Assembly (NCBI GenBank): GCA_001799635.1 | Contig: MGTV01000008.1 | Span: forward strand, 879-64,878 | Length of the DNA stretch: 64,000 bases | DNA from: Elusimicrobia bacterium GWA2_62_23 | Lineage (GTDB): Bacteria > Elusimicrobiota > Elusimicrobia > Elusimicrobiales > UBA9959 | Direction: 5' to 3' | Part shown: positions 1 to 64,000 of the stretch, in pieces | Layout of the letters: every line of letters starts with the position of its first letter | Numbering within the stretch: the stretch's first letter is position 1 | Made by a program: the position numbers and the translations under genes | Notes under the pieces: model-generated | Database searches by the model: none | Told to the model about the DNA's origin: nothing | What the model saw: only the letters and a program-made list of their open reading frames with translations

Positions 1-156
1 TTCTTCGGTTCCGTTTACGGGGTGAGCCTGCTGCTGCTCAGGCGGGCGGACCGCATGTCCCAGATGCCCTTCGGGCCTTTCCTGGCCCTGGGCGCGCTCA
101 TCAACCTCTACTCCCTGGTAAAGCCGGAAGCCTTCTTCGTCCTGGTCCCGTTCTAG
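1..156 (+). CDS. 3' end of a prepilin (type IV leader) peptidase-like membrane protein; 5' end cut by the window edge
   Basis: Frame 1 is open from base 1 to TAG at 154-156. The translation ...RMSQMPFGPFLALGALINLYSL... resembles the conserved C-terminal PFGPFLxxG segment of A24 prepilin peptidases. Confidence 0.5.
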   Translation, partial: FFGSVYGVSLLLLRRADRMSQMPFGPFLALGALINLYSLVKPEAFFVLVPF

Positions 157-241
157 GATCTTTAGGAAGGGGGGGGTCAGCGGGCGGCGGATTTTTTGCT
201 ATACTATAAGTCCTGAAGTGATTTGCTCTCTAAATTGTTCT

Positions 242-325
242 GGTTGGGTGGCTGAGCGGTCAAAAGCAACGGTCTGTAAAACCGTCGGGCCATGCCCTAC
301 ATAGGTTCGAATCCTATCCCAACCA
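242..325 (+). tRNA. tRNA-Tyr (anticodon GTA), long variable arm, no encoded CCA
   Basis: Hand-folded cloverleaf. Acceptor GGTTGGG/CCCAACC, anticodon stem ACGGT/ACCGT with loop CTGTAAA, T arm ATAGG-TTCGAAT-CCTAT. Confidence 0.85.
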
Positions 326-338
326 TTTTTAGTTTTAT

Positions 339-422
339 GCGCGGGTGGCGGAACTGGCAGACGCGCACGGCTCAGGACCGTGTGACCGAAAGGTCTTATG
401 GGTTCAACTCCCTTCCCGCGCA
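339..422 (+). tRNA. tRNA-Leu (anticodon CAG), long variable arm
   Basis: Acceptor GCGCGGG/CCCGCGC, D region GCGGAACTGGCAGACGC, anticodon stem CACGG/CCGTG with loop CTCAGGA, variable arm GACC-GAAA-GGTC. The T arm has one T-T mismatch. Confidence 0.8.
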
Positions 423-431
423 TTAATTTCA

Positions 432-465
432 AAGCCGCGGCTATTTATAGCCGCGGCTTTTTATT
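432..465 (+). terminator. Rho-independent terminator after the tRNA pair
   Basis: Hairpin AGCCGCGGCT-ATTTAT-AGCCGCGGCT followed by TTTTTATTT. Confidence 0.7.
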
Positions 466-698
466 TGCGCGGGAAGCGGGCCATAATTATGGCCCGCGCA
501 GGGAGTTGAAAGCCGGAGCTTCGGGTGGAGCGAAGCGACACAACTCGCCCAGCAGGCCGCAGAAGCGAGGCGGGGCCGCGGCCTCCGAGCGGCGACGGCC
601 GCGAGGAGAGCTGTGGCCAACTCCTTCCTACCTCCCAAAATAGTATAATTTATTCAGGCGGATATTAATAAATCTAATACATCCCTTGGGAGCTTCCT

Positions 699-959
699 AT
701 GTGCCTAGCCGTTCCCGGTAAGATAATTTCCCTCAAGAACAGCAACGCCGAAGTGGATTTCAACGGCGTCAAACGCGCCGTGTCCCTGGACCTGGTGCCG
801 GAGGCGAAAAAGAACGATTACGTGCTGGTCCACGCCGGCTTCGCCATCCAGGTGCTCGAACCTAAAGAGGCGGAAGAGACCCTGAAACTGTTCGCGGAGA
901 TCTACGGCAAAGAGCATAAGGACGCGCTCTCCGGCCCGCTCTCCCACGTAAAACCATGA
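699..959 (+). CDS. hypC: Hydrogenase maturation chaperone HypC/HybG/HupF family
   Basis: N-terminal MCLAVPGKI signature, about 86 aa. The stop overlaps the hypD start (ATGA). Confidence 0.9.
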   Translation: MCLAVPGKIISLKNSNAEVDFNGVKRAVSLDLVPEAKKNDYVLVHAGFAIQVLEPKEAEETLKLFAEIYGKEHKDALSGPLSHVKP

Positions 960-2083
960 AGACCTCGCCCGCCGAACGCTTCGCTTCCCCGCTCTGGCGC
1001 GACCGCGGCCTGGCCGCCTCGGCGCTCGCCGAAATGGAGCGCCTCGTCGCCGCCGCCTCCGCCAAAACCGGCGGTACCGTTAATTTCATGGAAGTCTGCG
1101 GCACTCACACCATGGCCATCGCCGCCAGCGGCATGCGCCGCCTGTTCCCAAAAGGCCTGCGCATGCTGTCCGGCCCCGGCTGCCCCGTCTGCGTGACCTC
1201 GCAGGGGGATATAGATCGGGTGCTCGCCCTGGCCGAGATCCCCGGCGTTATCATAACCACTTTCGGCGACATGATGAAGGTGAAAGGCTCCAAAGGCCTG
1301 GACCTGCATTCCATGCGCGAGAAAGGCGCGGACATCCGCGTGGTCTACTCGCCTCTGGACGCGGTGGACCTCGCCGCGGCGGAACCCTCCCGCCAGGTGG
1401 TCTTCATCGGCGTGGGGTTCGAGACCACGGCTCCGGTCATAGCCGGGGCGGTGGCCCGGGCCAAAAAAGCCGGGCTTAAGAATTTCTCTTCTACTGCTTT
1501 CTTCAAGCTGGTGCCGCCCGCCCTGGAACTGCTCCTCTCCGACCCGGAGAACCGCATTCACGGCTTCATGCTGCCCGGGCATGTCAGCGCCATCATCGGC
1601 CTGGAACCTTACCGGTTCGTGGCCGAGAAGTACAAGGTGCCCTGCGTGGTCACCGGCTTCGAGCCCATGGATATCCTGGCCGGCATCAATATGCTACTGA
1701 AGCAGGTCGTTTCCGGCCGCCCCTCCGTGGAGGACGAGTATTTCCGGGCGGTGAAGGCCAAGGGCAATCCCGCCGCGCAGGCGCTGCTCGCCGAGGTGTT
1801 CAAGGTTTCGGAGGCCTCCTGGCGCGCCATCGGCACCGTCAAGGCCACCGGCCTCGCTTTTTCCAGGGCCTACGAAGCTTTCGACGCCGTAAAGCGTTTT
1901 AATATCCCTTATTCCGACGCGCCCGAACCCAAGGGCTGCCTCTGCGGGCAGATCCTGCTCGGCAAGGCCCTGCCGCCCGACTGCCCGCTCTTCGGCAAGC
2001 GGTGCACGCCGTCCTCGGCGGTAGGCCCCTGCATGGTCTCCTCCGAAGGGGCCTGCGCGGCCTGGTTCAAATACGGCGGCTGA
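956..2083 (+). CDS. hypD: Hydrogenase maturation protein HypD
   Basis: GPGCPVCVT motif, FETTAP motif and C-terminal Cys-rich region. Sits between hypC and hypE. Confidence 0.9.
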   Translation: MKTSPAERFASPLWRDRGLAASALAEMERLVAAASAKTGGTVNFMEVCGTHTMAIAASGMRRLFPKGLRMLSGPGCPVCVTSQGDIDRVLALAEIPGVIITTFGDMMKVKGSKGLDLHSMREKGADIRVVYSPLDAVDLAAAEPSRQVVFIGVGFETTAPVIAGAVARAKKAGLKNFSSTAFFKLVPPALELLLSDPENRIHGFMLPGHVSAIIGLEPYRFVAEKYKVPCVVTGFEPMDILAGINMLLKQVVSGRPSVEDEYFRAVKAKGNPAAQALLAEVFKVSEASWRAIGTVKATGLAFSRAYEAFDAVKRFNIPYSDAPEPKGCLCGQILLGKALPPDCPLFGKRCTPSSAVGPCMVSSEGACAAWFKYGG

Positions 2084-2099
2084 CGCCCCGCTAAACCCT

Positions 2100-3008
2100 A
2101 TGAACATAGAAACCTTAAAGGTCTTCCGGGACCTCTCGGATACCGGCAGTTTCTCCAAGACAGCCGAGCTCAACTACATCTCCCAATCCGCGGTGAGCCA
2201 GCAGATCAAGAAACTGGAACGCGTGCTGAAATGCAAGCTGTACCACCGGCAGGCCGGCAAGATCCTGCTGACCCCCTGCGGGGACAAGTTCTACGCCGCC
2301 GCGCGCCGCATCTCCGGGCTTTACGACGGGGCGCTCAAGTCCATCCGGGCCCTGGGCACCGAACGCCCCCAGGACGAGATCAAGATCTCCACCATCTACA
2401 GCGCGGGAGTCTACGTGATCCAGGACTACGTGCGCCAGTTCCTGGCCAGGAACCCCGGCACCAAGGTGAGCGTGGAATACCGCCAGTTCTCCCAGATCTA
2501 TCCCGACGTGACCAGCGGCCGCGCGGATTTCGGGTTCATGGCCTGCCCCTACCGCAAGTCCGCGGGCCTGGCCATGCTGCCCGTGGCCAAGGACGAGATG
2601 GTGGTCATAGCCGGCTCCGCCTCGCCCCTGGCCGGCCGCAAGAGCGTGGGCGTGAAGGAACTCGACGGCCTGGATTTCATCTTCTTCGACCGCGCCTTCC
2701 CGTCCCGGCGCTACATAGACGCCTTCCTGCGCCGCCACGGGGTCAAGGGCCGCGTGCGCATGGAGCTGGACAACATCGACACCATCAAGACGGCGGTGGC
2801 CTCGGGGGCGGGCATCTCCATCCTGCCCCGCTCGGCGGTGCGCGACGACGAGAACGGCGTAAGCCTGCACGTCCTGCGCCTGGCCGACGCGCAGTTCCTG
2901 CGGCCCATCTACCTGATCTATAACCGCTCACGCAAGCTGAGCCCTTCGGCGAAAAGCTTCATGGGCATTTTCGACGCGCCCAAGAAGATCCCCGCGGGGA
3001 GGTGCTGA
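2100..3008 (+). CDS. LysR-family transcriptional regulator
   Basis: N-terminal HTH (FSKTAELNYISQSAVSQQIKKLE) plus a LysR substrate-binding-like C-terminus, 302 aa. Confidence 0.85.
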   Translation: MNIETLKVFRDLSDTGSFSKTAELNYISQSAVSQQIKKLERVLKCKLYHRQAGKILLTPCGDKFYAAARRISGLYDGALKSIRALGTERPQDEIKISTIYSAGVYVIQDYVRQFLARNPGTKVSVEYRQFSQIYPDVTSGRADFGFMACPYRKSAGLAMLPVAKDEMVVIAGSASPLAGRKSVGVKELDGLDFIFFDRAFPSRRYIDAFLRRHGVKGRVRMELDNIDTIKTAVASGAGISILPRSAVRDDENGVSLHVLRLADAQFLRPIYLIYNRSRKLSPSAKSFMGIFDAPKKIPAGRC

Positions 3009-3010
3009 CC

Positions 3011-4021
3011 ATGGCGGAATTCACCAAAGTGCTCCTGGGGCACGGCAGCGGCGGCCGCCTGAGCCGCGACCTGGTGGAACAGGTTTTCCTTAAAGGTTTC
3101 TCCAACGCGGCGCTCGCCCCGCTGGAGGACGCCGCCGAACTGACGCTGGGCGGAGCGCGCCTGGCCTTCACTACCGATTCCTACGTGGTTACCCCGGTGG
3201 AATTCCCCGGCGCGGACATAGGCCGCGTGGCGGTCTGCGGCACGGTCAACGACCTCGCCGTTAAGGGCGCCGTACCGGCCGCGCTTTCCGCCGGCTTCAT
3301 CCTGGAGGAAGGCTTTCCCGCCGCTCTGCTCAGGCGCATAGTCGCTTCCATGCGGCAGGCGGCCAAAGAAGCCGGGGTGGAGATAGTCACCGGCGACACC
3401 AAGGTGGTGGAGAAGGGCAAGGCCGACGGGATCTTCATCAACACTTCCGGCGTGGGCCTGATACCCAAAGGCCGCTCGCTCACCTCCGCCGCGGTAAAGC
3501 CGGGCGACGTGATAATAGTCAGCGGCAATTTGGCCGAGCACGGCGTGGCCGTGATGAACGCCCGCAATAAGCTGGGGCTGGAGGGCGGCATAAAGAGCGA
3601 CGCCGTCCCGCTCAACGGCCTCATAGCCGCGGCCCTCAGGACTCCGGGCGTGCGCGCCATCCGCGATATTACCCGCGGCGGGCTCGCCACCGTGCTCAAC
3701 GAGGTTTCTGGCGCCTGCGGCCTCTCGGCCGAGCTGGAAGAGGACGCGGTCCCGGTCTCTCCCGCCGCGCGCAACGCCTGCGCCCTGCTGGGCCTGGACC
3801 CCATGTACGTGGCCAATGAGGGGAAAATAGTTCTTTTCGTCTCCCCGGCCGCGGCTCCCGGGGTGCTCAAAGCTCTGCGCGCCCATAAATACGGCCGCCG
3901 CGCCGCCGCGGTAGGCGCGATGCTGAAGGAAAAGAAGCCGCAGGTTCGCCTGCGCACCGGCATCGGCGGCTCGCGGATAATGCTGATGCTCGAGGGGGAA
4001 CAGCTGCCGCGCATCTGCTGA
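3011..4021 (+). CDS. hypE: Hydrogenase maturation protein HypE (carbamoyl dehydratase)
   Basis: AIR-synthase-like fold motifs and the diagnostic C-terminal PRIC. I prefer ATG 3011 (GGGGAGG Shine-Dalgarno 9 nt upstream) over the track's GTG 3002. Confidence 0.9.
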   Translation: MAEFTKVLLGHGSGGRLSRDLVEQVFLKGFSNAALAPLEDAAELTLGGARLAFTTDSYVVTPVEFPGADIGRVAVCGTVNDLAVKGAVPAALSAGFILEEGFPAALLRRIVASMRQAAKEAGVEIVTGDTKVVEKGKADGIFINTSGVGLIPKGRSLTSAAVKPGDVIIVSGNLAEHGVAVMNARNKLGLEGGIKSDAVPLNGLIAAALRTPGVRAIRDITRGGLATVLNEVSGACGLSAELEEDAVPVSPAARNACALLGLDPMYVANEGKIVLFVSPAAAPGVLKALRAHKYGRRAAAVGAMLKEKKPQVRLRTGIGGSRIMLMLEGEQLPRIC

Positions 4022-4022
4022 T

Positions 4023-4832
4023 ATGAGAAAAGTCCTGCTCTGGCTGTTGAGCTTCTTAATAACCGCCTCTTTTGCCGTCTACCAGCGCGCGACCGGGCCC
4101 ACCTACCCCGTGAAAGGGGGGAAGGTGGAGGGCTCCGGCATCTATTACTACCGCCTGCCGCGCAGCTGCACTTCGGGCGCCAACGACTGCCTCGTCAACG
4201 TCAGCTCCCTCGAACCGGCCGCCGGGCGGCTGGAGTGGCGCCGCTACAAGACCGGCGAACCTTTTACCAGCGTCCCCCTAGAGTTCAAGAACGAACGCCT
4301 CTTCTTCTACCTGCCGCCGCAGCCGCCGGCCGGCAAGCTGGAATACCGCGTCTTCGTGAAGACCGCGCAGGGGGAAACGGAACTGACCTCAAAACCCCTC
4401 GTGGCCCGCTTTAAGGGCGCGGTGCCGGGCTGGATCCTCACGCCGCACATCGTCCTCATGTTCCTGTTCATGCTTTTCTCGGTGCGCATCTTCCTGACGG
4501 CGGCTTTCGGCGCGCCGCCGGTGCGGCATTCCGTGCCCGCCACCTTCCTCTTCCTGCTCCTGGGCGGTTTCGTCTTCGGGCCGGCCACGCAGTATTACGC
4601 CTTCGGGGCTGCCTGGACCGGTTTCCCTTTCGGTTACGACCTTACCGACAACAAGACGCTGCTCATGCTCCTGGCCTGGCTGCCTGCTTTGTGGGCCGTG
4701 CTGAAAGAGCGCCCGGCGCGCCTGTGGCTTAACCTCGCTTTCGCGGTGACCGCCGCCGTGTACCTGGTGCCTCACAGCCTGTTCGGCAGCGAACTGGATT
4801 ACAAGAAAGGCGAAGTGGTGACCGGTAAATAA
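4023..4832 (+). CDS. Hypothetical membrane protein (N-terminal signal/anchor, extracytoplasmic domain, about 4 C-terminal TM helices)
   Basis: ORF packed tightly between hypE and hypF. Hydrophobic segments are readable in the translation. No family recognised. Confidence 0.6.
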   Translation: MRKVLLWLLSFLITASFAVYQRATGPTYPVKGGKVEGSGIYYYRLPRSCTSGANDCLVNVSSLEPAAGRLEWRRYKTGEPFTSVPLEFKNERLFFYLPPQPPAGKLEYRVFVKTAQGETELTSKPLVARFKGAVPGWILTPHIVLMFLFMLFSVRIFLTAAFGAPPVRHSVPATFLFLLLGGFVFGPATQYYAFGAAWTGFPFGYDLTDNKTLLMLLAWLPALWAVLKERPARLWLNLAFAVTAAVYLVPHSLFGSELDYKKGEVVTGK

Positions 4833-7133
4833 ATGCCTCTCCCCGTAAGGAAGAAAATACTCGTCAAAGGCGTGGTGCAGGGCGTGGGTTTCCGCCCGCA
4901 CGTCTATAAACTCGCTGCAGGGCGCCGCCTGGCCGGCTGGGTGAAGAACGACGCCGCCGGCGTGACCATAGAGGCCGAGGGGCCGCCGGCCGAAGTGGCC
5001 GCGTTCATAAAGGAACTCTCCTCCCGCCGGCCCGCCGCCGCCCGCATAGATTCCGTAGCCGTTTCCCCGGCCCGCCCCAAAGGCGGGAAGGTTTTTCTCA
5101 TAACCAAAAGCGGGGGGAAAGTTCCCGCCGCGGCCATCATCCCGGCCGACCTCGCCCTCTGCGCCGACTGCCGCGCGGAAATGCTGAACCCCGCCGACCG
5201 GCGCTACCTGTATCCCTTTACCAACTGCACCAACTGCGGTCCGCGCTTTACCATAGTTGAGAGCGTGCCTTACGACCGCCCTTATACCACCATGGCGGGC
5301 TTTAAGATGTGCCCAAGCTGCCTGAAGGAATACAAGGACCCGCTCGACCGCCGCTTTCACGCCCAGCCTAACGCCTGCCCGGTCTGCGGCCCGGCGGTGA
5401 AGCTCTCCTTCTCCGGTAAAACCCTCTCCGGCCCGGCCGCGCTGGAGAAGACCGCGGCCCTGCTCCTGGCCGGGCGCATAGGCGCGCTGCAGAGCCTGGG
5501 CGGCTTCCACCTGGCCTGCCGCGCCGACAGGCCTGCCGCGGTAAAAGCCCTGCGGGCGGCCAAACGCCGGCCCCATAAACCTTTCGCGGTAATGCTGCCC
5601 TCTTTGGCGTCGGCGGAAAAATATTGTTTTATTTCGGCGGCGGAAGCCGCCGCGCTGGCCTCCGCCGAGGCCCCGGTAGTGATGCTGCGCCGCCGCGGCA
5701 CGGTTTTCGGCGAACCCGCGCCCGGCCTCGCCCGCCTCGGCGTGATGCTGCCCTATACCCCGCTGCACGCTGCCCTGTTCGCCGTGCTGGCGCGCGAAGG
5801 TTTCGCCGGAGCGCTGGTGATGACCTCCGGCAATTTCCGCGACGAACCCATCTGCAAGGACGCTCCCGACGTCAAGGCGCGCCTGGCCGGGGTGGCGGCC
5901 TTCTCCCTTTTTCATAACCGGCCCATCCACAACCGGACCGACGATTCGGTAACTTTCGAGGCGGCGGGTGAAATGCGTCTGGCACGCCGCGCGCGCGGTT
6001 ATGTGCCTGGCGCCGTGAAACTTCCGGCGGGTGGGGGCTCCGTGCTGGCCTGCGGCGCCGACCTGAAGAACGCCTTCTGCCTGACGCGCGGCGGCGAAGC
6101 TTTCCTCTCCCAACATATTGGGGACCTTTCCGAGCCGCTCAATCAGGATTTCTTCCGCGAGACGCTGGGCAACCTGAAAGGCCTGCTCAAGGTCTCGCCG
6201 TCCGTGGTCGCGCACGACCTGCACCCGGATTACGCGTCTTCCGCCATCGCGCGCTCCCTGCCCGGAAAGAAACTGGCGGTGCAGCATCACGCCGCGCATA
6301 TTTTGAGCGTGGCGGCCGAACACGGCCTCACCGGCTCTTTCTTAGGAGTGGCCCTGGACGGCACCGGCTACGGCCCCGACGGCGCCATCTGGGGCTCTGA
6401 ATTCCTGCTCTTCTCCGGTAAGACCTGGCGGCGGGCCGGACATCTTAAATATTTCGGCCTGCCCGGGGGCGACATAGGCGCTTTGGAGATCTGGCGGCCC
6501 GCCCTTTCCCTCGTCAAGCAGGCTTATGGGCCCGGCTGGCGCAGTGAGGCCGCCCGCGTCTTTAAAGGCGTGCCCGCTGCCAAACTGCTTACGGTGGAGC
6601 GCATGCTGGACGCGGGTTTGAATTCCCCGAAGACCAGCAGCATGGGCCGCCTCTTCGACGCTTTCAGCTTTATCGCCGGTCTGCGCGCCGAAGCTACTTA
6701 CGAGGCCCAAGGCCCCATGGAACTGGAGAGCCTGCTGGCCGGCCGCGCCGCTAAACCCTACCTTTTCGCCGTGAGTGGCGGCCCAAGCATGGAGATAAAC
6801 CCCTCGCCGGCGGTCAAAGAGGCCGTAGCGGACCGCCTCGCGGGCCGTTCGGCCGCCCACATCTCCGGCCGGTTCCACGCCGGGATAGTCCGCGCCGTTT
6901 CTTGCGCCGCCGCTGCGGCGGCCGGCGGGGCCGGGGTGCGGGACGTCTGCCTCTCCGGAGGGGTTTTTCAGAACCGGGCCCTGCTCGAAGGCGTGACCGC
7001 GGCGCTGGCTAAAGAAGGTTTTAGGGTCTATTCCAACCGCCTGGTGCCCGCCAACGACGGCGGCATAGCGCTGGGCCAAGCCTGGTACGCCCTCAGTGGA
7101 TATAGAGAGGGGACGTTCATTCCTAATTCCTAA
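4833..7133 (+). CDS. hypF: Carbamoyltransferase HypF
   Basis: Acylphosphatase-like N-terminus (VKGVVQGVGFRP), two paired CxxC zinc-finger motifs (CADC..CTNCGPRF; CPSC..CPVCGP), YrdC-like and Kae1-like domains, 766 aa. Confidence 0.92.
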   Translation: MPLPVRKKILVKGVVQGVGFRPHVYKLAAGRRLAGWVKNDAAGVTIEAEGPPAEVAAFIKELSSRRPAAARIDSVAVSPARPKGGKVFLITKSGGKVPAAAIIPADLALCADCRAEMLNPADRRYLYPFTNCTNCGPRFTIVESVPYDRPYTTMAGFKMCPSCLKEYKDPLDRRFHAQPNACPVCGPAVKLSFSGKTLSGPAALEKTAALLLAGRIGALQSLGGFHLACRADRPAAVKALRAAKRRPHKPFAVMLPSLASAEKYCFISAAEAAALASAEAPVVMLRRRGTVFGEPAPGLARLGVMLPYTPLHAALFAVLAREGFAGALVMTSGNFRDEPICKDAPDVKARLAGVAAFSLFHNRPIHNRTDDSVTFEAAGEMRLARRARGYVPGAVKLPAGGGSVLACGADLKNAFCLTRGGEAFLSQHIGDLSEPLNQDFFRETLGNLKGLLKVSPSVVAHDLHPDYASSAIARSLPGKKLAVQHHAAHILSVAAEHGLTGSFLGVALDGTGYGPDGAIWGSEFLLFSGKTWRRAGHLKYFGLPGGDIGALEIWRPALSLVKQAYGPGWRSEAARVFKGVPAAKLLTVERMLDAGLNSPKTSSMGRLFDAFSFIAGLRAEATYEAQGPMELESLLAGRAAKPYLFAVSGGPSMEINPSPAVKEAVADRLAGRSAAHISGRFHAGIVRAVSCAAAAAAGGAGVRDVCLSGGVFQNRALLEGVTAALAKEGFRVYSNRLVPANDGGIALGQAWYALSGYREGTFIPNS

Positions 7134-7201
7134 TTGTGATCCCGATCCGTCTTCGCGGGGCGTTGACAGGTTCAATTAGGAATTAGGAATGAACGTCCCC
7201 T
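7108..7201. repeat. 28-bp perfect inverted repeat (arms 7108-7135 and 7174-7201, 38-nt spacer) spanning the hypF stop codon
   Basis: The left arm AGGGGACGTTCATTCCTAATTCCTAATT is the exact reverse complement of the right arm AATTAGGAATTAGGAATGAACGTCCCCT. Each arm contains a TTCCTAA tandem. Confidence 0.85.
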
Positions 7202-7212
7202 ATAACACAAAT

Positions 7213-7246
7213 AAAAGGCCCCTCTCTTGAGGGGCCTTTTATTTTT
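7213..7246. terminator. Bidirectional rho-independent terminator between convergent hypF and the C11 peptidase gene
   Basis: AAAAGGCCCCTC-TCTT-GAGGGGCCTTTT hairpin flanked by A and T tracts. Confidence 0.75.
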
Positions 7247-7269
7247 ACTTTCGGAATTTTGCGAACTTG

Positions 7270-8676
7270 TTATTTCGCGGTCAGCCACTTTGTGAACTCG
7301 TCCCACTTGCCTTCCTTGGCCCAGGCCAGCTCGTCGTAGTCGGCCTCGTAGCTGTAGGTGGGCAGGTAAGCGGCCACGCCGTAGACCTTCTTGAACTTCT
7401 CGCCGGTCACGCCGTTGTCCACTATGACCTTGTTGTAGAGGTGGTTCATCACCGCCACGGTCCTGGTCTTGAGCGCGCGCGACTTGGTTTTGCCGTGCAC
7501 GTTCTCCATGAAGTGGATGAGGTCGCGCGAACCCGCGCCGCCGAAGGCGGTGGCGCCGGAGAGGGCTTCCTTCACCATGACCTTGTCTTCCTTCATGGCG
7601 AGCTCGGCCCACTGGTCCAGCAGGTTCTTGAAGGTGGCCAGGCCCGAGGTGCGCAGCGCGCTCTGGGTGGCGGCGGTGCCCTGCTCGGCGTAGAAGGCCT
7701 TGTAGCCCTGCACGGCGGCCGCGGCCATCACTTCGGACTTGAGGTTGCCGGAGTTGGCGTGCACCCGGGAGAGGAAGTAGTCGTAGGCCCAACCGTCTCC
7801 GGGTTCGTTCTCTTCGGAGCCCACGGTGAACTTGGCGGCGTCCTTGAGCTCGTAAGCCACTTCGGCCATCTGCATCAGGCAGGCGTCGGAAGCGTAGATC
7901 TCAACGCCGCCCATCTCGCGCACGGCGCGGCCCAGGTTGACCGTGCTGATGCCGTTGCCGGTCTCGTCGTCATAGGAGATGCCCTTGAGCACGGGCTGGC
8001 CGAAGGCCTTGTTCTTCCAGCCGTCGCCGTGGTTCCACACCACCAGCATGTACTTCTTGGCCGGGTAGGCGGTCTTGGCCCATTTGCCGAATTCCACGAG
8101 CTGCTTGTAGTCGCCCATGTCCACGGTGCCCAGGTCGGCGAGCAGCTTGGAGGAGAGGGACCCGTTCTCGCCGTCCTTGGTCACTTCGTAGCGGCGCACG
8201 CCGACCCAGTCGGTGGAGGCGTCCTTGACGGTGGTGACCCGCTTACCGAGCATCATGGGCGGCATGCCGCCCCAGTAAGGGTTGGGCCAGCCGGGATGCG
8301 GTACCGTGGGGCCGTAGGGGTAATCGTCGTACCCGCCGCCGGGATAGCCGGGGTAGGAGGGGGCGGATTCCTTCATGCGGGCGGCCTGCGTCACTATGTT
8401 GATGTTGGCGGTGGGGCCGTACACTTCCATCTCGTTCATGTCCTCGATGACGTATTCCGAGAGGTTGTTCTTGCCGTTCATGAAGACCATGATGGTCCAT
8501 TCTTTGAGGACCCTGGCGTCCTGGGGAGCGCCCGGGAGGGGGGCGGAGACTTCGGACTTCTTGGCCTCGGCCACTAGTTCCCTGACGGAAGGAAGGGTGT
8601 CGAAGTCCAGGGCGGCGGCGGGGGCGGCCAGAAAGGCCGACGCCAGCAGCAGCCTGCTGAGGTTCAGTTTTTTCAT
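7270..8676 (-). CDS. Secreted clostripain-family (C11) cysteine peptidase
   Basis: Signal peptide MKKLNLSRLLLASAFLAAPAAA, WTIMVFMNGKNNLS motif, His motif WNHGDGW, Cys motif ASDACLM. I trimmed the start to ATG 8676, which has an AAGGAGAA Shine-Dalgarno. The track's 9003 start adds an implausible 109 aa. Confidence 0.8.
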   Translation of the reverse strand: MKKLNLSRLLLASAFLAAPAAALDFDTLPSVRELVAEAKKSEVSAPLPGAPQDARVLKEWTIMVFMNGKNNLSEYVIEDMNEMEVYGPTANINIVTQAARMKESAPSYPGYPGGGYDDYPYGPTVPHPGWPNPYWGGMPPMMLGKRVTTVKDASTDWVGVRRYEVTKDGENGSLSSKLLADLGTVDMGDYKQLVEFGKWAKTAYPAKKYMLVVWNHGDGWKNKAFGQPVLKGISYDDETGNGISTVNLGRAVREMGGVEIYASDACLMQMAEVAYELKDAAKFTVGSEENEPGDGWAYDYFLSRVHANSGNLKSEVMAAAAVQGYKAFYAEQGTAATQSALRTSGLATFKNLLDQWAELAMKEDKVMVKEALSGATAFGGAGSRDLIHFMENVHGKTKSRALKTRTVAVMNHLYNKVIVDNGVTGEKFKKVYGVAAYLPTYSYEADYDELAWAKEGKWDEFTKWLTAK

Positions 8677-8812
8677 TAAGTTCTCCTTAACGCAATGATA
8701 GAACGGCACAAGTAGATAATATCCTAATGCCGGAGCCTTGATATGGGCCGCAGGTCCCGGCGGCGGATAGTTTTTTGGCCTATCCCGGCGGGGGACTTTA
8801 GGCCTACGACTT

Positions 8813-8859
8813 CGGTCAAGCCGCGGCGCTTGACCGAGTGGGGCGCGTTGTGTTACTAT
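8813..8859 (+). promoter_or_regulatory. Putative sigma70-type promoter of nikR with an overlapping 9-bp-arm inverted repeat
   Basis: TTGACC (8830-8835), a 17-18 nt spacer, then TACTAT. The palindrome CGGTCAAGC-N6-GCTTGACCG (8813-8836) overlaps the -35 element. Confidence 0.4.
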
Positions 8860-8878
8860 TTCTGTAAAGGTGACACAA

Positions 8879-9289
8879 ATGAATAATAAACAAGTCAGGT
8901 TCGGCGTTTCTCTGGAGGGGGACCTCTTGCGTAAATTCGACGCGTATCTTTCCTCCGAGGGGTATTCCAACCGCTCCCAGGCCATAGCGGGCCTGATCCG
9001 CAAGGAATTCGTTTCCGACGCCTTCGCCCACGGCCGGGCCGTGGCCGGCGCCGTTACCCTGGTCTACGACCATCATAAACGCGAAACGGTGAACCGCCTG
9101 CTGGACATCCAGCACGACCACGGCCCCATCATAATCTCGGCCCAGCACGTGCATTTGGACCACGACAACTGCCTGGAGATCATCGCGGTCAAGGGGCCCG
9201 GCGCCAAGGTGCAGGCGCTGGCCGCCGCGCTCAAAGCGGTAAAAGGCGTAAAGCACGCCACGCTAAGTGTTACCACTTCGGGAAAATAG
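8879..9289 (+). CDS. nikR: Nickel-responsive regulator NikR (ribbon-helix-helix plus C-terminal metal-binding domain)
   Basis: N-terminal RHH (VRFGVSLEGDLLRKFD) and C-terminal H-x-H...C ligand pattern (QHVHLDHDNCLEII). ATG 8879 is preferred over GTG 8870. Confidence 0.85.
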   Translation: MNNKQVRFGVSLEGDLLRKFDAYLSSEGYSNRSQAIAGLIRKEFVSDAFAHGRAVAGAVTLVYDHHKRETVNRLLDIQHDHGPIIISAQHVHLDHDNCLEIIAVKGPGAKVQALAAALKAVKGVKHATLSVTTSGK

Positions 9290-9297
9290 GGGGGATC

Positions 9298-10035
9298 ATG
9301 AAATTCAGAGGCGCCATACTAGTCCTGTTCTTCGGCTGCGGCAGCGCCGCGGCTTTCCATCCGCTCATCGGCGAGGACACCGCTTTCCTCGGCAAGGACG
9401 TCCGCCAGCTGGAGGCCGGCCTGGACTACGCGGTTTCCCGCGAAGGCCAGGACGTTTACGCCACCGCCACCGCCGCGGAACTTTCTTACGGGCTGTTCGA
9501 CCGGTTCGACGTGCTCGTTACCGTGCCGTGGCAGGGGTGGAGTTCTCATGGCCTGTCCGAGAGCGGCCTGGGCGACGTGCTGGTAGAGGTTAAATTCCCC
9601 GCCGGCGCGGGCGCCGGGTGGGACCTGGCCCTGAAGCCCGGTTTCTCGCTGCCCGCCGGGGACGAGGCCAAAAGCCTTGGTGCTGGTGAGGGCGGCGCCT
9701 GGGTGTACGGCATAGCCGGCCGCGCCTCCGGGCCCTGGCAGTTCTACCTTAACGCGGGCTACCTCTACAACCGCAATTCCCTGGACGAGGAAAAGAATAT
9801 TCTAAAGGGTTCCGCGGCCGCGGTTTACGGCTTTCTGCCCAAATGGCTGGTAACGGCTGAACTGGCGGCAGAGACCAATCCCGAAAAAGATTCGGTCTCG
9901 CACCCTGTTTCTTCGGTCTTCGGCCTTGTCTGGTCCCCGCTGCCTTCGCTGGACCTGGACGCCGGCGTCAGGTTCGGCCTTACCAAACCCGCCGATGACA
10001 TGGGGCTGATGGGCGGCATTACTCTCAGGCTCTGA
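9298..10035 (+). CDS. Putative outer-membrane beta-barrel protein (MetA/transporter-like)
   Basis: Signal peptide, alternating beta-strand pattern, aromatic-rich C-terminal strand (GGITLRL). Lies in the nikR operon. Confidence 0.55.
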   Translation: MKFRGAILVLFFGCGSAAAFHPLIGEDTAFLGKDVRQLEAGLDYAVSREGQDVYATATAAELSYGLFDRFDVLVTVPWQGWSSHGLSESGLGDVLVEVKFPAGAGAGWDLALKPGFSLPAGDEAKSLGAGEGGAWVYGIAGRASGPWQFYLNAGYLYNRNSLDEEKNILKGSAAAVYGFLPKWLVTAELAAETNPEKDSVSHPVSSVFGLVWSPLPSLDLDAGVRFGLTKPADDMGLMGGITLRL

Positions 10036-10053
10036 TCCTAAAGGAGATACAAC

Positions 10054-10749
10054 ATGGAAAACAGCGCTATCCTTCTCACCGCGGCTTCGCTCGGGTTCAT
10101 TCATACGGTCCTCGGCCCGGACCATTACGTGCCTTTCGTGGCGCTCTCCAAGGCCCGCGACTGGTCGCAGGCCCGGACCGCGCTCGTAACCTTCCTTTGC
10201 GGGCTCGGGCACGTGCTGAGTTCCGTGCTGATAGGCCTTGCCGGCATCTGGTTGGGCTCGGCCGTTTCCCGTCTGGAATGGATAGAGGGCATCCGCGGCG
10301 ACGTGGCAGGCTGGTTGCTGCTGGCTTTCGGCCTGGCCTACATGGTCTGGGGCATCAAGAAAGCCATAAAAGGAGAAAAGCACACTCACCTGCATTCCCA
10401 CGGCGGGCCGGCGCACGCGCATGACCACGCGCATGAAGCGGACCACGCCCACCCGCACGGTGAGCGGGCTTCGGTAACGCCCTGGGCCCTGTTCATAGTC
10501 TTCATTTTCGGGCCCTGCGAGCCGCTTATCCCGGTGCTGATGTATCCGGCGCTCAAGACCGGTATGGGCCTGGCCCTCGGCGCCGCGGCGGTATTCTCCG
10601 CGGTAACCATCGCCACCATGATGGCTTCTGTTTTCCTGCTGCTGCGCGGCATGAAGCTTTTTCCGGCGGAGCGGATGGAGCGCTACGCGCACGCGCTGGC
10701 CGGCTTCGCCATCCTGGCCTGCGGCGTGGCTGTGAAAGCCGGGCTTTAG
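10054..10749 (+). CDS. Putative nickel/cobalt transporter with a His-rich loop
   Basis: Six predicted TM segments, an HTVLGPDH motif in TM1, and a central loop HTHLHSHGGPAHAHDHAHEADHAHPH. Lies downstream of nikR. Confidence 0.65.
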   Translation: MENSAILLTAASLGFIHTVLGPDHYVPFVALSKARDWSQARTALVTFLCGLGHVLSSVLIGLAGIWLGSAVSRLEWIEGIRGDVAGWLLLAFGLAYMVWGIKKAIKGEKHTHLHSHGGPAHAHDHAHEADHAHPHGERASVTPWALFIVFIFGPCEPLIPVLMYPALKTGMGLALGAAAVFSAVTIATMMASVFLLLRGMKLFPAERMERYAHALAGFAILACGVAVKAGL

Positions 10750-10788
10750 CGCCGAAACGCGCGCGCATTTTGGTAGAATATCACCTCG

Positions 10789-11694
10789 ATGCGCCTGACG
10801 AAAGTCAAACCTCTTCTATTCCTTCCCGCGCTGGCGGCTTCCGCCTGCCTCTTCCTTTTTCCCGACCCGGCCCGCGCCGCCCGCCGTCCAGGACCCTTGG
10901 CGGGCGACTATGTGGAGATAAGTTCTGACACCCTGCTGGACCAGCTCGCCTCCATTCCCGACTACAATATCGTTCCTGACACCGTGCCGGTGACCGAGGC
11001 CGACGTGCTGGAACTGGAAGAGGGCGAGGACGCCGAGACTTACATCTTCATCAGCAGCGCCATGGCCCAGACCCCGGAGCCGGTGAACCTGGGCGGCAAC
11101 GGCAGCCTGACGCTCACCCGCTATGACAACGGTGAAAAGCTCACCGTCCGCTACCGCCGCAAGGACGGCACCTACGACCCGGAGGCTTTCGCGCGGCTGG
11201 ATTACCACATGCGCTGCGCCCTTACCGGCCGCCAGGCGCATATGGCCGTGAAGCTGGTGGAACTGCTCGACGCCGTGGAAGATAAATTCGGCCGCCGGGG
11301 CCTTGTGCTTTTAAGCGGCTATCGCACGCCCAAGAACAACGGCAAGACCAGCGGGGCCGCCAGGCACAGCCTGCACATGCTGGGCTGGGCCGCGGATATC
11401 CGCATCCCGGGCTACAGTTCTACCAAGGTCAGGAATTTCGCGCGCAAACTCCGGGCCGGCGGCATAGGTTACTATCCGTACAAGGGGTTCGTGCACCTGG
11501 ACGTGGGCAAAGCCCGCTACTGGGCCGTCGGCCGGCCGCCCCGCAAGCGCCGCATCCACCGCCGCGCCAAGCAGACCCGCAAGGTGGCCCTTAAACGCTC
11601 CGTTCACCCCTCCCGGCGTCCCGCCGCGGCCGGGAAGCAGTCCAAGCCGGTAAAAGTTTCTTCAGGACGGAAGCCGCTCAAGGAAAGGTCATAG
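10789..11694 (+). CDS. DUF882/YcbK (MepK-like) M15A peptidoglycan peptidase with a basic C-terminal tail
   Basis: SGYRTPKNN...HSLHMLGWAADIRI...GFVHLDV motif set, plus a signal peptide. Confidence 0.75.
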   Translation: MRLTKVKPLLFLPALAASACLFLFPDPARAARRPGPLAGDYVEISSDTLLDQLASIPDYNIVPDTVPVTEADVLELEEGEDAETYIFISSAMAQTPEPVNLGGNGSLTLTRYDNGEKLTVRYRRKDGTYDPEAFARLDYHMRCALTGRQAHMAVKLVELLDAVEDKFGRRGLVLLSGYRTPKNNGKTSGAARHSLHMLGWAADIRIPGYSSTKVRNFARKLRAGGIGYYPYKGFVHLDVGKARYWAVGRPPRKRRIHRRAKQTRKVALKRSVHPSRRPAAAGKQSKPVKVSSGRKPLKERS

Positions 11695-11723
11695 CGCGCA
11701 GGTGTTGAGTGCCTTTGCCCCGG

Positions 11724-11752
11724 CCCCGGTGATCCCGGGGTCGTTCTTTTTT
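11724..11752 (+). terminator. Possible rho-independent terminator
   Basis: CCCCGG-TGAT-CCGGGG hairpin followed by TCGTTCTTTTTT. Confidence 0.4.
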
Positions 11753-11799
11753 GCGCTTATGTTATATAATTACACGGGGGAGAAGTTCCTCGGAATTTT

Positions 11800-12243
11800 A
11801 TGGAAAAACTGCGCATTAAGGAATTCGACACCGTCCAGTTCACCAAGATGGTGCGCAAGATAAAACTGTTCTCCAGCATGCGCATGGACCTGTTGGAGAA
11901 GATCCTGGCGTGGGTGGGGCTGCACGGCTACAAGAAGGGCGAGAAGATCTGCCGCCAGGGCGACATAGGCGACGCCTTCTTCGTGGTCTACGAGGGGAAA
12001 GTGAGCGTCAGCGTAAGGAAGCTGGGCCTGTTCACCAAGCAGATAGCCTTGCTGGGCCCCGGCGATTGTTTCGGCGAGATGGCCCTGCTGCGGCGGGCGC
12101 CCAGGACCGCTACCGTGACCTGCGAAGAGGACACCAGGGTCTTCGTCCTGCTGTCCGACAATTTTAACGCCGCCCTGGAAGGCAACGCGGATTTCGCAGA
12201 GGAAATGCGGCGCCTCGCCGCCGAGCGAGGGTTCACTGTCTGA
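11800..12243 (+). CDS. Cyclic-nucleotide-binding domain protein
   Basis: cNMP-binding signature GDCFGEMALLRRAPRTATV, 147 aa. Confidence 0.8.
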   Translation: MEKLRIKEFDTVQFTKMVRKIKLFSSMRMDLLEKILAWVGLHGYKKGEKICRQGDIGDAFFVVYEGKVSVSVRKLGLFTKQIALLGPGDCFGEMALLRRAPRTATVTCEEDTRVFVLLSDNFNAALEGNADFAEEMRRLAAERGFTV

Positions 12244-12267
12244 GAGGCGGGGGGTAACTGTCAGGGT

Positions 12268-13080
12268 ATGGCCAAGATCCTTATCATCGATGAAAATGGA
12301 GTGGTGCGCGACGCGCTCCAGGTCTTCCTGGAGAGGGACGGCCACAAGGTGCTGGCCGCGGCCGACGGCCCGGGGGGCGTGCGGCTCTTCAAGGCCGAGG
12401 CCCCCGACCTGATAGTTCTCGATAAAGACGTGCCTGCCCTGTCCGGGCTGCAAGTTCTTCAGAAGGTCCGCGCGCAGGCCCCGGCGATCCCCGTAATAGT
12501 GCTGACCGCGCGTGATTCCGCCAGGGACGGCGGGCCATACCAGAGTTCCGGCGCGGCGGCTTTCCTCTCCAAGAAGGACGGCTTGGTGGGAGTCCTCAAC
12601 GAGATAGACCGGCTCCTGGCCCCGGCGCGTCCGCTGCCGCCATCTCCTCCTCCTTTCTCCAGCCCGGTGCTGCCGCCGCCGGCGGCCCTGCCCGTTACCG
12701 GCAGGCCCAGGGGCCTGGTAATGGTGGTGGACGACGACGACGCCATCCTGGACACGGTAGGCCGTTTCCTCGCCTCTTACGGCTACGAAGTGCTGCAGTA
12801 CGCCGACGGGCTCAGCGCCGTTGAAGCCGCGCTGGTCCGCCCGCCCGCCGCGATAGTGCTGGATATTTCCATGCCCGGCAAGGACGGGGTGGCCGTCCTG
12901 AAAGAACTCCTGCCTAAACTGAAGAACACCGGCTTCATCATGCTGAGCGGCACCGGGGACGAGACCGTGGCCCAGGCCTGCCTGAAGCTGGGCGCTTACG
13001 ACTATCTCACTAAACCCGCCAACCTCGGCTCGCTGGAAACCATAGTCCGCGCCTGCGTGGCCGCGGCCGGCCGCTCTTAG
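12268..13080 (+). CDS. Tandem receiver (REC-REC) response-regulator protein with a Pro-rich linker and no output domain
   Basis: Two CheY-like domains (ILIIDEN..LIVLDKDVP and VMVVDDDD..AIVLDISMPGKDG..TKP) joined by PARPLPPSPPPFSSPVLPPP. Confidence 0.8.
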   Translation: MAKILIIDENGVVRDALQVFLERDGHKVLAAADGPGGVRLFKAEAPDLIVLDKDVPALSGLQVLQKVRAQAPAIPVIVLTARDSARDGGPYQSSGAAAFLSKKDGLVGVLNEIDRLLAPARPLPPSPPPFSSPVLPPPAALPVTGRPRGLVMVVDDDDAILDTVGRFLASYGYEVLQYADGLSAVEAALVRPPAAIVLDISMPGKDGVAVLKELLPKLKNTGFIMLSGTGDETVAQACLKLGAYDYLTKPANLGSLETIVRACVAAAGRS

Positions 13081-13094
13081 GCCGCCGTCAGAGC

Positions 13095-13131
13095 GCAAAA
13101 AAGCCCCGGTCCTTACCGGGGCTTTTTTTTT
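13095..13131. terminator. Bidirectional terminator between convergent genes
   Basis: A-tract, AGCCCCGG-TCCTTA-CCGGGGCT, then a T9 tract. Confidence 0.8.
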
Positions 13132-13142
13132 GGCGCCGCGCG

Positions 13143-13937
13143 CTACCAGTCGCCGCCGCCGGCGGACGGGTCCGGCGGCAGGTCGTGCAGGCTTATGTCG
13201 AAGCGGTAGGTCCGGCCTTTGTGTTCATACGCGAAACAGCCGTCCTTCTGCGCGCTGAAATTGAAGCCCGCTCCCCACCACCGGTAGCCGGGCACGTCGG
13301 AAACGGTGTTGGCGGCGCTTTCGGGGTTCTGCAGCACCCGCAGTTCGGAGGGGGGCTTTATGGCCCCGGCTATGTTGCGGTTGGCGCGGCGGAACAGCAG
13401 CTGCTCGTCGTTAATGGGCTGACCGCCTTCCAAAGTTTTGAGCTGCTCCGCGGTGTGGTAGAAAATGTGCACCGCCGGGTCGGCCAGCATGGCCTCGTAC
13501 ATCTCGGAGTACTGCGCCGGTTCGTACTTGTCGTACTTGGCCTTCCAGAGGGCGTCGGGAACGAGCAGGTGGGAGTGGCCCATGTCCGGGAAGAAGACCG
13601 CGTCGGCGTAGCCCAGCTTCAGGGCCTGCTCTATGTGCGAGCGCAGGGCCCCGGCCAGTTCCGGCCCTATCTTTACCGGCGCGCCGTCATAGGAGGGGGG
13701 GAGCACGTAGCTCTTCGCCGCGGCGTCCCAGTACGCGCGCTTGTCCAGGCGCTTGGGCGAGGCGTACATCTCTTCGAAGCGCGCCTTCATCTCCGGCAGG
13801 GTGTAGTTCCATTTGAAGTCGGACTGGTAGATCTTCGCTTCGGAAGCGTCCGGCGGCGGGCAGGGGGCGGCGGCCGCCGCGGGCCAGGCCGCAGCGGTAA
13901 GGAACAGGGTAAAGAGCAGGCAGATGTCTTTTTTCAT
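13143..13937 (-). CDS. Secreted hypothetical protein
   Basis: Signal peptide MKKDICLLFTLFLTAAAWPAAAA. Compact ORF with a terminator downstream. No family recognised. Confidence 0.6.
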   Translation of the reverse strand: MKKDICLLFTLFLTAAAWPAAAAAPCPPPDASEAKIYQSDFKWNYTLPEMKARFEEMYASPKRLDKRAYWDAAAKSYVLPPSYDGAPVKIGPELAGALRSHIEQALKLGYADAVFFPDMGHSHLLVPDALWKAKYDKYEPAQYSEMYEAMLADPAVHIFYHTAEQLKTLEGGQPINDEQLLFRRANRNIAGAIKPPSELRVLQNPESAANTVSDVPGYRWWGAGFNFSAQKDGCFAYEHKGRTYRFDISLHDLPPDPSAGGGDW

Positions 13938-14073
13938 GGTGTCTCTCTTAAAAGTATAGCAGAGCCTCCGGCGTTGTCAATACGGGGCGCCCGGCAGCGC
14001 GGCGGATATCTCCTTGCCTTTTTTTTCGTAATTAGTTTAAATTGACCTTAGTCAACAGCTTGGAGGATATAGA

Positions 14074-15015
14074 ATGAAGAAAACCGCCCTTATCACCGCG
14101 ATGCTCGCGCTCTGCGCCGGCGCCGCTTTCGCCGACGGCAAAGTAATCTACGGCTCGGACGACCGCCTGGACATCTACCAGGTCTCCGACGCCCGCCTGT
14201 TGAAGCTGGCCGATTCCACCGTGGGCCTGTTCAACTCCTACGATATCACCGTAGCGGGCTCCAAGGCCAAGCTGGCTACCGAGTCCTACGCGGAAGGCTA
14301 CGGCCTCTGCAAGGAAGAGCCCTTCTACGACCAGGTCACCGGCGCCTTCTGCTCCGGCTCCCTGGTGGCGCCCGATATCATCATGACCGCCGGCCACTGC
14401 GTGAAGAGCGAGGACGCCTGTAAGGACACCAAGTTCGTTTTCGGCTTCGCCGTGAAGACCAAGGGCGTGATGCCCAGCGAAGTTCCCGCTTCCGAAGTGT
14501 ACGGCTGCTCCCAGCTCATCGGCCGCGAGCAGGTTGGCACCGGCGCCGACTGGGCGCTGATCCGCCTGGACCGCAAGGTGGCAGGCCACGCGCCGCTCAA
14601 GTACAATACCGCCGACACCGTTAAGAACGGCGATCCCCTAATAGTCATAGGCCACCCGGCCGGTCTGCCCACCAAGATAGCCGGCGGCGCCACCGTGCGC
14701 GACGCCTCGCCTAAGGGCTATTATGTGGCCAACCTCGACACCTACGGCGGCAATTCCGGCTCCGCGGTGTTCAACGGCCGCACCGGCGTCATTGAAGGCA
14801 TCCTGGTGCGCGGCGAGAACGACTACGTCTATAAGGATGGCTGCCGCGTCTCCAACGTGTGCGCCTCCGACGCCTGCCGCGGCGAGGACGTTACCAAGCT
14901 GTCCGCCATCACCTCGCCTTTCAGCAAGGCCGCTCGCGGCGAAGCTCCCGTGTCGGTGGCCAAGGCCGCCCCGGTCTTCGAACTGCTCAAGACCCTGGCC
15001 CCGGACCTCAACTGA
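14074..15015 (+). CDS. Secreted trypsin-like (S1) serine endopeptidase
   Basis: Signal peptide, His motif TAGHC, Ser motif GGNSGSAVF. Overall layout resembles Glu-specific/V8-like proteases. Confidence 0.75.
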   Translation: MKKTALITAMLALCAGAAFADGKVIYGSDDRLDIYQVSDARLLKLADSTVGLFNSYDITVAGSKAKLATESYAEGYGLCKEEPFYDQVTGAFCSGSLVAPDIIMTAGHCVKSEDACKDTKFVFGFAVKTKGVMPSEVPASEVYGCSQLIGREQVGTGADWALIRLDRKVAGHAPLKYNTADTVKNGDPLIVIGHPAGLPTKIAGGATVRDASPKGYYVANLDTYGGNSGSAVFNGRTGVIEGILVRGENDYVYKDGCRVSNVCASDACRGEDVTKLSAITSPFSKAARGEAPVSVAKAAPVFELLKTLAPDLN

Positions 15016-15036
15016 TCCGGCCCAGCCGCTACAGGA

Positions 15037-15066
15037 AAGCCCCGGTCCGCCGGGGCTTTTCTTTTT
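15037..15066 (+). terminator. Rho-independent terminator
   Basis: AAAGCCCCGG-TCCG-CCGGGGCTTT followed by TCTTTTT. Confidence 0.75.
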
Positions 15067-15108
15067 AGTCCGGACTTTATACACTTGTGAACGCGGTTCT
15101 TTGCGTCT

Positions 15109-16125
15109 ATGGACATAAACTCTTTCGCTGGATCGTTCAGTCAGGCCCTGGACAGGCGCCGGCCGCTTCTGGAGCGGCTTGAGGCCGAAGGCACCGACTG
15201 CTGCCGACTTTTCCACGGCATAGCCGAGGGCTTGCCCGGCCTGACGGTGGACCGCTACGGCCCTCTGCTGCTGGCGCAGACCTTCCGCGACTGCCTCTCT
15301 CCGTCGGAAACGGAGGCGCTGGAAGCGACCCTGCGCAAGGCGCTGCCGGGCGCCCCCGCCTTTGTCTACAACCACCGCGGCAAGAAGGCCGCCGAATCCT
15401 TCGACCAGTGGCACCGGCCCGCGCCCGCGGCGCTGCAGGAATTCACCTGCCGCGAGGGGGGGCTGAAATATCTCATCAAGGCCAGGCACCGCGGCATAGA
15501 CCCCTGGCTTTTCCTGGACCTGCGCGCCGGCCGCCGGGCCGTGCGCGCCGCTTCCGCGGGGGCGAGCGTGCTGAACCTGTTCGCCTACACCTGCGGGGTG
15601 GGCGTCTGCGCCGCCGCCGGGGGCGCCGCCGAGGTCTGGAACGTGGACTTCTCCCAGTCCGGCCTGGAAGTGGGCCGCCGCAACGCCGCGCTGAACGGTG
15701 TTCCCGAAAATAAATTCAAGCTGGTGAACGAGGACTGCCTTACGGTGGTGCGCCAGCTGGCCGGCCTGCCCGTGGCCGGGCGCTACGGCCAGAAAAGAAA
15801 ATACGAGCGCTTCGCCCGGAAGGCTTTCGACCTGGTCTTCCTGGACCCGCCGGCCTGGGCCAAAGGCCCGCTGGCCTCGGTGGACCTGGTGCGGGACTAT
15901 CCCAGCCTGTTCAAACCGGCCGTCCTCGCCGTAAAACCCGGCGGCCGCATAATAGCCGCCAACAACTCCGCCGCGGTAGCTTACGAGGCCTGGGTAGAAG
16001 TGCTGAAGCGCTGCGCGGCCAAGGCCGGCCGCCCCATAAAAGACCTGCGGCCGGTGCCGCCTGACGCCGATTTTCCGTCGTTCGACGGCAAGCCCCCGCT
16101 CAAAGTCGTGATCTGCGAAGTCTGA
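15109..16125 (+). CDS. Class I SAM-dependent methyltransferase, RlmI/YwbD-like
   Basis: SAM motif VLNLFAYTCGVGVCAA and motif IV FDLVFLDPP, with an N-terminal PUA-like region. Confidence 0.7.
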   Translation: MDINSFAGSFSQALDRRRPLLERLEAEGTDCCRLFHGIAEGLPGLTVDRYGPLLLAQTFRDCLSPSETEALEATLRKALPGAPAFVYNHRGKKAAESFDQWHRPAPAALQEFTCREGGLKYLIKARHRGIDPWLFLDLRAGRRAVRAASAGASVLNLFAYTCGVGVCAAAGGAAEVWNVDFSQSGLEVGRRNAALNGVPENKFKLVNEDCLTVVRQLAGLPVAGRYGQKRKYERFARKAFDLVFLDPPAWAKGPLASVDLVRDYPSLFKPAVLAVKPGGRIIAANNSAAVAYEAWVEVLKRCAAKAGRPIKDLRPVPPDADFPSFDGKPPLKVVICEV

Positions 16126-16250
16126 CCCCGCGCCGCCCCGGGAATTTAGCGCTGAGAAACGGCCGCGGACTAAAAGCACGGCCGCTGAAATTAATGTAAA
16201 ATATAGGCAGTAAGGGTCCGGAGACAGCTCCGGAGGTTTGGGATGGTCGG

Positions 16251-16293
16251 GCCGCCATTCCGGTAAATTACCGGACGGCGGCTATTTCTTTTT
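16251..16293 (+). terminator. Terminator-like hairpin in the 260-nt spacer upstream of otsA
   Basis: GCCGCCATTCCGG-TAAATTA-CCGGACGGCGGC followed by TATTTCTTTTT. A second hairpin TCCGGAG-ACAG-CTCCGGA lies just upstream. Confidence 0.5.
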
Positions 16294-16386
16294 AGGCGCT
16301 TTAACGCGCGGCCTTCCTTCGATAATTTAACCGGGATCCGTTCGCCTGGGACGGATGTAATACATTAAAACGGCCGAGAGGTTGCA

Positions 16387-18642
16387 ATGCGTATAACGTT
16401 AAGACTCATCATTTCGCTGATAGTCGTGGTGGTGTTCGTCGCCCTTGTCTCCGCCTGGTTCAATGTCAGGCAGGAACGCCTCAAGCTTTATGACGAAGTC
16501 CGCGCCCAGTCGGCCCTGCTGGCCGAGAGCTTCAAGGAGAGCGTGAGGCATAACCTGGAAGCGAAGAACATGGCGGGGCTCCAGAAACTCGCCGACAAGT
16601 TCCAGAACCAGCAAAAGCTGGAGGGGGTGGCGGTTTACGACGGGAGCGGCAGCCTTATCTCCGGCTCTTCGGCCCTGCCGCCGGAACTGCTGGCCCGCGG
16701 CCCGGAGATAAACGCGCTGATATCTTCGGGGGACGGGGCGGACAGGGCGTACGCCGTGGGCGCCAAGAAGATCCACCTGTATCCGCTTACGCTGACCTTC
16801 AACGGCAACGAGAAGGCCCGGATAGTCCTCTTTACCGACATCTCCTACATAGAATACGACCTTTTTAAGATCTGGAAGCGCACCCTCATAAGGCTGCTGG
16901 CGCAGATGGTGCTCATCTCGCTGGTAACGCTGTTGATCATCAGATGGAACCTGGTGGACCCCATCGCCCAGATGGCCGAGTGGATGAAGAACCTGCGCAT
17001 AGGCGACGAACACGGCAACGCGCCGCCCATAAAGGGCGACATCTTCGCGCCGATAGCCAGGGAGGCCACCACGCTGGCCACCAACCTGCAGGCGGCCCGC
17101 CGCGCCGCCCAGAACGAGGCCCGCCTGCGGCAAAAGGGTGAATCCCTCTGGACGCCGGAGAGGTTGAAAGAGCATATTAAAGACAAAATGGGCGGGCGGC
17201 CGCTCTTCGTGGTTTCCAACCGCGAGCCCTACATGCATATCAAGGAGGGCAAGGATATCCGGGCCATAGTTCCCGCCGGAGGCCTGGTCACGGCGCTGGA
17301 CCCTATCATGAAGGCCGCCAGCGGCACCTGGGTGGCGCACGGCAGCGGCGAGGCCGACTTCGAGGTCACCGACGCCGACAACCGCATAAAGGTCCCGCCG
17401 GAAGAACCGGCCTATAACCTGCGCCGCGTAGCCCTCACCAAGGAAGAGGAGGACGGCTACTATTACGGGTTCTCCAACGAAGGCATCTGGCCGCTCTGCC
17501 ATATAGCCCATATCCGGCCCATCTTCAGAAAAGAGGATTGGAAGCACTATTACGAGGTTAACGAAAAGTTCTGCAAGGCCGTCCTGGAGGAAATAGCAGA
17601 CGTGAAAGAGCCCTGCGTGCTGATCCAGGACTATCATTTCACGCTGCTGCCCAGCATGATAAAGGCCGCCCGGCCCGACGCCAGGGTGGCGGTATTCTGG
17701 CATATCCCCTGGCCCAACCCGGAGACCTTCGGCATCTGCCCCTGGCAGAAAGAACTGGTGATGGGGCTGCTGGGCGCGGACCTGATAGGTTTCCAGACGC
17801 AGTTCTACTGCAATAATTTCCTGGACACCGTGGACCGCACCATAGAGTCCCGCATAGACTGGGAGCATTTCTCCGTCCAGAAAGAAGGCCATACCACCAT
17901 GGTCAAGCCCTTCCCGATCAGCGTGGATTTCCAGCAGCCGGAGAGGGACGCCAAGGCGCTGGCGCAGAAGCCGGACCCCGCCGCCGTCCTGAAGGAGCTC
18001 GGCATAAAAGCGGAAAAGATAGCGGTGGGCGTGGACCGCATAGACTACACCAAGGGCATGCTGGAAAGGGTGAAGGCCGTGGAACGGTTCCTGGAGAAGT
18101 ATCCGGCCTACCAGGGGAAGTTCTCGTTCATCCAGCTGGGCGCGCCCAGCCGCACGCATATCCCGCAGTACCACCGATTCCTGGCCGAACTGCACGCCGA
18201 GGTGGACCGCATAAACTGGCGGTTCAAGGCCAAGGACTGGAAGGCCATAGTCTTCTTGGAAAAGCACCACGACCACAAGGAGATCACCAAGTACTACAAG
18301 GTGGCGGACGCCTGCCTGGTTACCTCCCTGCACGACGGGATGAACCTGGTGGCCAAGGAGTTCGTGGCGGCCAGCGACGACCACCGCGGGGTGCTGATCC
18401 TCAGCCGTTTCGCCGGGGCCTCGCGGGAGCTCAAGGACGCGCTGATAGTGAACCCTTACGACATAGAGCAGATGGCCGACGCCATCTATTACTCGCTCAC
18501 CATGCCCAAAGCGGAAGTGGAAGAGAGAATGACGCGCATGAGGCAGGACCTGCACGAGAACAACATCTACAAGTGGGCGGCCGACCTTACCGGGGAACTG
18601 ATAAAACTGCGCATGGACGACTTTAAGCTTACGGGAGTATAA
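16387..18642 (+). CDS. otsA: Trehalose-6-phosphate synthase (GT20) fused to an N-terminal TM-periplasmic-TM-HAMP-like module
   Basis: GT20 motifs FVVSNREPY, GGLVTALDP, LHDGMNLVAKEF from about aa 265. The first ~260 aa carry two TM helices flanking a ~140-aa loop, then an amphipathic linker. Confidence 0.85.
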   Translation: MRITLRLIISLIVVVVFVALVSAWFNVRQERLKLYDEVRAQSALLAESFKESVRHNLEAKNMAGLQKLADKFQNQQKLEGVAVYDGSGSLISGSSALPPELLARGPEINALISSGDGADRAYAVGAKKIHLYPLTLTFNGNEKARIVLFTDISYIEYDLFKIWKRTLIRLLAQMVLISLVTLLIIRWNLVDPIAQMAEWMKNLRIGDEHGNAPPIKGDIFAPIAREATTLATNLQAARRAAQNEARLRQKGESLWTPERLKEHIKDKMGGRPLFVVSNREPYMHIKEGKDIRAIVPAGGLVTALDPIMKAASGTWVAHGSGEADFEVTDADNRIKVPPEEPAYNLRRVALTKEEEDGYYYGFSNEGIWPLCHIAHIRPIFRKEDWKHYYEVNEKFCKAVLEEIADVKEPCVLIQDYHFTLLPSMIKAARPDARVAVFWHIPWPNPETFGICPWQKELVMGLLGADLIGFQTQFYCNNFLDTVDRTIESRIDWEHFSVQKEGHTTMVKPFPISVDFQQPERDAKALAQKPDPAAVLKELGIKAEKIAVGVDRIDYTKGMLERVKAVERFLEKYPAYQGKFSFIQLGAPSRTHIPQYHRFLAELHAEVDRINWRFKAKDWKAIVFLEKHHDHKEITKYYKVADACLVTSLHDGMNLVAKEFVAASDDHRGVLILSRFAGASRELKDALIVNPYDIEQMADAIYYSLTMPKAEVEERMTRMRQDLHENNIYKWAADLTGELIKLRMDDFKLTGV

Positions 18643-19427
18643 TGAAGCTCTTCTGGAAAGACGCGGCCGCCGTCGCCGCCAGGCTAGCCGCCGCGCCCCG
18701 CCTGCTGGTAACGCTGGACTTCGACGGCACCCTGGCCGCGCTGGCCAATTCCCCGGGGCTGGCCAGGCTGGAGCCCGGGCTGAAGGCCGCTCTGCGGGAC
18801 CTGGCGGCGGCGCCGGGCGTTTTTGTCTTCATACTCAGCGGGAGGCCTTTGAAGAACGTGCGCGCCCTGGTGGGCCAGCGCAGGCTTTACTACGGCGGCA
18901 ATCACGGCATTGAGATCAAGGGGCCGGGGTTCGCCTGGCGCGACGCCGGCGCATTAAAGGTGAGAAGCCTGGTCGCCGGGATCGCCGACGCCGTGAGCCG
19001 TAAATTCCCGCCTGCCTCCGGTGTGCTGGTTGAGAATAAAATATATTCCGCCAGCGTTCATTACCGCAACCTTACCGCCGGTTCGTGGCGCGCGTTCTTC
19101 AGCCGGATGAAAGCCCTCATGGCCGCCACCAATGAAGCGCTTTACTGGCGCGGCGGCCATAAGGTCTTCGAACTGCTGCCCCGCGAAGCGGCGCATAAGG
19201 GCGACGCGGTGCGCAAACTTTCCGGGCATCTCAAGTCTTCGTTAAGCCTCGCCGCCGGCGATGACCTCACCGACGAGGACATGTTCGCGGCGCTCGCCGG
19301 GAGAGGGGTGGCGGTAAGGGTGGGCCGGAAAGCCGGCTCGAAGGCCGGGTATTACCTGGCCGGCCAGGAAGAAGTGCTGCGCCTGCTGCGCTTCATAACG
19401 GCGGCGAGGGACCGGGGGGTAAAATGA
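18642..19427 (+). CDS. otsB: Trehalose-6-phosphate phosphatase (HAD family)
   Basis: HAD motif I LDFDGTLA and motif IV GDDLTDEDMF. The start overlaps the otsA stop. Confidence 0.8.
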   Translation: MKLFWKDAAAVAARLAAAPRLLVTLDFDGTLAALANSPGLARLEPGLKAALRDLAAAPGVFVFILSGRPLKNVRALVGQRRLYYGGNHGIEIKGPGFAWRDAGALKVRSLVAGIADAVSRKFPPASGVLVENKIYSASVHYRNLTAGSWRAFFSRMKALMAATNEALYWRGGHKVFELLPREAAHKGDAVRKLSGHLKSSLSLAAGDDLTDEDMFAALAGRGVAVRVGRKAGSKAGYYLAGQEEVLRLLRFITAARDRGVK

Positions 19428-20098
19428 GAACGACAGCCGTGGAACCGTTCAGATTCTGCACGCGCCTCACGCTCACGGAAGTGACCGGGAGGAAGGCCTT
19501 CAATATAAGCGAACTGCTGGAGGGAATAAGGGCGGCCGACGACGCCGTGATCTACCACCACACCCACCGCTTCATCAAACAGTCCCACCACCTGGTGCCC
19601 GAAGGCGCCAACGACTTCGCTTACTGGGTCACCAATACGGTGCAGGCGGACCGCCTGGGCGAGGAACTGACCTCCATCGATATCGTGCGGTACAATTCGC
19701 TGGCAGATATCCGCAGCGCCTTCGTGGAAATGCTGGAGCGCCACCTCGCCGAAAATCCCGGCCCGCAGCGTACCGTGGCCCCGGGCCGCGAGTTCCACTT
19801 CATGCGGGCCATAAGGTATTCGGTGCCCACGGCCTGCTCGGCGCGCGATTACGCCTCTTTCATAGAGTGCCTGAAGAACGTGAGCGTCTCCAGCCTTTAC
19901 CTGCACGTGTTCGAGGCCAGGCTCCGGCCTCCCTACGGCGTGGACGACTTCTCGCACTGGTTCAGGACCAACTTTGACGACGAGGCGGTGGGCCGCGAGA
20001 TCTCCCGCCTGGACCCCTATTCCTACACGCTCGAAAGCCTGAGGCAGAGAATAATCCGCGTCATAGAGCGCCGCCTCGCGGAGGTGAAAAATGCCTAA
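19424..20098 (+). CDS. Hypothetical protein, conserved-looking (possibly DUF5752-like)
   Basis: ORF overlapping both neighbours in operon fashion. The family assignment is from memory only. Confidence 0.4.
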   Translation: MRTTAVEPFRFCTRLTLTEVTGRKAFNISELLEGIRAADDAVIYHHTHRFIKQSHHLVPEGANDFAYWVTNTVQADRLGEELTSIDIVRYNSLADIRSAFVEMLERHLAENPGPQRTVAPGREFHFMRAIRYSVPTACSARDYASFIECLKNVSVSSLYLHVFEARLRPPYGVDDFSHWFRTNFDDEAVGREISRLDPYSYTLESLRQRIIRVIERRLAEVKNA

Positions 20099-21311
20099 GA
20101 TAGAAGAATACGCGCCAGCGGCGGGCCGCAGCGCCATAGAAGAGCTCAAGGTCCTGGCCGCCAGGCTCGAAGGCAAGACCATCCTCAACGTCAATTCCAC
20201 GGCGGTAGGAGGCGGCGTGGCGGAGATACTCAACCGCATGCTACCCATGATGACGGAGCTGGGGATAAAACCGCGCTGGGAACTCATAAAGGGCGGCGAG
20301 GATTTTTACGCCGTTACCAAGAAGTTCCATAACGCGCTGCACGGCACGCGCCAGGAACTGACCGCCGCCGACTTCCAACTGTACCGCGACACGCTGAAGA
20401 GCAATATGGCGACCCTGAACCTGGACGCCGACGTGGCCCTGATCCACGACCCGCAGCCGGCCGGGCTGATAGAGAAGAAGCCCGCCGGGGCCAAGTGGGT
20501 GTGGCGCTGCCACATAGACCTCTCCAACCGCCAGGCGGACGTCTGGGAGTTCCTGCGCGGCTACGTTTCCCGCTACGACGCCGCGGTCATCTCGGCGCCT
20601 TCCTTCTCCCAGGAACTGCCGGTAAAGCAGTTCCAGGTGCCGCCCTCCATAGACCCGCTCGCCGACAAGAACAAGGACCTCTCGGACGCCGAGGTGGCGG
20701 ACATAATGCGCCGCCTGGAGATCCCGGTCGACAAGCCGCTGATAACTCAGGTCTCCCGTTTCGACCGGCTGAAGGACCCGTTGGGCGTGATAGAGGCTTT
20801 TAAAAAGATACAGCCTTACGTCACGGCGCGGCTGCTGCTGGTGGGCGGCAGCGCCGACGACGACCCGGAAGGTTCCCAGGTGCTGGCCGAAGCCCGCGCG
20901 GCGGCCGAAGGCAACCCCGACATAATAGTGCTCTGCCTGCCGCCCACGTCCAACATAGAGATCAACGCCATCCAGCGCGCTTCGGCGATAATACTGCAGA
21001 AATCCCTTAAGGAGGGTTTCGGCCTGACCGTTTCCGAAGCGCTGTGGAAAGGCAAACCGGTGATAGCCGGCGCGGTGGGGGGTATTCCGTTGCAGATAAC
21101 CCACAAATACTCGGGTATCCTGACGCGCACTATTGACGGCACGGCTTACTGGATGAAGCGCCTCCTGCACGAGCCGGCCTTCGCCAGGAAGCTCGGCGAG
21201 AACGGCCGCGAGCACGTGCGCGAGAACTTCCTGCTGACCCGCCACCTGCGCGACTACCTGCTGCTCGCGCTCTACCTGGAAAGCGGCCGGCGGGACTTCA
21301 TACACCTGTAA
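20091..21311 (+). CDS. GT4 glycosyltransferase resembling trehalose glycosyltransferring synthase (TreT)
   Basis: N-terminal VNSTAVGGGVAEIL and C-terminal EGFGLTVSEALWKGKPVIAG (E-x7-E) motifs, 406 aa, trehalose context. Confidence 0.6.
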   Translation: MPKIEEYAPAAGRSAIEELKVLAARLEGKTILNVNSTAVGGGVAEILNRMLPMMTELGIKPRWELIKGGEDFYAVTKKFHNALHGTRQELTAADFQLYRDTLKSNMATLNLDADVALIHDPQPAGLIEKKPAGAKWVWRCHIDLSNRQADVWEFLRGYVSRYDAAVISAPSFSQELPVKQFQVPPSIDPLADKNKDLSDAEVADIMRRLEIPVDKPLITQVSRFDRLKDPLGVIEAFKKIQPYVTARLLLVGGSADDDPEGSQVLAEARAAAEGNPDIIVLCLPPTSNIEINAIQRASAIILQKSLKEGFGLTVSEALWKGKPVIAGAVGGIPLQITHKYSGILTRTIDGTAYWMKRLLHEPAFARKLGENGREHVRENFLLTRHLRDYLLLALYLESGRRDFIHL

Positions 21312-21374
21312 TCCGGTCTGGAATTCCGAAAACAACGGGTTTGGGACGTTGTTCTCTTTAGTCCGGAACAAAAC

Positions 21375-21469
21375 AAAACCGCGCCTTTGACGGCGCGGTT
21401 TTGTTCTGTTCCGAAGAAGCCTTCTTCTTCGGGCCCGTAACGGCTGCCGGGGTTCGGCAGCGCGGATTT
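21375..21469. repeat. Direct repeat copy 1 (95 bp), includes the treT-side terminator hairpin
   Basis: Identical to 24359-24453 except one base (T 21428 vs A 24412), at an offset of 2984 bp. Contains the hairpin AAAACCGCGCC-TTTGA-CGGCGCGGTTTT. Confidence 0.9.
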
Positions 21470-21779
21470 TGGGGATACTGCAAATTGGCGCGAGCAAGTG
21501 GATGCAAAAACGAACTTTTTGCGGAAGGCCCTCATTGGTAAAAACTACTGGCTGCCTCCCATAAAGATTATTCTGGACATCTTCCGCGTGGGTGGTAAGG
21601 GTGCCGAAAAGAACCTCACCGCAGACCCGAATACCGCTGAACACCCAAAAGTTCAAATCCCGTTGACGCCTAGGTAGCCGGATTCAAACCGCCTTTTTCT
21701 CAACTCTATGGTAGCCGCAGGGCAACCGCCCACTTGACTTATTGCTTTACCTATGCTTTACTTATTGCAAGGGGGAAGC

Positions 21780-22787
21780 ATGCCATTTAATCCCAAGTTC
21801 GTCCCAACCCATCACCTTCTTAAGGTCATTGAGGAGGCTGCTGAGCTTAAATCCAAAATACAGAGCGCCTCGATAGGCGTCAGCTGGCTGCCTGACATGC
21901 AGCGGGAGGCCCTGGCAAGGCAGACCCACGGCTCAACGGCTATAGAGGGCAATCCGCTTACCCTGCCCCAAATTAAGACCCTTGCCGCCGGAGGCACCCT
22001 GCCGGGCGCCAAGCCGCGCGCCGTGCAGGAGATCCTGAACTATTTTGAGGTCCTGCGCTATATCGGTAAGAATTCCGGCATTGCCGCGATAACGGTCAAA
22101 CAGGTTTTAAAGCTCCATGCCATAATAGGCCGCAAGAACGCGCTGGACCGCGGCCCAGTCGGGACTTTCCGGGACTATCAGGTTTTTGTGGGGGGGCATA
22201 CGCCGCCGTCCCCGGCTTCGGTCCCTTACATGACCGCCGAATTATGTGATTGGCTCAATGGTCCCGGCCAGGAGTGGCCCGCACTGATAAGTTCTGCCAT
22301 ACTTCACTACCAGTTCGAGCATATACACCCGTTCGGCGACGGCAATGGCCGCGTGGGCCGGGCGCTTGCGACCTGGGAGCTTTACCGCAAACAGTTCGAC
22401 ACGCACCATATCTTCGCCGTGGATGAAATCATTCTTGAAGACCGGCAGGCGTATTACCGCGCCCTGGACCGTGTCGAAGCGCAGGGAGGGGACGTCTCCG
22501 GCTGGGTGGAGTACTCCGCCGAGACGGTGTTGGCGGCTTTGGAGCGTACCTGGAAGCGTATAGACTCGATACGCGCTATAACGGGTGGCGAGTCGATCTC
22601 TCTGACTAAGAACCAAGAGCGCCTGTTGGCCCTGCTCAAGGAGGCTCCGCGAGGCATACAGGAAATAATGGCGGCGCTGAAAGTGACCAAGCCCGGCGCT
22701 CATTTCATATTAAGGCCGTTGTTGGCAGCCGGGTTGGTAAAGCGCTCCGGCGGTCATAAGACGGGGAAATACTCGCTAAAAAATTGA
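21780..22787 (+). CDS. Fic-family protein (putative AMPylase) with N-terminal inhibitory motif and C-terminal winged-helix domain
   Basis: Active-site HPFGDGNGRVGR at 22326-22361 and the inhibitory-helix motif STAIEGN near aa 50. ATG 21780 with an AGGGGGA Shine-Dalgarno is preferred over 21753. Confidence 0.85.
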   Translation: MPFNPKFVPTHHLLKVIEEAAELKSKIQSASIGVSWLPDMQREALARQTHGSTAIEGNPLTLPQIKTLAAGGTLPGAKPRAVQEILNYFEVLRYIGKNSGIAAITVKQVLKLHAIIGRKNALDRGPVGTFRDYQVFVGGHTPPSPASVPYMTAELCDWLNGPGQEWPALISSAILHYQFEHIHPFGDGNGRVGRALATWELYRKQFDTHHIFAVDEIILEDRQAYYRALDRVEAQGGDVSGWVEYSAETVLAALERTWKRIDSIRAITGGESISLTKNQERLLALLKEAPRGIQEIMAALKVTKPGAHFILRPLLAAGLVKRSGGHKTGKYSLKN

Positions 22788-22839
22788 GCCCATCGGGAAT
22801 CACTTTGACACCTGGACACCGGATTCGCGTTTTTACCCC

Positions 22840-22868
22840 TTGCCAAAGCGTGTTTTACAATGCATAAT
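22840..22868 (+). promoter_or_regulatory. Putative promoter of abiEi-abiEii
   Basis: TTGCCA-N17-CATAAT. An upstream direct repeat GACACC-TG-GACACC (22806-22820) could be an operator. Confidence 0.4.
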
Positions 22869-22894
22869 ATGCCTAGTAACTCGGTATATCACGT

Positions 22895-23467
22895 ATGTCA
22901 AAGAATCGCACAGCTTCAGAAAAACTGTTTGAGATAGCCGAAAGTCAGCAGGGCTATTTCACTTATAAACAAGCGCTATCCGCCGGCTATTACCGGGACG
23001 CCGCCCATTTTTATGCCAAGTCCGGAGAATGGCTGCGTGAACAGCGCGGGATCTATCGCCTCTCAAAATTCCCTGTATCAGATCGCCCGGACCTGGTGTT
23101 GTGGTCGCTTTGGTCTACGGACCGCGGGGGAAAGGTGCAGGGGGTTTATTCCTACCAGACGGCTCTTTCCCTTTACGAGATTACGGACGCTAATCCGGCC
23201 AAGCTCCATATGACCGTCCCACCAAAGTTCCGCAAATTCCATTCTCCCCCTAAGGGTATTGTCCTCCATCGCGCTGAACTGAAAGAGTCGGAAATAAAAA
23301 AACAGCAGGGGTATTATGTGACGACCCCTCTGAAAACCCTGCAGGATATGTATTCCGCGCAACTGATGGACGCCAATGAGATTAAACTGGCGGCTAAGCA
23401 GGCTGTTCGGCTCGGGATTGTGACGCCCACTGAGGCGGATACGGTTTCATCTCTGAAAAATGACTGA
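22895..23467 (+). CDS. AbiEi-family antitoxin / transcriptional regulator (type IV TA)
   Basis: About 190 aa. N-terminal wHTH-like region (QQGYFTYKQALSAGY..YAKSGEWLREQRGIYRL). Overlaps the AbiEii gene by 8 nt. Confidence 0.7.
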   Translation: MSKNRTASEKLFEIAESQQGYFTYKQALSAGYYRDAAHFYAKSGEWLREQRGIYRLSKFPVSDRPDLVLWSLWSTDRGGKVQGVYSYQTALSLYEITDANPAKLHMTVPPKFRKFHSPPKGIVLHRAELKESEIKKQQGYYVTTPLKTLQDMYSAQLMDANEIKLAAKQAVRLGIVTPTEADTVSSLKND

Positions 23468-24323
23468 GTCCAAATCTTATAAATCGGCGAAGGATTTTCG
23501 CGTGGCACTAGAGCACCGGCTGCAGAAGCATGCCGCCGATTCGGGCCCCAACCTGCAGCGCTTGCGCCGGACTGTAGCGTTTAACCGTTTCCTGGCACGC
23601 ATCTTTGCGGACAGGCTTTCACCGTGGGTGCTGAAAGGCGGCTATGCTATGGAGCTACGCCTGCATAGCGCGCGCGCCACGCTGGATGTGGACCTTAGTT
23701 TCCGTGGGTCGCCAAAGTCCGGCACCGAAGCTCAAACTGATTACTTGCAGCGGCTTTTGGCCGACGCCGCTAAAGCTGATCTGGGAGATTTCTTTGACTT
23801 CGAGATCGGTGGGGTCCAAATGGAGTTGGACGGCCCTCTTTATGGTGGGGCCAGATATCCGGTGCGTTCAATAATAGACGGGAGGCTGTTCGTTTCTTTT
23901 CACGTTGATGTTGCTGTGGGCGACTTTATCCCGGTAAAACTTGAAACAGCACACGAACAGGGCCTGCTGTCATTTGCAGGTATAAAATCTTCGACTTTTC
24001 AGGTGATACCGAAGGAGATTCAGTTCGCGGAAAAACTGCACTCCTATACCATGCCGCGCCCGGTGCCTAATTCCCGTGTCAGGGACCTGGTGGACATGGT
24101 CCTGCTTATCCAAGAAGCAAAAATATCCCCGGTTAAAACCAGGGAAGCTTTGCAATCAGTATTCAGCCGGAGGAAAAGCCATGCCGTCCCGGCTATGCTT
24201 AAACCGGCACCGGCCTCATGGGAGAGACGCTTCGTTGAAATGGCTGCGGAGTGCGGCTTGGAAATGGATTTGAGCGCAGGTTTTGAAATACTGAATCAAT
24301 TTTATTTAAAGTTGCGGTCCTGA
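23460..24323 (+). CDS. AbiEii/AbiGii-family nucleotidyltransferase toxin (DUF1814)
   Basis: WVLKGGYAMELRL...TLDVDL motif pattern typical of AbiEii, 287 aa, paired with AbiEi. Confidence 0.7.
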   Translation: MTESKSYKSAKDFRVALEHRLQKHAADSGPNLQRLRRTVAFNRFLARIFADRLSPWVLKGGYAMELRLHSARATLDVDLSFRGSPKSGTEAQTDYLQRLLADAAKADLGDFFDFEIGGVQMELDGPLYGGARYPVRSIIDGRLFVSFHVDVAVGDFIPVKLETAHEQGLLSFAGIKSSTFQVIPKEIQFAEKLHSYTMPRPVPNSRVRDLVDMVLLIQEAKISPVKTREALQSVFSRRKSHAVPAMLKPAPASWERRFVEMAAECGLEMDLSAGFEILNQFYLKLRS

Positions 24324-24358
24324 GAGAACTGAGCTTCTTGGTAATTGCCGAGAAATTA

Positions 24359-24453
24359 AAAACCGCGCCTTTGACGGCGCGGTTTTGTTCTGTTCCGAAG
24401 AAGCCTTCTTCATCGGGCCCGTAACGGCTGCCGGGGTTCGGCAGCGCGGATTT
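24359..24453. repeat. Direct repeat copy 2 (95 bp), immediately downstream of the tRNA-Glu 3' end
   Basis: See copy 1. Ends 17 nt from the tRNA 3' terminus. Confidence 0.9.
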
Positions 24454-24469
24454 CTGCAACAGCATAAAT

Positions 24470-24545
24470 TGGCGCCCCCATGGGGATTCGAACCCCAGAT
24501 CTCTGCCTTGAAAGGGCAGCGTCCTAACCGCTAGACGATGGGGGC
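24470..24545 (-). tRNA. tRNA-Glu (anticodon TTC), CCA encoded
   Basis: The reverse complement folds as GCCCCCA-TC-GTCTAGCGGTTAGGAC-G-CTGCC-CTTTCAA-GGCAG-AGATC-TGGGG-TTCGAAT-CCCCA-TGGGGGC-G-CCA. Confidence 0.9.
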
Positions 24546-24677
24546 GCAAGAACTTCCTACTAGAGAAAAGCCGGCTTGAACACCGGCTTTTATTTTGTAG
24601 AATCATAGTTTACAATTTAGGTCCGCCCCGTGTCAAACCGGGGCTTTTGCGGGCAATTTAACCTCAACGGGGGAAAA

Positions 24678-25496
24678 ATGGCTGAAGAGAACCAGGTACA
24701 GGCGCCGGCCGAAGGCGGGCAGCCGCAGGACGCGAACGCGGAACTGCAGAAGGCCCGCTCCGGCAACAAGGTACTCAAGATAGTGGCTGTAGTGCTGGCC
24801 GTGCTGTTCCTGGTCATGGCCGGGTCCGCCTTCTATATCTACCGCAGGATAGCGCAGACCAAGCTCGCCCTCGAAGAAGCCTTTAACTCGTCGCCTTCTC
24901 CTTTTCCGCAGGGCTCGCAGCCCGGAGTTATGCCGCAGCAGGGCTTCGCCATGTTCGGGAGCGGTTCCGGGCAGTCTTCCAGCCTCGGCCTAATTACGGG
25001 GGCTCCCGGCGGCCAGCCGCAGTTCAGCGCCGAACAGGGCGAGCGGGTGCACGCCGCCATGATGAAATACGGCGAGCGGCCCATAGTCAAGGAGTTCATC
25101 GCCGACCTCAAGAAGAACCCCGACATGGCCAAAGCTTTCGACCAGTCCAAGGGAGGCAACCCGATCGCTGTGATCGCCTCTATACGCAATGCCAAGGGCA
25201 TGGAAGCCCTGGTGGCCAAGTACGCTTACCGGCCCGAATTCCTCTCGCTGATGATGGACGTGATGAAAGACCCCGAGATAAAGCCGCTGTTGAGCGGCAT
25301 GCCCGGTATGGGCGGCGCTATGCCGCAGGCCCCGGTGCCTCCGGCCGCCCCGACCCCGTCCGAATCGCCCGAGCCCTCCCTGGGGGCCGGGGACGCCCCC
25401 ATGGTGCTCGATACCTCGGTGATCAGCGGCACCCCCTCGGAGCCGGCCGCCCGGCCCGCGGTCCGCAAGGCGCCTCCGCCGGTTGACAGCGACTAG
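24678..25496 (+). CDS. Single-pass membrane protein with Pro/Gly/Gln-rich regions (hypothetical)
   Basis: TM helix VLKIVAVVLAVLFLVMAGSAFYIY and low-complexity tails. ATG 24678 is preferred over the track start 24630. Confidence 0.55.
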   Translation: MAEENQVQAPAEGGQPQDANAELQKARSGNKVLKIVAVVLAVLFLVMAGSAFYIYRRIAQTKLALEEAFNSSPSPFPQGSQPGVMPQQGFAMFGSGSGQSSSLGLITGAPGGQPQFSAEQGERVHAAMMKYGERPIVKEFIADLKKNPDMAKAFDQSKGGNPIAVIASIRNAKGMEALVAKYAYRPEFLSLMMDVMKDPEIKPLLSGMPGMGGAMPQAPVPPAAPTPSESPEPSLGAGDAPMVLDTSVISGTPSEPAARPAVRKAPPPVDSD

Positions 25497-25520
25497 CCGG
25501 CATACTATAATAATATAGTT

Positions 25521-26501
25521 ATGTGGTTAAGAACTCTGGCGCGCTTTTTGAAGAACGCGGCTAAGCCGGTGAGTATTTTTATAATACCCCACAACGGCAT
25601 GCCGTCGCTGCGCTTTAACCTGCCGGTGCTGTTCCTGCTGGTGCTGGGCACGGCCTGGACCTTCACTACCATCTGGGCCGGTTATATCGCCGGGCGCCAC
25701 TTCGACTATTACGTCACCAAGGCTGACAATAAGATCCTGCGCACCAAGATGGCCTACGTCTCCGAACAGGTGGAGAAGGGCATGGCCTACCTGGAGATGA
25801 CCAAGCGCACCGACAACCAGCTGCGCAAGGTGCTCGGCATGGACCCGTCGGCGCTTATGAAAGAGGGCGGCATGGGCGGCCCCGCTGACAGCGACCTGGC
25901 CGAGTTCCGCCGCCTGCTCGACGCCAAGGCCTCCGAGATAAAAGAGACCACCCTCAATAATTCCCTGCAGAAAATGCAGGACGAGTCACGCCGCCGCCTC
26001 TCGAGTTATTCCGAGATCACCATTTACCTCACGGACCGCCACAACGGCGCGCGGGCCACGCCCGCGATGTGGCCTACCGAGGGCCGCATCACCTCGCCTT
26101 ACGGCTACCGCTTCCACCCGCTGCGCCTGTCCAACGAATTCCACAGCGGCATAGACATAGCCAACGAGGCAGGCACGCCCATCCTCGCCACGGCCGACGG
26201 CGTGATCCGCCATTCCGGCTGGGCGCAGGGCTACGGCATGTGCGCCGTGGTGGACCACGGCTTCGGCTATTCCACGCTTTACGGCCACATGAGCGAGATA
26301 GTTTCCAAGCAGGGCGCGCAGGTGAAGCGCGGCCAGATGATAGGCCGCATGGGCTCCACGGGCACCTCCACCGGCAACCACCTGCACTACGAGGTGTGGA
26401 CCGGCGGCCTGCCGCGCGACCCTATGAAGTTCCTGCAGGTGGGCGGCAAACGCGCCGGCAATTTCGCGGGACTTTTCGACGGCATCTTCGGCGGGCTGTA
26501 A
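25521..26501 (+). CDS. M23-family (LytM) peptidoglycan endopeptidase, membrane-anchored
   Basis: HSGIDIA, DHGFGYSTLYGHMS and GSTGTSTGNHLHYEV motifs, with an N-terminal TM helix and a coiled-coil. Confidence 0.88.
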   Translation: MWLRTLARFLKNAAKPVSIFIIPHNGMPSLRFNLPVLFLLVLGTAWTFTTIWAGYIAGRHFDYYVTKADNKILRTKMAYVSEQVEKGMAYLEMTKRTDNQLRKVLGMDPSALMKEGGMGGPADSDLAEFRRLLDAKASEIKETTLNNSLQKMQDESRRRLSSYSEITIYLTDRHNGARATPAMWPTEGRITSPYGYRFHPLRLSNEFHSGIDIANEAGTPILATADGVIRHSGWAQGYGMCAVVDHGFGYSTLYGHMSEIVSKQGAQVKRGQMIGRMGSTGTSTGNHLHYEVWTGGLPRDPMKFLQVGGKRAGNFAGLFDGIFGGL

Positions 26502-26533
26502 GCCCGGCCGGCCACAAAGGCGGTACATCCAGT

Positions 26534-26950
26534 ATGGCTATCTTCAAGAATACCAGCGTCAGTTTCGAGTCCAAGAACGGCGACACCGTGATAGGCACCG
26601 AGGCCTATTTCCAGGGCACGCTGACGGCCAAGGGGTCGCTGCGCATAGACGGCCGGGTGGACGGCTCCATAGTGGACGCCAAAATAGTCACCGTGGGCAA
26701 GTCCGGCAAGATCAAGGGCGACATTTCCTGCGAGGTCTGCTATGTCTGCGGCGAGGTGCGGGGCAACATAACGGCCCTGGACCACGTCGAGGCGCTCTCC
26801 GGCTCCCGGGTGGACGGCGACATGCGCGCCCCGCGCATCATGCTCGAAGAGGGCGCCATCTTCAACGGCAACTGCTCCATGGAAGCGCCCAAGAAGGCCG
26901 CCCGCGCGGAAAGCCACACCGAGAAATCCTACAAGACCGAGGCTAACTGA
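26534..26950 (+). CDS. Bactofilin-family cytoskeletal protein
   Basis: MAIFKN... followed by beta-helical repeats (GSLRIDGRVDGSIV..GKSGKIKGDI..GEVRGNI..SGSRVDGDM). The track fuses it to an upstream out-of-context frame (26069). Trimmed to ATG 26534. Confidence 0.85.
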   Translation: MAIFKNTSVSFESKNGDTVIGTEAYFQGTLTAKGSLRIDGRVDGSIVDAKIVTVGKSGKIKGDISCEVCYVCGEVRGNITALDHVEALSGSRVDGDMRAPRIMLEEGAIFNGNCSMEAPKKAARAESHTEKSYKTEAN

Positions 26951-26952
26951 AC

Positions 26953-27651
26953 ATGATCTCATTCTTCTCCAAGTACCGCCGCATAGTCTTCCTCATCACC
27001 GTCTCCATCTTCCTCGTGGGCGTGTTCGTGGGCCTGGGCGCCTACGTCTTCACCGGCGACTCCATGGGCGCGGTGGCCGACGTGGGCGGGGAGAAGATCC
27101 CCTACCAGAGCTTCCTCAACCAGGTGAACCGGGCCATGAACGGCTTCAAGGATTCCAATACCGAGGTGAACGAGGCCCTGGCCCGCACCATCAAGCAGGA
27201 AGTCTTCCGCGAGATGGTCATAGAGGAGCTGCTCAGCCAGCAGGCCAGTGACCTGGGCATGCGCGTGCCGGATTTTGAAGTGGCGGTGGAAGTGCAGAAC
27301 ACCGAGGCGTTCCGCGAGAACGGCGCCTTCAGCCCCCGCGCCTACTACCAGGCCGTCTATAACGAGTTCCAGATGTCCCCGTCGGAGTACGAGGCCTGGC
27401 GCAAGAAGGCCCGCCTGGCCAGCAAGTTCAAGCAGTTCGTCTATACCAGCGTAAAGGTGACGCCCGAAGAGGCCGCCGCCTATTACATGGCCAAGAACAA
27501 GAGCCTCAAGGGCTTCGAGAAGGAACGGGCCAAGTATACCGACGAAATAGCCCGGGACAAATTCGCCAACCTGGCCAACTACCTGCTGCGCCAGCTCACC
27601 ACGCGCCAGGAGATCAAGAGCTACCTGGAGCAGCGCGAACAGGGCCGCTAG
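26953..27651 (+). CDS. SurA-N/PpiD-like periplasmic chaperone domain protein, membrane-anchored
   Basis: N-terminal anchor IVFLITVSIFLVGVFVGLGAYVF and a helical SurA-N-like body. No parvulin domain seen. Confidence 0.55.
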   Translation: MISFFSKYRRIVFLITVSIFLVGVFVGLGAYVFTGDSMGAVADVGGEKIPYQSFLNQVNRAMNGFKDSNTEVNEALARTIKQEVFREMVIEELLSQQASDLGMRVPDFEVAVEVQNTEAFRENGAFSPRAYYQAVYNEFQMSPSEYEAWRKKARLASKFKQFVYTSVKVTPEEAAAYYMAKNKSLKGFEKERAKYTDEIARDKFANLANYLLRQLTTRQEIKSYLEQREQGR

Positions 27652-27669
27652 CCGGGCGCGGGCTAAGAC

Positions 27670-27705
27670 GGGCAGGGACGGCGCCGCCGCCCTGCCCTTT
27701 TTTTT
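27670..27705 (+). terminator. Rho-independent terminator abutting the next start codon
   Basis: GGGCAGGG-N12-CCCTGCCC followed by a T8 tract running directly into ATG 27706. Confidence 0.6.
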
Positions 27706-28431
<726 letters not shown>

Positions 28432-28435
28432 CCTC

Positions 28436-30103
28436 ATGCTCAATATCCTGCTGGAAAGGAAAGCCCGTACCTTCCTGAACACGCTGCTGGGCCTGCGCGG
28501 GTGGAAGCTCGCCAAGAACCTGATGTTCGCCGGCGTGGGCCTGCTCATGCTCTCCGCGCTCTACTTCGGGTTCTGGCGGCTGCTGAACTACCTGGAAGGC
28601 GTGGAACTCATCGGGCCCATCCTGTCCTGGAAGCTCACCTCTATGGTGCTGCTCATGACCTTCTCCATGGTCATCGTGAGCTCCATCATCATCTCCATGA
28701 CCACGCTGTACTACTCGTTCGACCTCAAATTCCTCTTCTCCGCCCCGCTGGACCTGCGCGCCATCTTCATGGATAAGGCCTTCGAAACTGTCTTTTACTC
28801 GTCGTGGACGCTGGTGCTGGCCATCCTGCCCTACATCATCGCCCTGGGCCGGGTGAAGGCGCTGGGGGGCGGTTTTTACCTGGCTTACGGCGCGCTCATG
28901 GTGCCCTTCGTGATGCTGGCCGGCGCCACCGGCATCCTCTTCAGCATGCTGGTCATGTACCTGTTCCCGTCGTCGCGCACCCGGGACATCACCTGGCTGC
29001 TGGGCAGCCTCTCGGTGGCCTTCGTCTACGTGGTCTTCCGTTTTTCCCGGCCGGAGAAACTGCTGCGTCCTGATTCCCTCGAAGTGGTGGCGCAGTACAT
29101 CCACTACCTGCAGACGCCCACCGCCCCGTACCTGCCTTCCTGGTGGGTCACCAAGGCCATGACGGCCTATTCAACCGGGCAATGGCAGGCTTTCGCCGGC
29201 AGCGCCCTGGTGTTGTGCCTGGCCGCGGCCGCGGTCTACGCTTGTATCTGGCTGCTCTCCGGCCGGCTCTACATGCGCGGCTTCAGCGGGGCGCAGAGTT
29301 CGCCGCGTTTCAAGGGCGGGCGCGGGACCCTGCCCGAACAGCGCCTGGCGCACCGCTTCCCCGGCCTGCGGGTGCCGCTCACGCTCTACTGGAAGGACCG
29401 CCTGGCGCTGGCCCGCGACGCCCGCTACTGGTCCCAGATCATCCTCATAGCGGCCCTGGTGGCGGTCTATCTCTTCAGCATCCGCCAGCTGCCGCTCGAC
29501 ACCCCGGACCTCAAGAGCCTGGTCTCGTTCCTTAACGTCGGGGTGGCCGGCTTCGTGGTGGCGGCCATAGGGCTGCGCTTCACCTTTCCCGCCATCAGCC
29601 TGGAGGGCAACAGCTACTGGCTGCTCAAATCCGCCCCGGCCACCACGGCCTCCGTGATGAAGGAGAAGCTGCTGGTGTCCCTGGTGCCGTCGGTGCTCAT
29701 AGGCCTGGTGCTCATAACGGCCTCCAACCGGCTGCTGGGCGCCGATCTTTTCATTTCGGTGCTGTCCACCTGCACCATCCTCGCGGCCTCGGTGGTGATC
29801 TCGGTTATGGGCATAGGCCTGGGCGCCGTCTTCCCCGATTTCAAGGTGGAAAACATCCACCAGCTGGAGTCCTCCTACGGCGGGTTCCTCTACATGGCCT
29901 GCGCCATGGCCTACCTCTCGCTCACCGTGGCGGTGGAGGCCTGGCCCGTGCAGATGCATTTCGCCGAGCGGTTCGGCCGCTCCAACCCCTGGGACCTCAA
30001 GGGCGTGCTGCTGTGCGCCGGGGTGTTCCTGCTGCTCAATTTCACCGCGGCCTACGTGCCGTGGAAACTCGGCGTGCGCAACCTGGAGCGCCACGAGGTC
30101 TGA
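28436..30103 (+). CDS. Multi-pass membrane protein, putative ABC exporter permease
   Basis: 555 aa with more than 10 hydrophobic helices, immediately downstream of the ATPase. Confidence 0.6.
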   Translation: MLNILLERKARTFLNTLLGLRGWKLAKNLMFAGVGLLMLSALYFGFWRLLNYLEGVELIGPILSWKLTSMVLLMTFSMVIVSSIIISMTTLYYSFDLKFLFSAPLDLRAIFMDKAFETVFYSSWTLVLAILPYIIALGRVKALGGGFYLAYGALMVPFVMLAGATGILFSMLVMYLFPSSRTRDITWLLGSLSVAFVYVVFRFSRPEKLLRPDSLEVVAQYIHYLQTPTAPYLPSWWVTKAMTAYSTGQWQAFAGSALVLCLAAAAVYACIWLLSGRLYMRGFSGAQSSPRFKGGRGTLPEQRLAHRFPGLRVPLTLYWKDRLALARDARYWSQIILIAALVAVYLFSIRQLPLDTPDLKSLVSFLNVGVAGFVVAAIGLRFTFPAISLEGNSYWLLKSAPATTASVMKEKLLVSLVPSVLIGLVLITASNRLLGADLFISVLSTCTILAASVVISVMGIGLGAVFPDFKVENIHQLESSYGGFLYMACAMAYLSLTVAVEAWPVQMHFAERFGRSNPWDLKGVLLCAGVFLLLNFTAAYVPWKLGVRNLERHEV

Positions 30104-30119
30104 CCGCGAGGAAAACATC

Positions 30120-30782
30120 ATGCTTAAACGAATTGTCTTCATAGCCCTGGCCGCGCTCACGGCCGTGCCCGCCGCCGCCCAGCCCGACGGGGAGAAGCAG
30201 CGCCCCGCTTTCGCCCTCACCTACGACGACGGCCCCGGCGCCATCACGGAGGACCTGCTGAAACTCCTGGAGAGCCGCAAGGCCAAGGCCACTTTCTTCA
30301 TGCTGGGCTCCGCGGTGCGGGCGAATCCGGAAATGACGAAAAAAGTTCACGCCGCCGGCCACCTGATAGCCAACCACACGGACGCCCACAGGAACTGGTT
30401 CAGGATAGGCAAGGGGGCCGACCGCGAGCAGGTGCTGGCCTCCGAAGTGAAGAAGGCCGAAGAGGCCATAGTGAAGGCCACCGGCGAGCGGCCGAAGATC
30501 CTGCGCATGCCCAACGGCTATACCGCGCCCTGGCTGCGCGAAGCCGTGAAGAAACTGGGCTACCGCGCGGCCAACTGGAGCTACGGCAGCGACTGGACCA
30601 AAACCCCGGAAGATAAAATGACGGCCGAATACGTGAAGGCCGTGCGGGCCGGCAATGTGCTGCTGCTGCACGACGGGGGAGGGCGGAGCCGGGAGAAGAC
30701 CCTGCGCATCACCGCGGCCATCCTCGACGAGGCGGCGCGCCTGGGGCTGGAGCCGGTGCGGCTGGACGTGCTGCTTAAGTAA
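30120..30782 (+). CDS. Secreted polysaccharide deacetylase (NodB/CE4 domain)
   Basis: LTYDDGP, HTDAH and LLLHDGGG motifs, plus a signal peptide. Confidence 0.85.
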   Translation: MLKRIVFIALAALTAVPAAAQPDGEKQRPAFALTYDDGPGAITEDLLKLLESRKAKATFFMLGSAVRANPEMTKKVHAAGHLIANHTDAHRNWFRIGKGADREQVLASEVKKAEEAIVKATGERPKILRMPNGYTAPWLREAVKKLGYRAANWSYGSDWTKTPEDKMTAEYVKAVRAGNVLLLHDGGGRSREKTLRITAAILDEAARLGLEPVRLDVLLK

Positions 30783-30802
30783 ATTTTGTAGAATAGCGGT
30801 GC

Positions 30803-30886
30803 GGGCGAGTGGCGGAACTGGCAGACGCACAGGTCTCAAAAACCTGCGATCTCACGGTCATGAGGGTTCGATCCCCTCCTCGCCCA
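30803..30886 (+). tRNA. tRNA-Leu (anticodon CAA), long variable arm
   Basis: Acceptor GGGCGAG/CTCGCCC, anticodon stem CAGGT/ACCTG with loop CTCAAAA, T arm GAGGG-TTCGATC-CCCTC. Confidence 0.85.
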
Positions 30887-30919
30887 GACCGTTTTAAGGC
30901 AGCGGGGGGGGAGATAACT

Positions 30920-31297
30920 ATGGCTAAGATAAAAGTCCTCGTGGTGGACGACAACATCAACTTCCTGCAGATGGCCCAGCTGGCCCTCGGGTCGGAAGAA
31001 TACGAAGTCTATACCGCCGGCGACGGGCAGGAAGGCTTCGACCAGGCCAAGAAGCTCAACCCCGACATCATCCTGATGGACGTCATGATGCCGCGCGTTT
31101 CCGGCCTGGAGCTGCTGCGCATGCTGCTGGCCGACGAGGACGTGCGCGCGGTGCCCATCCTGGTCATGACCGCCAGCCACTTCGACCCTTCCACCGAACA
31201 GGTCTTCAAGCAGGAATCCAACGTGAAGGGCTTCCTGCAGAAGCCCTGCCCCGTGAACGAGCTCAAGGACAGCATAGCCCGGGCGCTTAAGAAGTAA
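30920..31297 (+). CDS. Single-domain response regulator (CheY-like)
   Basis: VLVVDDN...IILMDVMMPRVSG...KP receiver motifs. Trimmed to ATG 30920 because the track ORF (30809) runs through the tRNA. Confidence 0.85.
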   Translation: MAKIKVLVVDDNINFLQMAQLALGSEEYEVYTAGDGQEGFDQAKKLNPDIILMDVMMPRVSGLELLRMLLADEDVRAVPILVMTASHFDPSTEQVFKQESNVKGFLQKPCPVNELKDSIARALKK

Positions 31298-31310
31298 CCG
31301 ACCTGACGTA

Positions 31311-31347
31311 AAAAGAAAGAGGCGCTGGGTGGCGCCTCTTTTCTTTT
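31311..31347. terminator. Bidirectional terminator between convergent genes
   Basis: AAAAGAAAGAGGCGC-TGGGTG-GCGCCTCTTTTCTTTT. Confidence 0.75.
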
Positions 31348-31363
31348 ATCCCGGCGGGCGGGC

Positions 31364-32440
31364 TCAGGTGTAGGGAATGCTGATGCGCGTGGGTTCGGGC
31401 TTGGGCTTCCAGCGGAACTCGGTCTCCTGCAGTTCCACGGCGATGTTCAGTATTTCCTTGATTATGCAGGTGACCGGGATGGAGAACAGCACGCCCCAGA
31501 TGCCCGCTATCTCGCCGCCGGCCATCAGCGCCAGCAGGATGATGGCCGGGTTCAGCGCCACGGCCTTCTTCATGATATAGGGCTGCAGGAACCAGTCGTC
31601 GAAGAAGCGGATGCCGACGAAGAACAGCAGGATCTTGAAGATAGGCACGATGCTTTCGAACTGCAGGTAGGCCACTATGGACGACACCACGGCCCCCACT
31701 ATGGCGCCCAGGTAGGGCACCAGGCTCGAGATGCCTATGAGGATGGCTATCACCGACGCGTAGTTCAGGTCGAACAGGAGCAGGCCGGTGAAGGCGATGA
31801 GGAAGATTATGAACGCTTCCGTAAGGATGCCGCGCAGGTAATTGCCCAGGGAGCCGTCTATGCGCGAGGCTATGTGCAGGATCAGCTCGGCGTGGCGGGA
31901 GGGGATGTGGTCCAGCAGGTAGTCTATGAGGCTGGTGCCGCCTATGAGCATGAAGAACGTGATGAACGGCACAATGAACAGCAGCGACAGCGCCGGGATG
32001 AGGCCCAGGATGAACTGGGGCGCGGCTTCCAGCAGGTGCGTCAGCTTCTGCTCCAGGCCTATCTTCGCCAGCACGGGATAGTTCTTCACCAGTTTGGCGT
32101 TGAGGTTGGTGACATAGGTCTGCAGGCGCTCGGCGTACTGCGGCCAGGACTGCTGCAGGGATTCCAGGTCGAACGAGAGGAAGTGGAACAGCAGGTACAG
32201 CACCGTGAACACCAGGGCGCCCGCGCCTATGTACAGGCCGGCCACGGCGAAGGTGCGCTTTATGCCGCGCACCTCGAAGTAGGTTATCACCGGGCTTATG
32301 ATATAGGCCAGGGCGGCGCTCAGGACGAAGGGGAAGATGGCGCCCTTGGCCAGCACTATGAAGTACACCAGCGCCAGGCCTATGAACGCCGGCAGCAGGA
32401 ACTGCGTGTAGCTTTTTTTCTGTAGGGTCTCCGCGGCCAT
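31364..32440 (-). CDS. AI-2E family (PerM/YhhT-like) transporter
   Basis: 358 aa, about 8 TM helices, with the characteristic C-terminal GGEIAGIWGVLFSIP segment. Confidence 0.75.
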   Translation of the reverse strand: MAAETLQKKSYTQFLLPAFIGLALVYFIVLAKGAIFPFVLSAALAYIISPVITYFEVRGIKRTFAVAGLYIGAGALVFTVLYLLFHFLSFDLESLQQSWPQYAERLQTYVTNLNAKLVKNYPVLAKIGLEQKLTHLLEAAPQFILGLIPALSLLFIVPFITFFMLIGGTSLIDYLLDHIPSRHAELILHIASRIDGSLGNYLRGILTEAFIIFLIAFTGLLLFDLNYASVIAILIGISSLVPYLGAIVGAVVSSIVAYLQFESIVPIFKILLFFVGIRFFDDWFLQPYIMKKAVALNPAIILLALMAGGEIAGIWGVLFSIPVTCIIKEILNIAVELQETEFRWKPKPEPTRISIPYT

Positions 32441-32442
32441 AG

Positions 32443-32937
32443 TTAGCGGGTCTCGGCGGGTTTTTCTATCATGGCCCGCAGGCGGGCCGAGAGGATCTTG
32501 GCCAGCTGCGCGGCAATGTTGACGCCTATGGTGGGGCGGGCGAACAGCAGCGACTCCAGCTTGATCTTGAAAAGCATGAAGACCTTGGTGTCCTCCAGGG
32601 CGTAGGCGGTGGCGGTGCGGGGCATTTCCTCCAGCAGGGCCATCTCGCCGAAGAACTCGCCCTGGTTCACCTCGGCTATCACTTCGCTCTTCTGGGTGGC
32701 CTGGTCTACGCGCGCCAGCGCGATCTTGCCGGAGAAGACTATGAACAGCGCCCGGCCTATGTCGCCCTGGGTGAAGATGGTCTCGCCCTTGAGATAGGTG
32801 CGCTCCTGCAGGCTTTCCAGCACGTGGATCAGGTGCCGCTTCTTTATCCCGTCGAACAGGCTGATGCCTTTGAGGAAGGTCAGCTTGCAGAGGATCTCCT
32901 CGTCGTAGAGGCGGTGGAGCAGGCTGAAAAGTTTCAT
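32443..32937 (-). CDS. Cyclic-nucleotide-binding domain protein
   Basis: GEFFGEMALLEEMPRTATA signature. Trimmed to ATG 32937 (MKLFSLL...). The track's upstream 77 aa are Arg/Gly-rich and appear non-coding. Confidence 0.8.
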   Translation of the reverse strand: MKLFSLLHRLYDEEILCKLTFLKGISLFDGIKKRHLIHVLESLQERTYLKGETIFTQGDIGRALFIVFSGKIALARVDQATQKSEVIAEVNQGEFFGEMALLEEMPRTATAYALEDTKVFMLFKIKLESLLFARPTIGVNIAAQLAKILSARLRAMIEKPAETR

Positions 32938-33188
32938 CTGTTCCCCGTGAAGAGGCCGTAAACGGCCTGGGCCGCGCGGAACCAGCCGGACTGCACGGCG
33001 CCGGAAACCGACTTGACCGCGCCTATGACGGGGTCCAGGGCCGTGAGCTTGCCGTCGGCGTTGAGGGCCAGGTATTCCACCGCCTTGGCCGTGTGGCAGA
33101 CCTGCTTGAGCGTCACCACGGCCTGGGCCACCAGCGCCACAAAGGCTATGGTCACTATTACCGCGCAAACAACGAGTATGGTATTCAT
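32934..33188 (-). CDS. Small membrane protein (DUF948-like)
   Basis: 84 aa with an N-terminal TM helix and a helical tail. Its stop overlaps the downstream gene's ATG 32937 (ATGA). Confidence 0.5.
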   Translation of the reverse strand: MNTILVVCAVIVTIAFVALVAQAVVTLKQVCHTAKAVEYLALNADGKLTALDPVIGAVKSVSGAVQSGWFRAAQAVYGLFTGNR

Positions 33189-33210
33189 GTTTTTGTCCCC
33201 TTCGGTAAGT

Positions 33211-33609
33211 TTACATCTTCCCGTATTCTTTCAAAGTCTTTTCGGCCAGGGCGCGCACCTGGGTCTGCTGCGTCAGCTTGGGCAGGAAGGCCTTGCAGAG
33301 CGGGTTCTTGCTGAACCCGTAGTTCAGGTCCATCTTCGAGAAATTCTCTCCGGTGAGGATGATGAACGGCACCGTCGCCAGTTCAGGGCGGCTGCGCGAA
33401 AGGTTCTTCACTTCTTTTATGAACTCCGTCCCGTCCATCACCGGCATGGAAATATCTATGAGCATGAGGTCCGGGATAAAGGTGTCCAGTTTTTCCAGGG
33501 CGTCCTTGCCGTCCTTGGCCAGCGCTGTCTCATGGCCGCCTTCCATGAAGACGAACTGGTACAGGGTCCGTATGGAATAGTCGTCGTCCACGATGAGGAT
33601 CTTTGCCAT
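33211..33609 (-). CDS. Single-domain response regulator (CheY-like)
   Basis: ILIVDDD...LMLIDISMPVMDG receiver motifs. Confidence 0.85.
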   Translation of the reverse strand: MAKILIVDDDYSIRTLYQFVFMEGGHETALAKDGKDALEKLDTFIPDLMLIDISMPVMDGTEFIKEVKNLSRSRPELATVPFIILTGENFSKMDLNYGFSKNPLCKAFLPKLTQQTQVRALAEKTLKEYGKM

Positions 33610-33613
33610 GCGT

Positions 33614-33988
33614 TTATTTCCCGAGGATCCGTCGCTCCAGCACCTTTACCCGCGCCACCAGCACGTCGTTGTCGAAGGGCTTGGTAAGGTAATCGTCCGC
33701 CCCGCGCTCATAGCCCTGCACCTGGTCCTCGGTGAAGGCCTTGATGGTGAGCAGCAGCACCGGCATATCCTTGAAACGCTCGTCGGAGCGGATGTGCCCC
33801 AGGAGTTCCAGGCCGTCCATCTCCGGCATATTGATGTCCAGCACGGCCAGGTCGGCGCCGCTTTCCTGCAGGGCTTCCCAGGCCAGGCGGCCGTTCTCGT
33901 GGGCGGACAGTTCGTAGCCCGCCTCGCCCAGGAGTTCCGTCACCAGCATCCTGAAAGTGTTATCGTCGTCGGCGACCAGGACTTTCAT
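33614..33988 (-). CDS. Single-domain response regulator (CheY-like)
   Basis: VLVADDD...LAVLDINMPEMDG...TKP receiver motifs. Confidence 0.88.
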   Translation of the reverse strand: MKVLVADDDNTFRMLVTELLGEAGYELSAHENGRLAWEALQESGADLAVLDINMPEMDGLELLGHIRSDERFKDMPVLLLTIKAFTEDQVQGYERGADDYLTKPFDNDVLVARVKVLERRILGK

Positions 33989-34000
33989 GTGTTCTCCGTG

Positions 34001-34723
34001 CTATTTCGCGCCTTCAGCCTTGTACATGTAGCCGGACCCGTATACGGTCTTCACGCACTTGCCGTACGGGCCCAGCTTGTGCCGCAGCGTTTCCACGTGC
34101 TTGTCGATGGTCTCGCAGTTGACCTGGCCGGACCGCTCCTTCCAGATCTCCTCCATCAAAAAATCCCGGGTGACCACGTGTTCCTCGTTGCAGACCAGCG
34201 TGGAGAGAATGTCGAATTCCTTGGGGGTGATGTTCTCCAGCTCGGCCGGGCGTTTTTTTTTGGCGCCGGTCAGGATCACGCGCTTCACGCGGTCTATCCG
34301 CAGGTCCCCGTTCCTGGAGACCACCAGCGTCCTCAGGCAGACCAGGCTGGGCAGGATGCGGCGCAGGTGGGCTTTTATCTTGGAAAGCAAAATGCGCTCG
34401 TCTATGTCGGCCATCACGAAATCGTCGGCGCCGGATTCCAGGAGCTCGGCTATTAGCGAATTGTCGGCCTTGTCCTTGGGGGCCACGGCTATGGCTGAAA
34501 GGTTCTTGCGTCCGGTTATGAAGGCTTTGAATTCGGCGGGGGAACGCAGGTCCGGCAGTCCCAGCGTTACCAGGGCCAGGCCCTTGCGGCCGTCGCTGGC
34601 CCGCGCCAGGTCCGCCAGGGTTTCCACGCGTTCCGCGCGCAGGCATTCCCTGGAAAAAAGCCGGTACCAGCTCTCAGAAAGCTTCTGGTCGCGGCAGGCT
34701 ATCCAAAGCGTGAAGTCCGTCAT
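34001..34723 (-). CDS. OmpR/PhoB-type winged-helix DNA-binding regulator with a degenerate (pseudo-)receiver domain
   Basis: C-terminal Trans_reg_C pattern (ITPKEFDILSTL...VDKHVETLRHKL...VYGSGYMYK). The N-terminal domain lacks the acidic pocket and has LVTLGLPD where the phospho-Asp would be. Confidence 0.7.
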   Translation of the reverse strand: MTDFTLWIACRDQKLSESWYRLFSRECLRAERVETLADLARASDGRKGLALVTLGLPDLRSPAEFKAFITGRKNLSAIAVAPKDKADNSLIAELLESGADDFVMADIDERILLSKIKAHLRRILPSLVCLRTLVVSRNGDLRIDRVKRVILTGAKKKRPAELENITPKEFDILSTLVCNEEHVVTRDFLMEEIWKERSGQVNCETIDKHVETLRHKLGPYGKCVKTVYGSGYMYKAEGAK

Positions 34724-34884
34724 ATCGGGTCCCGGAGTAAGCCCCCGGGGAATCTATTATAACTTATTAGCCGGGGCATAAAAACGGCCCAAAGTGAGCC
34801 GTCGAATTTAACAATCACGAAACAATTAATTCGGGATTTCTTCGGGATTGCCGCGGCTCCGGCCGCTATAATATCAATTAAATC

Positions 34885-35973
34885 ATGACGCACCGTGAAA
34901 ACCATTCCTCCCTGCGCCTCGCCGCCTCCGCCGCGGCGGCCTTTATTTTTGTCTTTTCCGGCTCCGCCCTGGCCGACATCTCCTCCGGCGGCGAATACGC
35001 CATAGAGTCTTCCGTGCTGGACGCCGGCGGCGGCGAGAAACTTAACGGGGGGGAGTACAGCGCCAAGGGTTCCCTCGCCCAGGTGTCCCTGCCCGAGAAC
35101 GCGGGCCTGTCGGTGGGCGGGGAATACGTGAACCGCGAAGGCTTCTATAACCCGCCCCACATGACCTTCCAGAAAGGCCTGGCCGCGGTCATGAGCATGC
35201 CTTCCGGCGAAATGACCATAGCCCTGCCTCCCGGTGCGGTGGACAAGGAACGCTTCGACATCACCATGAACAGGGACCCGCTGGCCTCTCCCCTGGCCGT
35301 GGACCCGGACAAGATAAACGAGGCCAACAGCAAGATAATCTATAACGAGGGGCCCTGGTCCCAGCTTTCTCCCGGCTCGCTGACCGAGATGTCCATTTTC
35401 GACGAACAGACCTTCTACACCAAGCCCCTGGCCGAAAAGGGCGTTCTGACCATGCGCTATCCCGACGTCAACAACGACGGCATCCTGGACGGCTCCAATC
35501 CTCCGGTCAGGGTTGACACCCTCAACGCCTGGACGCTGGACCAGAACCGCAACATGTGGATGCGCCTGCCGGATTTCGGCGCCGACACCTCCGCGCGCAC
35601 CCTCAGCGTTTACTTCGGCCTGCCCGGGGTTTACGCCGTGATAGGCGCCATAGACGATTCTGTGCGCGACGTCTTCGCCTTCCCCGTGCCTTTCCGCCCC
35701 AACGGCCCCCAGGCGGGCACCGGCCAGGGCCAGACCGGCACCGAGGCCGCGGGCATAACCTTTAGCAACGTTCCCCAGAGCGGCCGCATAGAGATCTACA
35801 CGCTGGACGGCAGGCTGGTGAGAAAGCTCGCCATCCCGGACAACCTGATACTCCCGGAGGTGAAGTGGAACGTGAGGACCGCCGGCGGCGAGCGCGCGGC
35901 CAGCGGGGTCTATATCTGGCGGGTGGTTTCCGGCGGCAACGCCAAGACGGGCAAGCTGATGGTGATCTGGTAA
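34885..35973 (+). CDS. Secreted protein with a C-terminal FlgD-Ig/T9SS-CTD-like beta-sandwich
   Basis: Signal peptide ending ALADIS. C-terminus GRIEIYTLDGRLVRKL...ASGVYIWRVVSGGNAKTGKLMVIW resembles Por-type/FlgD-Ig C-terminal domains. Confidence 0.6.
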   Translation: MTHRENHSSLRLAASAAAAFIFVFSGSALADISSGGEYAIESSVLDAGGGEKLNGGEYSAKGSLAQVSLPENAGLSVGGEYVNREGFYNPPHMTFQKGLAAVMSMPSGEMTIALPPGAVDKERFDITMNRDPLASPLAVDPDKINEANSKIIYNEGPWSQLSPGSLTEMSIFDEQTFYTKPLAEKGVLTMRYPDVNNDGILDGSNPPVRVDTLNAWTLDQNRNMWMRLPDFGADTSARTLSVYFGLPGVYAVIGAIDDSVRDVFAFPVPFRPNGPQAGTGQGQTGTEAAGITFSNVPQSGRIEIYTLDGRLVRKLAIPDNLILPEVKWNVRTAGGERAASGVYIWRVVSGGNAKTGKLMVIW

Positions 35974-35991
35974 AATAACGGGTTCGCACTT

Positions 35992-38046
35992 ATGAACATA
36001 ATGCAGGGACTGCTTAAAGGGAGGGCCGCGGGCGCAACGCTCCGCGGTTTGGCCCTTTTTGCCGTCCTGCTGGGCTGGGCGGCCGCCGCCTCGGCCGAGG
36101 TGCCGGTCAAGTTCACCTACCAGGGCAACCTGCGCCAGAACGGCTTCCTGGTGAACGGCACGCGCACCATCTCTTTCCGCATCTACGATTCGTCCAATCC
36201 CGTGAGTTCCACGCTGCTCTGGACCAGCCCTGATTATTCCTTACAGGTCTCCACCGGCGTTTTCCGCGCCTCCCTGGAACCTTCCGTTTCCGCCGCCGCC
36301 TGGCAGAGCGGCAGCCTCTGGCTGGAAATGACGGTGCAGGGCGTGGTCATGCTCCCCCGCGAGCAGATAACGGCTTCGCCGTACGCCGTAAACAGCCTGA
36401 TGCTGTCCGGCAAACGCTATACCACGGCCGCGGCGGCGCCTACCGTTCCCTCCCCGGCTACAGGCGACCTCTGGATGGACACCGGCAGCGGCGCCCTGAT
36501 GTATTACAGCGGCGGCTGGCTGCCCACCTCCGGCACCGGGCTGCCCGCGGACCACGCCGCCACCCATGCTTACGGCGGCAGCGATCCCATAGTCAACCTC
36601 GGGGCCCATACCGTAGATGGATATATAAATATATCCTCAGCCGTTAACGCGGCCTGGGTCACCGGCAACGGCGTAGGGCTGCACAGCCTCAACGCCTCCA
36701 ACCTGGCCTCCGGCACGGTGCCCGATATCCGCCTTTCGCCCAACGTGGACCTGCTGGACGCGGACCAGACCGCCGGCGGCCGCAAGACCTTCAGCAGCAG
36801 CTTTACCGTTACCGCCGCGGCCGGCCTCAGCGTGCCCCGGATCAGGCTCGGGGACGACGGCGTGGCCCTGTTCCAGGCGCCCGCCGTGCAGTACGGCGGC
36901 GTCTACGTCTCTACCAATATCTATACCCCCGTGAACATTTACGCCGCCAAATATTACGGCGACGGTTCCGCCCTGCTCGGCGTGGTGGGGGGCGACAGCC
37001 TTGGCACCCACGTGGCCACCCAGACCCTGAACATGGCCGGCTTCCCGCTGACCGGCGCGGGGGCCGTGACCGGTTCCTCCTTTACCGCGAGCGGCGCGGG
37101 CTTCTCCGGCGCGCAGCTCAGGCTGGCGGACAACGTCCTTATCTCCTCAGAGGCCTCCGCGGCGCTGGGGGGCGGCATACGCTTTTCCACCCACGTCTAT
37201 TCCAATAGCGATATCAGGGCCGCGCGCTTCATAGGCGACATTTCCGGAGCCTGGGGCCTTAACGGCGCGGACAACCTGGGTACCCACGTGGCTACCAGGA
37301 CCCTGGATATGAACGGTTTCGGCGTTTCCGGCGCGGGCCATGTGGCGGCTTCCTCTTTCTCCGCTTCCGGCACCGGGTTCCACGGCTCCGGCTCCAACCT
37401 TACCGGCCTGAACGCGTCAGCCATCACCCAGGGCACCCTTTACGGCGACCGGATAGGCAATGTCATAGTCTCCACCCATATAGTGGATTCCTCTCTCCAG
37501 ACGGACGACCTGGCCGACGGCGCGGTAGTGGCCTCCAAGCTGGGCGCCTTCGGCTGCGCCACCGGCGACATAATCCAGTGGGGCGGCAGCGGCTGGGTCT
37601 GCGGCAGCGGCGCCGCCGCCGGCGTTGAGACCGACCCGCTTTCCGTCCACAACACCGAACTGCAGGAAGGCACCACTTTCTACGTTTCCTCCGGTACGGC
37701 CACCAATCTTAACGTGGAGAATACCTTTACCGCTTACGGCATCGCCCGCCTGAAGGGAGCTCCCTCGGCCGAAGGGCTAACCGTGGACGCTTCCGGTAAC
37801 GTGGCCATAGGCCTGGCCGCCGCCGCGGCGCGCCTGGAAGTGAAAGGCGCCGAGAGCCAGTCCTATTCGCTGGCGGTGGGCACCGGCACCGCCCACCACG
37901 TGGTGGTCAGCACCGCCGGCTACACCGGCCTCGGTACGGATTCCCCCAGGGCCAGGCTGGACGTCACCTCGCCCGGGGCTTCCGGGGAGTATATAGCCAT
38001 TTTCAACTCGGGCCCCAAAGTTGCGGCCTGGTTGCGCAATAAGTAG
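35992..38046 (+). CDS. Secreted tail-fibre-like repeat protein (684 aa)
   Basis: Signal peptide. N-terminal VPVKFTYQGNLRQNG...FRIYD...LWLEMTV...PYA domain, HAATHAYGGSDPI motif, two G(D)xLGTHVATxTLxMxGF motifs, C-terminal GLGTDSPRARLDV...AAWLRNK. Confidence 0.7.
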   Translation: MNIMQGLLKGRAAGATLRGLALFAVLLGWAAAASAEVPVKFTYQGNLRQNGFLVNGTRTISFRIYDSSNPVSSTLLWTSPDYSLQVSTGVFRASLEPSVSAAAWQSGSLWLEMTVQGVVMLPREQITASPYAVNSLMLSGKRYTTAAAAPTVPSPATGDLWMDTGSGALMYYSGGWLPTSGTGLPADHAATHAYGGSDPIVNLGAHTVDGYINISSAVNAAWVTGNGVGLHSLNASNLASGTVPDIRLSPNVDLLDADQTAGGRKTFSSSFTVTAAAGLSVPRIRLGDDGVALFQAPAVQYGGVYVSTNIYTPVNIYAAKYYGDGSALLGVVGGDSLGTHVATQTLNMAGFPLTGAGAVTGSSFTASGAGFSGAQLRLADNVLISSEASAALGGGIRFSTHVYSNSDIRAARFIGDISGAWGLNGADNLGTHVATRTLDMNGFGVSGAGHVAASSFSASGTGFHGSGSNLTGLNASAITQGTLYGDRIGNVIVSTHIVDSSLQTDDLADGAVVASKLGAFGCATGDIIQWGGSGWVCGSGAAAGVETDPLSVHNTELQEGTTFYVSSGTATNLNVENTFTAYGIARLKGAPSAEGLTVDASGNVAIGLAAAAARLEVKGAESQSYSLAVGTGTAHHVVVSTAGYTGLGTDSPRARLDVTSPGASGEYIAIFNSGPKVAAWLRNK

Positions 38047-38084
38047 CGCCGGTTTTAGTACAGGGAAAGTCACAAGGAGGCAGT

Positions 38085-39230
38085 ATGATGAGAAGCATAA
38101 CCAGGTTTATAGCGGCTCTCGCTATAATCCTCGCGGCGGGGGCCCCGGCCTTCGCCGACAATGATACGGAGTTCGGCATCGAGGACGACCTCACGGTGCT
38201 GGGCACGGCGGGCACGGCGGCGGACCCGGACCTTGAAGTGAAGGGCTTCACGGTCTTCGGTTCTACGCTGTCCACGCCGGGGCTGCAGATCCCGGCGGCG
38301 CCCGGGAACATATTCGCCAACGGATATGTTCAGGTCTCCAGCGGCCTTTACGTGGGAGGCAACTCCACGTTCACCGCCTACGGGTTCTTCCAGAGCACGG
38401 TGACCATGGTGGAAGGCAACCTGAAATACGGCAGCGGCGTGGCCGGCAAGGTGATGAAGAGCGGCGGAGACGGGTTCGTCTACTGGGCGGACGATGAAAC
38501 CGGCCTGGCGGCGCTCTCCGGTACGCCCTACTACCTCCGCATGGAGAACGCGGCGGGCAACAGCATTGTGGACTCGCGGCTGGTGCAGAACGCGGCCTCC
38601 ACGAACATCACCCTGATAGGCGGTTCTTCGCTGACCGTTACCGGGGCTATGGGGGTGGACGGCGCCCTTAACGTCGGCGGGATCCTTACTTCCGCGGGCT
38701 ACGGCGTCTTCCAGAGCACGGTGCAGTTCCTGAACAATACCGGGGACGTCACCAACCTCTACTTCAACAACGGCGCCGCCAACGCGGGCAAGGTACTGAA
38801 GGCCGCCTCCGACGGGTTCCTCTACTGGGGCCAGGACAACGACAGCGTCCTGGGCATGGGCACGGCCTACCGCCTGCAGATGGTGAACGCGGCCGGGGAC
38901 GCCCTGGAGAACTCCGCGTTCCTCCAGAACGCGTCCGGCAGCAACATTACCATGGTGGCCGGCAGCTCACTAACGGTCAACGAGCTACTGGTACAGGGCG
39001 ACGCGGAACTGCTCGCTAAAATAAGCGTGGCAGGGGCCGCCACGTTCGTCTCCAGCATGACCGTCCGCGGCAATACCCAGTTCGGCGACACCACCGCGGA
39101 CATCCACGCCCTTAACATGGCCCCCGAGACCGGGGTCGGCCTGTCGGTGAACAGCAGCGGCACCGGCGGCAATTACGCGGCCAAGTTCTATTCCGGCGGT
39201 TCCCTGGCCGCCTGGATAAAGAAGAAGTAA
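38085..39230 (+). CDS. Secreted fibre-like protein (381 aa) with an internal ~90-aa duplication
   Basis: AGGAGG Shine-Dalgarno and a signal peptide. The N-terminal domain is shared with the 1419-aa protein (DNDTEFGIEDDLTVLG..EVKGFTVFG). Repeats at 38376-38645 and 38700-38978. C-terminal ...AAWIKKK. Confidence 0.7.
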   Translation: MMRSITRFIAALAIILAAGAPAFADNDTEFGIEDDLTVLGTAGTAADPDLEVKGFTVFGSTLSTPGLQIPAAPGNIFANGYVQVSSGLYVGGNSTFTAYGFFQSTVTMVEGNLKYGSGVAGKVMKSGGDGFVYWADDETGLAALSGTPYYLRMENAAGNSIVDSRLVQNAASTNITLIGGSSLTVTGAMGVDGALNVGGILTSAGYGVFQSTVQFLNNTGDVTNLYFNNGAANAGKVLKAASDGFLYWGQDNDSVLGMGTAYRLQMVNAAGDALENSAFLQNASGSNITMVAGSSLTVNELLVQGDAELLAKISVAGAATFVSSMTVRGNTQFGDTTADIHALNMAPETGVGLSVNSSGTGGNYAAKFYSGGSLAAWIKKK

Positions 39231-39341
39231 GCGGTCATCATACTCCTCCTTGGTGCCCGCCGGGATTCCCGGCGGGGGTGGGTCGGGTTAAAGAAAACTT
39301 AAAAGACGGGTCAAATTGATTAAAGATATAATTTAAAACTT

Positions 39342-42300
39342 ATGTTTAGAGGCGGAAGATCGAAAAAAACCATATTTGCCGGCGCCGCGTGCGGCGTCTT
39401 CTTCCGCTTTTCCCTGGCAGCCCTCCTTTTTTCACTGTTTTTTGTCCCCGCGGCCCGGGCCCAGAACAATACCGAATTGGGCGCGGAGGACGACTTTACG
39501 GTTTTGGGCATTGACGGCGTGGCCGCGGATCCCGACGCGGAAATAAAGGGTTTTACGGTCTTCGGCGCCACGCAGACAGCCTACCCGGGAATAGCGGCCG
39601 GGCCCGGCAACGTGGCCGTGAACGGCTTCCTTTCGGTCTCTTCCGGCGCCTATTTCGCCAAAACCGCCACTTTTACGGCCCTGGGCAATATTTTCGTGAA
39701 CGACGGCACTTCCGGCTATTACGTGCGCAAAAACACCGGCGGCTGGCTGGAATGGGGTACCCCTGATTCCATAGGCGACAGCCTGGGGCTCCACGTGGCC
39801 TCGCAGACGCTGAACATGGCCGGGTTCAGCCTCGTCAACGCGAGTTCCATTAATTATCTCTCCAATGTTTACCTGACCAGCGCGCCTGCGGCCCAGTATG
39901 GCGGCCTGTACGTATCAACGCACGTATACACCCCTGGCAGCGTCTACGCCTTCAAGTATTACGGCGACGGCTCTGCGCTTGCCGGCCTGCCGCAGGGCGA
40001 CAGCCTGGGCACGCATGTAGCCACGCAGGCGCTGAACATGAACGGGTTCGGTGTGTTCAACGCGGGGGGGCTGACGTCGAACGGTCAGGCCACGGTGTAT
40101 TCGTCGGCGACTATTTTGGGGCTTACGGGCGTTAAGGACCTGTACGCGGCGGGTATTTCAAGCTTTACGTCGTCGGTTTACTTCACGGGTGTTAGCAGTT
40201 ACAGCAGCGTGGCGAACGTGCACTACGCGGGTGGCAACCCCGGGCAGGTGCTGACCAAGGTGGAAGGCGGCGGCATGCAGTGGAGCACGCCTTCGTCGCT
40301 GGTATCGGGCGACAGCCTGGGTTCGCACGTGGCCACCAAGACCCTGGACATGGCCGGGTTCGCTATAACCGGAGTTTCCACGGTTACGGTCAGTTCCATA
40401 ACCACCACCGCCGCCGGGCTGACGGTCAGCACCCACCTTTACGTTATGAACGGGGATCTGGGCGTGGGAACTTCCCAGCCGCGCGCCAGGGCTGATGTGA
40501 CCGGCAACGAGCTGCGCCTGGGCCCGGTGGGCTATCCTGCCTCTTATTCCGTGACCAATAGCGGCTACCTGGTAATAGACAAGAGCGGCACCGCCGGCGA
40601 CGCCTCCATAGTCTTTCGCGACCAGGGGAACGCCCGGGCGGAGATCGGCATAGTGACCGATAACGATATTCATTTCAAGACCGTGACCGGCTCCTACGGC
40701 TCAGAAACCTTCACCGACCGGCTGCTAATCCGCGGCACCGGCGAGGTGGACGCTTTCGGCCTGCTGCGCTCCTACGCTACCAGCGGCGTGGCCCGGGTCT
40801 TCGCCGGGAACAGCGACGGCGCCACCGCGGGGGCGGCGCTGGAACTGAGTTACGATTTCGGTTCTTCGCTCTCGCGCATAACCAGCATAGAACGCGGCAA
40901 CGTTTACCGTGACCTGCTGGTGGAGGGGAATAACCTGCGCTTCCAGACCGGCTCCGCCGCCCTGGCTGAAGCCATGCGTGTGACTACCGAAGGCACCGTG
41001 GGCATAGGCAATACGCTGCCCCTCGCCCGCCTGGACGTGGTCTCTACCGGCACGGCCAGTAATATCTACGCGCAGGTGTGGCGCAACGGCGGCGGAGTGG
41101 TGGTGGCTTCCATGACCTCGCAGGGCATACTGCACGCTACCCTGGCCCCAGGTGTGGGCGACAATATGGGCAACCACACCGCCACCAGGGACCTGGACCT
41201 GGCCCAGTTCGGTATCTCCAACGTTTCCACCATCAGCGCCACCGGTCTCTACATAAGCGGCTACGGTGTGATACAGACCACCGGTACCGGCCTTGGCGGC
41301 GTGGCCGTAAATCCCCGTGGCACGGGCGCCGTGGACCTGCAGACCTACCGCACCGCGACTTCCCAGGTGGCTTCGGGCGATTACTCTTTCATCGGCAGCG
41401 GCCGGGAGAACACTACCGACGCCGATTACGCCTTTATAGGCGCCGGCTACAACAACACGGTTTGGGCTTTTGGCGGCGTTATAGGCGGCGGCCGCAATAA
41501 TTCATCTGAGGGCATGTATTCCGCAGTAGGCGGCGGCTATGGCAATACCGCCGGACAGGGCGCCTGGGGCGACACCGTGGCCGGTGGCGAATCTAATACC
41601 GCCATGGGCGGCGCCAGCGCCATAGGCGGCGGTTACCTGAACATCATCAACAACTACAGCGAGAGCGTCATAGCCGGAGGTTCTTATAACGGCATTTCCG
41701 CCAGCTATGCCGCCATAGGCGGCGGTACCGGCAACAGCGTAACGGGTAATTATGGCGTAGTCCCTGGCGGTTCCTATAACACCGCCAAGGGTGCCTACAG
41801 CTTTGCCGCCGGCCGTGGTTCTTCCTCCACGGCCAGCGGCGCGTTCACCTGGTCTGACTCCAATGTCTGGGTGGAGACCGTGAATAATGTCCCTAACCGC
41901 ACATGGTTCAAGAATATAGGCGGGTTCCTGGTGAGCGGGTCCACCAATACGGCCATGACCGGCCTGCTGGATCGCGGCCTGCTGGTGACAGGCGCGGGGC
42001 GAGTGGGTATTTCCACGGGGACCCCCGGGGCCGCGCTGGACGTTGTGGCGGATGGTTCCGCGGCTACGGATTTCGCCCAGATATGGCGCAACGCCTCCGG
42101 AGTGGAAGTGGCCTCCATGAGCGCCACCGGCGTGCTGTACGCCACCTTGCCTCCAGGTACCGGGGACGACCTGGGCAACCACACGGCCACGGCGGACCTG
42201 AACATGGCCGTGCACAGCGTCGTGGGCGTGGCTTCCATGACCATGGTAGGCAAAGGCCTGCAGATAGGCACGGACCTTACCGCTTCTGCCAGCGGCGTCT

Positions 42301-43601
42301 TAATCTCTACCTCTGGGCAGATCATTACGCTGGGCCCGGGCAACGGCACGGCTGCGCCCGGCGCGCGTGGCCATGGCGCAGTAGATCTGCAGAATTACAG
42401 GACCGACGCCTCTTCGGTGGCGGCCGGTGCCTATTCCGTGGTTGGCGGCGGCCGCAACAACAGGGCCGCAGGTCCTGATTCCGTGGTGGCCGGCGGCCTC
42501 AATAATACGGCAGCGGCCGGAGACTATAACACAGTTTCCGGCGGTTCGGGCAACAGGGCTTCAGGGGCCTGGGCCGCCACTATAGCCGGCGGCGACACAA
42601 ACAGCGCGCTCGGCGCGGCCTCTACCGTTTCCGGCGGCCTTGAGAACGCTGTTGCGGACTACTATTCGGTGGTGGCCGGCGGCTACCGCAATACCGCCAC
42701 CCTGGAGGGCGCCTCGGTATCCGGCGGTACCAATAACTCGGCGGACGGCTATTATTCCGCCGTTCTCGGCGGCAGCTATAACTGGGCCATAGGCGATTAT
42801 TCCGTGGTGGCCGGCGTTTCCAACCTGGCCGTGCAGAACGAGTCCGCGGCCCTCGGCGGCTCGGATAATATAGCTGGCGGTTTCGCTTCGGTCGTCCTCG
42901 GCGGCGAGAATAACGTGGCAGGAGGCAACTACTCTTTCGCGGCGGGCCTCAAGTCCTCTTCCACGGCCGAAGGTTCCTTTACCTGGTCGGACGCCGAAGG
43001 GACCTATAATTACAACTCCGTGGCCAACCGCACCGTGTTCAAGAACCGCGGCGGCTTCCTGGTTACCGGGTCCACCAACCCTGCCATGACCGGCCTGCTG
43101 GACCGCGGTATGCTGGTGACCGGCGCGGGGCGCGTGGGTATTTCCACGGGGACCCCCGGGGCCGCGCTGGACGTTGTGGCGGACGGTTCCGCGGCTACGG
43201 ATTTCGCCCAGATCTGGCGCAACGCCTCGGGCGTGGAAGTGGCCTCCATGAGCGCCACCGGCGTGCTGTACGCCACCCTGCCGCCCGGTACCGGCGACGA
43301 CCTGGGCAACCACACGGCCACGCAGAACCTGAACCTCAACACTTTTAATATCGTCAACGCCTCCTCCGCCACTTTCAGCCAGGCCGTTACCGTCTATTCC
43401 AGCGTGACCGTGGCCGGCAGTGCGTTCAGCGTGGGCGGCTCCACCCTTACGGTGAACAGCGGTAAAGTGGGCGTGGGCCTGGATAACCCCACTTACAAGT
43501 TCGAAGTGAAGGATAACGCTACCACTTTCCAGGTGAACCCTCAGGGCGGTTACGTAAGCCTGCTGGTGGGGGGAGTGGAAGTGGCCAGGATGAAGCCGTA
43601 G
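39342..43601 (+). CDS. Large secreted fibre/adhesin-like protein (1419 aa): neck modules plus YadA-head-like GGxNNxAxGxxSxV repeats
   Basis: Signal peptide, six DxLGxHxATxxLxM motifs, three ALDVV...IWRN..GVxVASM neck modules, and two ~377-aa tandem super-repeats rich in GG-x-NN-x-A-x-G repeats. Confidence 0.75.
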   Translation: MFRGGRSKKTIFAGAACGVFFRFSLAALLFSLFFVPAARAQNNTELGAEDDFTVLGIDGVAADPDAEIKGFTVFGATQTAYPGIAAGPGNVAVNGFLSVSSGAYFAKTATFTALGNIFVNDGTSGYYVRKNTGGWLEWGTPDSIGDSLGLHVASQTLNMAGFSLVNASSINYLSNVYLTSAPAAQYGGLYVSTHVYTPGSVYAFKYYGDGSALAGLPQGDSLGTHVATQALNMNGFGVFNAGGLTSNGQATVYSSATILGLTGVKDLYAAGISSFTSSVYFTGVSSYSSVANVHYAGGNPGQVLTKVEGGGMQWSTPSSLVSGDSLGSHVATKTLDMAGFAITGVSTVTVSSITTTAAGLTVSTHLYVMNGDLGVGTSQPRARADVTGNELRLGPVGYPASYSVTNSGYLVIDKSGTAGDASIVFRDQGNARAEIGIVTDNDIHFKTVTGSYGSETFTDRLLIRGTGEVDAFGLLRSYATSGVARVFAGNSDGATAGAALELSYDFGSSLSRITSIERGNVYRDLLVEGNNLRFQTGSAALAEAMRVTTEGTVGIGNTLPLARLDVVSTGTASNIYAQVWRNGGGVVVASMTSQGILHATLAPGVGDNMGNHTATRDLDLAQFGISNVSTISATGLYISGYGVIQTTGTGLGGVAVNPRGTGAVDLQTYRTATSQVASGDYSFIGSGRENTTDADYAFIGAGYNNTVWAFGGVIGGGRNNSSEGMYSAVGGGYGNTAGQGAWGDTVAGGESNTAMGGASAIGGGYLNIINNYSESVIAGGSYNGISASYAAIGGGTGNSVTGNYGVVPGGSYNTAKGAYSFAAGRGSSSTASGAFTWSDSNVWVETVNNVPNRTWFKNIGGFLVSGSTNTAMTGLLDRGLLVTGAGRVGISTGTPGAALDVVADGSAATDFAQIWRNASGVEVASMSATGVLYATLPPGTGDDLGNHTATADLNMAVHSVVGVASMTMVGKGLQIGTDLTASASGVLISTSGQIITLGPGNGTAAPGARGHGAVDLQNYRTDASSVAAGAYSVVGGGRNNRAAGPDSVVAGGLNNTAAAGDYNTVSGGSGNRASGAWAATIAGGDTNSALGAASTVSGGLENAVADYYSVVAGGYRNTATLEGASVSGGTNNSADGYYSAVLGGSYNWAIGDYSVVAGVSNLAVQNESAALGGSDNIAGGFASVVLGGENNVAGGNYSFAAGLKSSSTAEGSFTWSDAEGTYNYNSVANRTVFKNRGGFLVTGSTNPAMTGLLDRGMLVTGAGRVGISTGTPGAALDVVADGSAATDFAQIWRNASGVEVASMSATGVLYATLPPGTGDDLGNHTATQNLNLNTFNIVNASSATFSQAVTVYSSVTVAGSAFSVGGSTLTVNSGKVGVGLDNPTYKFEVKDNATTFQVNPQGGYVSLLVGGVEVARMKP
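41940..42203 (+). repeat. Near-identical coding repeat, copy A (partner 43071-43334, offset 1131 bp = 377 codons)
   Basis: Base-by-base comparison by eye gives roughly 20 mismatches over ~264 bp, almost all at third codon positions. Confidence 0.85.
43071..43334 (+). repeat. Near-identical coding repeat, copy B
   Basis: See copy A. Confidence 0.85.
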
Positions 43602-43636
43602 TTCCGCAGACGTGCTTTAACGCGTGAGGATAATTT

Positions 43637-44182
43637 ATGAAGACCCTGTGTTCAGCTCTCTTTTTCGCGGCGATCTTTGCCGCCGTACCGGCTGCGGCCG
43701 CCGATACCGAGGATACCCTGCGGGCGCAACTCAAATCGGCCTCTACGCCTGAGGCCAGGCGCGCTATCATGGACCAGATAAAGCAGGCCCGCGCGGTTTC
43801 CCGTCCCGCCGCCGCGCCCGCGGCCCAGGCGGACCCCGCCGCCCGCCGGGCCAGGATGGAAGAATCTCTGAAGGACGATCCCGAGCGCCTGGCCGAATTC
43901 CGCCTGCAAGAGTCCCTGCGCGCCGCCAGGACCCCGGAAGACCGCGCGGCCATACGCAAGCAATTGGAAGAGAAACGCGCCGCCCGCGCCGCGAAGGCGG
44001 AGGCCGCGTTGACCCCGGAGCAGAAAGCCGTGCGCGCCCAAAGAGCGGCCCAGGCCGCCGCCATGCGCGCCGAAATGCAGCCGCTCAGGGAGCGCCTGCG
44101 CGCCGCCGCTACGGAAGCGGAGCGCGATTCCGCCAGAGAGGCCCTGCGCGCGGTGCAGGAAAAGTACCGTGCCAAGCCTTGA
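43637..44182 (+). CDS. Secreted Ala/Arg/Glu-rich helical protein, possibly Spy/CpxP-like (LTxxQ)
   Basis: GAGGA Shine-Dalgarno, signal peptide, highly helical low-complexity sequence, one LTPEQ motif. Confidence 0.45.
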   Translation: MKTLCSALFFAAIFAAVPAAAADTEDTLRAQLKSASTPEARRAIMDQIKQARAVSRPAAAPAAQADPAARRARMEESLKDDPERLAEFRLQESLRAARTPEDRAAIRKQLEEKRAARAAKAEAALTPEQKAVRAQRAAQAAAMRAEMQPLRERLRAAATEAERDSAREALRAVQEKYRAKP

Positions 44183-44213
44183 GGTGACTTAAAGTTTTAT
44201 TGGAGATAAACGG

Positions 44214-47200
44214 ATGAACCTAGTAACTTGCGCCAGATCGAGGGTCCCCGGGAGAAGGCATGTCTTCTTCTGGGCCTTGGCGCTTGTCCTGGCGGCCCTG
44301 CCCGCTCTTAATGCCGCTGAATTCGAGACGGTGGATAAGCTTACCGCTAATGGTTTCTCCCTGTTGAAGTCCTCCGCCGAGGTACGCGGCCTGCTGGGTG
44401 TTTCCACCGGCGTGCCTTACGCCGCCCTGGACGTGGTCTCCACCGGTACGGCCTCCAATATCTACGCGCAGATCTGGCGCAACGGCGGCGGTGTGGAAGT
44501 GGCTTCCATGACTTCCACCGGCGTGCTCTACGCCACCTTCCCGCCCGGCGCCGGCGGGGACCACCTGGGCAACCACACCGCTACCGCCGACCTGAACATG
44601 ACGGCGCACAGCGTCCTTTCCGTGGCCTCGGTGACCATGGTGGGAACCGGCCTGCAGCTAGGCACGGACCTCACCTCTTCGGCTAACGGCCTCTTTATTT
44701 CCACCGCCGGCCAGGTCTTTACGCTGGGTCTTGGTAACGGCGCGGCGCTGCCTAACGCTCGCGGCATCGGGGCGGTAGACCTGCAGACTAAACGCACAAC
44801 TTCCGTGCAAGTGGCCAGTGGGACCTATGCGGTCATCTCGGGCGGCTACGCCAATACCGCTTCCGGAGACGCCGCGGCAGTGGCCGGCGGCTGGGGAAAT
44901 ACCGCTTCAGGCCTCAGGTCTTTTGCCGCCGGCAACGGCAATACGGCTTCCGGAGCGTATGCTTCGGTGACCGGCGGCACCGACAGCACCGCCTCTGGCA
45001 GCCACGCCGTGATAGGAGGCGGCAACACCAACGAGGCGTCCGGTGACCATTCAGCGGCGCTGGGCGGCCTGTGGAGCACGGCTTCCGGCAATTACAGCGC
45101 GGTAGGCGCAGGCTATCAAAATACCGCATCGGGCAGTTACAGTTCCGTCCTTGGCGGTAATACCAATACGGCCGCCGGCGGCTCGTCCACGGTGTTCGGC
45201 GGCGAGGAGAATGTGGCGCAGGGTTTCGGTTCCCTGGCCGGCGGCATGGGGTACAACTACGCCGGCGGAGATGACTCCATAGTCCTGTCGGCCTATAGCA
45301 CCACTACCGCTTATGGTTCCGCCATAGTGGGCGGCGAGGACCATTTCGCCAGCGGCGACCATTCCGCGGTAGTGGGAGGCTATGACAATACTGTCTCGGG
45401 GGACCAGGCTTTTATCGGCGGCGGCGACACCATAGACGTCAGGGGAGAGTATTCGGGGAACGTGGGCGGCCGCTACAATATCGTGCACGGCAGCAATTCA
45501 TTCGTGGGCGGCGGCAGCAATAACCAGGCTTTCGGATTCTATACCGCCATACTTGGCGGAGATTTTAACTGGGCCTACGCCAACGAGTCCGCCGTTGTCG
45601 GCGGCAACGCCAACGGCGCTTACGGAGAGGCGTCCGCCATACTCGGCGGCGTTAATAACCGGACCTATGGTTTTGGCTCTATAGTTCTCGGCGGCGACCG
45701 CAATCACGCCGCCGGCGACTATTCGCTCGCGGCCGGCCGCACCTCCTCTTCCACCGCCAATGGTTCCTTTACCTGGGCCGATTCTCAGGGCGGGACCACT
45801 GTAAGGACCATAAACAATATAGCGGACCGCACTTTATTTAAGAACCGCGGCGGTTTCATGATAACAGGTTCCACCAATACCTATATGACCGGGGGCGGTG
45901 ACCGGGGCGTGCTCGTGACCGGCGACGGTCTGCTGGGCATTTCCACCGGCGTGCCTTACGCCGCCCTGGACGTGGTTTCTTCGGCCACCGCCAGCAACGT
46001 TTACGCTCAGATCTGGCGCGACGGGGGCGGCGTCATAGTGGCGTCCATGACGTCGCAGGGCACGCTTTTTACCACCGCGGTAGGCAAAGGCGACAACCTG
46101 GGCAACCACACGGCCACGCAGAACCTGAACATGGTCGCCTTCGGGGTCAATACTTCCAGCGCCGTTACTGCGGCGTCTTACCAGATCGCGGGCAGCACGG
46201 TGCTAGCCATCCTTGGGGGAGACGGCAGCATCGCGGTGGGCCCCAATTCCAGCGCTTTCAGTACCGGCAACTACAACGTTTTTGTGGGTTCCGGCGCCGG
46301 CCACTCCAACACCAGCGGCCGCCGCAACACCTTTGTGGGCGCCGCCGCCGGATATTCCAACGATAACGACCAGATCAACACCTTTATCGGCTCGGAGTCC
46401 GGCTACAGCAATAACGCCGGTTGGGGCAATGTTTTTGTGGGAGATACCGCCGGCTATTCCAACACCAGCGGCTCCGAGAATACCATCATGGGCGGTTACA
46501 TGACGGGTTACGAGAATACCAGCGGTTGGGGCAACGTCTTCCTGGGTAACTACTCCGGGCAGAGCAATACCGAAGGAGACAAGAACACCTTTATCGGCTA
46601 CGGCTCCGGTGAGTTCAATGTCACGGGAGAAGGCAACGTCGCCGTTGGCTACAGCGCTGGTGACGCCAATGAGGCTGGCTCATTTAACGCCATTCTGGGA
46701 CATGAGGCAGGCTACAGTGTGGAAAGTTCCAGCAACACGCTCATGGGGTACCGTTCCGGATACAACCTGTGGACGGGCGGCAGGAATATCCTTCTGGGCT
46801 ATCAGGCCGGTTACAACTTGGAATCCGGAGCCGGTAATATCGTTATAGGCTACGACAGGAACGCCTCCGCGGAGAACGCTTCTAACGAACTTAACATCGG
46901 TGACGTCCTGTTCGGTAAACTGGACGACAGGACCATCGGCATCTCCACGCGCGTGCCGCAGGCGGCTTTGGATATCGTCTCCACCGGGACTGCGGCCAAT
47001 GTCTACGCGCAAATCTGGCGCAACGGCAGCGGTGTGGTGGTGGCGTCCATGACGTCGGAAGGCAAGCTCTTTGCCGACGGTTCCGGGCTTACCGGGGTGA
47101 ACGCGGCCACCGGCGGCACCGGGGGGGACAACCTGGGCACGCATATAGCTACACAGACCCTTAACATGTCCGGTTTCGATATCGTAGGGGTAGCGACAAT

Positions 47201-47705
47201 AACCGTTTCTGGCTATGTCGGCATTAGCACAGCGGTCCCGCAGGCGGCCCTGCATGTGGTGGGCGGAGGGGCTTCCTATGCCAACGCGCTTATAGTGGAT
47301 ACCCAGAAGGCCGACGGCGGGACCATAATCCTCGGCAATGATAGTGATTCCGGGGACCAGGTCCGTGTGGGCGTTAACGGGTACCTGCGGTCCCAGGCAG
47401 GTCGTTTTGGTATAGATACCACCGGTAATCCGCTTACCTTCGAGATATCCGAGTCGGAAAAAATGCGCGTAGCCGCCAGCGGGGCGGTGGGTATTGGAAC
47501 TAACAACCCTCTGGCGGGACTGGAAGTGAGGTCTTACTCTGACGGCAATTACACGGCCGTGGTGTCCACCTCAGCCACCGCGGGGATATACAGCGTAGCC
47601 GTGAGTTCGACCGGCATCACGCACGTGAACAATTTGGTGATCGAGAATCGCACTTCGGACCCTGCTGCCCCGGTTACGGGCCAGATCTGGTTCCGGGTGG
47701 ATTAG
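44214..47705 (+). CDS. Large secreted fibre/adhesin-like protein (1163 aa) with neck modules, YadA-head-like repeats and a ~15-aa GxxNTFxGxxAGYSN repeat array
   Basis: Signal peptide. Neck modules near 44400, 45940, 46940 and 47230. Three DxLGxHxAT motifs. About 13 tandem 15-aa repeats at about 46240-46860. Confidence 0.75.
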   Translation: MNLVTCARSRVPGRRHVFFWALALVLAALPALNAAEFETVDKLTANGFSLLKSSAEVRGLLGVSTGVPYAALDVVSTGTASNIYAQIWRNGGGVEVASMTSTGVLYATFPPGAGGDHLGNHTATADLNMTAHSVLSVASVTMVGTGLQLGTDLTSSANGLFISTAGQVFTLGLGNGAALPNARGIGAVDLQTKRTTSVQVASGTYAVISGGYANTASGDAAAVAGGWGNTASGLRSFAAGNGNTASGAYASVTGGTDSTASGSHAVIGGGNTNEASGDHSAALGGLWSTASGNYSAVGAGYQNTASGSYSSVLGGNTNTAAGGSSTVFGGEENVAQGFGSLAGGMGYNYAGGDDSIVLSAYSTTTAYGSAIVGGEDHFASGDHSAVVGGYDNTVSGDQAFIGGGDTIDVRGEYSGNVGGRYNIVHGSNSFVGGGSNNQAFGFYTAILGGDFNWAYANESAVVGGNANGAYGEASAILGGVNNRTYGFGSIVLGGDRNHAAGDYSLAAGRTSSSTANGSFTWADSQGGTTVRTINNIADRTLFKNRGGFMITGSTNTYMTGGGDRGVLVTGDGLLGISTGVPYAALDVVSSATASNVYAQIWRDGGGVIVASMTSQGTLFTTAVGKGDNLGNHTATQNLNMVAFGVNTSSAVTAASYQIAGSTVLAILGGDGSIAVGPNSSAFSTGNYNVFVGSGAGHSNTSGRRNTFVGAAAGYSNDNDQINTFIGSESGYSNNAGWGNVFVGDTAGYSNTSGSENTIMGGYMTGYENTSGWGNVFLGNYSGQSNTEGDKNTFIGYGSGEFNVTGEGNVAVGYSAGDANEAGSFNAILGHEAGYSVESSSNTLMGYRSGYNLWTGGRNILLGYQAGYNLESGAGNIVIGYDRNASAENASNELNIGDVLFGKLDDRTIGISTRVPQAALDIVSTGTAANVYAQIWRNGSGVVVASMTSEGKLFADGSGLTGVNAATGGTGGDNLGTHIATQTLNMSGFDIVGVATITVSGYVGISTAVPQAALHVVGGGASYANALIVDTQKADGGTIILGNDSDSGDQVRVGVNGYLRSQAGRFGIDTTGNPLTFEISESEKMRVAASGAVGIGTNNPLAGLEVRSYSDGNYTAVVSTSATAGIYSVAVSSTGITHVNNLVIENRTSDPAAPVTGQIWFRVD

Positions 47706-47773
47706 CCCGGCAGCGGGACGGGCAGCGACGTGCCGGGTTTTCGAACAGAAAACTGGCCTCTTCCCGCTTTTTA

Positions 47774-50700
47774 ATGTACGTCATGAACGAGTGCAGATAT
47801 AACAACCGTTGCTCTCGCTCCCGTATCCGTATGGGAGCGGTTTTTGCCGCTTTGTTGTTATCGTCTGTTCTTTTTGCGCCTGAGGGGGTTCGCGCGCAGG
47901 CCGTTCCGGACGGTATAGTTTCCTCCAAGTCCACCTCAACCTGCCATAATACCAATTCTTTTAATTTCTATTCGTCCTTCTCTGGAGCTTCCTATTACCG
48001 CTATGTCTGGGATACCAGCCCTACCCATACCTGGACGCACGCGGAAACCCAGTGGAGTTCCGGAGTCCTTAACCTTACGGCCGCCTCCGAAGGAACCTGG
48101 TATTTTCACGCTATGGCGTATGACAGCGGGGGGGTGCCGGGAACGGATATTCACCTGCCTCTGATCTACGATATCACTCTCCCTGTCGTTTCAGGTTTTT
48201 CCAGCCTGAATTCATCCGGCGGGACCGTGACCGAAAGCCAGTACAATAACCTGGCTTCCGGGGTTACCGTACAGATCACCGTGCAGGACGCTCTGGCGGG
48301 CCTGATAGTGACCACCGCTGCGGTACCTGGCGACATGCTCGGATTTCCCGGGGGGGTCTCCGTGGCGTATTCCAACGACGCCGGGCGTAACTGGGCCTAC
48401 GACACTGTAGTTTTAAGTTCTGATGGCGCTAAAACTTCGATCTTCTGTCTGGCAGTCTACAACGGCAGACTTTACGCCGGGCAGACTGGCAGCACTGGGG
48501 ACGGTGACGTGCTGGTATATGATGGCTCTTCCTGGAGCGTCAGCTACAACGGGTCCCAGACCGGTATCTACTCCCTGGCGGCCTATAACGGCAAACTTTA
48601 CGCTGGGCAAGGTCAGGGCACCGGGCTTGGAGATATTTACGTTTTCGACGGTGCCTCCTGGTCCCTTAATTACGACACTTCACGCGATATCACAATATCC
48701 ATGGCCGTTTATAACGGCAAACTCTACGCAGGCTGGGGCGACGACCTTGGAGAGGGTGACATCTATGCCTATGACGGCACTTCCTGGGTTTTTAGTTACA
48801 ACGGCGGCCAAGAGTATATACGTGCCCTGGCGGTATACAATAACAAACTTTACGCCGGGCAGGGCAGCGGCACTGGAGACGGCGACGTGCTGTCATACAA
48901 CGGGACTTCCTGGGGAACCAGTTATAATGGGGCACAGGAATACATAACATCGCTTTCGGTCTACAACGGCAAACTCTACGCCGCCCAGGGCAGCAGTACC
49001 GGAGACGGTGACGTATTTGTTTATGACGGTTCCTCGTGGACAACCAGTTATAACGGTTCGCAGGAAGTTGCCTACTTGGGGGTCTACGGCGGCAAATTGT
49101 ACGCGGGTGAGGGCACGGGCACTGGTGACGGCGATATGCTGGCTTTCGACGGGACCCGCTGGGGCCGCGTCGCGAATACGGATTATTCCTATGTTTACGC
49201 CCTCACGGGTTATGATGGGAGTCTCTTCACAGCCATGGGGAGCGGCACTCCCATGGGAGATATTTTGCGTTCGGCCCCTGCCGCCCCGGCAACGCTGACC
49301 GGTACCGACGGCACCACGGCGGCGCAGACCCTGTCGGCGGTGGTAAGTCTTTCCGCGTCCACCAATACGCAGACCTGCGCCGGGGCGGAGCCCTGCGGGG
49401 CCACCAACCAGGTGATCTTTACCGCCATGGACAGGGCCGGGAACGTGCGCCGCGCCGGGCCCTACGCGGTGCTGCTTTCCGTTACTCCTTCCGCGGCCGA
49501 GGTGGTTCCGGGGAAATCCACCGGGGTCTGGTACCATACCAGTTCCTTTACTTTTTCCTCGTCTTTCAAGGACGCGGCGTATTACCGGTACGCCTGGGAT
49601 ACTTCCGCCACCCATTCCTGGACTTATTCGGAACCGCAGTGGACGGCCTGGGTACTGTCCCCGGCCGGAGTTTCAGGGGCCGCCGGAAACTACCTGCACC
49701 TGCTGCCGTACAACATCGAGGGGACTTACGGGACCTCCCGGGATATAGGGCCGTTCTATCTGGACGCCTCTTCCCCGGTGGCGTCCGGCTTTGTCAGTTA
49801 CAGCTCTACCGCCGGCGTAATGGGTGAGGCCCAGGTGAATGGCCTGCTTTCCGGGGTCACCGTGCAGGTGACGGTTCAGGACATTCTCTCCGGCCTGTTG
49901 CTCAGCACCGCGGCGGTGCCGGCGGACCTGGCGGCCGGGCCCGGCGGTTTCGGGATGATGTATTCACAGGATTCCGGAACCACCTGGACGGTGAACGTGG
50001 CTTCCGTGTCCTTTGACGGTGCTGAAGAATATATCTTCGCGCTGGCGGCCTACAACGGGAAACTTTACGCGGGTCAGGGGAACGGGACCGGCAACGGGGA
50101 CGTTTATGTCTACGACGGAGTTTCCTGGAGCCTCAGCTATGACGGCGCCCAGGAAGCCATCTATTCCCTCGCCGTCTATAACGGCAAATTATACGCCGGA
50201 CAGGGATACAGTACCGGTGACGGGGATGTGCTGGTTTTTGACGGGTCGACCTGGGGCGTTTCTTTGGATAACCCTTTTGTTTCTTATGTTTACGCCATGA
50301 CCGAGTTCCAAGGTAAGCTATACGCCGCCTTCAGTAGTCCCGGATCTGTCTATTCTTTTGACGGGTCCTCCTGGACCAAGGTCTACGACTACAATACCAC
50401 GCTCGCCGACATGGCGGTGTACGACGGTAAACTGTACCTGGCCGCCATGTATTATATCCTGGTTTTCGACGGCAACTATTGGGGGATAACCTATGACGCC
50501 GGCGCTACGTATGTAAAGAAATTGGCCGTTTACAACAACAGGCTTTACGCCGGCCTTGGGGGTAGTACCGGTACCGGCGACGTGCTGGTGTACGACGGCA
50601 AGTCCTGGGCGATGAGTTTTGACGGTACCCAGGAATACATTGTTTCTCTCTTTCCTCACGACGGCAGGCTTTACGCCGGCCAGGGGAGCGGCACTGGGGA

Positions 50701-53700
50701 CGGCCGTATTTATGTTCTCAACGGCGCGACATGGACCCTGGCTTATTCCGGCCTGCAGGAGTATATCTATTCCATGGCGGCCTATAACGGAAAGCTTTAT
50801 GCCGGACAGGCCTACAGCTCCGGGGACGGCGACGTGATAGAATTTGCCCCCGCTTCCTCGGTGACCCTTAGCGGGAGCGACGGTTCCGTGGTTCCGCAAA
50901 CCCTTGCAGGCACGGCTAATTTTAAACTGTCTGCCACGGCGGACACCTGCTCCGGGACCTTCCCTTGTTCTGCCACTAACCAGGTCATTTTTACCGCTAC
51001 TGACAAGGCCGGCAACGTGCGGACGGCCGGTCCTTATGCCGTGCTGGTAGCGGGGCCGCCAAATTCTTCGGACGTTGACGCGCTCAAATCCACCGGCGTA
51101 TGGCATTCTTCCGGCACGTTCCCCTTCGTTTCCGGTTTTTCCGCCGCGGCTTATTACCGTTACGTCTGGGATAACTCGGTCTCCCATGACTGGACGGGCG
51201 GTGAAACGCAGTGGCCTTCGGGCGTTTTGTCGCTCGACGCGGCCGCGGAAGGAGCGGACTGGTATTTCCACGCCGTGCCGTACGACATCCTGGGCAGTTC
51301 CGGCCCCGACCGGCACATAGGGCCGCTCCGCTTCGACGCAACGCCGCCGGCCGTTTCCGCTTTCGCTTCTTTCAGTTCTACCGGCGGCTTGCTGGGGGAA
51401 TCTCAGTTCAACGATCTCCTGGCGGGGGTTACGGTGCAGCTGGTGGTACAGGACCTCCTGAGCGGCCTGGCGGTCTCGACCTTGGCGCCGGTTACCGAAC
51501 TTCCGGGAGGGCTGCAAGCCTTTTCCGTGGCTTATTCCAGCGACGCCGGACATGCCTGGAACACGCTCTCAACCGCTACCAGTTATAACGCTTCCCAGGA
51601 GGCGTTTTACTCGCTCGCGGTTTACGGTCAGAAGCTTTATGCCGGGCAGGCAAGCGAGGCCGGGGACGGGGACGTTTTCTCCTTCGACGGAACTTCCTGG
51701 GTGAAGACGTTCGACGGCACGCAGGAAACTATTTCCTGCCTCGCGGTTTACCAGGGGAAACTTTATGCCGGCCAGGGAACCGGCACCGGGGACGGGGACG
51801 TCTACGTTTATGACGGGATTTCCTGGCAGTTGAGTTATGACGGGCCGCGCAACATTATTTCCTCCCTCGCGGTTTACAAGGATAAACTCTACGCCGGCCA
51901 GGGCAGCAGTTCCGGTTACGGGGACGTGCTGGTGTTCGACGGCAGTTCCTGGAGCGTTTCCTATGACGGGGCGCAGGAATATATTTTTTCCCTCGCCGTG
52001 CACCAGGGGAGGCTTTATGCCGGACAGGGGAATGGCGCCGGGGACGGGGATGTGCTCGTTTACGACGGCATCAATTGGACGGTCAGTTATGACGGCGCCC
52101 AGGAGATTATAAACACCCTGGCCGTTTACGATGGCAAACTGTATGCCGGGCAGGGATACAATGCCGGGGATGGCGACGTGCTGGCCTTCGACGGGACCGC
52201 CTGGGGCGTTTCTTATGACGGGACCCAAGAAGGTATTTATTCACTGCAGCAGCACGGCGGTAAACTTTACGCCGGCCAGGGCAACGGTTCCGGAGACGGA
52301 GATCTCCTGGTCTATGACGGCGCCTCCTGGACCCTTGCCTGGAACGGGCCGCAGGAGGGCCTCTATTCCCTGGCCAGTTACAAGGGGCGCCTTTACTCCG
52401 GGCAGGGCATTTCTTCTGGCGACGGAGATGTCCTGGAGTTCTCTCCTTTCCCCGCCGTCCTGTCGGGCGCGGATGGGACCATTGCTCTGCAAACGGCCTC
52501 CTCCACGGTGCGCCTGGCCCTTTCTTCCAATACCCAGACCTGCGGCGGCGTAGAGCCTTGCGGAGCCACCAACCAGGTCCGTTTCTATTTTGCCGACCTG
52601 GCGGGAAATGTCACCCGGGCCGGTCCGTTTGCCGTCGTCACCCGGATCCCGCCTTCCGCCCAGAACGTAGTTTCCCTGAGATCCACGGGGACATGGTACA
52701 ACGCCGCGGCGGGTGATTTTACGTTCACTTCCGACTTTCAACAGGCGGTCTATTACCGTTACGCCTGGGACGCCTCTCCCACACGCGTCTGGGCTCATGA
52801 CGAAACACAGTGGCTTTCAGGAAATCTTGCCCTGGCGGGGGCGGACGGGCAGGACCGGTACCTCCACCTCCTGCCCCATGACCTGTCTGATTCCTCCGGT
52901 ACCCCTGTGGACCTCGGGCCTTTCCGGCTGGACAGCACCGCCCCATCCGTTTCCGGCTACAACTGGGTGAGTTCCACCGGCGGCCTCATGTCGGAAAGCC
53001 AGTTCCTTACCCTCGCGACAGGCGCGACTTTCCAGGTGTTGGCCCAGGACTCGGCTTCCGGCCTCATGGTCTCGTCCTATATTCCCACGGTGGGTTTTGA
53101 GGGCGGCAGCCTGCCCTCGGGCTTTTCTTCCGGCGGCAATCTGCCCTGGACGGTATCTTCTCTTATCCCCTACGCCGGCTCTTACGCGGTCCGTTCGGGG
53201 AATATCGGCAATTCCCAGTCTTCCTGGCTGCGCTTCCAGGGTGAATTACAGGCCGGCTTCCTGAATTTTTGGTTCAAATTGAGTTCCCAGAGTTCCTCCG
53301 ATTACCTCCGGTTCTATATAGACGGGGAGCAGCGGAGTGCGTGGAGCGGTGTTCTTGCCTGGAGCGAAGTGAGTTACGAAGTGGCGGCTGGGCAGCATAT
53401 CCTGGAATGGGTCTACGTCAAGGACGCTTCCTCTTATTCCGGTGATGACGAGGCCTGGGTCGACCAGATAACTTTTCCTGGCACTTACATGGCCGCTGAA
53501 TATTCCCTGGACGCCGGGACAACCTGGGCGGAAGTCCGGGATTTTTCCGCCGGCGCTATCCCGGGCCTGGCTTTGACCGGAGTCAATGGTACTGTGGCCC
53601 AGCAGACGGCATCGCTCTTTTCTCCCGCGTTCAAGGTTTCCACCAACACCCAGACCTGCGGCGGCGTAGAGCCTTGCGGGGCTACCAACCAGATACGTTT

Positions 53701-56700
53701 TGGCATCCCGGACCGCGCGGGGAACACAACCTATGCCGGGCCCTATGCCGTTCTGTTAACTCTGGCCCCCGAGGCGTCCGATGTGGCAGTTTCTAAGTCC
53801 ACCGGGGTATGGCACAATACCAGTTCTTTTACCTTCACTTCCGCTTTCCCTACGGCCGTCTATTACCGCTACGCGCTTACCAATTCTCCGGCTCATGTCT
53901 GGACGTTCTCCGAAACGCAGTGGCTGTCCGGAGCCCTTACGCTGGAAATCCCCGCCGGCTCTTCCGATTGGTATTTCCACGCCCTTCCTTACGATATCCT
54001 GAACGGTTCCGGCACTCCGGCTTCGCTTGGTCCGTTCCGCGTGGAAACGGCCTCTCCGGCTCTTTCAGGTTTTTACGTCTACAGTTCTACCGGCGGCATT
54101 TTTCCGGAGGGGGAATTCGTGGACCTTGCCGCCGGGGTTACGGCCCAGATCCTGGTGCAGGATGTTCTTTCCGGCCTGCTGGTTTCCACTTCCGTACCGC
54201 CTGCCGGCGGAACTTACGGCCCCGGCGGTTTTGGCGTCCTGTTCAGCAAGGACGCCGGGCAGACCTGGAGTTCGGATTTGCCGGCGACCACCTTTAACGG
54301 AGCGCAGGAGTATGTTTTTTCCCTGGCCGCCTACGGCGGTAAACTTTATGCCGGCCAGGGCATAGGCACTGGGGACGGCGACGTGCTGGTCTTCGACGGA
54401 AGTTCGTGGCAGATAAGTTATAACGGCACACAGGAGGTTATCCGCGCCCTTGTGGTCTACGACGGCAAACTTTACGCCGGACAGGGCAGCGGTACAGGTG
54501 ACGGAGATGTGCTGGTATACGACGGCAATTCCTGGGCGGTGAGCCATGACGGCTCCCGTCCCTCCGTCCTTTCCCTCTCCGTATATGCCGGCCGGCTTTA
54601 CGCAGGCCTGGGGGGATCCACCGGGGACGGGGACGTGATGGTGTTCGACGGCAGCTCCTGGACGTTGAGCTACGCTGGCGCCCAGGAGGGCATTTACTGT
54701 CTGGCCGTTTATGACGGAAAACTTTACGCCGGCCAGGGTTACAGTAATACGGACGGGGATATTTACGTTTTTGACGGCGTCTCCTGGACTAAAAGTTTCG
54801 AAGGATCTTCATACTTTATTCGCTCGCTGGCGGTTTATAACGGGAAACTTTATGCCGGCCAGGAGGGGTCGTCTACTACTGGCGGCGATATTTATTCCTT
54901 CGACGGGAAGTCCTGGATTAACGTCTTCGAAGGTGTCGGCTACGGCGTACAATCCCTGGCCGTTCATGATGGCAAACTTTATGCCGGCTTGGGGAAAGAA
55001 TCCTACTCTACGGTCGCGGATATATATGTGTTTGACGGGGTCACCTGGCGGCAAATGCATGACGGACCTGACGGGTTTGGTTATTTCGCGCTGGCCCCTT
55101 ACAATGGGCGCCTCTACGCGGGGAGCGGCTGGAGCGGGGATATCCTTGTGTTCTCCCCGGCGGCGGTCTCCTCGCTGACCGGGACGGACGGCACGGCTTC
55201 CCAGCAGACGCTTTCAACCCGTCTCGACCTGCGGACCTCCACTAATACCCAGACCTGCGGCGGCATTTCTCCGTGCGGGGCCACTAACCAGGTAAAATTC
55301 TTTGCCATGGACCTGGCCGGCAACGTCGCCATGGGCGGGCCCTACGCGTTGCTGATCTCCAGCACTCCCTCCGCCGACGACGCCTGGGTTTCCGTCTCCA
55401 CGGGGGGGTGGTACACCGCCGTCCCGCTTTCGGTCTTCTCCCCGTTCTCACGGGCGGCCTATTTCCGCTACAGCCTGGACGCGGCCGCCTCCCGGGAATG
55501 GACCTTTGCCGAACCCGTGTGGTCCTCCGGGACACTTTCGCTGGGGATCCCCGCCGATGGTACGGACTGGCACGTCCACCTGCTGCCTTATGACCTGCTG
55601 GACAGTTCCGGCGCCGCCCGCTCTATAGGTCCGTTCAGGTATGACGCCCAGCCGCCGGTCTTCTCGGCTTTTGCGTCCTACAGCTCCACCGGGGGGCTCC
55701 TGGGTGAGGCGCAGTTCAATGACCTGGTCTCGGGAGTAACCATCCAGATCTCCGTACAGGACGTCCTCTCCGGTCTGCTGGTCAGTTCGGCCGGAGTTCA
55801 GGGCTGGGGACCCTTTGCTCCCGGAGGTTTCCGCGCCGAATACTCCGCCGATTCCGGTGCCACCTGGCAAGAGGATACCCTTTCTGTTTCTTTCGACGGT
55901 GTGTTCTATGAAATAACCTGCTTTGCGGTTTATAACGGCAAACTTTACGCCGGGCAGGGGCGATACAGTGGGGCGGGGGATATTTACGCTTTTGACGGGG
56001 TCTCCTGGACTTTGGTTTATAACGGTTCCTATGACGAGGTTTCCTCTCTGGCCGTGTTCGAGGGAAAACTTTATGCCGGTATGGGGAACGCTTCCTCCTC
56101 CGGGGATATTTACGTGTATGATGGCGCTACCTGGGTGCTTTCTTACAACGGCCAGGCGAGTTCCGTGCACGCGCTCTCCGTTTACGGAGGCCGGCTTTAC
56201 GCCGCTCTTGGCGGCTACGCGGGGGTGGGAGACATCCTGGTGCATGACGGTGCCGCCTGGAGCGTATCCTATGACGGCGATTTGACCTACGCTTATGCCC
56301 TGGCTGTTTACGAAGGCCGCCTTTACGCGGGTTTCGGCGGCAGCACCGGTGATGGTGACATAATGGCCTATGACGGCCATTCCTGGACGCTCAGTTACGA
56401 CGGTTCCCAGGAAGGCTTCTTCTGTCTTGCGGTGTACGACGGAAAACTTTACGCCGGTCAGGGCAACGGCAGCGGCGACGATGATACTTACGTCTATGAC
56501 GGCAGTTCCTGGAGCCTTAGCCGCGCCGGCAGCGGCTATATAGTGTATTCGCTGGCCGTTTCGGGCGGGCGTCTTTTCTCGGGCGGAGGTTTTCCTCCTA
56601 ACTACGGGGGCACCGCTCCTTCCGACATCTTCATCTATGACGGGTCCGCCTGGACCCAGCTTTACGACGGAACCGGCCTCTATGACACGGTTTCCGCCCT

Positions 56701-59700
56701 TGCCGCCTACGGCGGCCGCCTCTACGCCGGTATGGGTGACGACTCCGGGAAAGGCGACATCCTGGCCTTTTCTCCGGTTGCGGTAGCGTCCATGACCGGA
56801 ACGGACGCTTCCACTTCCCAGGAACTGCTGCGGCTTTCCCTGGATCTGCGGGCTTCCGTCAACTCGGTCACCTGCGGCGGCGTGGCGCCCTGTGCGGCCA
56901 CCAACCAGGTCCGCTTCAAGGCCTCGGACATGGCAGGCAATGTCGTCCATAGCGGTCCCTACGCCGTCATAACTTCCCCGGAGCCTGACGCCTCAGAAGT
57001 GACCGCTTCCCTTACTACCGGGACATGGAATACGGCCAGTTCCAGCGCGGTGTTCTCTTCCTCTTTCCTGAAGGCCGCGTATTACCGTTATGTCTGGGAC
57101 ACCTCCGCGTCCCACGAGTGGACTTATGCCGAGTCCGCCTGGACGTCTGCGGCCCATTCTCTTTACCTGACGCCCGTGCCCGGCGCGGCGAATTGGCTTC
57201 ACTTGCTTCCCTATAACGTTTCTGACAGTTCGGGCTCCCCGCGGGACATCGGCCCTTTCAACTTCGACGGCGATCTTCCGGCCGCGTCCTCTTTCGCTTT
57301 TAGAAGTTCTACCGGAGGCCTGCTCTCTGAACCTCAGTTCTCCGATTTGTTGTCAGGAGTTACCGTGCAGCTCTCCTGGCAGGACCCGTCTTCCGGGCTT
57401 GCCGTAAGCACATACACCCTGTCCGGCCTGCGATATTCGAATGACGCCGGCGCCACCTGGGTCCCTTACCAGTGGGAACAAATACGCACCGGGCTGGATA
57501 CTCACGTACACGCGATGGCGGTTCATCAAGGGAAGCTGTATGTGGGCACCGGGTCTGGGACAGGGCGGGTATACTCTTACGACGGTTACGCCTGGGCACT
57601 GGTCTATGACGGCCCGGACTCCTACATGAATGCCCTGGCCTCTTACAATGGTCTCCTCTTCGCCGGCGGAGACTCCGGCAATGTGATGGTCTATGACGGC
57701 AATTCCTGGAAACTTTCTTTCGACAGTCCAGCGGAAACGGTCAAATCATTCCAGGTCTATAACGGCAAACTTTACGTTGGTACGGGTTATAACACCGGCG
57801 CTGTTTACGCTTATGACGGCGCAAGCTGGGTGTTCAAATTTTCCTACGCCGACGAGGTGAGTACCATGGCCGTTTATGACGGCAAGCTTTACGCTGGCTT
57901 CGGCAACGACTCCGGCGAAGGCGATATCTACGCTTATGACGGCTCCTCCTGGGTTCTTTCGTACAACGGCTCCGGTTCCAGCGTAATGTCCCTCGCCGCG
58001 TACGCGGGGAAACTTTACGCAGCAATGATCACTACCTGTGAGATCTACCAATTTGACGGTACTGTCTGGTCCCTTAATTTCACCGGCGGCGGGAACTTTT
58101 TCCCAAGCCTGGTGGAACATGACGGCAAACTTTATGCCGGTCTGGGATACGGTTCCGGGGAGGGAGATGTCTACGAATTCAACGGCAGTTCCTGGAGCAG
58201 CTCTTTTAACAGTTCCGAAGACACGGTTGGCGCCATGGCCGTGTACCGCGGTGAAATTTACGTGGGGACCGGATATCATGGCCATATCTACAAGTTGCGG
58301 TCCTATTCTGTCCCTGAGGTTACCGGGGTGTCCGGCACTACGGAGCAGCAGGTCATGTCCGGCCTTGTTTCTCTGTCGGCCTCCACCAACACCGAAACCT
58401 GCGGCGGCGCCGCCCCCTGCGGGGCCACCAACCAGGTTAAATTCTACGCGGCCGACACCGCGGGGAATCTTAGTTTCGCGGGGCCGTACGCGGTGCTGGC
58501 CGCCCCGGAGGCTTCGGCCGCGGACGCAGCCGCGAATTTCTCTACCGGGGCCTGGACCAGCCGCAGCACTTTTTCTTTCAACTCTTCTTTCATCCAGGCG
58601 GCCTATTACAGGTATGTCTGGGACGCTTCGCCCGCCAGGGAGTGGGTTTATACCGAGCCGCAGTGGCTCCCTTCTTCCGCAACTCTTTCTTTTCAGGCCG
58701 CGGAAGGGGCCAACTACCTGCATCTCCTGCCTTACAACGTTTTGGGTTCTTCCGGGGCTCCCCGGGACCTCGGGCCTTTCCTTTTTGAAGCCGCTTCTCC
58801 CACCGCGGCGGCTTTCTTTACCATAAGTTCTACCGGTGGCGCCCTCAGCGAAGCCCAGTTCAATGCCCTTGTGGAGGGCGTTACCGCGCAGCTTACGGTG
58901 CGCGACCTGCTCAGCGGCCTCAGCGTTTCTACCTGGGCCGCCGTATATGAGGGTTTTGAGACCGGCACCCTGCCGCTGGGTTGGGAAACCGGCGGGAATC
59001 TGCCCTGGTATACGCAATCAGGGGTTCAGTTCGCAGGTGGCCACGCCGCCAGGGCCGGGCTTTTGGCGCCTTCGCAGGTTTCCTGGCTGCAGGCGACGGT
59101 GCAGAATTTCGTCCCGGGACAGTTTTCTTTCAGACGTTATGGACAGGCCGGCGATTCCTGGTTCAGGTTCTGGATAGACGGGGCCTCCAAGGGCTACTGG
59201 TTTGCGGAAACCTCCGGCTGGGTGCAGGAAAGTTACGCGGTTTCCGCCGGGTCCCACACCTTGCTTTGGCAGTATCTTACTAATTCCAATCCCGGCCTCA
59301 ATCTCCTTCTCCTGGACGATATCACTTTCCTGCGGCGACCTTCCTGGGCGGAGTACTCACTGGACGCCGGGGTTACCTGGAAACAGGCCGGGACCGTTTC
59401 CCTTACCGGCGCGGAAGGCAGTACGGAAGACCAGACCCTGAGCGCCCTGTTCACGCTGCGCGCTTCTTCCAATACCGAAACCTGCGGCGGGTCCTCTTCT
59501 TGCGGTGCCACCAACCAGGTCCGATTCTATGTTTCCGACCAGGCCGGGAACGTGAGGCAGGCGGGGCCTTTCGCCGTTATAACCTCGCCTGTTCCGCACG
59601 CTTTGGACGTGCAGTCAGGCAGGTCCACGGGCACCTGGTACAGCGTGCCCAAATTCACGTTCCAGTCTGAGTTCTTTGGCGCGGCCTATTACCGTTACGT

Positions 59701-62700
59701 CTGGGACACCTCCGACTCTTACGAGTGGACGTACGCCGAACCGCAGTGGGGAGCGGGGAACCTTTCACTCTCCGCGGTCACCTCCGGCGCCGGCTACTAC
59801 CTGCACCTGCTGCCTTACAATGTTTCCGACAGCAGCGGGGCACCCCGGCACCTGGGGCCGTTCTTCTTCGAGGGAGACATCCCTTCCGGGTCTTCTTTCG
59901 CCACCGTCAGTTCTACCGGAGGACTTCTTTCCGAATCCCAACCCACCGCGCTTTCCGCCGGGGTCACGGTGCAGTTCACCTTGCAGGATGTTCTCTCAGG
60001 GCTGTTGGTCTCGGAGGGGGGCGCTCCTTCGGAATATCCTTTCCAGGCCGGAGGTTTCAGGATTTCATACTCCCGGGACGCGGGCGCTACCTGGTCCTCC
60101 GAAAGTACGGTAGTTTCTCATTACAGTTCGGCTATTGGCGTGCATTGCCTCACGGTTCATGACGGTAAACTCTACGCGGGGCATGGGGAGGACGACGAAC
60201 TCGGGCAGGGCGACATTTTTGTGTATGACGGTTCCTCCTGGTCGTTGAGTTATGAAGGCCAGGAGGTCAGCATCCGCGCCCTGGCATCCTACGGCGGCAA
60301 ACTATACGCCGCACAGTACGGCTGGGACGAGGGAGATGGGGATATCCTGGTGTTCGACGGTGGGAGCTGGTCCGTCAGCTATGACGCCGTGGTCTACGGG
60401 GGTATCGAGTCCCTGTGGGCTTTCGGCGGGAAATTATACGCCGGTACGCTAAGTTGGGATGTCCTGGGGGATATCCTGGTCTTTGACGGCGGTTCCTGGA
60501 AACTGGACTTCGCCACGGGCAAGGACGCGGTGGCCGCTTTCGCTACCTACAACGGGGAACTCTTTGCCGGGGTCGGCTACGATGACGCCAACGGGAACGG
60601 GGACATTTATGTGCGCCGAGGCAATTCCTGGGAGGGTTCCTTCGACGGCAATGAGATTTCCATCCGGGACTTCGCCGTTTACGGCGGAAAACTTTACGCC
60701 GCGCAGTACGGCTGGGATACCGGAGACGCCGTGCTTCTGGTCTATGACGGGGAGCAATGGACCCAGCATTCCACTTTTGACGTCTATGTCGGCGTAGCGA
60801 GTTTGTCCGTGTATAACGGGCGGCTTTTCGCGGGTATCGGGGACTTTTCCTGGGATCCGGACGGGGAAGTTTACTCATACGACGGCGAGGTCTGGACCAG
60901 GATCTATGACGGCGCTAAGATGGCCATAAAGGACCTGGCAGTGTATGACGGCTCCTTGTACGGCGCCGAGTACGGCTATTCGCCGGGAGAGGCTTCCGTG
61001 CTCAGACTTTCCGACCCGGTGCGGGCCTCCATTACCGGCTCCGACGGCACTACCGCCGCGCAAACGTTTTCCGCGGTTCTGGACTTGTCGCCCTCGGCGG
61101 ACGGGGCCGTCTGCGCGGGTGTTGCTCCCTGCTCCGCCACCAACCAGGTAAAGTTCACCGCCACCGACAGGGCTGGCAACGTGGGGATCTACGGGCCGTA
61201 CGCCGTTATAGCCGCGTCGGCGGCCAGCGCCGCGGACGCGGTAGCGGAACGTTCCACCGGCGCCTGGCACAATACCCCCGGTTTCTCGTTCCGCTCCGGT
61301 TTTGGCGGCGCGCTCTACTACCGGTACGCCTGGGATACTTCCCCTTCCCGCTCCTGGACCGGCACCGAGCCGCAATGGACGTCCACTTCCCCTGCTCTTC
61401 ACGTGAGGGCCGCCGCCGAGGGCGCCGATCATTACCTCCACCTGCTGCCGTATAACTACCTGGACGGGGAAGGCCCCCCCAGGGACATCGGCCCGTTCCG
61501 GTTTGAAATGGCCGCGCCCGCGCCCTCAGGTTTTTCCAGCGTAAGTTCCACCGGGGGCTACATGTCCGAATCCCAGGAGAACGACCTGGCCGCCCAGGTG
61601 CAGGTCCGTCTTTCCCTGCAGGATATCCTCAGCGGGCTTTCGGTACTGCCCGACGCCCCGCATGGCCCGGCCGGGTTCCCGGCCGGGGGGTTCTCCGTGC
61701 GCTACTCTAACGACGCCGGCGCCACCTGGTCCGCGGGGGTGGCCTCCCTTTCCTTCGCCGGCCCGACCGAGGATATCACCGCCCTGGCCGTTTATAACGG
61801 CAAACTTTACGCCGGACAGGGTTACGACGACATGGACGATGAAGGCGACGTTTACGTGTACGACGGCAACGCCTGGGCGCTGAGCCTTAACGGGTATAAA
61901 GTGGCCATACGCTGCCTGGCCGTCTATGACGGCAAACTTTACGCGGGGCAGTACGGCTGGGAGTACGGCGACGGGCGCGTGTACGTTTTTGACGGTAATA
62001 CCTGGGAGATCTCCCTGGCCCCTTCGCTTGCGATCTCCGCGCAGGACCTGGCCGTGTATAACGGCAAGCTCTACGCTGGCCTTTACGGCTGGTGGGACGA
62101 TGACGAAGGGGATGTTTATGTTTTCGACGGTAAGACCTGGCGGATCAGTTTTGACGGCATCACGGACGGTATCGCCGCCTTGGCCGTATACGACGGCAAG
62201 CTTTACGCGGGCGAAGGCTATTGGGGCGACACAGGCGAGGGAGATGTGCGGGTTTTCGACGGTAATTCCTGGAAACTTTCTTTTGACGGCGGCGCCACCA
62301 CTATAAATTCCCTGGCTGTTTATGACGGCAGGCTTTTCGCCGGTCAGACCGGAGCCGGCGGGGACGGGGATGTCTATGTCTACGACGGTTCTGCCTGGGT
62401 GCTTTCCCTGGATGGGGAGACCGAAGGCTTCAGTTCGCTGTGCGTTCATAACGGCCGGCTCTATGCCGGTGCCGGTTACTGGGGATCGGAAGGCGACGGG
62501 GATATGTACGCTTATGACGGTGCCTCCTGGAGACTTGAATTCGAGGGGCCGGCCGCGGCGATACGCGCCATGGCGTCTTACGGCGGCGCTCTTTATTACG
62601 GCGAAACAGGCTATGACCCCGGCGACGGCCGCGTAATGCGCCTCTTGGATAGCCCCTCGGCCGCCCTGACGGGCACGGAGGGCACGGCCTCTCCCCAGAC

Positions 62701-64000
62701 GCTTTCGGCTTCTTTGGCGTTGAAAGTTTCCACTAACACCGAGACTTGCGGAGGAGTCTCTCCCTGCGGCGCTACCAACCAGGTGGTCTTCGCTTTTACC
62801 GACACGGCCGGTAACTCCGCTAACGCCGGCCCCTACGCCATTATTTCCGTCCCGCCGCTGAGCGCGGACGACGTTACCCCTTTGCGTTCCACCGGGGTCT
62901 GGTACCATACTTCCACTTTCGGCTTTACCTCCGCTCAGGTCAACGCCGCTTATTATCGCTATGCCTGGATAGACTCACCTTCTTACGCTTGGACCTATTC
63001 CGAGCCGGTCTGGTCCACTCCGGATATGGATTTGAGCGCTTTGTCTTCCGCCGCTACCTGGTATCTTCACCTCCTGCCCTATAATTCCGGCGGTACTTTT
63101 GGCGCTTCACGCGTCATAGGGCCTTTCCTTTATGACGGCGTGGCGCCGTCCCCGTCCTTCTTCCATACCTATAACTCCACCGGCGGGGTAATAGCCGAGC
63201 CCGGCTTTAATAACCTTACCTCCGCGGTTACCGCCCAGCTCTCCGTCTGGGAAGGCCTCAGCGGGCTGTCGTTGCGCTTCTATGAACCCGGACAGGACGT
63301 GTTTTCCGCCGCTGCCAGGAGCTTTGAGGAGGGGACTCTGCCGGCGCAGATGGTTACCGGGGGGAACGCTCCCTGGTATGTCGTATCCGGCACCGCGGCG
63401 GCCGGAACCTATTCGGCCCGCAGCGGCGACATAACGGAAGGCGGCCAATCCTACATGTACTTCTCCGCGGATACAACGGAGGGGGAGATCTTCTATTACC
63501 GGCTTATTGATACCGAGAGCCGCTACGATAACCTGCGTTTCAGTATAGACGGCGTAGAGGTTTCCTCCCGTTCCGGCGGCTTGCCTTGGGCGAAAGAGAG
63601 TTTTCCCGTCAGCGCAGGGCGGCATACCTTCATGTGGGTTTACGTTAAAGACCTCTGGGATACCGAGCTGTCGGACACGGTATGGGTGGACCAGATAGAA
63701 CTCCCTTCAACGGCCACCGTGCAGGTGCAGTATTCCACCAGTGCCGGCAACAACTGGCTGCCGGTGCAATCCACGGTGCCGGCCGCTTCGCCCTACCTGT
63801 CGCTTACCGGCTTCGACGGCACCTTGTCCACCCAGACCTTCAAGGTCTATAACATGCAATTGGCGCCTTCCACCAGCGCCGTGGTCTGCGCGGGGGCCTC
63901 CCCCTGCGACGCCACCAACCAGGTGCGGTTCTTCCTTGGCGACCACGCGGGAAATTTGATGACGGCCGGTCCTTATTCGGTGCTGGTCGACACCGCCCCC
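47774..64000 (+). CDS. Giant secreted modular repeat protein, 3' end beyond the window (at least ~5,400 codons). Not present in the supplied ORF track
   Basis: The frame with codon starts congruent to 2 mod 3 is open from ATG 47774/47783/47831 to base 64000. I hand-translated 47783-50370 and 51542-56000 and found no stop. The track lists no + ORF in this frame after 47705, as expected for an ORF that never closes. The N-terminus MGAVFAALLLSSVLFAPEGVRAQA is a signal peptide. Conserved protein modules recur 11 times. Confidence 0.85.
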   Translation, partial: MYVMNECRYNNRCSRSRIRMGAVFAALLLSSVLFAPEGVRAQAVPDGIVSSKSTSTCHNTNSFNFYSSFSGASYYRYVWDTSPTHTWTHAETQWSSGVLNLTAASEGTWYFHAMAYDSGGVPGTDIHLPLIYDITLPVVSGFSSLNSSGGTVTESQYNNLASGVTVQITVQDALAGLIVTTAAVPGDMLGFPGGVSVAYSNDAGRNWAYDTVVLSSDGAKTSIFCLAVYNGRLYAGQTGSTGDGDVLVYDGSSWSVSYNGSQTGIYSLAAYNGKLYAGQGQGTGLGDIYVFDGASWSLNYDTSRDITISMAVYNGKLYAGWGDDLGEGDIYAYDGTSWVFSYNGGQEYIRALAVYNNKLYAGQGSGTGDGDVLSYNGTSWGTSYNGAQEYITSLSVYNGKLYAAQGSSTGDGDVFVYDGSSWTTSYNGSQEVAYLGVYGGKLYAGEGTGTGDGDMLAFDGTRWGRVANTDYSYVYALTGYDGSLFTAMGSGTPMGDILRSAPAAPATLTGTDGTTAAQTLSAVVSLSASTNTQTCAGAEPCGATNQVIFTAMDRAGNVRRAGPYAVLLSVTPSAAEVVPGKSTGVWYHTSSFTFSSSFKDAAYYRYAWDTSATHSWTYSEPQWTAWVLSPAGVSGAAGNYLHLLPYNIEGTYGTSRDIGPFYLDASSPVASGFVSYSSTAGVMGEAQVNGLLSGVTVQVTVQDILSGLLLSTAAVPADLAAGPGGFGMMYSQDSGTTWTVNVASVSFDGAEEYIFALAAYNGKLYAGQGNGTGNGDVYVYDGVSWSLSYDGAQEAIYSLAVYNGKLYAGQGYSTGDGDVLVFDGSTWGVSLDNPFVSYVYAMTEFQGKLYAAFSSPGSVYSFDGSSWTKVYDYNTTLADMAVYDGKLYLAAMYYILVFDGNYWGITYDAGATYVKKLAVYNNRLYAGLGGSTGTGDVLVYDGKSWAMSFDGTQEYIVSLFPHDGRLYAGQGSGTGDGRIYVLNGATWTLAYSGLQEYIYSMAAYNGKLYAGQAYSSGDGDVIEFAPASSVTLSGSDGSVVPQTLAGTANFKLSATADTCSGTFPCSATNQVIFTATDKAGNVRTAGPYAVLVAGPPNSSDVDALKSTGVWHSSGTFPFVSGFSAAAYYRYVWDNSVSHDWTGGETQWPSGVLSLDAAAEGADWYFHAVPYDILGSSGPDRHIGPLRFDATPPAVSAFASFSSTGGLLGESQFNDLLAGVTVQLVVQDLLSGLAVSTLAPVTELPGGLQAFSVAYSSDAGHAWNTLSTATSYNASQEAFYSLAVYGQKLYAGQASEAGDGDVFSFDGTSWVKTFDGTQETISCLAVYQGKLYAGQGTGTGDGDVYVYDGISWQLSYDGPRNIISSLAVYKDKLYAGQGSSSGYGDVLVFDGSSWSVSYDGAQEYIFSLAVHQGRLYAGQGNGAGDGDVLVYDGINWTVSYDGAQEIINTLAVYDGKLYAGQGYNAGDGDVLAFDGTAWGVSYDGTQEGIYSLQQHGGKLYAGQGNGSGDGDLLVYDGASWTLAWNGPQEGLYSLASYKGRLYSGQGISSGDGDVLEFSPFPAVLSGADGTIALQTASSTVRLALSSNTQTCGGVEPCGATNQVRFYFADLAGNVTRAGPFAVVTRIPPSAQNVVSLRSTGTWYNAAAGDFTFTSDFQQAVYYRYAWDASPTRVWAHDETQWLSGNLALAGADGQDRYLHLLPHDLSDSSGTPVDLGPFRLDSTAPSVSGYNWVSSTGGLMSESQFLTLATGATFQVLAQDSASGLMVSSYIPTVGFEGGSLPSGFSSGGNLPWTVSSLIPYAGSYAVRSGNIGNSQSSWLRFQGELQAGFLNFWFKLSSQSSSDYLRFYIDGEQRSAWSGVLAWSEVSYEVAAGQHILEWVYVKDASSYSGDDEAWVDQITFPGTYMAAEYSLDAGTTWAEVRDFSAGAIPGLALTGVNGTVAQQTASLFSPAFKVSTNTQTCGGVEPCGATNQIRFGIPDRAGNTTYAGPYAVLLTLAPEASDVAVSKSTGVWHNTSSFTFTSAFPTAVYYRYALTNSPAHVWTFSETQWLSGALTLEIPAGSSDWYFHALPYDILNGSGTPASLGPFRVETASPALSGFYVYSSTGGIFPEGEFVDLAAGVTAQILVQDVLSGLLVSTSVPPAGGTYGPGGFGVLFSKDAGQTWSSDLPATTFNGAQEYVFSLAAYGGKLYAGQGIGTGDGDVLVFDGSSWQISYNGTQEVIRALVVYDGKLYAGQGSGTGDGDVLVYDGNSWAVSHDGSRPSVLSLSVYAGRLYAGLGGSTGDGDVMVFDGSSWTLSYAGAQEGIYCLAVYDGKLYAGQGYSNTDGDIYVFDGVSWTKSFEGSSYFIRSLAVYNGKLYAGQEGSSTTGGDIYSFDGKSWINVFEGVGYGVQSLAVHDGKLYAGLGKESYSTVADIYVFDGVTWRQMHDGPDGFGYFALAPYNGRLYAGSGWSGDILVFSPAAVSSLTGTDGTASQQTLSTRLDLRTSTNTQTCGGISPCGATNQVKFFAMDLAGNVAMGGPYALLISSTPSADDAWVSVSTGGWYTAVPLSVFSPFSRAAYFRYSLDAAASREWTFAEPVWSSGTLSLGIPADGTDWHVHLLPYDLLDSSGAARSIGPFRYDAQPPVFSAFASYSSTGGLLGEAQFNDLVSGVTIQISVQDVLSGLLVSSAGVQGWGPFAPGGFRAEYSADSGATWQEDTLSVSFDGVFYEITCFAVYNGKLYAGQGRYSGAGDIYAFDGVSWTLVYNGSYDEVSSLAVFEGKLYAGMGNASSSGDIYVYDGATWVLSYNGQASSVHALSVYGGRLYAALGGYAGVGDILVHDGAAWSVSYDGDLTYAYALAVYEGRLYAGFGGSTGDGDIMAYDGHSWTLSYDGSQEGFFCLAVYDGKLYAGQGNGSGDDDTYVYDGSSWSLSRAGSGYIVYSLAVSGGRLFSGGGFPPNYGGTAPSDIFIYDGSAWTQLYDGTGLYDTVSALAAYGGRLYAGMGDDSGKGDILAFSPVAVASMTGTDASTSQELLRLSLDLRASVNSVTCGGVAPCAATNQVRFKASDMAGNVVHSGPYAVITSPEPDASEVTASLTTGTWNTASSSAVFSSSFLKAAYYRYVWDTSASHEWTYAESAWTSAAHSLYLTPVPGAANWLHLLPYNVSDSSGSPRDIGPFNFDGDLPAASSFAFRSSTGGLLSEPQFSDLLSGVTVQLSWQDPSSGLAVSTYTLSGLRYSNDAGATWVPYQWEQIRTGLDTHVHAMAVHQGKLYVGTGSGTGRVYSYDGYAWALVYDGPDSYMNALASYNGLLFAGGDSGNVMVYDGNSWKLSFDSPAETVKSFQVYNGKLYVGTGYNTGAVYAYDGASWVFKFSYADEVSTMAVYDGKLYAGFGNDSGEGDIYAYDGSSWVLSYNGSGSSVMSLAAYAGKLYAAMITTCEIYQFDGTVWSLNFTGGGNFFPSLVEHDGKLYAGLGYGSGEGDVYEFNGSSWSSSFNSSEDTVGAMAVYRGEIYVGTGYHGHIYKLRSYSVPEVTGVSGTTEQQVMSGLVSLSASTNTETCGGAAPCGATNQVKFYAADTAGNLSFAGPYAVLAAPEASAADAAANFSTGAWTSRSTFSFNSSFIQAAYYRYVWDASPAREWVYTEPQWLPSSATLSFQAAEGANYLHLLPYNVLGSSGAPRDLGPFLFEAASPTAAAFFTISSTGGALSEAQFNALVEGVTAQLTVRDLLSGLSVSTWAAVYEGFETGTLPLGWETGGNLPWYTQSGVQFAGGHAARAGLLAPSQVSWLQATVQNFVPGQFSFRRYGQAGDSWFRFWIDGASKGYWFAETSGWVQESYAVSAGSHTLLWQYLTNSNPGLNLLLLDDITFLRRPSWAEYSLDAGVTWKQAGTVSLTGAEGSTEDQTLSALFTLRASSNTETCGGSSSCGATNQVRFYVSDQAGNVRQAGPFAVITSPVPHALDVQSGRSTGTWYSVPKFTFQSEFFGAAYYRYVWDTSDSYEWTYAEPQWGAGNLSLSAVTSGAGYYLHLLPYNVSDSSGAPRHLGPFFFEGDIPSGSSFATVSSTGGLLSESQPTALSAGVTVQFTLQDVLSGLLVSEGGAPSEYPFQAGGFRISYSRDAGATWSSESTVVSHYSSAIGVHCLTVHDGKLYAGHGEDDELGQGDIFVYDGSSWSLSYEGQEVSIRALASYGGKLYAAQYGWDEGDGDILVFDGGSWSVSYDAVVYGGIESLWAFGGKLYAGTLSWDVLGDILVFDGGSWKLDFATGKDAVAAFATYNGELFAGVGYDDANGNGDIYVRRGNSWEGSFDGNEISIRDFAVYGGKLYAAQYGWDTGDAVLLVYDGEQWTQHSTFDVYVGVASLSVYNGRLFAGIGDFSWDPDGEVYSYDGEVWTRIYDGAKMAIKDLAVYDGSLYGAEYGYSPGEASVLRLSDPVRASITGSDGTTAAQTFSAVLDLSPSADGAVCAGVAPCSATNQVKFTATDRAGNVGIYGPYAVIAASAASAADAVAERSTGAWHNTPGFSFRSGFGGALYYRYAWDTSPSRSWTGTEPQWTSTSPALHVRAAAEGADHYLHLLPYNYLDGEGPPRDIGPFRFEMAAPAPSGFSSVSSTGGYMSESQENDLAAQVQVRLSLQDILSGLSVLPDAPHGPAGFPAGGFSVRYSNDAGATWSAGVASLSFAGPTEDITALAVYNGKLYAGQGYDDMDDEGDVYVYDGNAWALSLNGYKVAIRCLAVYDGKLYAGQYGWEYGDGRVYVFDGNTWEISLAPSLAISAQDLAVYNGKLYAGLYGWWDDDEGDVYVFDGKTWRISFDGITDGIAALAVYDGKLYAGEGYWGDTGEGDVRVFDGNSWKLSFDGGATTINSLAVYDGRLFAGQTGAGGDGDVYVYDGSAWVLSLDGETEGFSSLCVHNGRLYAGAGYWGSEGDGDMYAYDGASWRLEFEGPAAAIRAMASYGGALYYGETGYDPGDGRVMRLLDSPSAALTGTEGTASPQTLSASLALKVSTNTETCGGVSPCGATNQVVFAFTDTAGNSANAGPYAIISVPPLSADDVTPLRSTGVWYHTSTFGFTSAQVNAAYYRYAWIDSPSYAWTYSEPVWSTPDMDLSALSSAATWYLHLLPYNSGGTFGASRVIGPFLYDGVAPSPSFFHTYNSTGGVIAEPGFNNLTSAVTAQLSVWEGLSGLSLRFYEPGQDVFSAAARSFEEGTLPAQMVTGGNAPWYVVSGTAAAGTYSARSGDITEGGQSYMYFSADTTEGEIFYYRLIDTESRYDNLRFSIDGVEVSSRSGGLPWAKESFPVSAGRHTFMWVYVKDLWDTELSDTVWVDQIELPSTATVQVQYSTSAGNNWLPVQSTVPAASPYLSLTGFDGTLSTQTFKVYNMQLAPSTSAVVCAGASPCDATNQVRFFLGDHAGNLMTAGPYSVLVDTAP
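48440..49279 (+). repeat. Propeller-like array 1: seven ~41-aa (~123-bp) blades, consensus xxSLAVYNGKLYAGQGxGTGDGDVxVYDGSSWxxSYDGxQE
   Basis: Seven consecutive blades read in the translation. Confidence 0.75.
50030..50851 (+). repeat. Propeller-like array 2 (seven blades)
   Basis: Same blade consensus. The central blades are more degenerate. Confidence 0.7.
51602..52447 (+). repeat. Propeller-like array 3 (seven blades)
   Basis: Seven clean blades read in the translation. Confidence 0.75.
53090..53482 (+). repeat. Jelly-roll-like module J1 (paralogues at 58946-59332 and 63317-63709)
   Basis: VGFEGGSLPSGFSSGGNLPWTV...SYAVRSGNIGNSQSSWLRF...LRFYIDGEQRSAW...GQHILEWVYVKD...AWVDQITFPG. The same pattern (FExGxLPxGW..GGNxPW ... 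W(V/L)DxIxxP) occurs in all three copies. Confidence 0.7.
54311..55159 (+). repeat. Propeller-like array 4 (seven blades)
   Basis: Blade consensus as above. Confidence 0.7.
55907..56776 (+). repeat. Propeller-like array 5 (seven blades)
   Basis: Blade consensus as above. Confidence 0.7.
57503..58303 (+). repeat. Propeller-like array 6 (about seven blades, more divergent)
   Basis: Blade consensus as above. Confidence 0.65.
58946..59332 (+). repeat. Jelly-roll-like module J2
   Basis: YEGFETGTLPLGWETGGNLPWYTQ...WFRFWIDGASKGYW...GSHTLLWQYLTN...LLLDDITFL. Confidence 0.7.
60134..61015 (+). repeat. Propeller-like array 7 (about seven blades, variant with YGWDxGDG loops)
   Basis: Blade consensus as above. 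Confidence 0.65.
61772..62660 (+). repeat. Propeller-like array 8 (seven blades)
   Basis: Blade consensus as above. Confidence 0.7.
63317..63709 (+). repeat. Jelly-roll-like module J3
   Basis: RSFEEGTLPAQMVTGGNAPWYVV...LRFSIDGVEVSSRS...GRHTFMWVYVKD...VWVDQIELPS. Confidence 0.7.

Follow-up and report, generated by a model that had tools for sequence, protein, structure and literature searches.

A putative giant surface fibre of an Elusimicrobiota bacterium, with guest domains nested in eleven stalk units

The window, a stretch of 64,000 nucleotides, ends within a giant open reading frame. This frame is a genuine gene, and its product is a huge secreted protein; the bacterium is an uncultured member of the Elusimicrobiota. 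We consider it rather probable that this gene encodes a Sec-exported giant cell-surface fibre composed of 11 stalk units with nested guests. The repeating block, described in the sequence-only reading as four parts, is better read, on sequence comparison, as two domains, D1 and D2, the second of which appears to be split by an inserted guest. The guest is a predicted propeller in long modules and a putative jelly roll in short ones.

The giant gene and its eleven modules

Frame 2 stays open without interruption for 16.4 kb, starting at 47543, and at 64000 it runs past the window edge. The probable start is the ATG at 47831 (MGAVFAALLLSSVLFAPEGVRAQA), with the ATGs at 47774 and 47783 as possible alternatives; the previously proposed start at 47930 therefore lies about 100 nt inside the gene. 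Within the window the product comprises at least 5390 aa (569 kDa), in keeping with the large length of a fibrillar adhesin (PMC9210967). It is acidic (pI 4.26) and biased in composition (G 13%, S 12%, A 11%), and 22 out of its 32 cysteines sit in a paired C-x5-C motif. We found no catalytic domain and 0 GGxGxD (RTX nonapeptide) motifs in these 5390 aa, and neither an anchor nor a known adhesive Pfam domain in the part of the protein within the window. The putative signal peptide, the low pI, the paired cysteines and the absence of a catalytic domain fit the extracellular character that had been suggested from the letters. The missing 3' end of the gene had no match in metagenome contigs, either by exact 70-mer search or by search with module 11. 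The features are listed below, with modules in the order LLLS LLLS LLS (L, long, eight modules of 509-547 aa; S, short, three modules of 361-380 aa) and with guests as predicted.

47831..64000, + strand: giant ORF, 5390 aa in the window, 3' end cut by the window edge
47831..47902, + strand: putative Sec signal peptide (MGAVFAALLLSSVLFAPEGVRAQA), read from the sequence letters
47903..49471, + strand: Module 1 (long); D1, D2 head, Asp-box 48368-48394, 7-blade propeller guest 48395-49285, D2 tail 49295-49471
49472..51043, + strand: Module 2 (long); Asp-box 49961-49987, propeller guest 49988-50857
51044..52636, + strand: Module 3 (long, modelled); D1 51044-51319, D2 head 51320-51478, Asp-box 51533-51559, propeller guest 51560-52450, D2 tail 52460-52636
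52637..53752, + strand: Module 4 (short); D1 52637-52915, D2 head 52916-53074, jelly-roll guest 53078-53488, Asp-box 53501-53527, D2 tail 53573-53752
53753..55351, + strand: Module 5 (long); Asp-box 54242-54268, propeller guest 54269-55165
55352..56968, + strand: Module 6 (long); Asp-box 55841-55867, propeller guest 55868-56782
56969..58495, + strand: Module 7 (long); Asp-box 57434-57460, propeller guest 57461-58309
58496..59578, + strand: Module 8 (short); jelly-roll guest 58934-59341, Asp-box 59354-59380
59579..61207, + strand: Module 9 (long); Asp-box 60068-60094, propeller guest 60095-61021
61208..62842, + strand: Module 10 (long); Asp-box 61703-61729, propeller guest 61730-62656
62843..63982, + strand: Module 11 (short, terminal); jelly-roll guest 63281-63718, Asp-box 63731-63757

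The 11 modules are homologous. Their closing motif, searched as xC[GAS]xxxxC[GASD][AGS]TNQ, occurs 11 times (at 49373, 50945, 52538, 53654, 55253, 56870, 58397, 59480, 61109, 62744 and 63884, with spacings of 1572, 1593, 1116, 1599, 1617, 1527, 1083, 1629, 1635 and 1140) and had 0 matches in 2000 residue shuffles. The computation reproduced all 11 positions named in the sequence-only reading, with offsets of at most 2 nt. YYRY, VQDxxSGL, SxDxGxxW and AGNxxxxGP[YF] each occur once in every module, which bears out the motifs of the four-part block but not its order, since the Asp-box, placed before the jelly roll in that reading, follows it in the three short modules. Identity between modules is 42-54% (about 48%), and all module pairs align at E 1e-16 to 1e-162 (BLAST with SEG and composition correction). 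Because these E-values survive the correction, the likeness is not one of low complexity, a possibility raised together with the original reading.

Stalk domains and nested guests

D1, of about 95 aa, forms a 6-7 strand beta-sandwich with pLDDT 83-92 in the AlphaFold2 model of Module 3. The model suggests an FN3-like fold, and the counterpart of D1 in relatives carries an FN3-like YYWRV motif; searches of Pfam and PDB sequences with the D1 alignment gave no match. D2, a putative beta-sandwich of about 140 aa, combines an Asp-box hairpin (YSxDxGxTW) with a C-x5-C loop (TCGGxxPCGATNQV) that is presumably closed by a disulfide. The Asp-box motif S-x-D-x-G-x-T-W is found in one copy per module, for example as YSNDAGATW, and is degenerate in Module 11 (YSTSAGNNW). 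Similarities of D2 in PDB and Pfam are to Asp-boxes only (in PDB, those of sialidases), all under family thresholds; the BNR profile (PF02012) gave sub-threshold matches in 5 out of 14 D2 sequences (best E 0.052), and all matches of the PDB sequence-profile queries (A1, A2, A5 and A6) were below threshold. Asp-box hairpins of the sialidase/sortilin type thus resemble D2 in the motif itself, but here the hairpin lies in a beta-sandwich host and is not confined to propeller blades. In Pfam and NCBIfam, all scores of D1, D2, the propeller and the jelly roll stayed below threshold.

Because D2 is poorly modelled (pLDDT 33-72 in Module 3; mean 46 for the short-module model), the nested topology rests on comparison with relatives. 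Two of these, P0129 and P0135, carry an uninterrupted D2 in modules of 241-259 aa that have no guest, one example being residues 2152-2403 of P0135. When the guest is removed, D2 of 11 out of 11 window modules aligns end to end with these modules at 42-51% identity. This comparison shows that the predicted propeller or jelly roll is nested within D2. The sequence-only reading had arranged four serial parts like beads on a string; since relatives carry the same domain uninterrupted, its second part, its third part and its closing block are instead one domain with the guest inside. Some 200 copies of D2 are now known. We also scored the head-to-tail gap in 165 D2 copies of relatives, in four classes: it measures at most 60 aa in 19 copies, 140-200 aa in 8, 200-300 aa in 61, where the examined copies hold LamG (Pfam Laminin_G_3, E 1e-22 to 1e-31), and 300-380 aa in 76. 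In the window the propeller is found just after the Asp-box (8 modules) and the jelly roll just before it (3 modules). D2 would act as a host in which either of two adjacent loops can receive a guest. As both ends of the guest join the same D2 loop, the stalk chain would continue while the guests project sideways.

The propeller guest has seven Kelch/Asp-box-like blades of about 42 aa, by sequence, in each of the 8 long modules. Blade loops show the pattern G-x-G-D-G-D and might bind Ca2+. The model of Module 3 has a mean pLDDT of 78.5, with D1 and the propeller confident and the blade blocks mostly at 75-95. Foldseek matches this predicted propeller to seven-bladed WD40, EPTP and Ycf48-type propellers (E 5e-9, TM 0.6-0.76, target-normalised), and Tandem Repeats Finder reports a 126-bp period at 51606-52299 in the same module. 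The seven-blade array suggested earlier is thus predicted with high confidence in Module 3 and by repeat count in the other long modules, and together the seven repeats per long module and the model indicate a seven-bladed beta-propeller fold. Module 3 has no match to Kelch or any other Pfam family at E<=0.1, and propeller homologues have only sub-threshold matches to Kelch_FKB95, KIB1-4 and DUF6242. Elsewhere these homologues occur in fusions with LamG, pilin N-termini, T9SS tails, SLH, dockerin or tail-fibre domains. The same propeller family occurs in LamG-propeller proteins and in pseudopilins from uncultured lineages, CPR bacteria and DPANN archaea among them (P0002-P0067), with 40-60% identity over the blades and the common motif YNGKLYAG...GDGDV.VYDG.SW. 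However, the neighbour of the propeller in these proteins is LamG, DUF2341, an N_methyl pilin N-terminus or a T9SS tail, and they have neither the D1-D2 stalk unit nor an 11-fold array. Blade identities are flat at 41-45%, whether within modules, at the same blade position or otherwise; comparison at the level of blades is uninformative on how the propellers arose.

The jelly roll occupies about 137-146 aa in Modules 4, 8 and 11. The short-module model, built from a 3-sequence alignment, is usable in the jelly-roll region (pLDDT 60-85) and poor in the rest. In Foldseek this region matches VesC (its C-terminal domain), CBM61, CBM35, CBM29 and CBM6 at E 1e-5 to 1e-3, and also MAM, so that the proposed jelly-roll-like module is upheld by a model of moderate confidence. 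Pfam CBM_35_2 is sub-threshold (E 0.063, 13.8 bits versus a cut-off of 23). By predicted fold, the propeller and the CBM-like guest are likely candidate binding domains.

Relatives, module history and gene neighbourhood

All relatives of the stalk unit in the genome collection, 29 out of 29 loci (the window itself is not among them), come from Elusimicrobia/Elusimicrobiota metagenome-assembled genomes, and 511 representative proteins match at E<=1e-3. Those homologues that bear source names are all labelled 'hypothetical'. A viral origin was rejected, as the stalk unit has no relatives in IMG/VR. Full-length relatives consist of a signal peptide, 4 to 11 modules and a 183-aa tail. The closest of them (5722 aa, about 50% identical) has 11 modules in the order LLLLLLLSLLS, and LLSLLS and LLLS are also found. 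The alternation of long and short modules as 3+1, 3+1 and 2+1 noticed in the letters therefore holds in the window but is not a conserved grammar. Spacing as even as this arises by chance in 3 out of 45 placements (about 7%) when the terminal short module is fixed.

Duplication of a four-module super-module was also rejected, given that neither a neighbour-joining tree of the host domain (no bootstrap values) nor the identity matrix shows pairing of the M1/M5/M9 type. The terminal short modules of 5 out of 5 family members form one clade in a neighbour-joining tree without bootstrap values, and the best match of Module 8 is module 8 of P0126 (R6 of L001). The host domain of the short Module 4 groups with those of long modules. 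Paralogous modules differ by dN of about 0.5 and dS of about 1.7, so that the module duplications must be old. This supplies the comparison proposed with the sequence-only reading, although with dS saturated the two values cannot be interpreted as a ratio. Against the orthologue in L032, which is split by a frameshift, dN/dS is about 0.22; the gene is under purifying selection.

The giant gene is syntenic with other fibre-like genes and clusters with several other large secreted repeat proteins. One neighbour is conserved:

44214..47705, + strand: upstream neighbour, 1163-aa secreted beta-helix/fibre-like protein, with a homologue beside the P0126 gene

In L030 this homologue precedes the P0126 gene by 8 nt, and the C-terminal ends of the two neighbours agree (...ENRTSDPxAPVTGQIW[FL]RVD). 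The 183 aa beyond the last module in orthologues comprise FN3 and a 65-aa Cys-containing C-terminal domain ending ...KAV[KR]KY. One tail scores 25.8 bits against Pfam fn3 (cut-off 25) and the other 21.7, and nothing else in the tail is above threshold in Pfam or NCBIfam. A profile search with the C-terminal domain returned one extra match of 51 aa, leaving it essentially without relatives. A T9SS-type C-terminal domain (YPNPF...KIGVIH) ends 31 out of 144 more distant relatives and is absent from the five closest.

Function, alternatives and significance

The giant protein is probably a cell-surface fibre or adhesin. Its backbone would be a chain of 11 stalk units, each D1 followed by D2, forming a rod some 80-90 nm long from whose sides 11 putative binding domains project. 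Through avidity these might bind a ligand of repeating structure, for instance a glycan or the surface of another cell. Anchoring may be provided by the FN3 and 65-aa C-terminal domains seen only in orthologues, past the point where the window ends. The earlier suggestion of an extracellular filament or adhesin is plausible, yet it is one that we infer, together with the surface location, rod geometry, ligand binding, adhesion and anchoring of the protein.

Fibrillar adhesins consist of a stalk of tandem Ig-like domains, an adhesive domain and an anchor (PMC9210967). Shared with them are great length, secretion, a repeat number that varies among relatives (4 to 11 here), and tandem beta-sandwich repeats, the 11 D1-D2 units forming a region that is presumably rod-like. 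However, putative binding domains are nested here in every stalk unit and not placed at one distal tip, and neither D1 nor D2 matches a stalk family known so far. The giant protein is thus probably an unusual variant within fibrillar-adhesin-type proteins. 'Periscope' proteins differ in having near-identical repeats, as against about 48% identity here. Giant RTX/T1SS adhesins (LapA, MpIBP and SiiE type) are likewise acidic surface proteins of giant size in which Ig-like extenders form long arrays, but the window part of our protein has 0 GGxGxD motifs, a putative N-terminal Sec signal and candidate binding domains along the rod.

The same building blocks might instead tile the cell. An envelope or S-layer-like structural protein, in which propeller-sandwich units form a lattice or sheath and not a projecting adhesin, is an unlikely reading, although a secreted acidic protein of seven-bladed propellers and Ig-like sandwiches in a cluster of large secreted repeat proteins would suit it. 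Archaeal surface-layer proteins of YVTN propellers and PKD domains offer a precedent; in M. mazei the two were reportedly described by Jing et al. 2002 (Structure 10:1453, cited in PMC2447325) as in series. These archaeal proteins share the cell surface, the seven-bladed propeller with about 42-aa blades and the Ig-like sandwiches, but here the propeller appears inserted within the sandwich, the host is a bacterial phylum, and Modules 3 and 4 have no YVTN-repeat or PKD match in Pfam or NCBIfam at E<=0.1. Moreover, close relatives differ in module number (4 to 11), which is a typical trait of stalks but an unusual one in the subunits of a lattice, the swapping of guests (propeller, LamG, CBM-like or none) points to ligand-binding diversity, and no SLH or other S-layer anchoring domain occurs in the window part.

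It also seems improbable that the protein is a nutrient-capture scaffold, whose multivalent lectin-like domains would hold polysaccharide or particulate substrate for feeding and not attachment. The match of the jelly roll to CBM6/29/35/61 folds, the LamG guests of relatives and the dockerin or SLH fused to some propeller homologues speak for such a role. However, the window ORFs scanned include no glycoside hydrolase or transporter genes, and the CBM-like assignment comes from a moderate-confidence model, with CBM_35_2 below threshold.

Giant extracellular proteins of Omnitrophota have been proposed to act on prey cells (bioRxiv 10.1101/2023.11.21.568195), and this parallel, with the presence of propellers related at fold level in phage fibre and receptor-binding proteins, might suggest that the protein makes contact with other cells for predation or episymbiosis. 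We regard this as very unlikely, since the 5390 aa seen contain no lytic, toxin or peptidoglycan-degrading domain, the window bears no sign of a predatory lifestyle, and the stalk unit lacks viral relatives in IMG/VR. Finally, repeat mis-assembly, a pseudogene or mere G/S/A/T-rich likeness, for which one could cite the biased composition, the frequent mis-assembly of repeat-rich genes in metagenome-assembled genomes and the frameshifted L032 orthologue, is refuted by the frame unbroken over 16.4 kb, the module identities of only 42-54%, which make assembler collapse or chimerism impossible, the corrected E-values, the same architecture in independent assemblies (P0126 is present on two contigs, from JGI and ENA) and the dN/dS of about 0.22.

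Returning to the fibre, it is tempting to speculate that D2 is a display domain, seen so far only in Elusimicrobiota, that has been repeatedly loaded with different guests at two adjacent loops: a seven-bladed propeller after the Asp-box, a jelly roll of the LamG or CBM-like kind ahead of it, or no guest at all. Arrays of 4 to more than 11 units would then yield lineage-specific, combinatorial, multivalent fibres. This idea is tentative, and we think it possible rather than probable. If true, it would represent an undescribed design principle, with binding domains nested along a stalk rather than at its tip, and would add four or five unclassified domain families besides.

Giant repetitive surface proteins are already a known kind, and no established view is overturned by this locus alone. 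Elusimicrobiota are mostly uncultured. The phylum has been noted as rich in proteins of >5000 aa, which were left unexplained (PMC11573180). The locus supplies a clear anatomy for one such protein family, in which the second stalk domain appears to tolerate alternative inserts at defined loops. If the structure is confirmed, D1, D2, the CBM-like guest, the propeller subfamily and the KAVKKY C-terminal domain would be new families for annotation, and the repeated host-guest arrangement would be a natural scaffold of possible use to protein engineers. Recombinant guest domains would, in that case, give a handle on what these bacteria attach to.

Modules and nested domains

The eleven-fold repetition previously read by eye in the giant protein was reproduced computationally, as the pattern xC[GAS]xxxxC[GASD][AGS]TNQ occurs 11 times (49373 to 63884), always within 2 nt of the position first noted and with agreeing spacings, and had no occurrence in 2000 shuffles of the protein. 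YYRY, VQDxxSGL, SxDxGxxW and AGNxxxxGP[YF] are each found once per module. Cutting after GP[YF][AS][VLI] yields eight long modules (L; 509-547 aa) and three short ones (S; 361-380 aa), arranged as LLLS LLLS LLS, with 42-54% identity among long and 40-45% among short modules. Mere low-complexity composition does not account for this similarity, because every module pair matched with E-values of 1e-16 to 1e-162 under SEG masking and composition-based statistics. At the DNA level Tandem Repeats Finder detects only the propeller of module 3, the most regular of the propellers. The repeats are old; paralogous modules show dN ~0.5 and dS ~1.7, the latter being saturated.

Neither a long nor a short module drew a Pfam or NCBIfam match above threshold. 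Each long module carries seven ~42-aa repeats (YNGKLYAG..G.GDGDV.VYDG.SW..SYDG.QE), and the AlphaFold2 model of module 3, built from a 10-sequence alignment (mean pLDDT 78.5), contains a confident seven-bladed propeller and, as the N-terminal FN3-like domain D1, a confident sandwich of six to seven strands (blocks at 83-92); the model is weak (33-72) between D1 and propeller and over the C-terminal 60 residues. In Foldseek searches against the PDB this propeller matched generic seven-bladed propellers (beta-TrCP, LGI1 EPTP, Ycf48, bacterial WD40; E ~5e-9, TM up to 0.76 on target), bearing out the propeller proposed by the sequence-only reading. The short-module model was poor (mean pLDDT 46), and the proposed jelly roll stands at moderate confidence, because residues 160-290 reach 60-85 and match CBM6/29/35/61, the VesC C-terminal domain and MAM in Foldseek. 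D1 matched nothing in Pfam and PDB sequence searches, and the second domain, D2, matched nothing known beyond a sub-threshold similarity to the sialidase Asp-box and weak Big_3_2 and CHB_HEX_C hits.

Long modules run from D1 through SSTGG..VTVQ..VQD.LSGL, YSxDxGxTW and the propeller to LTGTDGT...TCGG..PCGATNQV.F..D.AGN....GPYAV. The Asp-box element thus precedes the guest in long modules, as had been claimed, but short modules have the jelly roll ahead of it. Each block had also been described as four serial parts, and here the relatives point elsewhere. A profile of a module end running into the next module (A3), searched against 1.84 billion representative proteins, retrieved 511 proteins at E<=1e-3, two of which (P0129 and P0135) contain modules only 241-259 aa long. 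These consist of an FN3-like domain with a YYWRV motif followed by one continuous ~140-aa domain, in which head motifs, Asp-box and closing motifs are uninterrupted. Because in all 11 window modules D2, once stripped of its guest, aligns over its full length with these natural uninterrupted domains (42-51% identity; alignment A5), sequence comparison places the second part, the Asp-box and the closing block in a single domain, D2. Propeller and jelly roll are then insertions in two neighbouring D2 loops flanking the Asp-box hairpin, and each block comprises D1 and D2 with a nested guest. This nesting is sequence-based, the D2 part of the three-dimensional model being of low confidence. HMMs built for the two ends of D2, head and tail, gave the following gaps in relatives.

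Head-to-tail gap in 165 D2 copies of relatives
Up to 60 aa: 19 copies, no guest
140-200 aa: 8 copies, jelly roll
200-300 aa: 61 copies, LamG in those copies examined
300-380 aa: 76 copies, propeller
800-1200 aa: 1 copy

LamG (Pfam Laminin_G_3, E 1e-22 to 1e-31) is a third type of guest, nested in D2 of P0129, P0131 and P0136 (e.g. P0129 residues 1602-1954). Its position, in the D2 loop before the Asp-box, is that of the jelly roll in the window protein. Its class is the second commonest among guests in relatives (61/165); the window protein has no LamG guest.

Relatives and module history

Scanning one genome per GTDB species with A3 identified 29 loci, all in Elusimicrobia/Elusimicrobiota MAGs and many with ORFs of 4000-6700 codons. 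The window's own DNA is absent among them, and the only DNA it has in common with any is a tRNA-Tyr stretch (93% over 84 nt). The closest full-length relative, P0126 (5722 aa, ~50% identical), is encoded by a gene that is N-terminally cut in Elusimicrobia bacterium GWB2_63_16 (L001) and complete on one JGI and one ENA metagenome contig; it has 11 modules (LLLLLLLSLLS) and a 183-aa tail. P0128 reads LLLS, P0127 ...LLSLLS and P0133 ...LS (64% identical to window modules 9-11), each followed by the tail. In orthologues the tail comprises an FN3 domain, which in one of them scores 25.8 bits with Pfam fn3, and a 65-aa Cys-containing domain ending in ...KAV[KR]KY, which has almost no further relatives. 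Judging from these orthologues, the window protein most likely ends ~177 residues past the window edge.

The 3+1 rhythm holds for the window sequence but is not a conserved grammar, as the module order of P0126 illustrates. If the terminal short module is kept in place, there are C(10,2)=45 placements of the other two short modules, and by our own count 3 of them (~7%) give runs of long modules as even as 3,3,2. No sign of a four-module duplication is seen, because modules 1/5/9 and 2/6/10 do not pair in the neighbor-joining (NJ) tree of host domains or in best-hit comparison. In this tree all five proteins contribute their terminal short module to a single clade; modules 8-11 correspond as orthologues position by position, as best-hit comparison also indicates. 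Window modules 1, 3, 4, 5 and 6 group together, with module 2 elsewhere, and P0126 modules 2-7 form a separate cluster. Because the two sets cluster apart, N-terminal modules appear to have been expanded or homogenised independently in each lineage.

At L032 the closest orthologue (64% identity) is split by a frameshift into two overlapping ORFs (2-5263 and 5211-9626), reflecting either an assembly error in repeats or a pseudogene. In a Lac Pavin Elusimicrobia MAG (L024, L009 and L017; contig JAPLKK010000017.1, 1-45787), stalk-unit ORFs are near-continuous over >45 kb, one staying open across all 18.5 kb of L024, which suggests tandem giant genes or one far larger gene.

Gene integrity and neighbourhood

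Frame 2 of the + strand is free of stops from 47543 to the window end, so the giant gene is truncated at 64000. Its earliest plausible starts are the ATGs at 47774, 47783 and 47831. From 47831, 5390 residues lie within the window, and the N-terminus, MGAVFAALLLSSVLFAPEGVRAQA, reads by eye as a predicted Sec signal peptide. A hairpin with an 11-bp stem (TCGCTCCCGTA...TATGGGAGCGG; 47815-47840, + strand), followed by TTTTTG, overlaps this ATG and could occlude it; the true start may lie upstream, at 47774 or 47783. G+C is 59-66% throughout the window, bar one segment at 55%. Numerous antisense or off-frame ORFs of 150-500 aa within the giant gene (48423-63625; e.g. 55448-56950, minus strand) are taken as probable by-products of high G+C and not as genes. 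Mis-assembly or a pseudogene was rejected, as the frame is intact over 16.4 kb, the same architecture recurs in independent assemblies, and comparison with the L032 orthologue gives dN = 0.298 and dS = 1.351 (ratio ~0.22).

Features around the giant gene
34885-35973, + strand: 362-aa secreted protein with a C-terminal T9SS type A sorting domain (TIGR04183, 26.2 bits, cut-off 23)
35992-43601 and 44214-47705, + strand: four secreted repeat/fibre-like ORFs (684, 381, 1419 and 1163 aa), directly upstream of the giant gene
43637-44182, + strand: small secreted ORF rich in K, R, E and A, between the fibre-like ORFs
956-7133 and 16387-22787: hydrogenase maturation (HypD, HypF), GT20 trehalose-phosphate synthase-like, TreT-type trehalose synthase and Fic-domain genes
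241-423, 24470-24545 and 30803-30886: tRNA-Tyr(GTA), tRNA-Leu(CAG), tRNA-Glu(TTC) and tRNA-Leu(CAA)

An M23 peptidase and transporters are encoded elsewhere in the window. The four fibre-like ORFs have recurrent LG[NT]H[TV]ATQ.LNM.GF motifs and beta-helix or YadA-head-like repeats. At L030 a homologue of the 1163-aa protein that adjoins the giant gene is encoded 8 nt upstream of P0126, and this 1163-aa protein shows similarity to phage virion-structural and tailspike PHROGs as well (E 1.5e-27). Directly after the giant gene, both orthologous loci (L030, 19486-21012; L032, 9657-11146) encode a charged secreted protein of 153-154 aa and a Sel1-repeat protein; the former is of the same small type, rich in K, R, E and A, as the ORF between the window's fibre-like genes. 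Elusimicrobiota are not usually linked with T9SS; among the remoter relatives of the giant protein, 31 of 144 end in a domain similar to T9SS type A (YPNPF...KIGVIH).

A putative surface fibre

The giant protein is no RTX adhesin, its part within the window having 0 nonapeptide repeats. It recalls archaeal YVTN-propeller/PKD surface proteins (Jing et al. 2002, as cited in PMC2447325), although Pfam and NCBIfam searches with a long and a short module did not place it among them by sequence. The protein would work in the manner of a fibrillar adhesin, a class recognised by its length, repetitive stalk, adhesive region and anchor (PMC9210967). It has the length and the repetitive stalk, but its stalk domains are unclassified and a candidate binding domain is nested within every stalk unit. 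Elusimicrobia are prone to huge proteins (PMC11573180), and the nested architecture is not described in the literature examined on giant or huge proteins, including that study.

Rival roles would be that of an S-layer-like structural protein, the capture of substrate, or contact with other cells in predation or symbiosis. The best-supported reading is a putative Sec-exported surface fibre, which fits a pI of 4.26, paired cysteines and the absence of a catalytic domain from the part within the window. It also fits the propeller family elsewhere adjoining LamG, pilin N-termini, T9SS tails, SLH, dockerin and tail-fibre domains. The backbone would consist of 22 sandwich domains; an Ig or FN3 domain is usually 3.5-4 nm long, and we infer a fibre of ~80-90 nm. 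Each D2 would present one guest sideways, 8 propellers and 3 CBM-like jelly rolls in all, and these lateral guests may make the protein a multivalent binder of a repetitive ligand.

Follow-up and report, generated by a model that had tools for sequence, protein, structure and literature searches.

We analysed a 64,000-nucleotide stretch of DNA (the window) and found in it a giant gene whose product contains eight arrays of seven tandem units. Our main reading, to which we give a probability of about 60%, is that the arrays are eight closed seven-bladed beta-propellers in a Sec-secreted protein of 5,586 residues, most likely a surface or secreted adhesin-like molecule. Its propellers would act as rigid heads that bind glycan or protein ligands, strung on Ig-like spacers, and such heads on spacers would permit multivalent and possibly multi-specific attachment. 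From the context, multivalent binding by the propellers, which the initial annotation had deduced, is plausible.

A giant gene with eight seven-unit arrays

The DNA comes from the groundwater Elusimicrobia bacterium GWA2_62_23; in the literature on Elusimicrobia and Kelch, propeller or giant proteins we found no description of the 5,586-aa protein. The reading frame is uninterrupted from 47543 to the window end at 64000 (16.2 kb). In the gene calls made for the source contigs, the start corresponds to position 47774, the product has 5,586 aa and the gene ends about 534 nt past the window. Since about 177 aa remain there, the protein has exactly eight propellers; where the initial annotation spoke of eight or more, the eight holds and the "or more" falls away. 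The N-terminus, when the translation is read by eye, shows a basic n-region and a hydrophobic core ahead of a VRA-QA site, from which we infer a Sec-type signal peptide. No lipobox cysteine is evident in this N-terminal sequence.

The repeat first seen at 51602 to 52447 is plain in the in-frame translation. A blade HMM was made from six units of array 3 with one iteration and run over the giant frame. It found exactly 56 units, eight arrays of seven, with per-unit E values from 4e-25 to 1e-4. This agrees with the eight seven-unit arrays proposed at the outset, and the array borders moved by a few codons at most.

47774 to 64000, plus strand: giant gene, running off the window end; the window holds residues 1 to 5409
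47774 to 47902, plus strand: Sec-type signal-peptide-like N-terminus (MYVMNECRYNNRCSRSRIRMGAVFAALLLSSVLFAPEGVRA, then QA), read from the translation
48437 to 49285, plus strand: propeller array 1, seven blades (blade HMM, seven consecutive matches)
50030 to 50851, plus strand: propeller array 2, seven blades (blade HMM)
51602 to 52447, plus strand: propeller array 3, seven blades (blade HMM, Tandem Repeats Finder, AF2 model)
54311 to 55159, plus strand: propeller array 4, seven blades (blade HMM)
55910 to 56776, plus strand: propeller array 5, seven blades (blade HMM)
57503 to 58300, plus strand: propeller array 6, seven blades (blade HMM)
60137 to 61012, plus strand: propeller array 7, seven blades, with longer YGWDxGDGD-type loops (blade HMM)
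61772 to 62644, plus strand: propeller array 8, seven blades (blade HMM)

The repeat consensus is LAVYxGKLYAGQG...VYVYDGSSW. Units are usually 42 aa or 126 bp long, with a range of 36 to 48 aa by the blade HMM, and Tandem Repeats Finder also returns a period of 126; the tandem array described earlier is real, but its unit of about 41 aa (about 123 bp) was set slightly too short. Blades 3 and 4 of array 2 are short (36 to 38 aa) and have no GDGD loop. Array 6 is the most divergent, and the loop is missing from most of its blades. Blades are about 48% identical to one another, so the amplification is old. Blades that share a position in separate arrays resemble each other no more than blades from different positions do (identity 0.48 versus 0.46), so positional orthology is absent, and these values fit structural consensus pressure as well as function. 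Exactly seven units were counted in 17 of 17 arrays when the giant protein was taken together with a complete homologue of 5,722 aa (P0057). Orthology to P0057 at the level of whole arrays is weak, except for the pairs W8-H9 and W7-H8.

A gene with many arrays could be an artefact of assembling repetitive DNA, and the related loci L001 and L002 do stop at contig ends inside repeats. However, the same 5,586-aa call was made at two loci from two separate groundwater metagenome projects, in both of the loci shown beside a 1,163-aa gene that is found on 4 contigs. Furthermore, the arrays are pairwise 49 to 62% identical in DNA and have no exact word in common longer than 26 nt, the 16.2 kb of open frame has no interruption, and P0057 has the same architecture. 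We regard an artefact as having a negligible chance. The GC3 of the plus frame is 0.70, and neighbouring genes are alike. Antisense ORFs across the arrays were considered as alternative genes and rejected as shadow ORFs, all of one phase. Together, the GC3, the shadow nature of the antisense ORFs, the divergence of the array DNA and the recovery in a second project argue that the repeat is neither chance nor artefact.

Predicted fold, ring closure and modular order

We modelled array 3 (51560 to 52462) with AF2 and obtained 28 strands at a pLDDT of 93.9 and a pTM of 0.93. This agrees with the closed seven-bladed propeller that the initial annotation had proposed. The best global superpositions are on seven-bladed propellers (TM 0.72 to 0.79); the best global fold matches are seven-bladed WD40 domains. 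Against six-bladed Kelch structures TM is 0.55 to 0.62, and against eight-bladed designs 0.62 to 0.65. In our main reading, each 42-residue unit would be one four-stranded blade. Strand A would be formed by I-x-S-L-A-V-Y and strand B by K-L-Y-A-G-Q-G, followed by a Gly/Asp-rich loop, G-x-G-D-G-D, between strands B and C; strand C would be V-Y-V-Y-D-G and strand D W-x-L-S-Y-D-G.

The seventh unit ends after the third strand in every array, at GD(V/I)LxFSP. A short strand lies just ahead of blade 1 of array 3.

51572 to 51589, plus strand: N-terminal strand TATSYN (DSSP strand 5-10 of the AF2 model)

In alignment, this segment falls on the SYDGxQ tail of the repeat; most of the other arrays, most clearly 2, 4, 5 and 8, are preceded by an SxSFDGxxE equivalent. 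The seventh unit would then supply strands A to C only, and the segment before blade 1 would supply strand D, the outer strand of blade 7. Judging by strand count and sequence register, the ring is probably closed by such a 3+1 velcro contact. The ending first described for the last blade is present in every array, but the blade, which stops after strand three, looks more like a closure device than like a degenerate unit.

The giant protein is built of 11 supermodules of about 370 to 545 residues. With P for a supermodule that contains a propeller (8 of 11) and C for one that has a jelly-roll-like domain in its place (3 of 11), their order is P P P C P P P C P P C. The propeller would be one interchangeable cassette of the supermodule. 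Homology suggests that an FN3 domain with a short tail comes after the supermodules.

51047 to 52639, plus strand: supermodule 3, 531 aa (module boundaries and alignment)
51536 to 51559, plus strand: canonical Asp-box S-x-D-x-G-x-x-W (SSDAGHAW), about 14 aa ahead of blade 1 of array 3
53090 to 53482, plus strand: jelly-roll-like domain of about 131 aa in supermodule 4, occupying the place of the propeller
58943 to 59338 and 63314 to 63709: further copies of the jelly-roll-like domain

Supermodule 3 runs from a domain A, a beta-sandwich (STGVW..YYRYVWD), through segment B (SSTGG..VQDxLSGL), the Asp-box and the propeller to segment C (LTGxDGT..TCGG.PCGATNQV..D.AGN..GPYAV). Its AF2 model has a mean pLDDT of 78. 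Domain A is at about 90 and the propeller at 75 to 95; segments B (below 50) and C (53 to 72) are poorly modelled. The propeller might be inserted into an Ig-like domain. A motif scan of the giant protein gave 10 Asp-box sites, one ahead of every propeller and one directly behind each jelly-roll-like domain except the third, which has an Asp-box variant, STSAGNNW. Pfam BNR matches one Asp-box weakly (20.9 bits against a cutoff of 27). The canonical Asp-box occurs once per module and outside the blade repeat, and the hairpin S-x-D-x-G-x-T-W is absent from the blades themselves, which have Y-D-G-S-S-W, one residue shorter. The jelly-roll-like domain has a weak match to CBM_35_2 (E = 0.052) and no relative in NCBIfam or PDB.

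The result is a clean natural case of hierarchical repetition, from blade to seven-blade ring to supermodule of about 530 aa to a chain of 11 modules, with cassette swapping. This hierarchy is useful for studies of giant-adhesin evolution and for repeat-protein design. Blades amplified from a single unit have been described in recently amplified symmetric propellers (PMC9218822). Another class of giant genes, the RCC1-type genes of Oscillospiraceae, encodes many seven-bladed propellers within a single very large extracellular polypeptide (bioRxiv 10.1101/2023.11.21.568195). The protein studied here differs from these in its blade family and in that its propellers alternate with Ig-like and jelly-roll domains in the supermodule.

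Relation to known propeller families

Seven of the eight arrays, the linkers and the N-terminus gave no Pfam or NCBIfam match at threshold; the scans of arrays, linkers and N-terminus returned weak sub-threshold hints of Big_3_2, OmpL47, BNR and CBM_35_2. The exception is array 6, the only array above any Pfam cutoff. We then compared four profiles with known structures. Profile A1 is broad and contains 38 family members, distant homologues included; A2 was made from the window arrays, A4 from 48 full blades, and A5 from the arrays and their close homologues.

The arrays could be Kelch propellers, with the repeat a divergent, shortened Kelch repeat. A Kelch blade is 44 to 56 residues long and is recognised by its hydrophobic run, its GG doublet and its spaced Tyr and Trp. 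The repeat consensus has the hydrophobic run, the Y and the W, but G-x-G in place of GG and a usual length of 42 aa. A1 matches solved Kelch domains in register (GkLYaGtg on GHIYAVGG; YDg..sW on YDPETDTW), with E values of 1.9e-13 for SAKe6FR, 7e-11 for IVNS1ABP, and 7e-6 to 6e-3 for KEAP1, KLHL22, KBTBD and LZTR1. WD40 is absent from the best 60 of its 78 structure matches, and hhalign of A1 with the Kelch domain of IVNS1ABP gives 94%. Some homologues have sub-threshold matches to Kelch_FKB95, KIB1-4 and Kelch_6, and the idealised repeat consensus reaches 20.5 bits on Kelch_3 (cutoff 22). However, no Kelch protein appears at E<=1 with A2, A4 or A5, and hhalign of A2 with IVNS1ABP gives 4%. 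The A1 signal may stem from its more distant sequences. No natural array reaches any Kelch cutoff (best, Kelch_6 at 15 bits versus 25.3), and Pfam Kelch models match none of them at E<=0.01. The matched solved Kelch domains have six blades, not seven, and the TM to Kelch structures is low (0.55 to 0.62). We withdrew an assignment to Kelch based on the A1 structure matches after A2, A4, A5 and hhalign of A2 failed to reproduce it, and consider Kelch membership rather unlikely. The initial statement that the repeat is not Kelch is right for the natural arrays at all cutoffs, and is qualified by the matches of the broad profile.

There is a likeness to Kelch proteins (KEAP1, IVNS1ABP/KLHL39; Kelch_1-6, Kelch_FKB95, Beta-prop_KIB1-4) in the four-stranded blade with its hydrophobic strand A, in the G-x-h-Y-h-h-G of strand B, and in a Y-D...W motif leading into strand D, all in register with A1. 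Kelch domains are platforms for binding proteins or ligands, and by analogy the arrays may have the same role. Unlike Kelch proteins, the giant protein is in an extracellular context and has eight copies per chain.

Alternatively, the repeat may belong to a PQQ/BamB-like or WD40-like branch of propellers. Array 6 marginally passes Pfam PQQ_2 (29.0 versus 27.6 bits, E = 1.1e-6) and Reg_prop (22.5 versus 20.4), and JGI labels several homologues "BamB". On the WD40 side, phmmer of array 3 against PDB found only the WD40-derived designs Ika8 and Ika4 (5e-7), hhalign of A2 with an Ika8-like sequence gives 91%, and WD40 domains lead the fold matches, as noted above. Yet PQQ_2 has no match at E<=0.01 in the other seven arrays, nor in the four arrays scanned to E<=10. 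WD40 (PF00400) gives 16 to 17 bits against a cutoff of 27, the consensus has no GH...WD signature, and natural WD40 proteins in PDB appear only at E = 0.016 to 0.5 with the narrow profiles. Because Ika8 is an idealised symmetric design, repeat-on-repeat scores with it are inflated, and Foldseek likeness among seven-bladed propellers is generic. Membership in this branch seems improbable to us. The claim that the repeat is not WD40 is thus favoured by the sub-cutoff score and the missing signature, and weakened by the Ika8 match. YVTN and NHL were correctly set aside: the arrays have no Pfam match to either, and in the profile search the TRIM2 NHL domain appears only at E = 0.3.

BamB is a single eight-bladed periplasmic lipoprotein. 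The propellers of PQQ_2/BamB and Reg_prop (PF13360, PF07494) are bacterial, associated with the envelope and used for protein binding, traits that the arrays may share, but seven of the eight window arrays do not match these families. The likeness to WD40, including the symmetric designs Ika8, Tako8 and WRAP-T, is in the superposition, the best obtained (seven-bladed, TM 0.72 to 0.79), in high internal symmetry, and in a turn, S/G-x-D-G-x-h-x-h-(W/Y)-D, that resembles the GDGDVYVYD of the repeat.

Through homologues, the Pfam family that comes closest is DUF6242 (PF19755), the family of BamH (Bt3727) in the Bacteroidetes BAM complex. Close homologues pass its cutoff of 29 bits (P0074, 71; P0028, 44; P0030, 42; P0072, 39), with matches limited to model positions of about 128 to 217 (about 70 to 90 of 217); the window arrays score 10 to 19 bits. 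BamH is a surface-exposed lipoprotein with one Ig-like domain followed by one six-bladed propeller (bioRxiv 10.1101/2025.01.31.636011). The giant protein differs in having seven blades per propeller, eight propellers and no evident lipobox cysteine. A DUF6242 protein from a phage can be superposed at TM 0.77.

The family itself is large. Searches returned 15,202, 6,538 and 825 cluster representatives at E<=1e-3, 1e-10 and 1e-30, and many homologues have 5 to 15 matched stretches in proteins of 2,000 to 6,400 aa. They are extracellular proteins, often giant and multi-propeller, from Elusimicrobia, Patescibacteria and other phyla. In homologues the propeller occurs together with LamG, DUF2341, Big_12, FN3, dockerin, PG_binding_1 and T9SS sorting domains. 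Distant homologues conserve only structural core positions (LAVYxGKLYAG ... YxYDGxxW), and the GDGD and DGxQE loops are confined to the close family. A large, uncurated, extracellular blade family, placed among PQQ/BamB-like, WD40-like and Kelch-like sequences, would account for these data, and the family assignment of the repeat is ambiguous. The suggestion of an undescribed blade family is correct in that no curated model covers seven of the eight arrays. It goes too far in that the repeat is linked to known propellers through PQQ_2 in array 6, Kelch in the broad profile, Ika8 (91%) and DUF6242 in close homologues. Given these links, we prefer to speak of an uncurated subfamily inside a PQQ/WD40/Kelch continuum. 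The annotation gap is real: thousands of metagenomic proteins have this propeller and are left unnamed by curated models. A new family model would annotate these, including many giant surface proteins from uncultivated Elusimicrobia and CPR bacteria.

Proposed role in binding

Several observations point to an extracellular binding role: the signal-peptide-like N-terminus, the domain partners of homologues, six fibre-like neighbours, the viral fold matches and the surface exposure of BamH. Among the nearest fold matches from viruses are proteins of tail-fibre and baseplate type (TM up to 0.82).

34885 to 47705, plus strand: six same-strand genes upstream of the giant gene, encoding secreted repetitive fibre-like proteins

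The first of these six genes carries a T9SS type A sorting domain. A comparison of distant homologues gave core positions only and no conserved functional site that would support binding.

The propellers might instead be rigid structural beads, as in a surface layer, a sheath or a spacer, that bind no ligand. All 56 of 56 blades are equally alike, distant homologues keep core positions only, the blade number is strictly constant, and the neighbour genes encode fibre-like structural proteins, as beads would lead one to expect. However, three modules have a jelly-roll-like domain, a typical binding fold, where the others have the propeller, and family members couple the propeller to LamG, dockerin and PG-binding domains. 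A purely structural role is thus unlikely in our view, and structural and binding roles are not mutually exclusive.

We also considered that the propellers are catalytic, for example like a Ca-dependent nucleotidase or apyrase, or an oxidase. In PDB, the narrow profiles match the Ca-activated nucleotidase SCAN-1/apyrase best (E = 6e-4 to 1e-2; SDLIVFNGKLYSV...W), and conserved acidic GDGD loops are present on the blades. The match covers one or two blades, though, with a per-stretch E above 1, and SCAN-1/apyrase has five blades where the arrays have seven. Eight tandem copies in which all blades are alike are atypical of an enzyme, and no catalytic-family model in Pfam or NCBIfam matches. Catalysis is very unlikely.

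We return to the adhesin-like reading. If the propellers turn out to be lectins, they would offer a clue to how these Elusimicrobia and CPR bacteria adhere to particles or other cells. Even so, the protein is a variation on a well-known theme and leaves current concepts of propeller biology unchanged.

A wider and more tentative proposal, which we hold to be possible but not the likeliest outcome, joins these points: a genuinely uncurated extracellular family with 42-residue blades, lectin-like heads, perhaps horizontal spread, and loop sites. Such a family would comprise at least 825 clusters (50% identity, E<=1e-30) and bridge PQQ/WD40-like and Kelch-like sequences. It would provide an exchangeable lectin-like head for giant multivalent surface proteins in some archaea as well as in Elusimicrobia and Patescibacteria (CPR). 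Horizontal transfer may account for its spread: a propeller copy 64% identical to that of the window sits in a Patescibacteria contig of 26% GC. Finally, the acidic GxGDGD loops could form seven equivalent cation or glycan sites per propeller.

Repeat units and gene integrity

In-frame translation of 51602-52447 (array 3) reproduced exactly the repeat sequence given in the initial annotation. We seeded a blade HMM with six units of this array and ran one iteration on the polypeptide. It matched 56 units and no others (per-unit E-values 4e-25 to 1e-4), in eight runs of seven, as annotated earlier with boundaries agreeing within a few codons:

Propeller arrays, each of seven units by the blade HMM
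48437-49285, + strand, array 1
50030-50851, + strand, array 2
51602-52447, + strand, array 3
54311-55159, + strand, array 4
55910-56776, + strand, array 5
57503-58300, + strand, array 6
60137-61012, + strand, array 7
61772-62644, + strand, array 8

The units are indeed tandem, but their usual length is 42 aa (126 bp; range, 36-48 aa) rather than about 41 aa (123 bp). Tandem Repeats Finder detected a period (126/252) in array 3 only, at 70-73% matches, which indicates that the DNA repeats are old. Exactly seven units are present in 17 of 17 arrays of the giant protein and P0057, a complete homologue of 5,722 aa. Blade identity is 48% within an array and, between arrays, 48% at the same position versus 46% at different positions; hence there is no positional orthology of blades. 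Either the blades were near-identical when modules were duplicated, or all are constrained to one consensus.

The gene for the giant protein is real. The frame of array 3 runs without a stop from 47543 through the window's end, and its GC3 of 0.70 is comparable to that of neighboring genes. A neighboring 1,163-aa gene is present on four contigs, and at both loci shown, which come from separate groundwater metagenome projects, it lies beside a 5,586-aa gene call with a start equivalent to 47774. The window therefore covers residues 1-5409 and exactly eight propellers, not the "eight or more" first suggested. Three other proteins encoded in the window match Elusimicrobia bacterium GWA2_62_23 exactly, which establishes the source organism. 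Between arrays, DNA identity is 49-62% and exact words reach 26 nt at most, so collapse of repeats in assembly is unlikely. Antisense ORFs of 411-500 aa cross the arrays (50318-51553, 55448-56950, 57746-59017, and 61526-62908, - strand); since all share one phase relative to the + frame and have high GC at codon position 1 (about 0.68-0.73), we rejected them as shadow ORFs.

Propeller fold and family assignment

A closed 7-bladed beta-propeller had been proposed, with structure prediction of one array as a check. We modeled array 3 with 14 upstream residues from an alignment that combined the eight arrays with 30 homologues. AF2 predicted a propeller of this kind (pLDDT 93.9; pTM 0.93) with 28 strands by DSSP, which map to the sequence as one blade per unit:

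Blade strands in the array 3 model
Strand A, IxSLAVY
Strand B, KLYAGQG
Strand C, (D)VYVY
Strand D, WxLSY

Unit seven stops after strand C, and the first strand of the model, TATSYN, aligns to the repeat's SYDGxQ tail. This is most simply read as a 3+1 velcro closure of the ring, for which we infer the strand contact itself. The last blade, earlier called degenerate, is shortened, but its form would reflect closure rather than decay. In Foldseek searches of the PDB, the top global superpositions were 7-bladed (WRAP-T, Thermomonospora WD40, beta-TrCP, and COPB2; TM 0.72-0.79); six-bladed Kelch domains reached 0.55-0.62 and 8-bladed designs 0.62-0.65.

Array 3 had no at-threshold match in Pfam or NCBIfam, and among the eight arrays scanned singly against Pfam, only array 6 had a match at E<=0.01; looser thresholds gave scattered matches to propeller-clan families. 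Array 6 (within 57461-58318, + strand) is the most divergent, with GDGD loops missing from most blades, and passed PQQ_2 (29.0 vs 27.6 bits) and Reg_prop (22.5 vs 20.4 bits) marginally. An idealized 7x consensus stayed below the cutoffs of Kelch_3 (20.5; cutoff 22), DUF6242 (19.2; cutoff 29), and WD40 (16; cutoff 27).

Searches of PDB sequences disagreed between query profiles. With phmmer, array 3 found only the WD40-derived designs Ika8 and Ika4 (5e-7). A broad 38-sequence profile (A1) aligned in register with Kelch domains (SAKe6FR, 1.9e-13; IVNS1ABP, 7e-11; KEAP1, about 7e-6). This Kelch signal was lost with profiles built on the eight arrays (A2), on the 48 complete blades (A4), or on the arrays together with E<1e-30 homologues (A5). 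For these narrow profiles, the top match was the 5-bladed Ca-activated nucleotidase SCAN-1/apyrase (6e-4 to 1e-2), and WD40s came next without reaching significance. The same split appeared with hhalign:

hhalign results by query profile
A2 (window arrays): IVNS1ABP Kelch 4%, Ika8-like WD40 91%
A1 (broad family): IVNS1ABP Kelch 94%, Ika8-like WD40 37%

From these profile comparisons, we conclude that, within the propeller superfamily, the repeat lies in the PQQ/WD40/Kelch continuum, with no confident single curated family, and that the link to Kelch would come from more distant relatives. As far as curated models go, where no array but array 6 reaches threshold, the blade family can indeed be called undescribed. 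The repeat does not stand apart from known propeller families, however, but is a compact relative of them. Through close homologues, the nearest Pfam family is DUF6242 (71 bits for P0074 and 39-44 for P0028, P0030, and P0072; cutoff 29), with matches limited to the final ~70-90 positions of the model. This family corresponds to Bt3727/BamH, a lipoprotein exposed on the cell surface as part of the Bacteroidetes BAM complex; it combines an Ig-like domain with a 6-bladed propeller (bioRxiv 10.1101/2025.01.31.636011).

Supermodules and homologues

A signal-peptide-like N terminus is followed by 11 supermodules (47903-63985, + strand) bounded by a recurrent GPYAVL motif. Eight carry a propeller (P; 509-545 aa), and in the other three (C; 361-380 aa) a jelly-roll-like domain of ~131 aa replaces it; along the chain they run P P P C P P P C P P C.

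Parts of a supermodule
Part 1, beta-sandwich domain A, well modeled (pLDDT about 90)
Part 2, segment with SSTGG...VQDxLSGL
Part 3, canonical Asp-box, YSxDAGxTW
Part 4, propeller or jelly-roll-like domain
Part 5, Cys-pair segment, TCGG.PCGATNQV...D.AGN...GPYAV

Jelly-roll-like domains and Asp-boxes
53090-53482, 58943-59338, and 63314-63709, + strand, jelly-roll-like domain (~131 aa), GGNLPW...RFxIDG...W.Y.KD...WVDQI
Starts 48371, 49964, 51536, 53504, 54245, 55844, 57437, 59357, 60071, and 61706, + strand, Asp-box S-x-D-x-G-x-x-W, usually YSxDAGxTW (motif scan)

Segments B (part 2) and C (part 5) of the supermodule modeled poorly with AF2. For the jelly-roll-like domain, Pfam, NCBIfam, and PDB sequences yielded no relative beyond a CBM_35_2 hint (E = 0.05). 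The Asp-box occurs once per supermodule, right before each propeller and right after jelly-roll-like domains one and two; domain three has a variant, STSAGNNW, not picked up in the motif scan. The motif is therefore part of the scaffold domain and not of the propeller repeat. The post-propeller segment (e.g., 52448-52639), which has an invariant Cys pair (TCGG.PCGATNQV.F...D.AGN...GPYAV), weak Big_3_2/OmpL47-like matches, and a poor AF2 model, may be a disulfide-stabilized Ig-like domain.

In P0057, the modules run PPPPPPP C PP C, after which come an FN3 domain and then a tail of ~70 aa; the 177 C-terminal residues of the giant protein beyond the window fit this FN3 plus tail in length. The differing orders indicate turnover of module content between related Elusimicrobia, with the C-terminal C-P-P-C block kept. 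A locus of Elusimicrobia GWB2_63_16 (L002) has the same architecture as the giant protein. Against 1.84 billion cluster representatives, the eight-array profile matched 15,202 (E<=1e-3), 6,538 (E<=1e-10), or 825 (E<=1e-30) proteins. Many of the matched proteins span 2,000-6,400 aa and align to the profile over 5-15 stretches. Homologues with a named source come from Elusimicrobia, Patescibacteria, Bacteroidetes, Dehalococcoidia, Eisenbacteria, and a Promethearchaeota archaeon, among others. In a Patescibacteria MAG (L001; JAOAFI010000052.1, 10001-10782), LamG precedes a propeller 64% identical to array 3; its DNA is 36% GC in a contig of 26%, which hints at horizontal transfer or very strong constraint.

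Genomic neighborhood and proposed binding role

Six consecutive genes (34885-47705, + strand) code for secreted proteins that are repetitive and fibre-like; these have no meaningful match in Pfam and do not resemble the giant protein. Four of the six have common modules at 40-60% identity (GDSLGTHVATQTLNMAGF; AALDVVSTGTASNIYAQIWRNGGGV; GGxxNxAxGxxS runs), and a T9SS type A sorting domain (TIGR04183; 26.2 vs 23 bits) is present in the first of the six. These neighbors, together with three other observations, suggest an adhesin-like protein, secreted or at the surface, with multivalent binding, in which we infer that the propellers are rigid binding heads. Partner domains in homologues are all extracellular (LamG [Laminin_G_3], DUF2341, Big_12, FN3, dockerin, PG_binding_1, Ig_Rha78A_N, and T9SS sorting tails); a jelly-roll-like domain is swapped for the propeller in three modules; and among viral fold neighbors are tail-fibre and baseplate-type proteins (TM as high as 0.82). 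Caution is needed on the binding role, since in distant homologues conservation is confined to core structural positions and the acidic GDGD and DGxQE loops are restricted to the close family. The propellers could be purely structural; an enzymatic role is unlikely. Giant proteins that contain many propellers have been described before, as have propellers that arose by amplification of one blade (bioRxiv 10.1101/2023.11.21.568195; PMC9218822).

An OmpR-type response regulator (Trans_reg_C; 34001-34723, - strand) lies in divergent orientation to the surface-protein cluster, and the hydrogenase maturation factor HypF (OGR52951.1; 4833-7133, + strand) is encoded upstream in the window.

Follow-up and report, generated by a model that had tools for sequence, protein, structure and literature searches.

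A giant, putatively secreted protein of a groundwater bacterium related to Elusimicrobia consists of 11 repeats of a scaffold of ~230 amino acids with two beta-domains, each repeat carrying one payload domain; in 3/11 of these units the usual payload, a predicted propeller, is replaced by a compact predicted beta-sandwich, here called the insert. The swapped-domain design is real and conserved, yet fairly ordinary for a giant adhesin, while the insert is a member of a very large family of bacterial domains that neither Pfam nor NCBIfam models.

Within the window (the whole 64,000-nucleotide stretch of DNA that was analysed), the gene occupies 47774..64000 on the + strand, as do all features given below, and is truncated at the window end, with 5,409 of its 5,586 codons and all 11 super-modules present. 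The ORF reads without interruption from 47543 to the window end and has an ATG at 47774; in-frame starts are also possible at 47783 and 47831, and a product of 5,586 amino acids with a start identical to that at 47774 has been called on two groundwater metagenome contigs. Direct reading of the N-terminal leader (47774..47902) revealed a hydrophobic signal-peptide core, MGAVFAALLLSSVLFAPEGVRAQA, and we take the protein to be Sec-exported through this putative signal peptide. Past the window, the protein ends in FN3 followed by a conserved tail of 85 amino acids, which matched no sorting or anchor family. The ORF is repetitive and G+C-rich, with glycine, serine and alanine making up 35% of the residues of the protein.

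The super-modules follow the order PPP-I-PPP-I-PP-I, in which eight units carry a propeller (P) and three carry the insert (I). Blade repeats of ~42 amino acids were found exactly seven times in every P unit (8/8) and not at all in the I units (3/3), confirming the initial annotation in that the inserts occupy units without a propeller. Together with a match to the Pfam family Beta-prop_KIB1-4 (32.9 bits; cut-off 27.4), the repeats identify the P payload as a predicted seven-bladed, Kelch-like propeller, located in super-module 3 at 51605..52486 and in the remaining P units at 48440-49318, 50033-50890, 54314-55207, 55913-56815, 57506-58351, 60140-61051 and 61775-62686, each with its seven blade repeats. 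The I units are super-module 4 (52646..53761; 372 amino acids), super-module 8 (58505..59587; 361 amino acids) and super-module 11 (62852..63991; 380 amino acids), the last being the final unit before FN3 and the C-terminal tail. Super-module 4 comprises, in order, beta domain A (STGxW..YYRYxWD), a host N-fragment (SSTGG..VQDxxSGL), the insert, an Asp-box and a host C-fragment (LTGxDGT..PCGATNQVxF..DxAGN..GPYAV).

Defined by the limits of profile matches, the insert domain is ~133 amino acids long. Insert 1 lies in super-module 4 (53081..53482, residues 1770-1903; profile E 6e-55), insert 2 in super-module 8 (58940..59335, residues 3723-3854; a paralog by alignment and profile) and insert 3, also a paralog, in super-module 11 next to the C-terminal tail (63308..63709, residues 5179-5312); counting I-domains from the C-terminus, these are positions Ic3, Ic2 and Ic1. 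Measured against the profile limits, the coordinates first assigned were off by only 6–9 nt at the 5' edges and 0–3 nt at the 3' edges, and so were right within those margins. The three copies share one + strand ORF, are 35–41% identical in pairwise BLASTP (E 1e-18 to 1e-32) and have 33 invariant columns in a full-length alignment, including FE.G.LP, GGN.PW, RF.IDG, AG.H..W.Y and D.I; the proposal of three paralogous inserts of ~130 amino acids was thus upheld, and by these comparisons we regard them as true paralogs. No fourth copy was found in the six frames of the window. Insert 2 is the most diverged of the three. It has lost an acidic motif of the family, SSE..YD, of which insert 1 carries a changed version, so the three copies do not all retain a common metal or sugar site.

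An AlphaFold2 model of insert 1 (pLDDT 86.5, pTM 0.84) was all-beta and had at least eight strands, of which the first and the last form the two ends of the chain. At E ≤ 1e-3, a Foldseek search with this model yielded 112 hits in the PDB, the highest TMq being 0.69; among the matches listed, all were of the galactose-binding-domain (GBD)-like, CBM or MAM class. The top match was the C-terminal domain of VesC, a serine protease of Vibrio cholerae (6bqm; E 5.8e-7, rmsd 1.8 Å over 98 columns, 19% identity), and further matches included CBM61, CBM6, CBM35, CBM29 and CBM22, MAM domains (5l73, 8a28), the galactose-binding domain of Elapor1 and the gingipain cleaved-adhesin domain Kgp K3. The insert is therefore modelled as a beta-sandwich of the GBD-like/CBM/MAM structural class, in agreement with the fold that had been proposed from its motifs. 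The likeness to carbohydrate-binding or choice-of-anchor domains, proposed at the same time, held for the fold class, but the link to choice-of-anchor J (NCBIfam NF038128) was faint: the model matched none of the three inserts and, among 62 diverse members of the insert family, only five, all below the cut-off (best E 0.0021). A CUB-like reading prompted by the motif YDxLxFxIDG was set aside; it had just two isolated sub-threshold matches (CUB, E 0.0093 in one protein; CUB_M02D8_5_3rd, E 0.074); CUB was absent among the 50 Foldseek matches listed.

The VesC domain (6BQM, residues 381-511) has been called CBM-like, with a concave beta-sandwich and with MAM and CBM29 as neighbours, and carbohydrate binding has only been suggested for it (PMC7771236). 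It is both the best structural match to the insert and the only solved protein reached, marginally, by the sequence profile of the family: a profile of 62 members matched it at E 0.002 (20.4-bit domain) over the core SSE..D.L.FY.D. We consider a distant kinship between the two plausible. They differ in setting: VesC is a protease with one such domain appended at its C-terminus, and the insert is a payload within a repeated scaffold. The insert resembles CBM4/9, 6, 22, 29, 35 and 61 in its beta-jelly-roll class, its N-terminal FExG..GW and its C-terminal hydrophobic-D-D/Q-I strand, and the 62-member profile matched CBM22 on the FExG..GW start (E 0.019). Against CBMs, TM-scores were 0.4–0.6 and identity 12–21%, no sugar-binding residues could be mapped, and matches to CBM22, CBM_4_9 and CBM_35_2 were weak, none reaching a Pfam CBM threshold. 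MAM, gingipain cleaved-adhesin and ELAPOR1 domains are structural neighbours (TMq 0.62–0.69; 5l73, 3m1h, 9vql) with sub-threshold matches in sequence (Cleaved_Adhesin, E 0.48; GBD_ELAPOR1-like, 1/62 members, E 0.046); domains of the MAM and cleaved-adhesin kinds exceed the insert by ~40 residues, and its MAM relatives bind proteins.

Scanned against Pfam and NCBIfam, the three inserts matched nothing at threshold (E 0.14–0.48 for Pfam CBM, MAM and Cleaved_Adhesin models), none of the 62 members reached the cut-off of any model, and a profile built from the three inserts gave only noise against PDB sequences. The family profile, on the other hand, matched 16,743 protein clusters (50% identity) at E ≤ 1e-3. 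Members often form long tandem arrays of 10–36 copies with a period of 120–160 amino acids, reaching up to 36 copies per protein, and the named ones are all annotated 'hypothetical protein'.

An Asp-box, (Y/F)Sx(D/S)(A/S)GxxW, occurs once per unit in all 11 units, and a profile of the host matched sialidase Asp-boxes in a PDB search (E 4e-5). In the I units, the insert sits between a '..SGL.VS' strand and the Asp-box YSxDAGxTW: the hairpin YSLDAGTTW lies directly 3' of insert 1 (53501..53527), with equivalents after inserts 2 and 3 (59354-59380 and 63731-63757). In the P units, the Asp-box precedes the propeller. The insert therefore enters one hairpin upstream of the propeller, and the earlier statement that it sits exactly at the propeller position does not hold; the two entry points are adjacent, on opposite sides of the conserved Asp-box, and conserved host segments flank both payload types. 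An AlphaFold2 model of the host domain with insert had a pLDDT of 72, falling below 50 in the host N-fragment. Payload-deleted host sequences matched only Asp-boxes in Pfam and PDB, plus CHB_HEX_C and Big_3_2 weakly, and no full-length Ig family. The fetched loci contained no copy of the host devoid of a payload: apparent full-span matches in L015 and L016 enter a different propeller, and the match in L011 covers the Asp-box and C-fragment only. A protein-index search with the spliced-host alignment gave no match, but the same index also missed the giant protein and its homologs.

Seven related genes, ending in ..I-PP-I-tail, PPP-I-tail or P7-I-tail, were compared with the window gene. Wherever the end of a homolog is complete, the unit adjoining the C-terminal FN3 tail is of I type; I units cluster toward the C-terminal part, and N-terminal runs can be all-P. 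The insert had been described as recurring in every third or fourth super-module, which is accurate for the window gene but fails in the homologs, where P units run for 6, 7 and about 13 units. Similarly, the expectation that homologous giant genes would keep the alternation was correct in that the mixture of I and P units is retained; there is, however, no regular period, what is conserved being instead a C-terminal pattern, ..I-PPP-I-PP-I-tail, with an I unit always last. Nor do just two domain types alternate, since one homolog carries DUF2341 (E 4e-23) at the same scaffold entry point, giving at least three payload types. In an NJ tree, the I-domains grouped by position counted from the C-terminus, with identities of 53–67% within Ic1 (including insert 3 and its positional orthologs), 40–44% within Ic2 and 30–50% between positions; Ic1 is the most conserved. 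Position-specific loops, such as KDLWDSELSD in Ic1, are kept across genomes. The three I units are old paralogs that keep fixed positions counted from the C-terminus.

Our preferred reading, which we hold to be probable though far from certain, is that the beta-sandwich is an alternative payload to the propeller in a giant fibre, its copies serving as lateral ligand-binding heads with diverged specificities. By analogy with RTX adhesins, the second scaffold domain would be Ig-like and 'split', with the payload jutting out to its side. The beta-sandwich would act as a ligand-binding head, most plausibly for glycan, and if the three copies have diverged in specificity, binding sites of several kinds would be spread along the fibre. 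As to function, we infer that the protein may bind ligand, perhaps glycan, as an adhesin-like fibre. In RTX adhesins (MpIBP, FrhA, AhLap), a split Ig-like domain projects a ligand-binding domain (PMC12077191, PMC10865825), and the giant protein resembles them in its long fibre of presumed Ig-like domains and in globular heads exchangeable between homologs; in RTX adhesins the heads, CBMs included, interrupt an Ig-like domain, and in the giant protein they would do so. It is not itself an RTX adhesin: RTX nonapeptide repeats are absent from the window protein and from homolog L001, which has a complete C-terminus, and export would depend on Sec through an N-terminal signal, where RTX adhesins have a type I signal at the C-terminus. 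Payloads also occupy every repeat unit, whereas those of RTX adhesins are confined to the tip. Adhesins that present binding domains on a long Ig-like stalk are already known, and lateral display from split Ig domains has precedent (PMC12077191), so calling the design unusual, as the initial annotation did, was too strong.

The placement of the I units also fits a different role, in which they are anchoring or self-association modules (through MAM-like homophilic contacts or glycans of the producer envelope) securing the C-terminal portion of the fibre, with the propellers turned outward. The I unit beside FN3 and the 85-residue tail in every complete-ended homolog, the strong conservation of Ic1, the C-terminal clustering of I units behind all-P N-terminal runs and the MAM domains among the structural neighbours would all suit such a role; the tail, however, resembles no sorting or anchor family, and arrays of up to 36 copies elsewhere are un-anchor-like, leaving us doubtful of it. 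Somewhat less probable still is that the insert has no ligand of its own and is a passive, compact substitute for the propeller, whose presence at certain points would alter how the fibre is spaced, stiffened or kinked. The lack of identifiable binding-site residues, the loss of family motifs from insert 2 and the occurrence of most family members as beads in tandem arrays, like extender domains, are compatible with a spacer, but the position-specific conservation of insert loops across genomes and the presence of three different globular payloads on one scaffold fit exchangeable functional heads better. That the similarity of the inserts reflects chance or composition, with no discrete domain, is to be dismissed as practically nil: the biased composition is its sole recommendation, set against BLASTP E-values down to 1e-32, thousands of independent homologs, a confident fold prediction and positional orthologs in other genomes.

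How the payloads are held bears on the preferred reading of lateral heads. Each payload could instead sit in line, with a separate small domain on either side and the Asp-box hairpin a mobile linker joining whichever neighbour is present, an arrangement we think possible but on balance unlikely. In its favour, no attempt brought out a single host domain: pLDDT was low in the host N-fragment, spliced-host matches centred on Asp-boxes, and no payload-free host was found; against it, the C-fragment (~65 amino acids, about four strands) and N-fragment (~45 amino acids, about three strands) are too short for stand-alone beta-sandwiches, and the weak Big_3_2, CHB_HEX_C and OmpL47 matches fall in the right order. 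The host motif order D..SGL / YxxDxGxxW / DxAGN presumably corresponds to that of a lone Ig-like domain of the Big_3_2, CHB_HEX_C or OmpL47 type. A broader version of the lateral-head reading, which we put forward only tentatively, would make the scaffold a general payload-display platform in a multi-specific adhesion fibre of an uncultivated groundwater bacterium, with the two loops flanking the Asp-box hairpin as insertion hot-spots for at least three unrelated globular domains (propeller, beta-sandwich and DUF2341), and with the beta-sandwich as a large new family; a separate ligand for each I unit would then explain why their positions stay fixed.

In uncultivated bacteria, few genes are as poorly understood as those for giant surface proteins. 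No general principle is altered here, lectin-like heads on Ig-like stalks being known already, and the practical yield is a lead for domain curation: a compact, confidently modelled beta-sandwich family in thousands of large extracellular proteins, whose invisibility to Pfam and NCBIfam leaves its host proteins annotated as featureless 'hypothetical' ones. Should the platform reading be true, the family (>16,000 clusters at 50% identity) would merit its own database entry. The giant protein is also a clean natural case in which payloads are swapped while the scaffold stays the same, and its positional orthologs could guide experiments on head specificity.

The giant gene occupies one plus-strand frame that runs from 47543 to the window end without a stop; its ATG is at 47774, and the leader behind it, as read from the sequence, resembles a signal peptide. 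Two contigs from groundwater metagenomes (ENA ERZ978281 and ERZ909580), tied to the window by an exact match to the protein encoded upstream, carry the gene with an identical start and a 5,586-aa product; the final 177 residues of the protein are thus all that the window is missing. The nearest genome in the species-representative collection was the MAG Elusimicrobia bacterium GWB2_63_16, whose giant-protein homolog is ~43% identical. Conserved anchors (YYRY, SSTGG, an Asp-box, PCGATNQ and GPYAV) delimited 11 super-modules, 8 long (509-569 aa) and 3 short (361-380 aa). A blade profile counted precisely seven repeats of ~42 aa per long unit and zero in the short ones; long units exceeded the Pfam propeller threshold (Beta-prop_KIB1-4, 32.9 bits; cut-off 27.4). 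One insert copy lies in each of the short units, 4, 8 and 11, giving the order PPP-I-PPP-I-PP-I (P, propeller unit; I, insert unit).

Profile limits placed the inserts at 53081-53482, 58940-59335 and 63308-63709, all on the plus strand; a profile search of all frames of the window found no fourth copy. Alignment of the three over their full length leaves 33 columns invariant, which hold all of the motifs from which paralogy had been proposed, and pairwise BLASTP (35-41% identity, E 1e-18 to 1e-32) bore this out.

Pfam scans of the inserts gave E values of 0.14-0.48 only (CBM_35_2, Cleaved_Adhesin and the StcE beta-sandwich), NCBIfam gave no match, and eight small hypothetical proteins sharing insert motifs came out of a word-indexed search across 5.8 billion proteins. 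An AlphaFold2 model (input alignment A2, 11 sequences) was all-beta, its chain beginning and ending in a strand (mean pLDDT 86.5, pTM 0.84), and Foldseek gave 112 matches in the PDB at E<=1e-3. [quoted passage not shown] The VesC domain was also matched in PDB sequences by a 62-member profile, A3 (E 0.002), as was CBM22 of Xyn10C (E 0.019, via the N-terminal FExG..GW segment). In the paper on the VesC structure (PMC7771236) this domain is called a concave, CBM-like beta-sandwich, with MAM, reelin and CBM29 as nearest folds, and carbohydrate binding is only suggested. The beta-sandwich guess was therefore right, on the model, the structural matches and the profile match; the proposed likeness to carbohydrate-binding or choice-of-anchor domains held for a CBM/MAM-class fold but not for membership of curated CBM, MAM or choice-of-anchor families, for which the inserts tested negative.

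A profile search that read all 1.84 billion cluster representatives found the insert domain in 16,743 proteins at E<=1e-3 (3,737 at E<=1e-30); many run to thousands of residues, with as many as 36 copies of the domain. Every named member, whether from Planctomycetota, Magnetomoraceae or another group, was a ‘hypothetical protein’, and 0 of 62 diverse members passed any Pfam or NCBIfam threshold. The insert is a widespread uncurated extracellular domain, and recognition of this very large family is the most useful by-product of the analysis. Among the best 150 of the 16,743, copies for the most part followed one another directly (period 120-160 aa) or took turns with a domain of ~90 aa (period 220-240 aa); the Elusimicrobia-type protein, which uses the domain sparingly within a larger repeat, is atypical.

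Seven related genes were read from 16 loci, 15 of them from metagenomes and one from a genome. The Elusimicrobia MAG homolog (L001) and L005/L006 read (P)n-I-PP-I-tail; L002, part of a single gene of >11,000 aa together with L008 and L010, has ~13 P units N-terminally and then I-PPP-I-PP-I-tail; L007/L009 read P7-I-tail; and L003/L004, a complete gene of 2,164 aa, reads signal peptide-PPP-I-tail. The 206-aa tail comprises an FN3 domain (E 1.2e-5) and a conserved ~85-aa domain (..LKIYNHGKVYGIILLDTDSPCEISRMRVYTNNGLKAVKKY), which close every homolog with a complete 3' end (L001:12604-13143; the window equivalent, about 63992-64531, is just past the window end). By length arithmetic (5380 + 206 = 5586) the window gene shares this tail. 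The ~85-aa domain matched no Pfam or NCBIfam family and might serve in sorting or anchoring. Homologs thus keep the I/P mix, and the tail-adjacent unit was I-type in every one examined, but there is no period: the alternation, initially called regular, has P runs as varied as PPP, P7 and ~13 units.

I units are conserved by position. In a neighbour-joining tree, I-domains cluster by position counted from the C-terminus, with identities across genomes of 53-67% (Ic1, the last), 40-44% (Ic2) and 45-50% (Ic3), against 30-45% for most pairs between positions (up to ~50% in pairs with the single L003 copy), and they carry position-specific conserved loops, such as KDLWDSELSD in Ic1. The L001 P units (ORF aa 249-2354), by comparison, are 59-65% identical mutually and 44-56% identical to window P units, which suggests recent lineage-specific amplification or homogenisation. 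The I units are therefore old parts, each maintained in its own right, and it is the P-run that can expand.

Other domains also occupy the scaffold. A 490-aa unit of the L002 gene (L002:3707-5176, contig Ga0209212_1001317, which also holds L008 and L010) has neither blades nor insert; DUF2341 (PF10102, E 4.4e-23) occupies the insert entry point, followed by ~140 more residues, an Asp-box-like YSVNAGGGW and the usual C-terminal host fragment. Two less closely related loci, L015:536-16108 and L016:1-13896, keep the N-terminal host fragment and Asp-box, continue with a propeller of another kind (blades such as ..LMYSPDGATW) and have far longer modules (800-1,500 aa). The scaffold thus takes several unrelated globular domains. 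Two more repeated ~330-aa units (..WNxLExYL..NGxxV..YFDEVRVS), in the N-terminal ~1,000 aa of the >11,000-aa homolog, precede its first super-module (L008:2580-6600) and look like concanavalin/LamG-type domains.

Propeller and insert enter at neighbouring points. P units read ..VQDxLSGLxVS, a short loop, GGFxVxYSxDAGxTW, the propeller and then LTGxDGT..PCGATNQVxF..DxAGN..GPYAV; I units read ..QDxxSGLxVS, the insert, xEYSxDAGxTW, a short linker and LTGxxGT.. onward. The Asp-box hairpin (canonical SxDxGxTW), which matches sialidase Asp-boxes (profile E 4e-5), is kept in 11/11 super-modules, propeller-free ones included (53501-53527, 59354-59380 and 63731-63757 on the plus strand in I units, one more per P unit). 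It lies 3' of the insert and 5' of the propeller, marking the boundary between both entry points. The observation in the initial annotation is real and its fold guess correct, but ‘exactly where’, like ‘regular’, needs amending. The host segments flanking the payload (~45 aa upstream, ~65 aa downstream) are each too short for a domain, their motif order resembles that of single Ig-like domains (Big_3_2, CHB_HEX_C, OmpL47), and weak matches to these three families fall in the expected order; we therefore infer that propeller and insert may both interrupt a single Ig-like host domain, each at one of two adjacent loops. The alternative is payloads set in line. The host part of a second AlphaFold2 model (host plus insert) was of low confidence, host sequences with the payload deleted recovered the Asp-box only, and no full-length Ig family, from Pfam and PDB, and no payload-free host copy was found among the compared loci.

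The giant protein is secreted, fibre-like and highly repetitive, with the CBM/MAM-class beta-sandwich as one of several exchangeable payloads; we hold these statements of identity and architecture, jointly, with high confidence. Nested payloads would project from the split Ig-like domain, as ligand-binding domains of RTX adhesins do (PMC12077191). The design varies an adhesin principle that is already known and is nothing new in kind; to call it unusual is too strong. Identity as an RTX adhesin was rejected, since the giant protein, unlike these, has a Sec leader and lacks nonapeptide repeats, in the part inside the window as in L001, whose C-terminus is complete. That the beta-sandwich is a ligand-binding head is an evenly balanced proposition; a glycan would be its most plausible ligand, a tentative assignment, and the three copies may differ in specificity. 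Rival readings are a passive spacer and a role of I units in self-anchoring or fibre-fibre association, the latter favoured by the invariably I-type tail-adjacent unit.

Long minus-strand ORFs overlapping the giant gene (47774-64000), such as 55448-56950 (500 aa) and 61526-62908 (460 aa), are most likely artefacts of 62% G+C, not genes. Family searches of the six consecutive plus-strand ORFs upstream (34885-47705; 362, 684, 381, 1419, 181 and 1163 aa) gave no convincing match, only faint DUF2477 and 2CSK_N; the order of these ORFs and the giant gene is the same on the two groundwater contigs.
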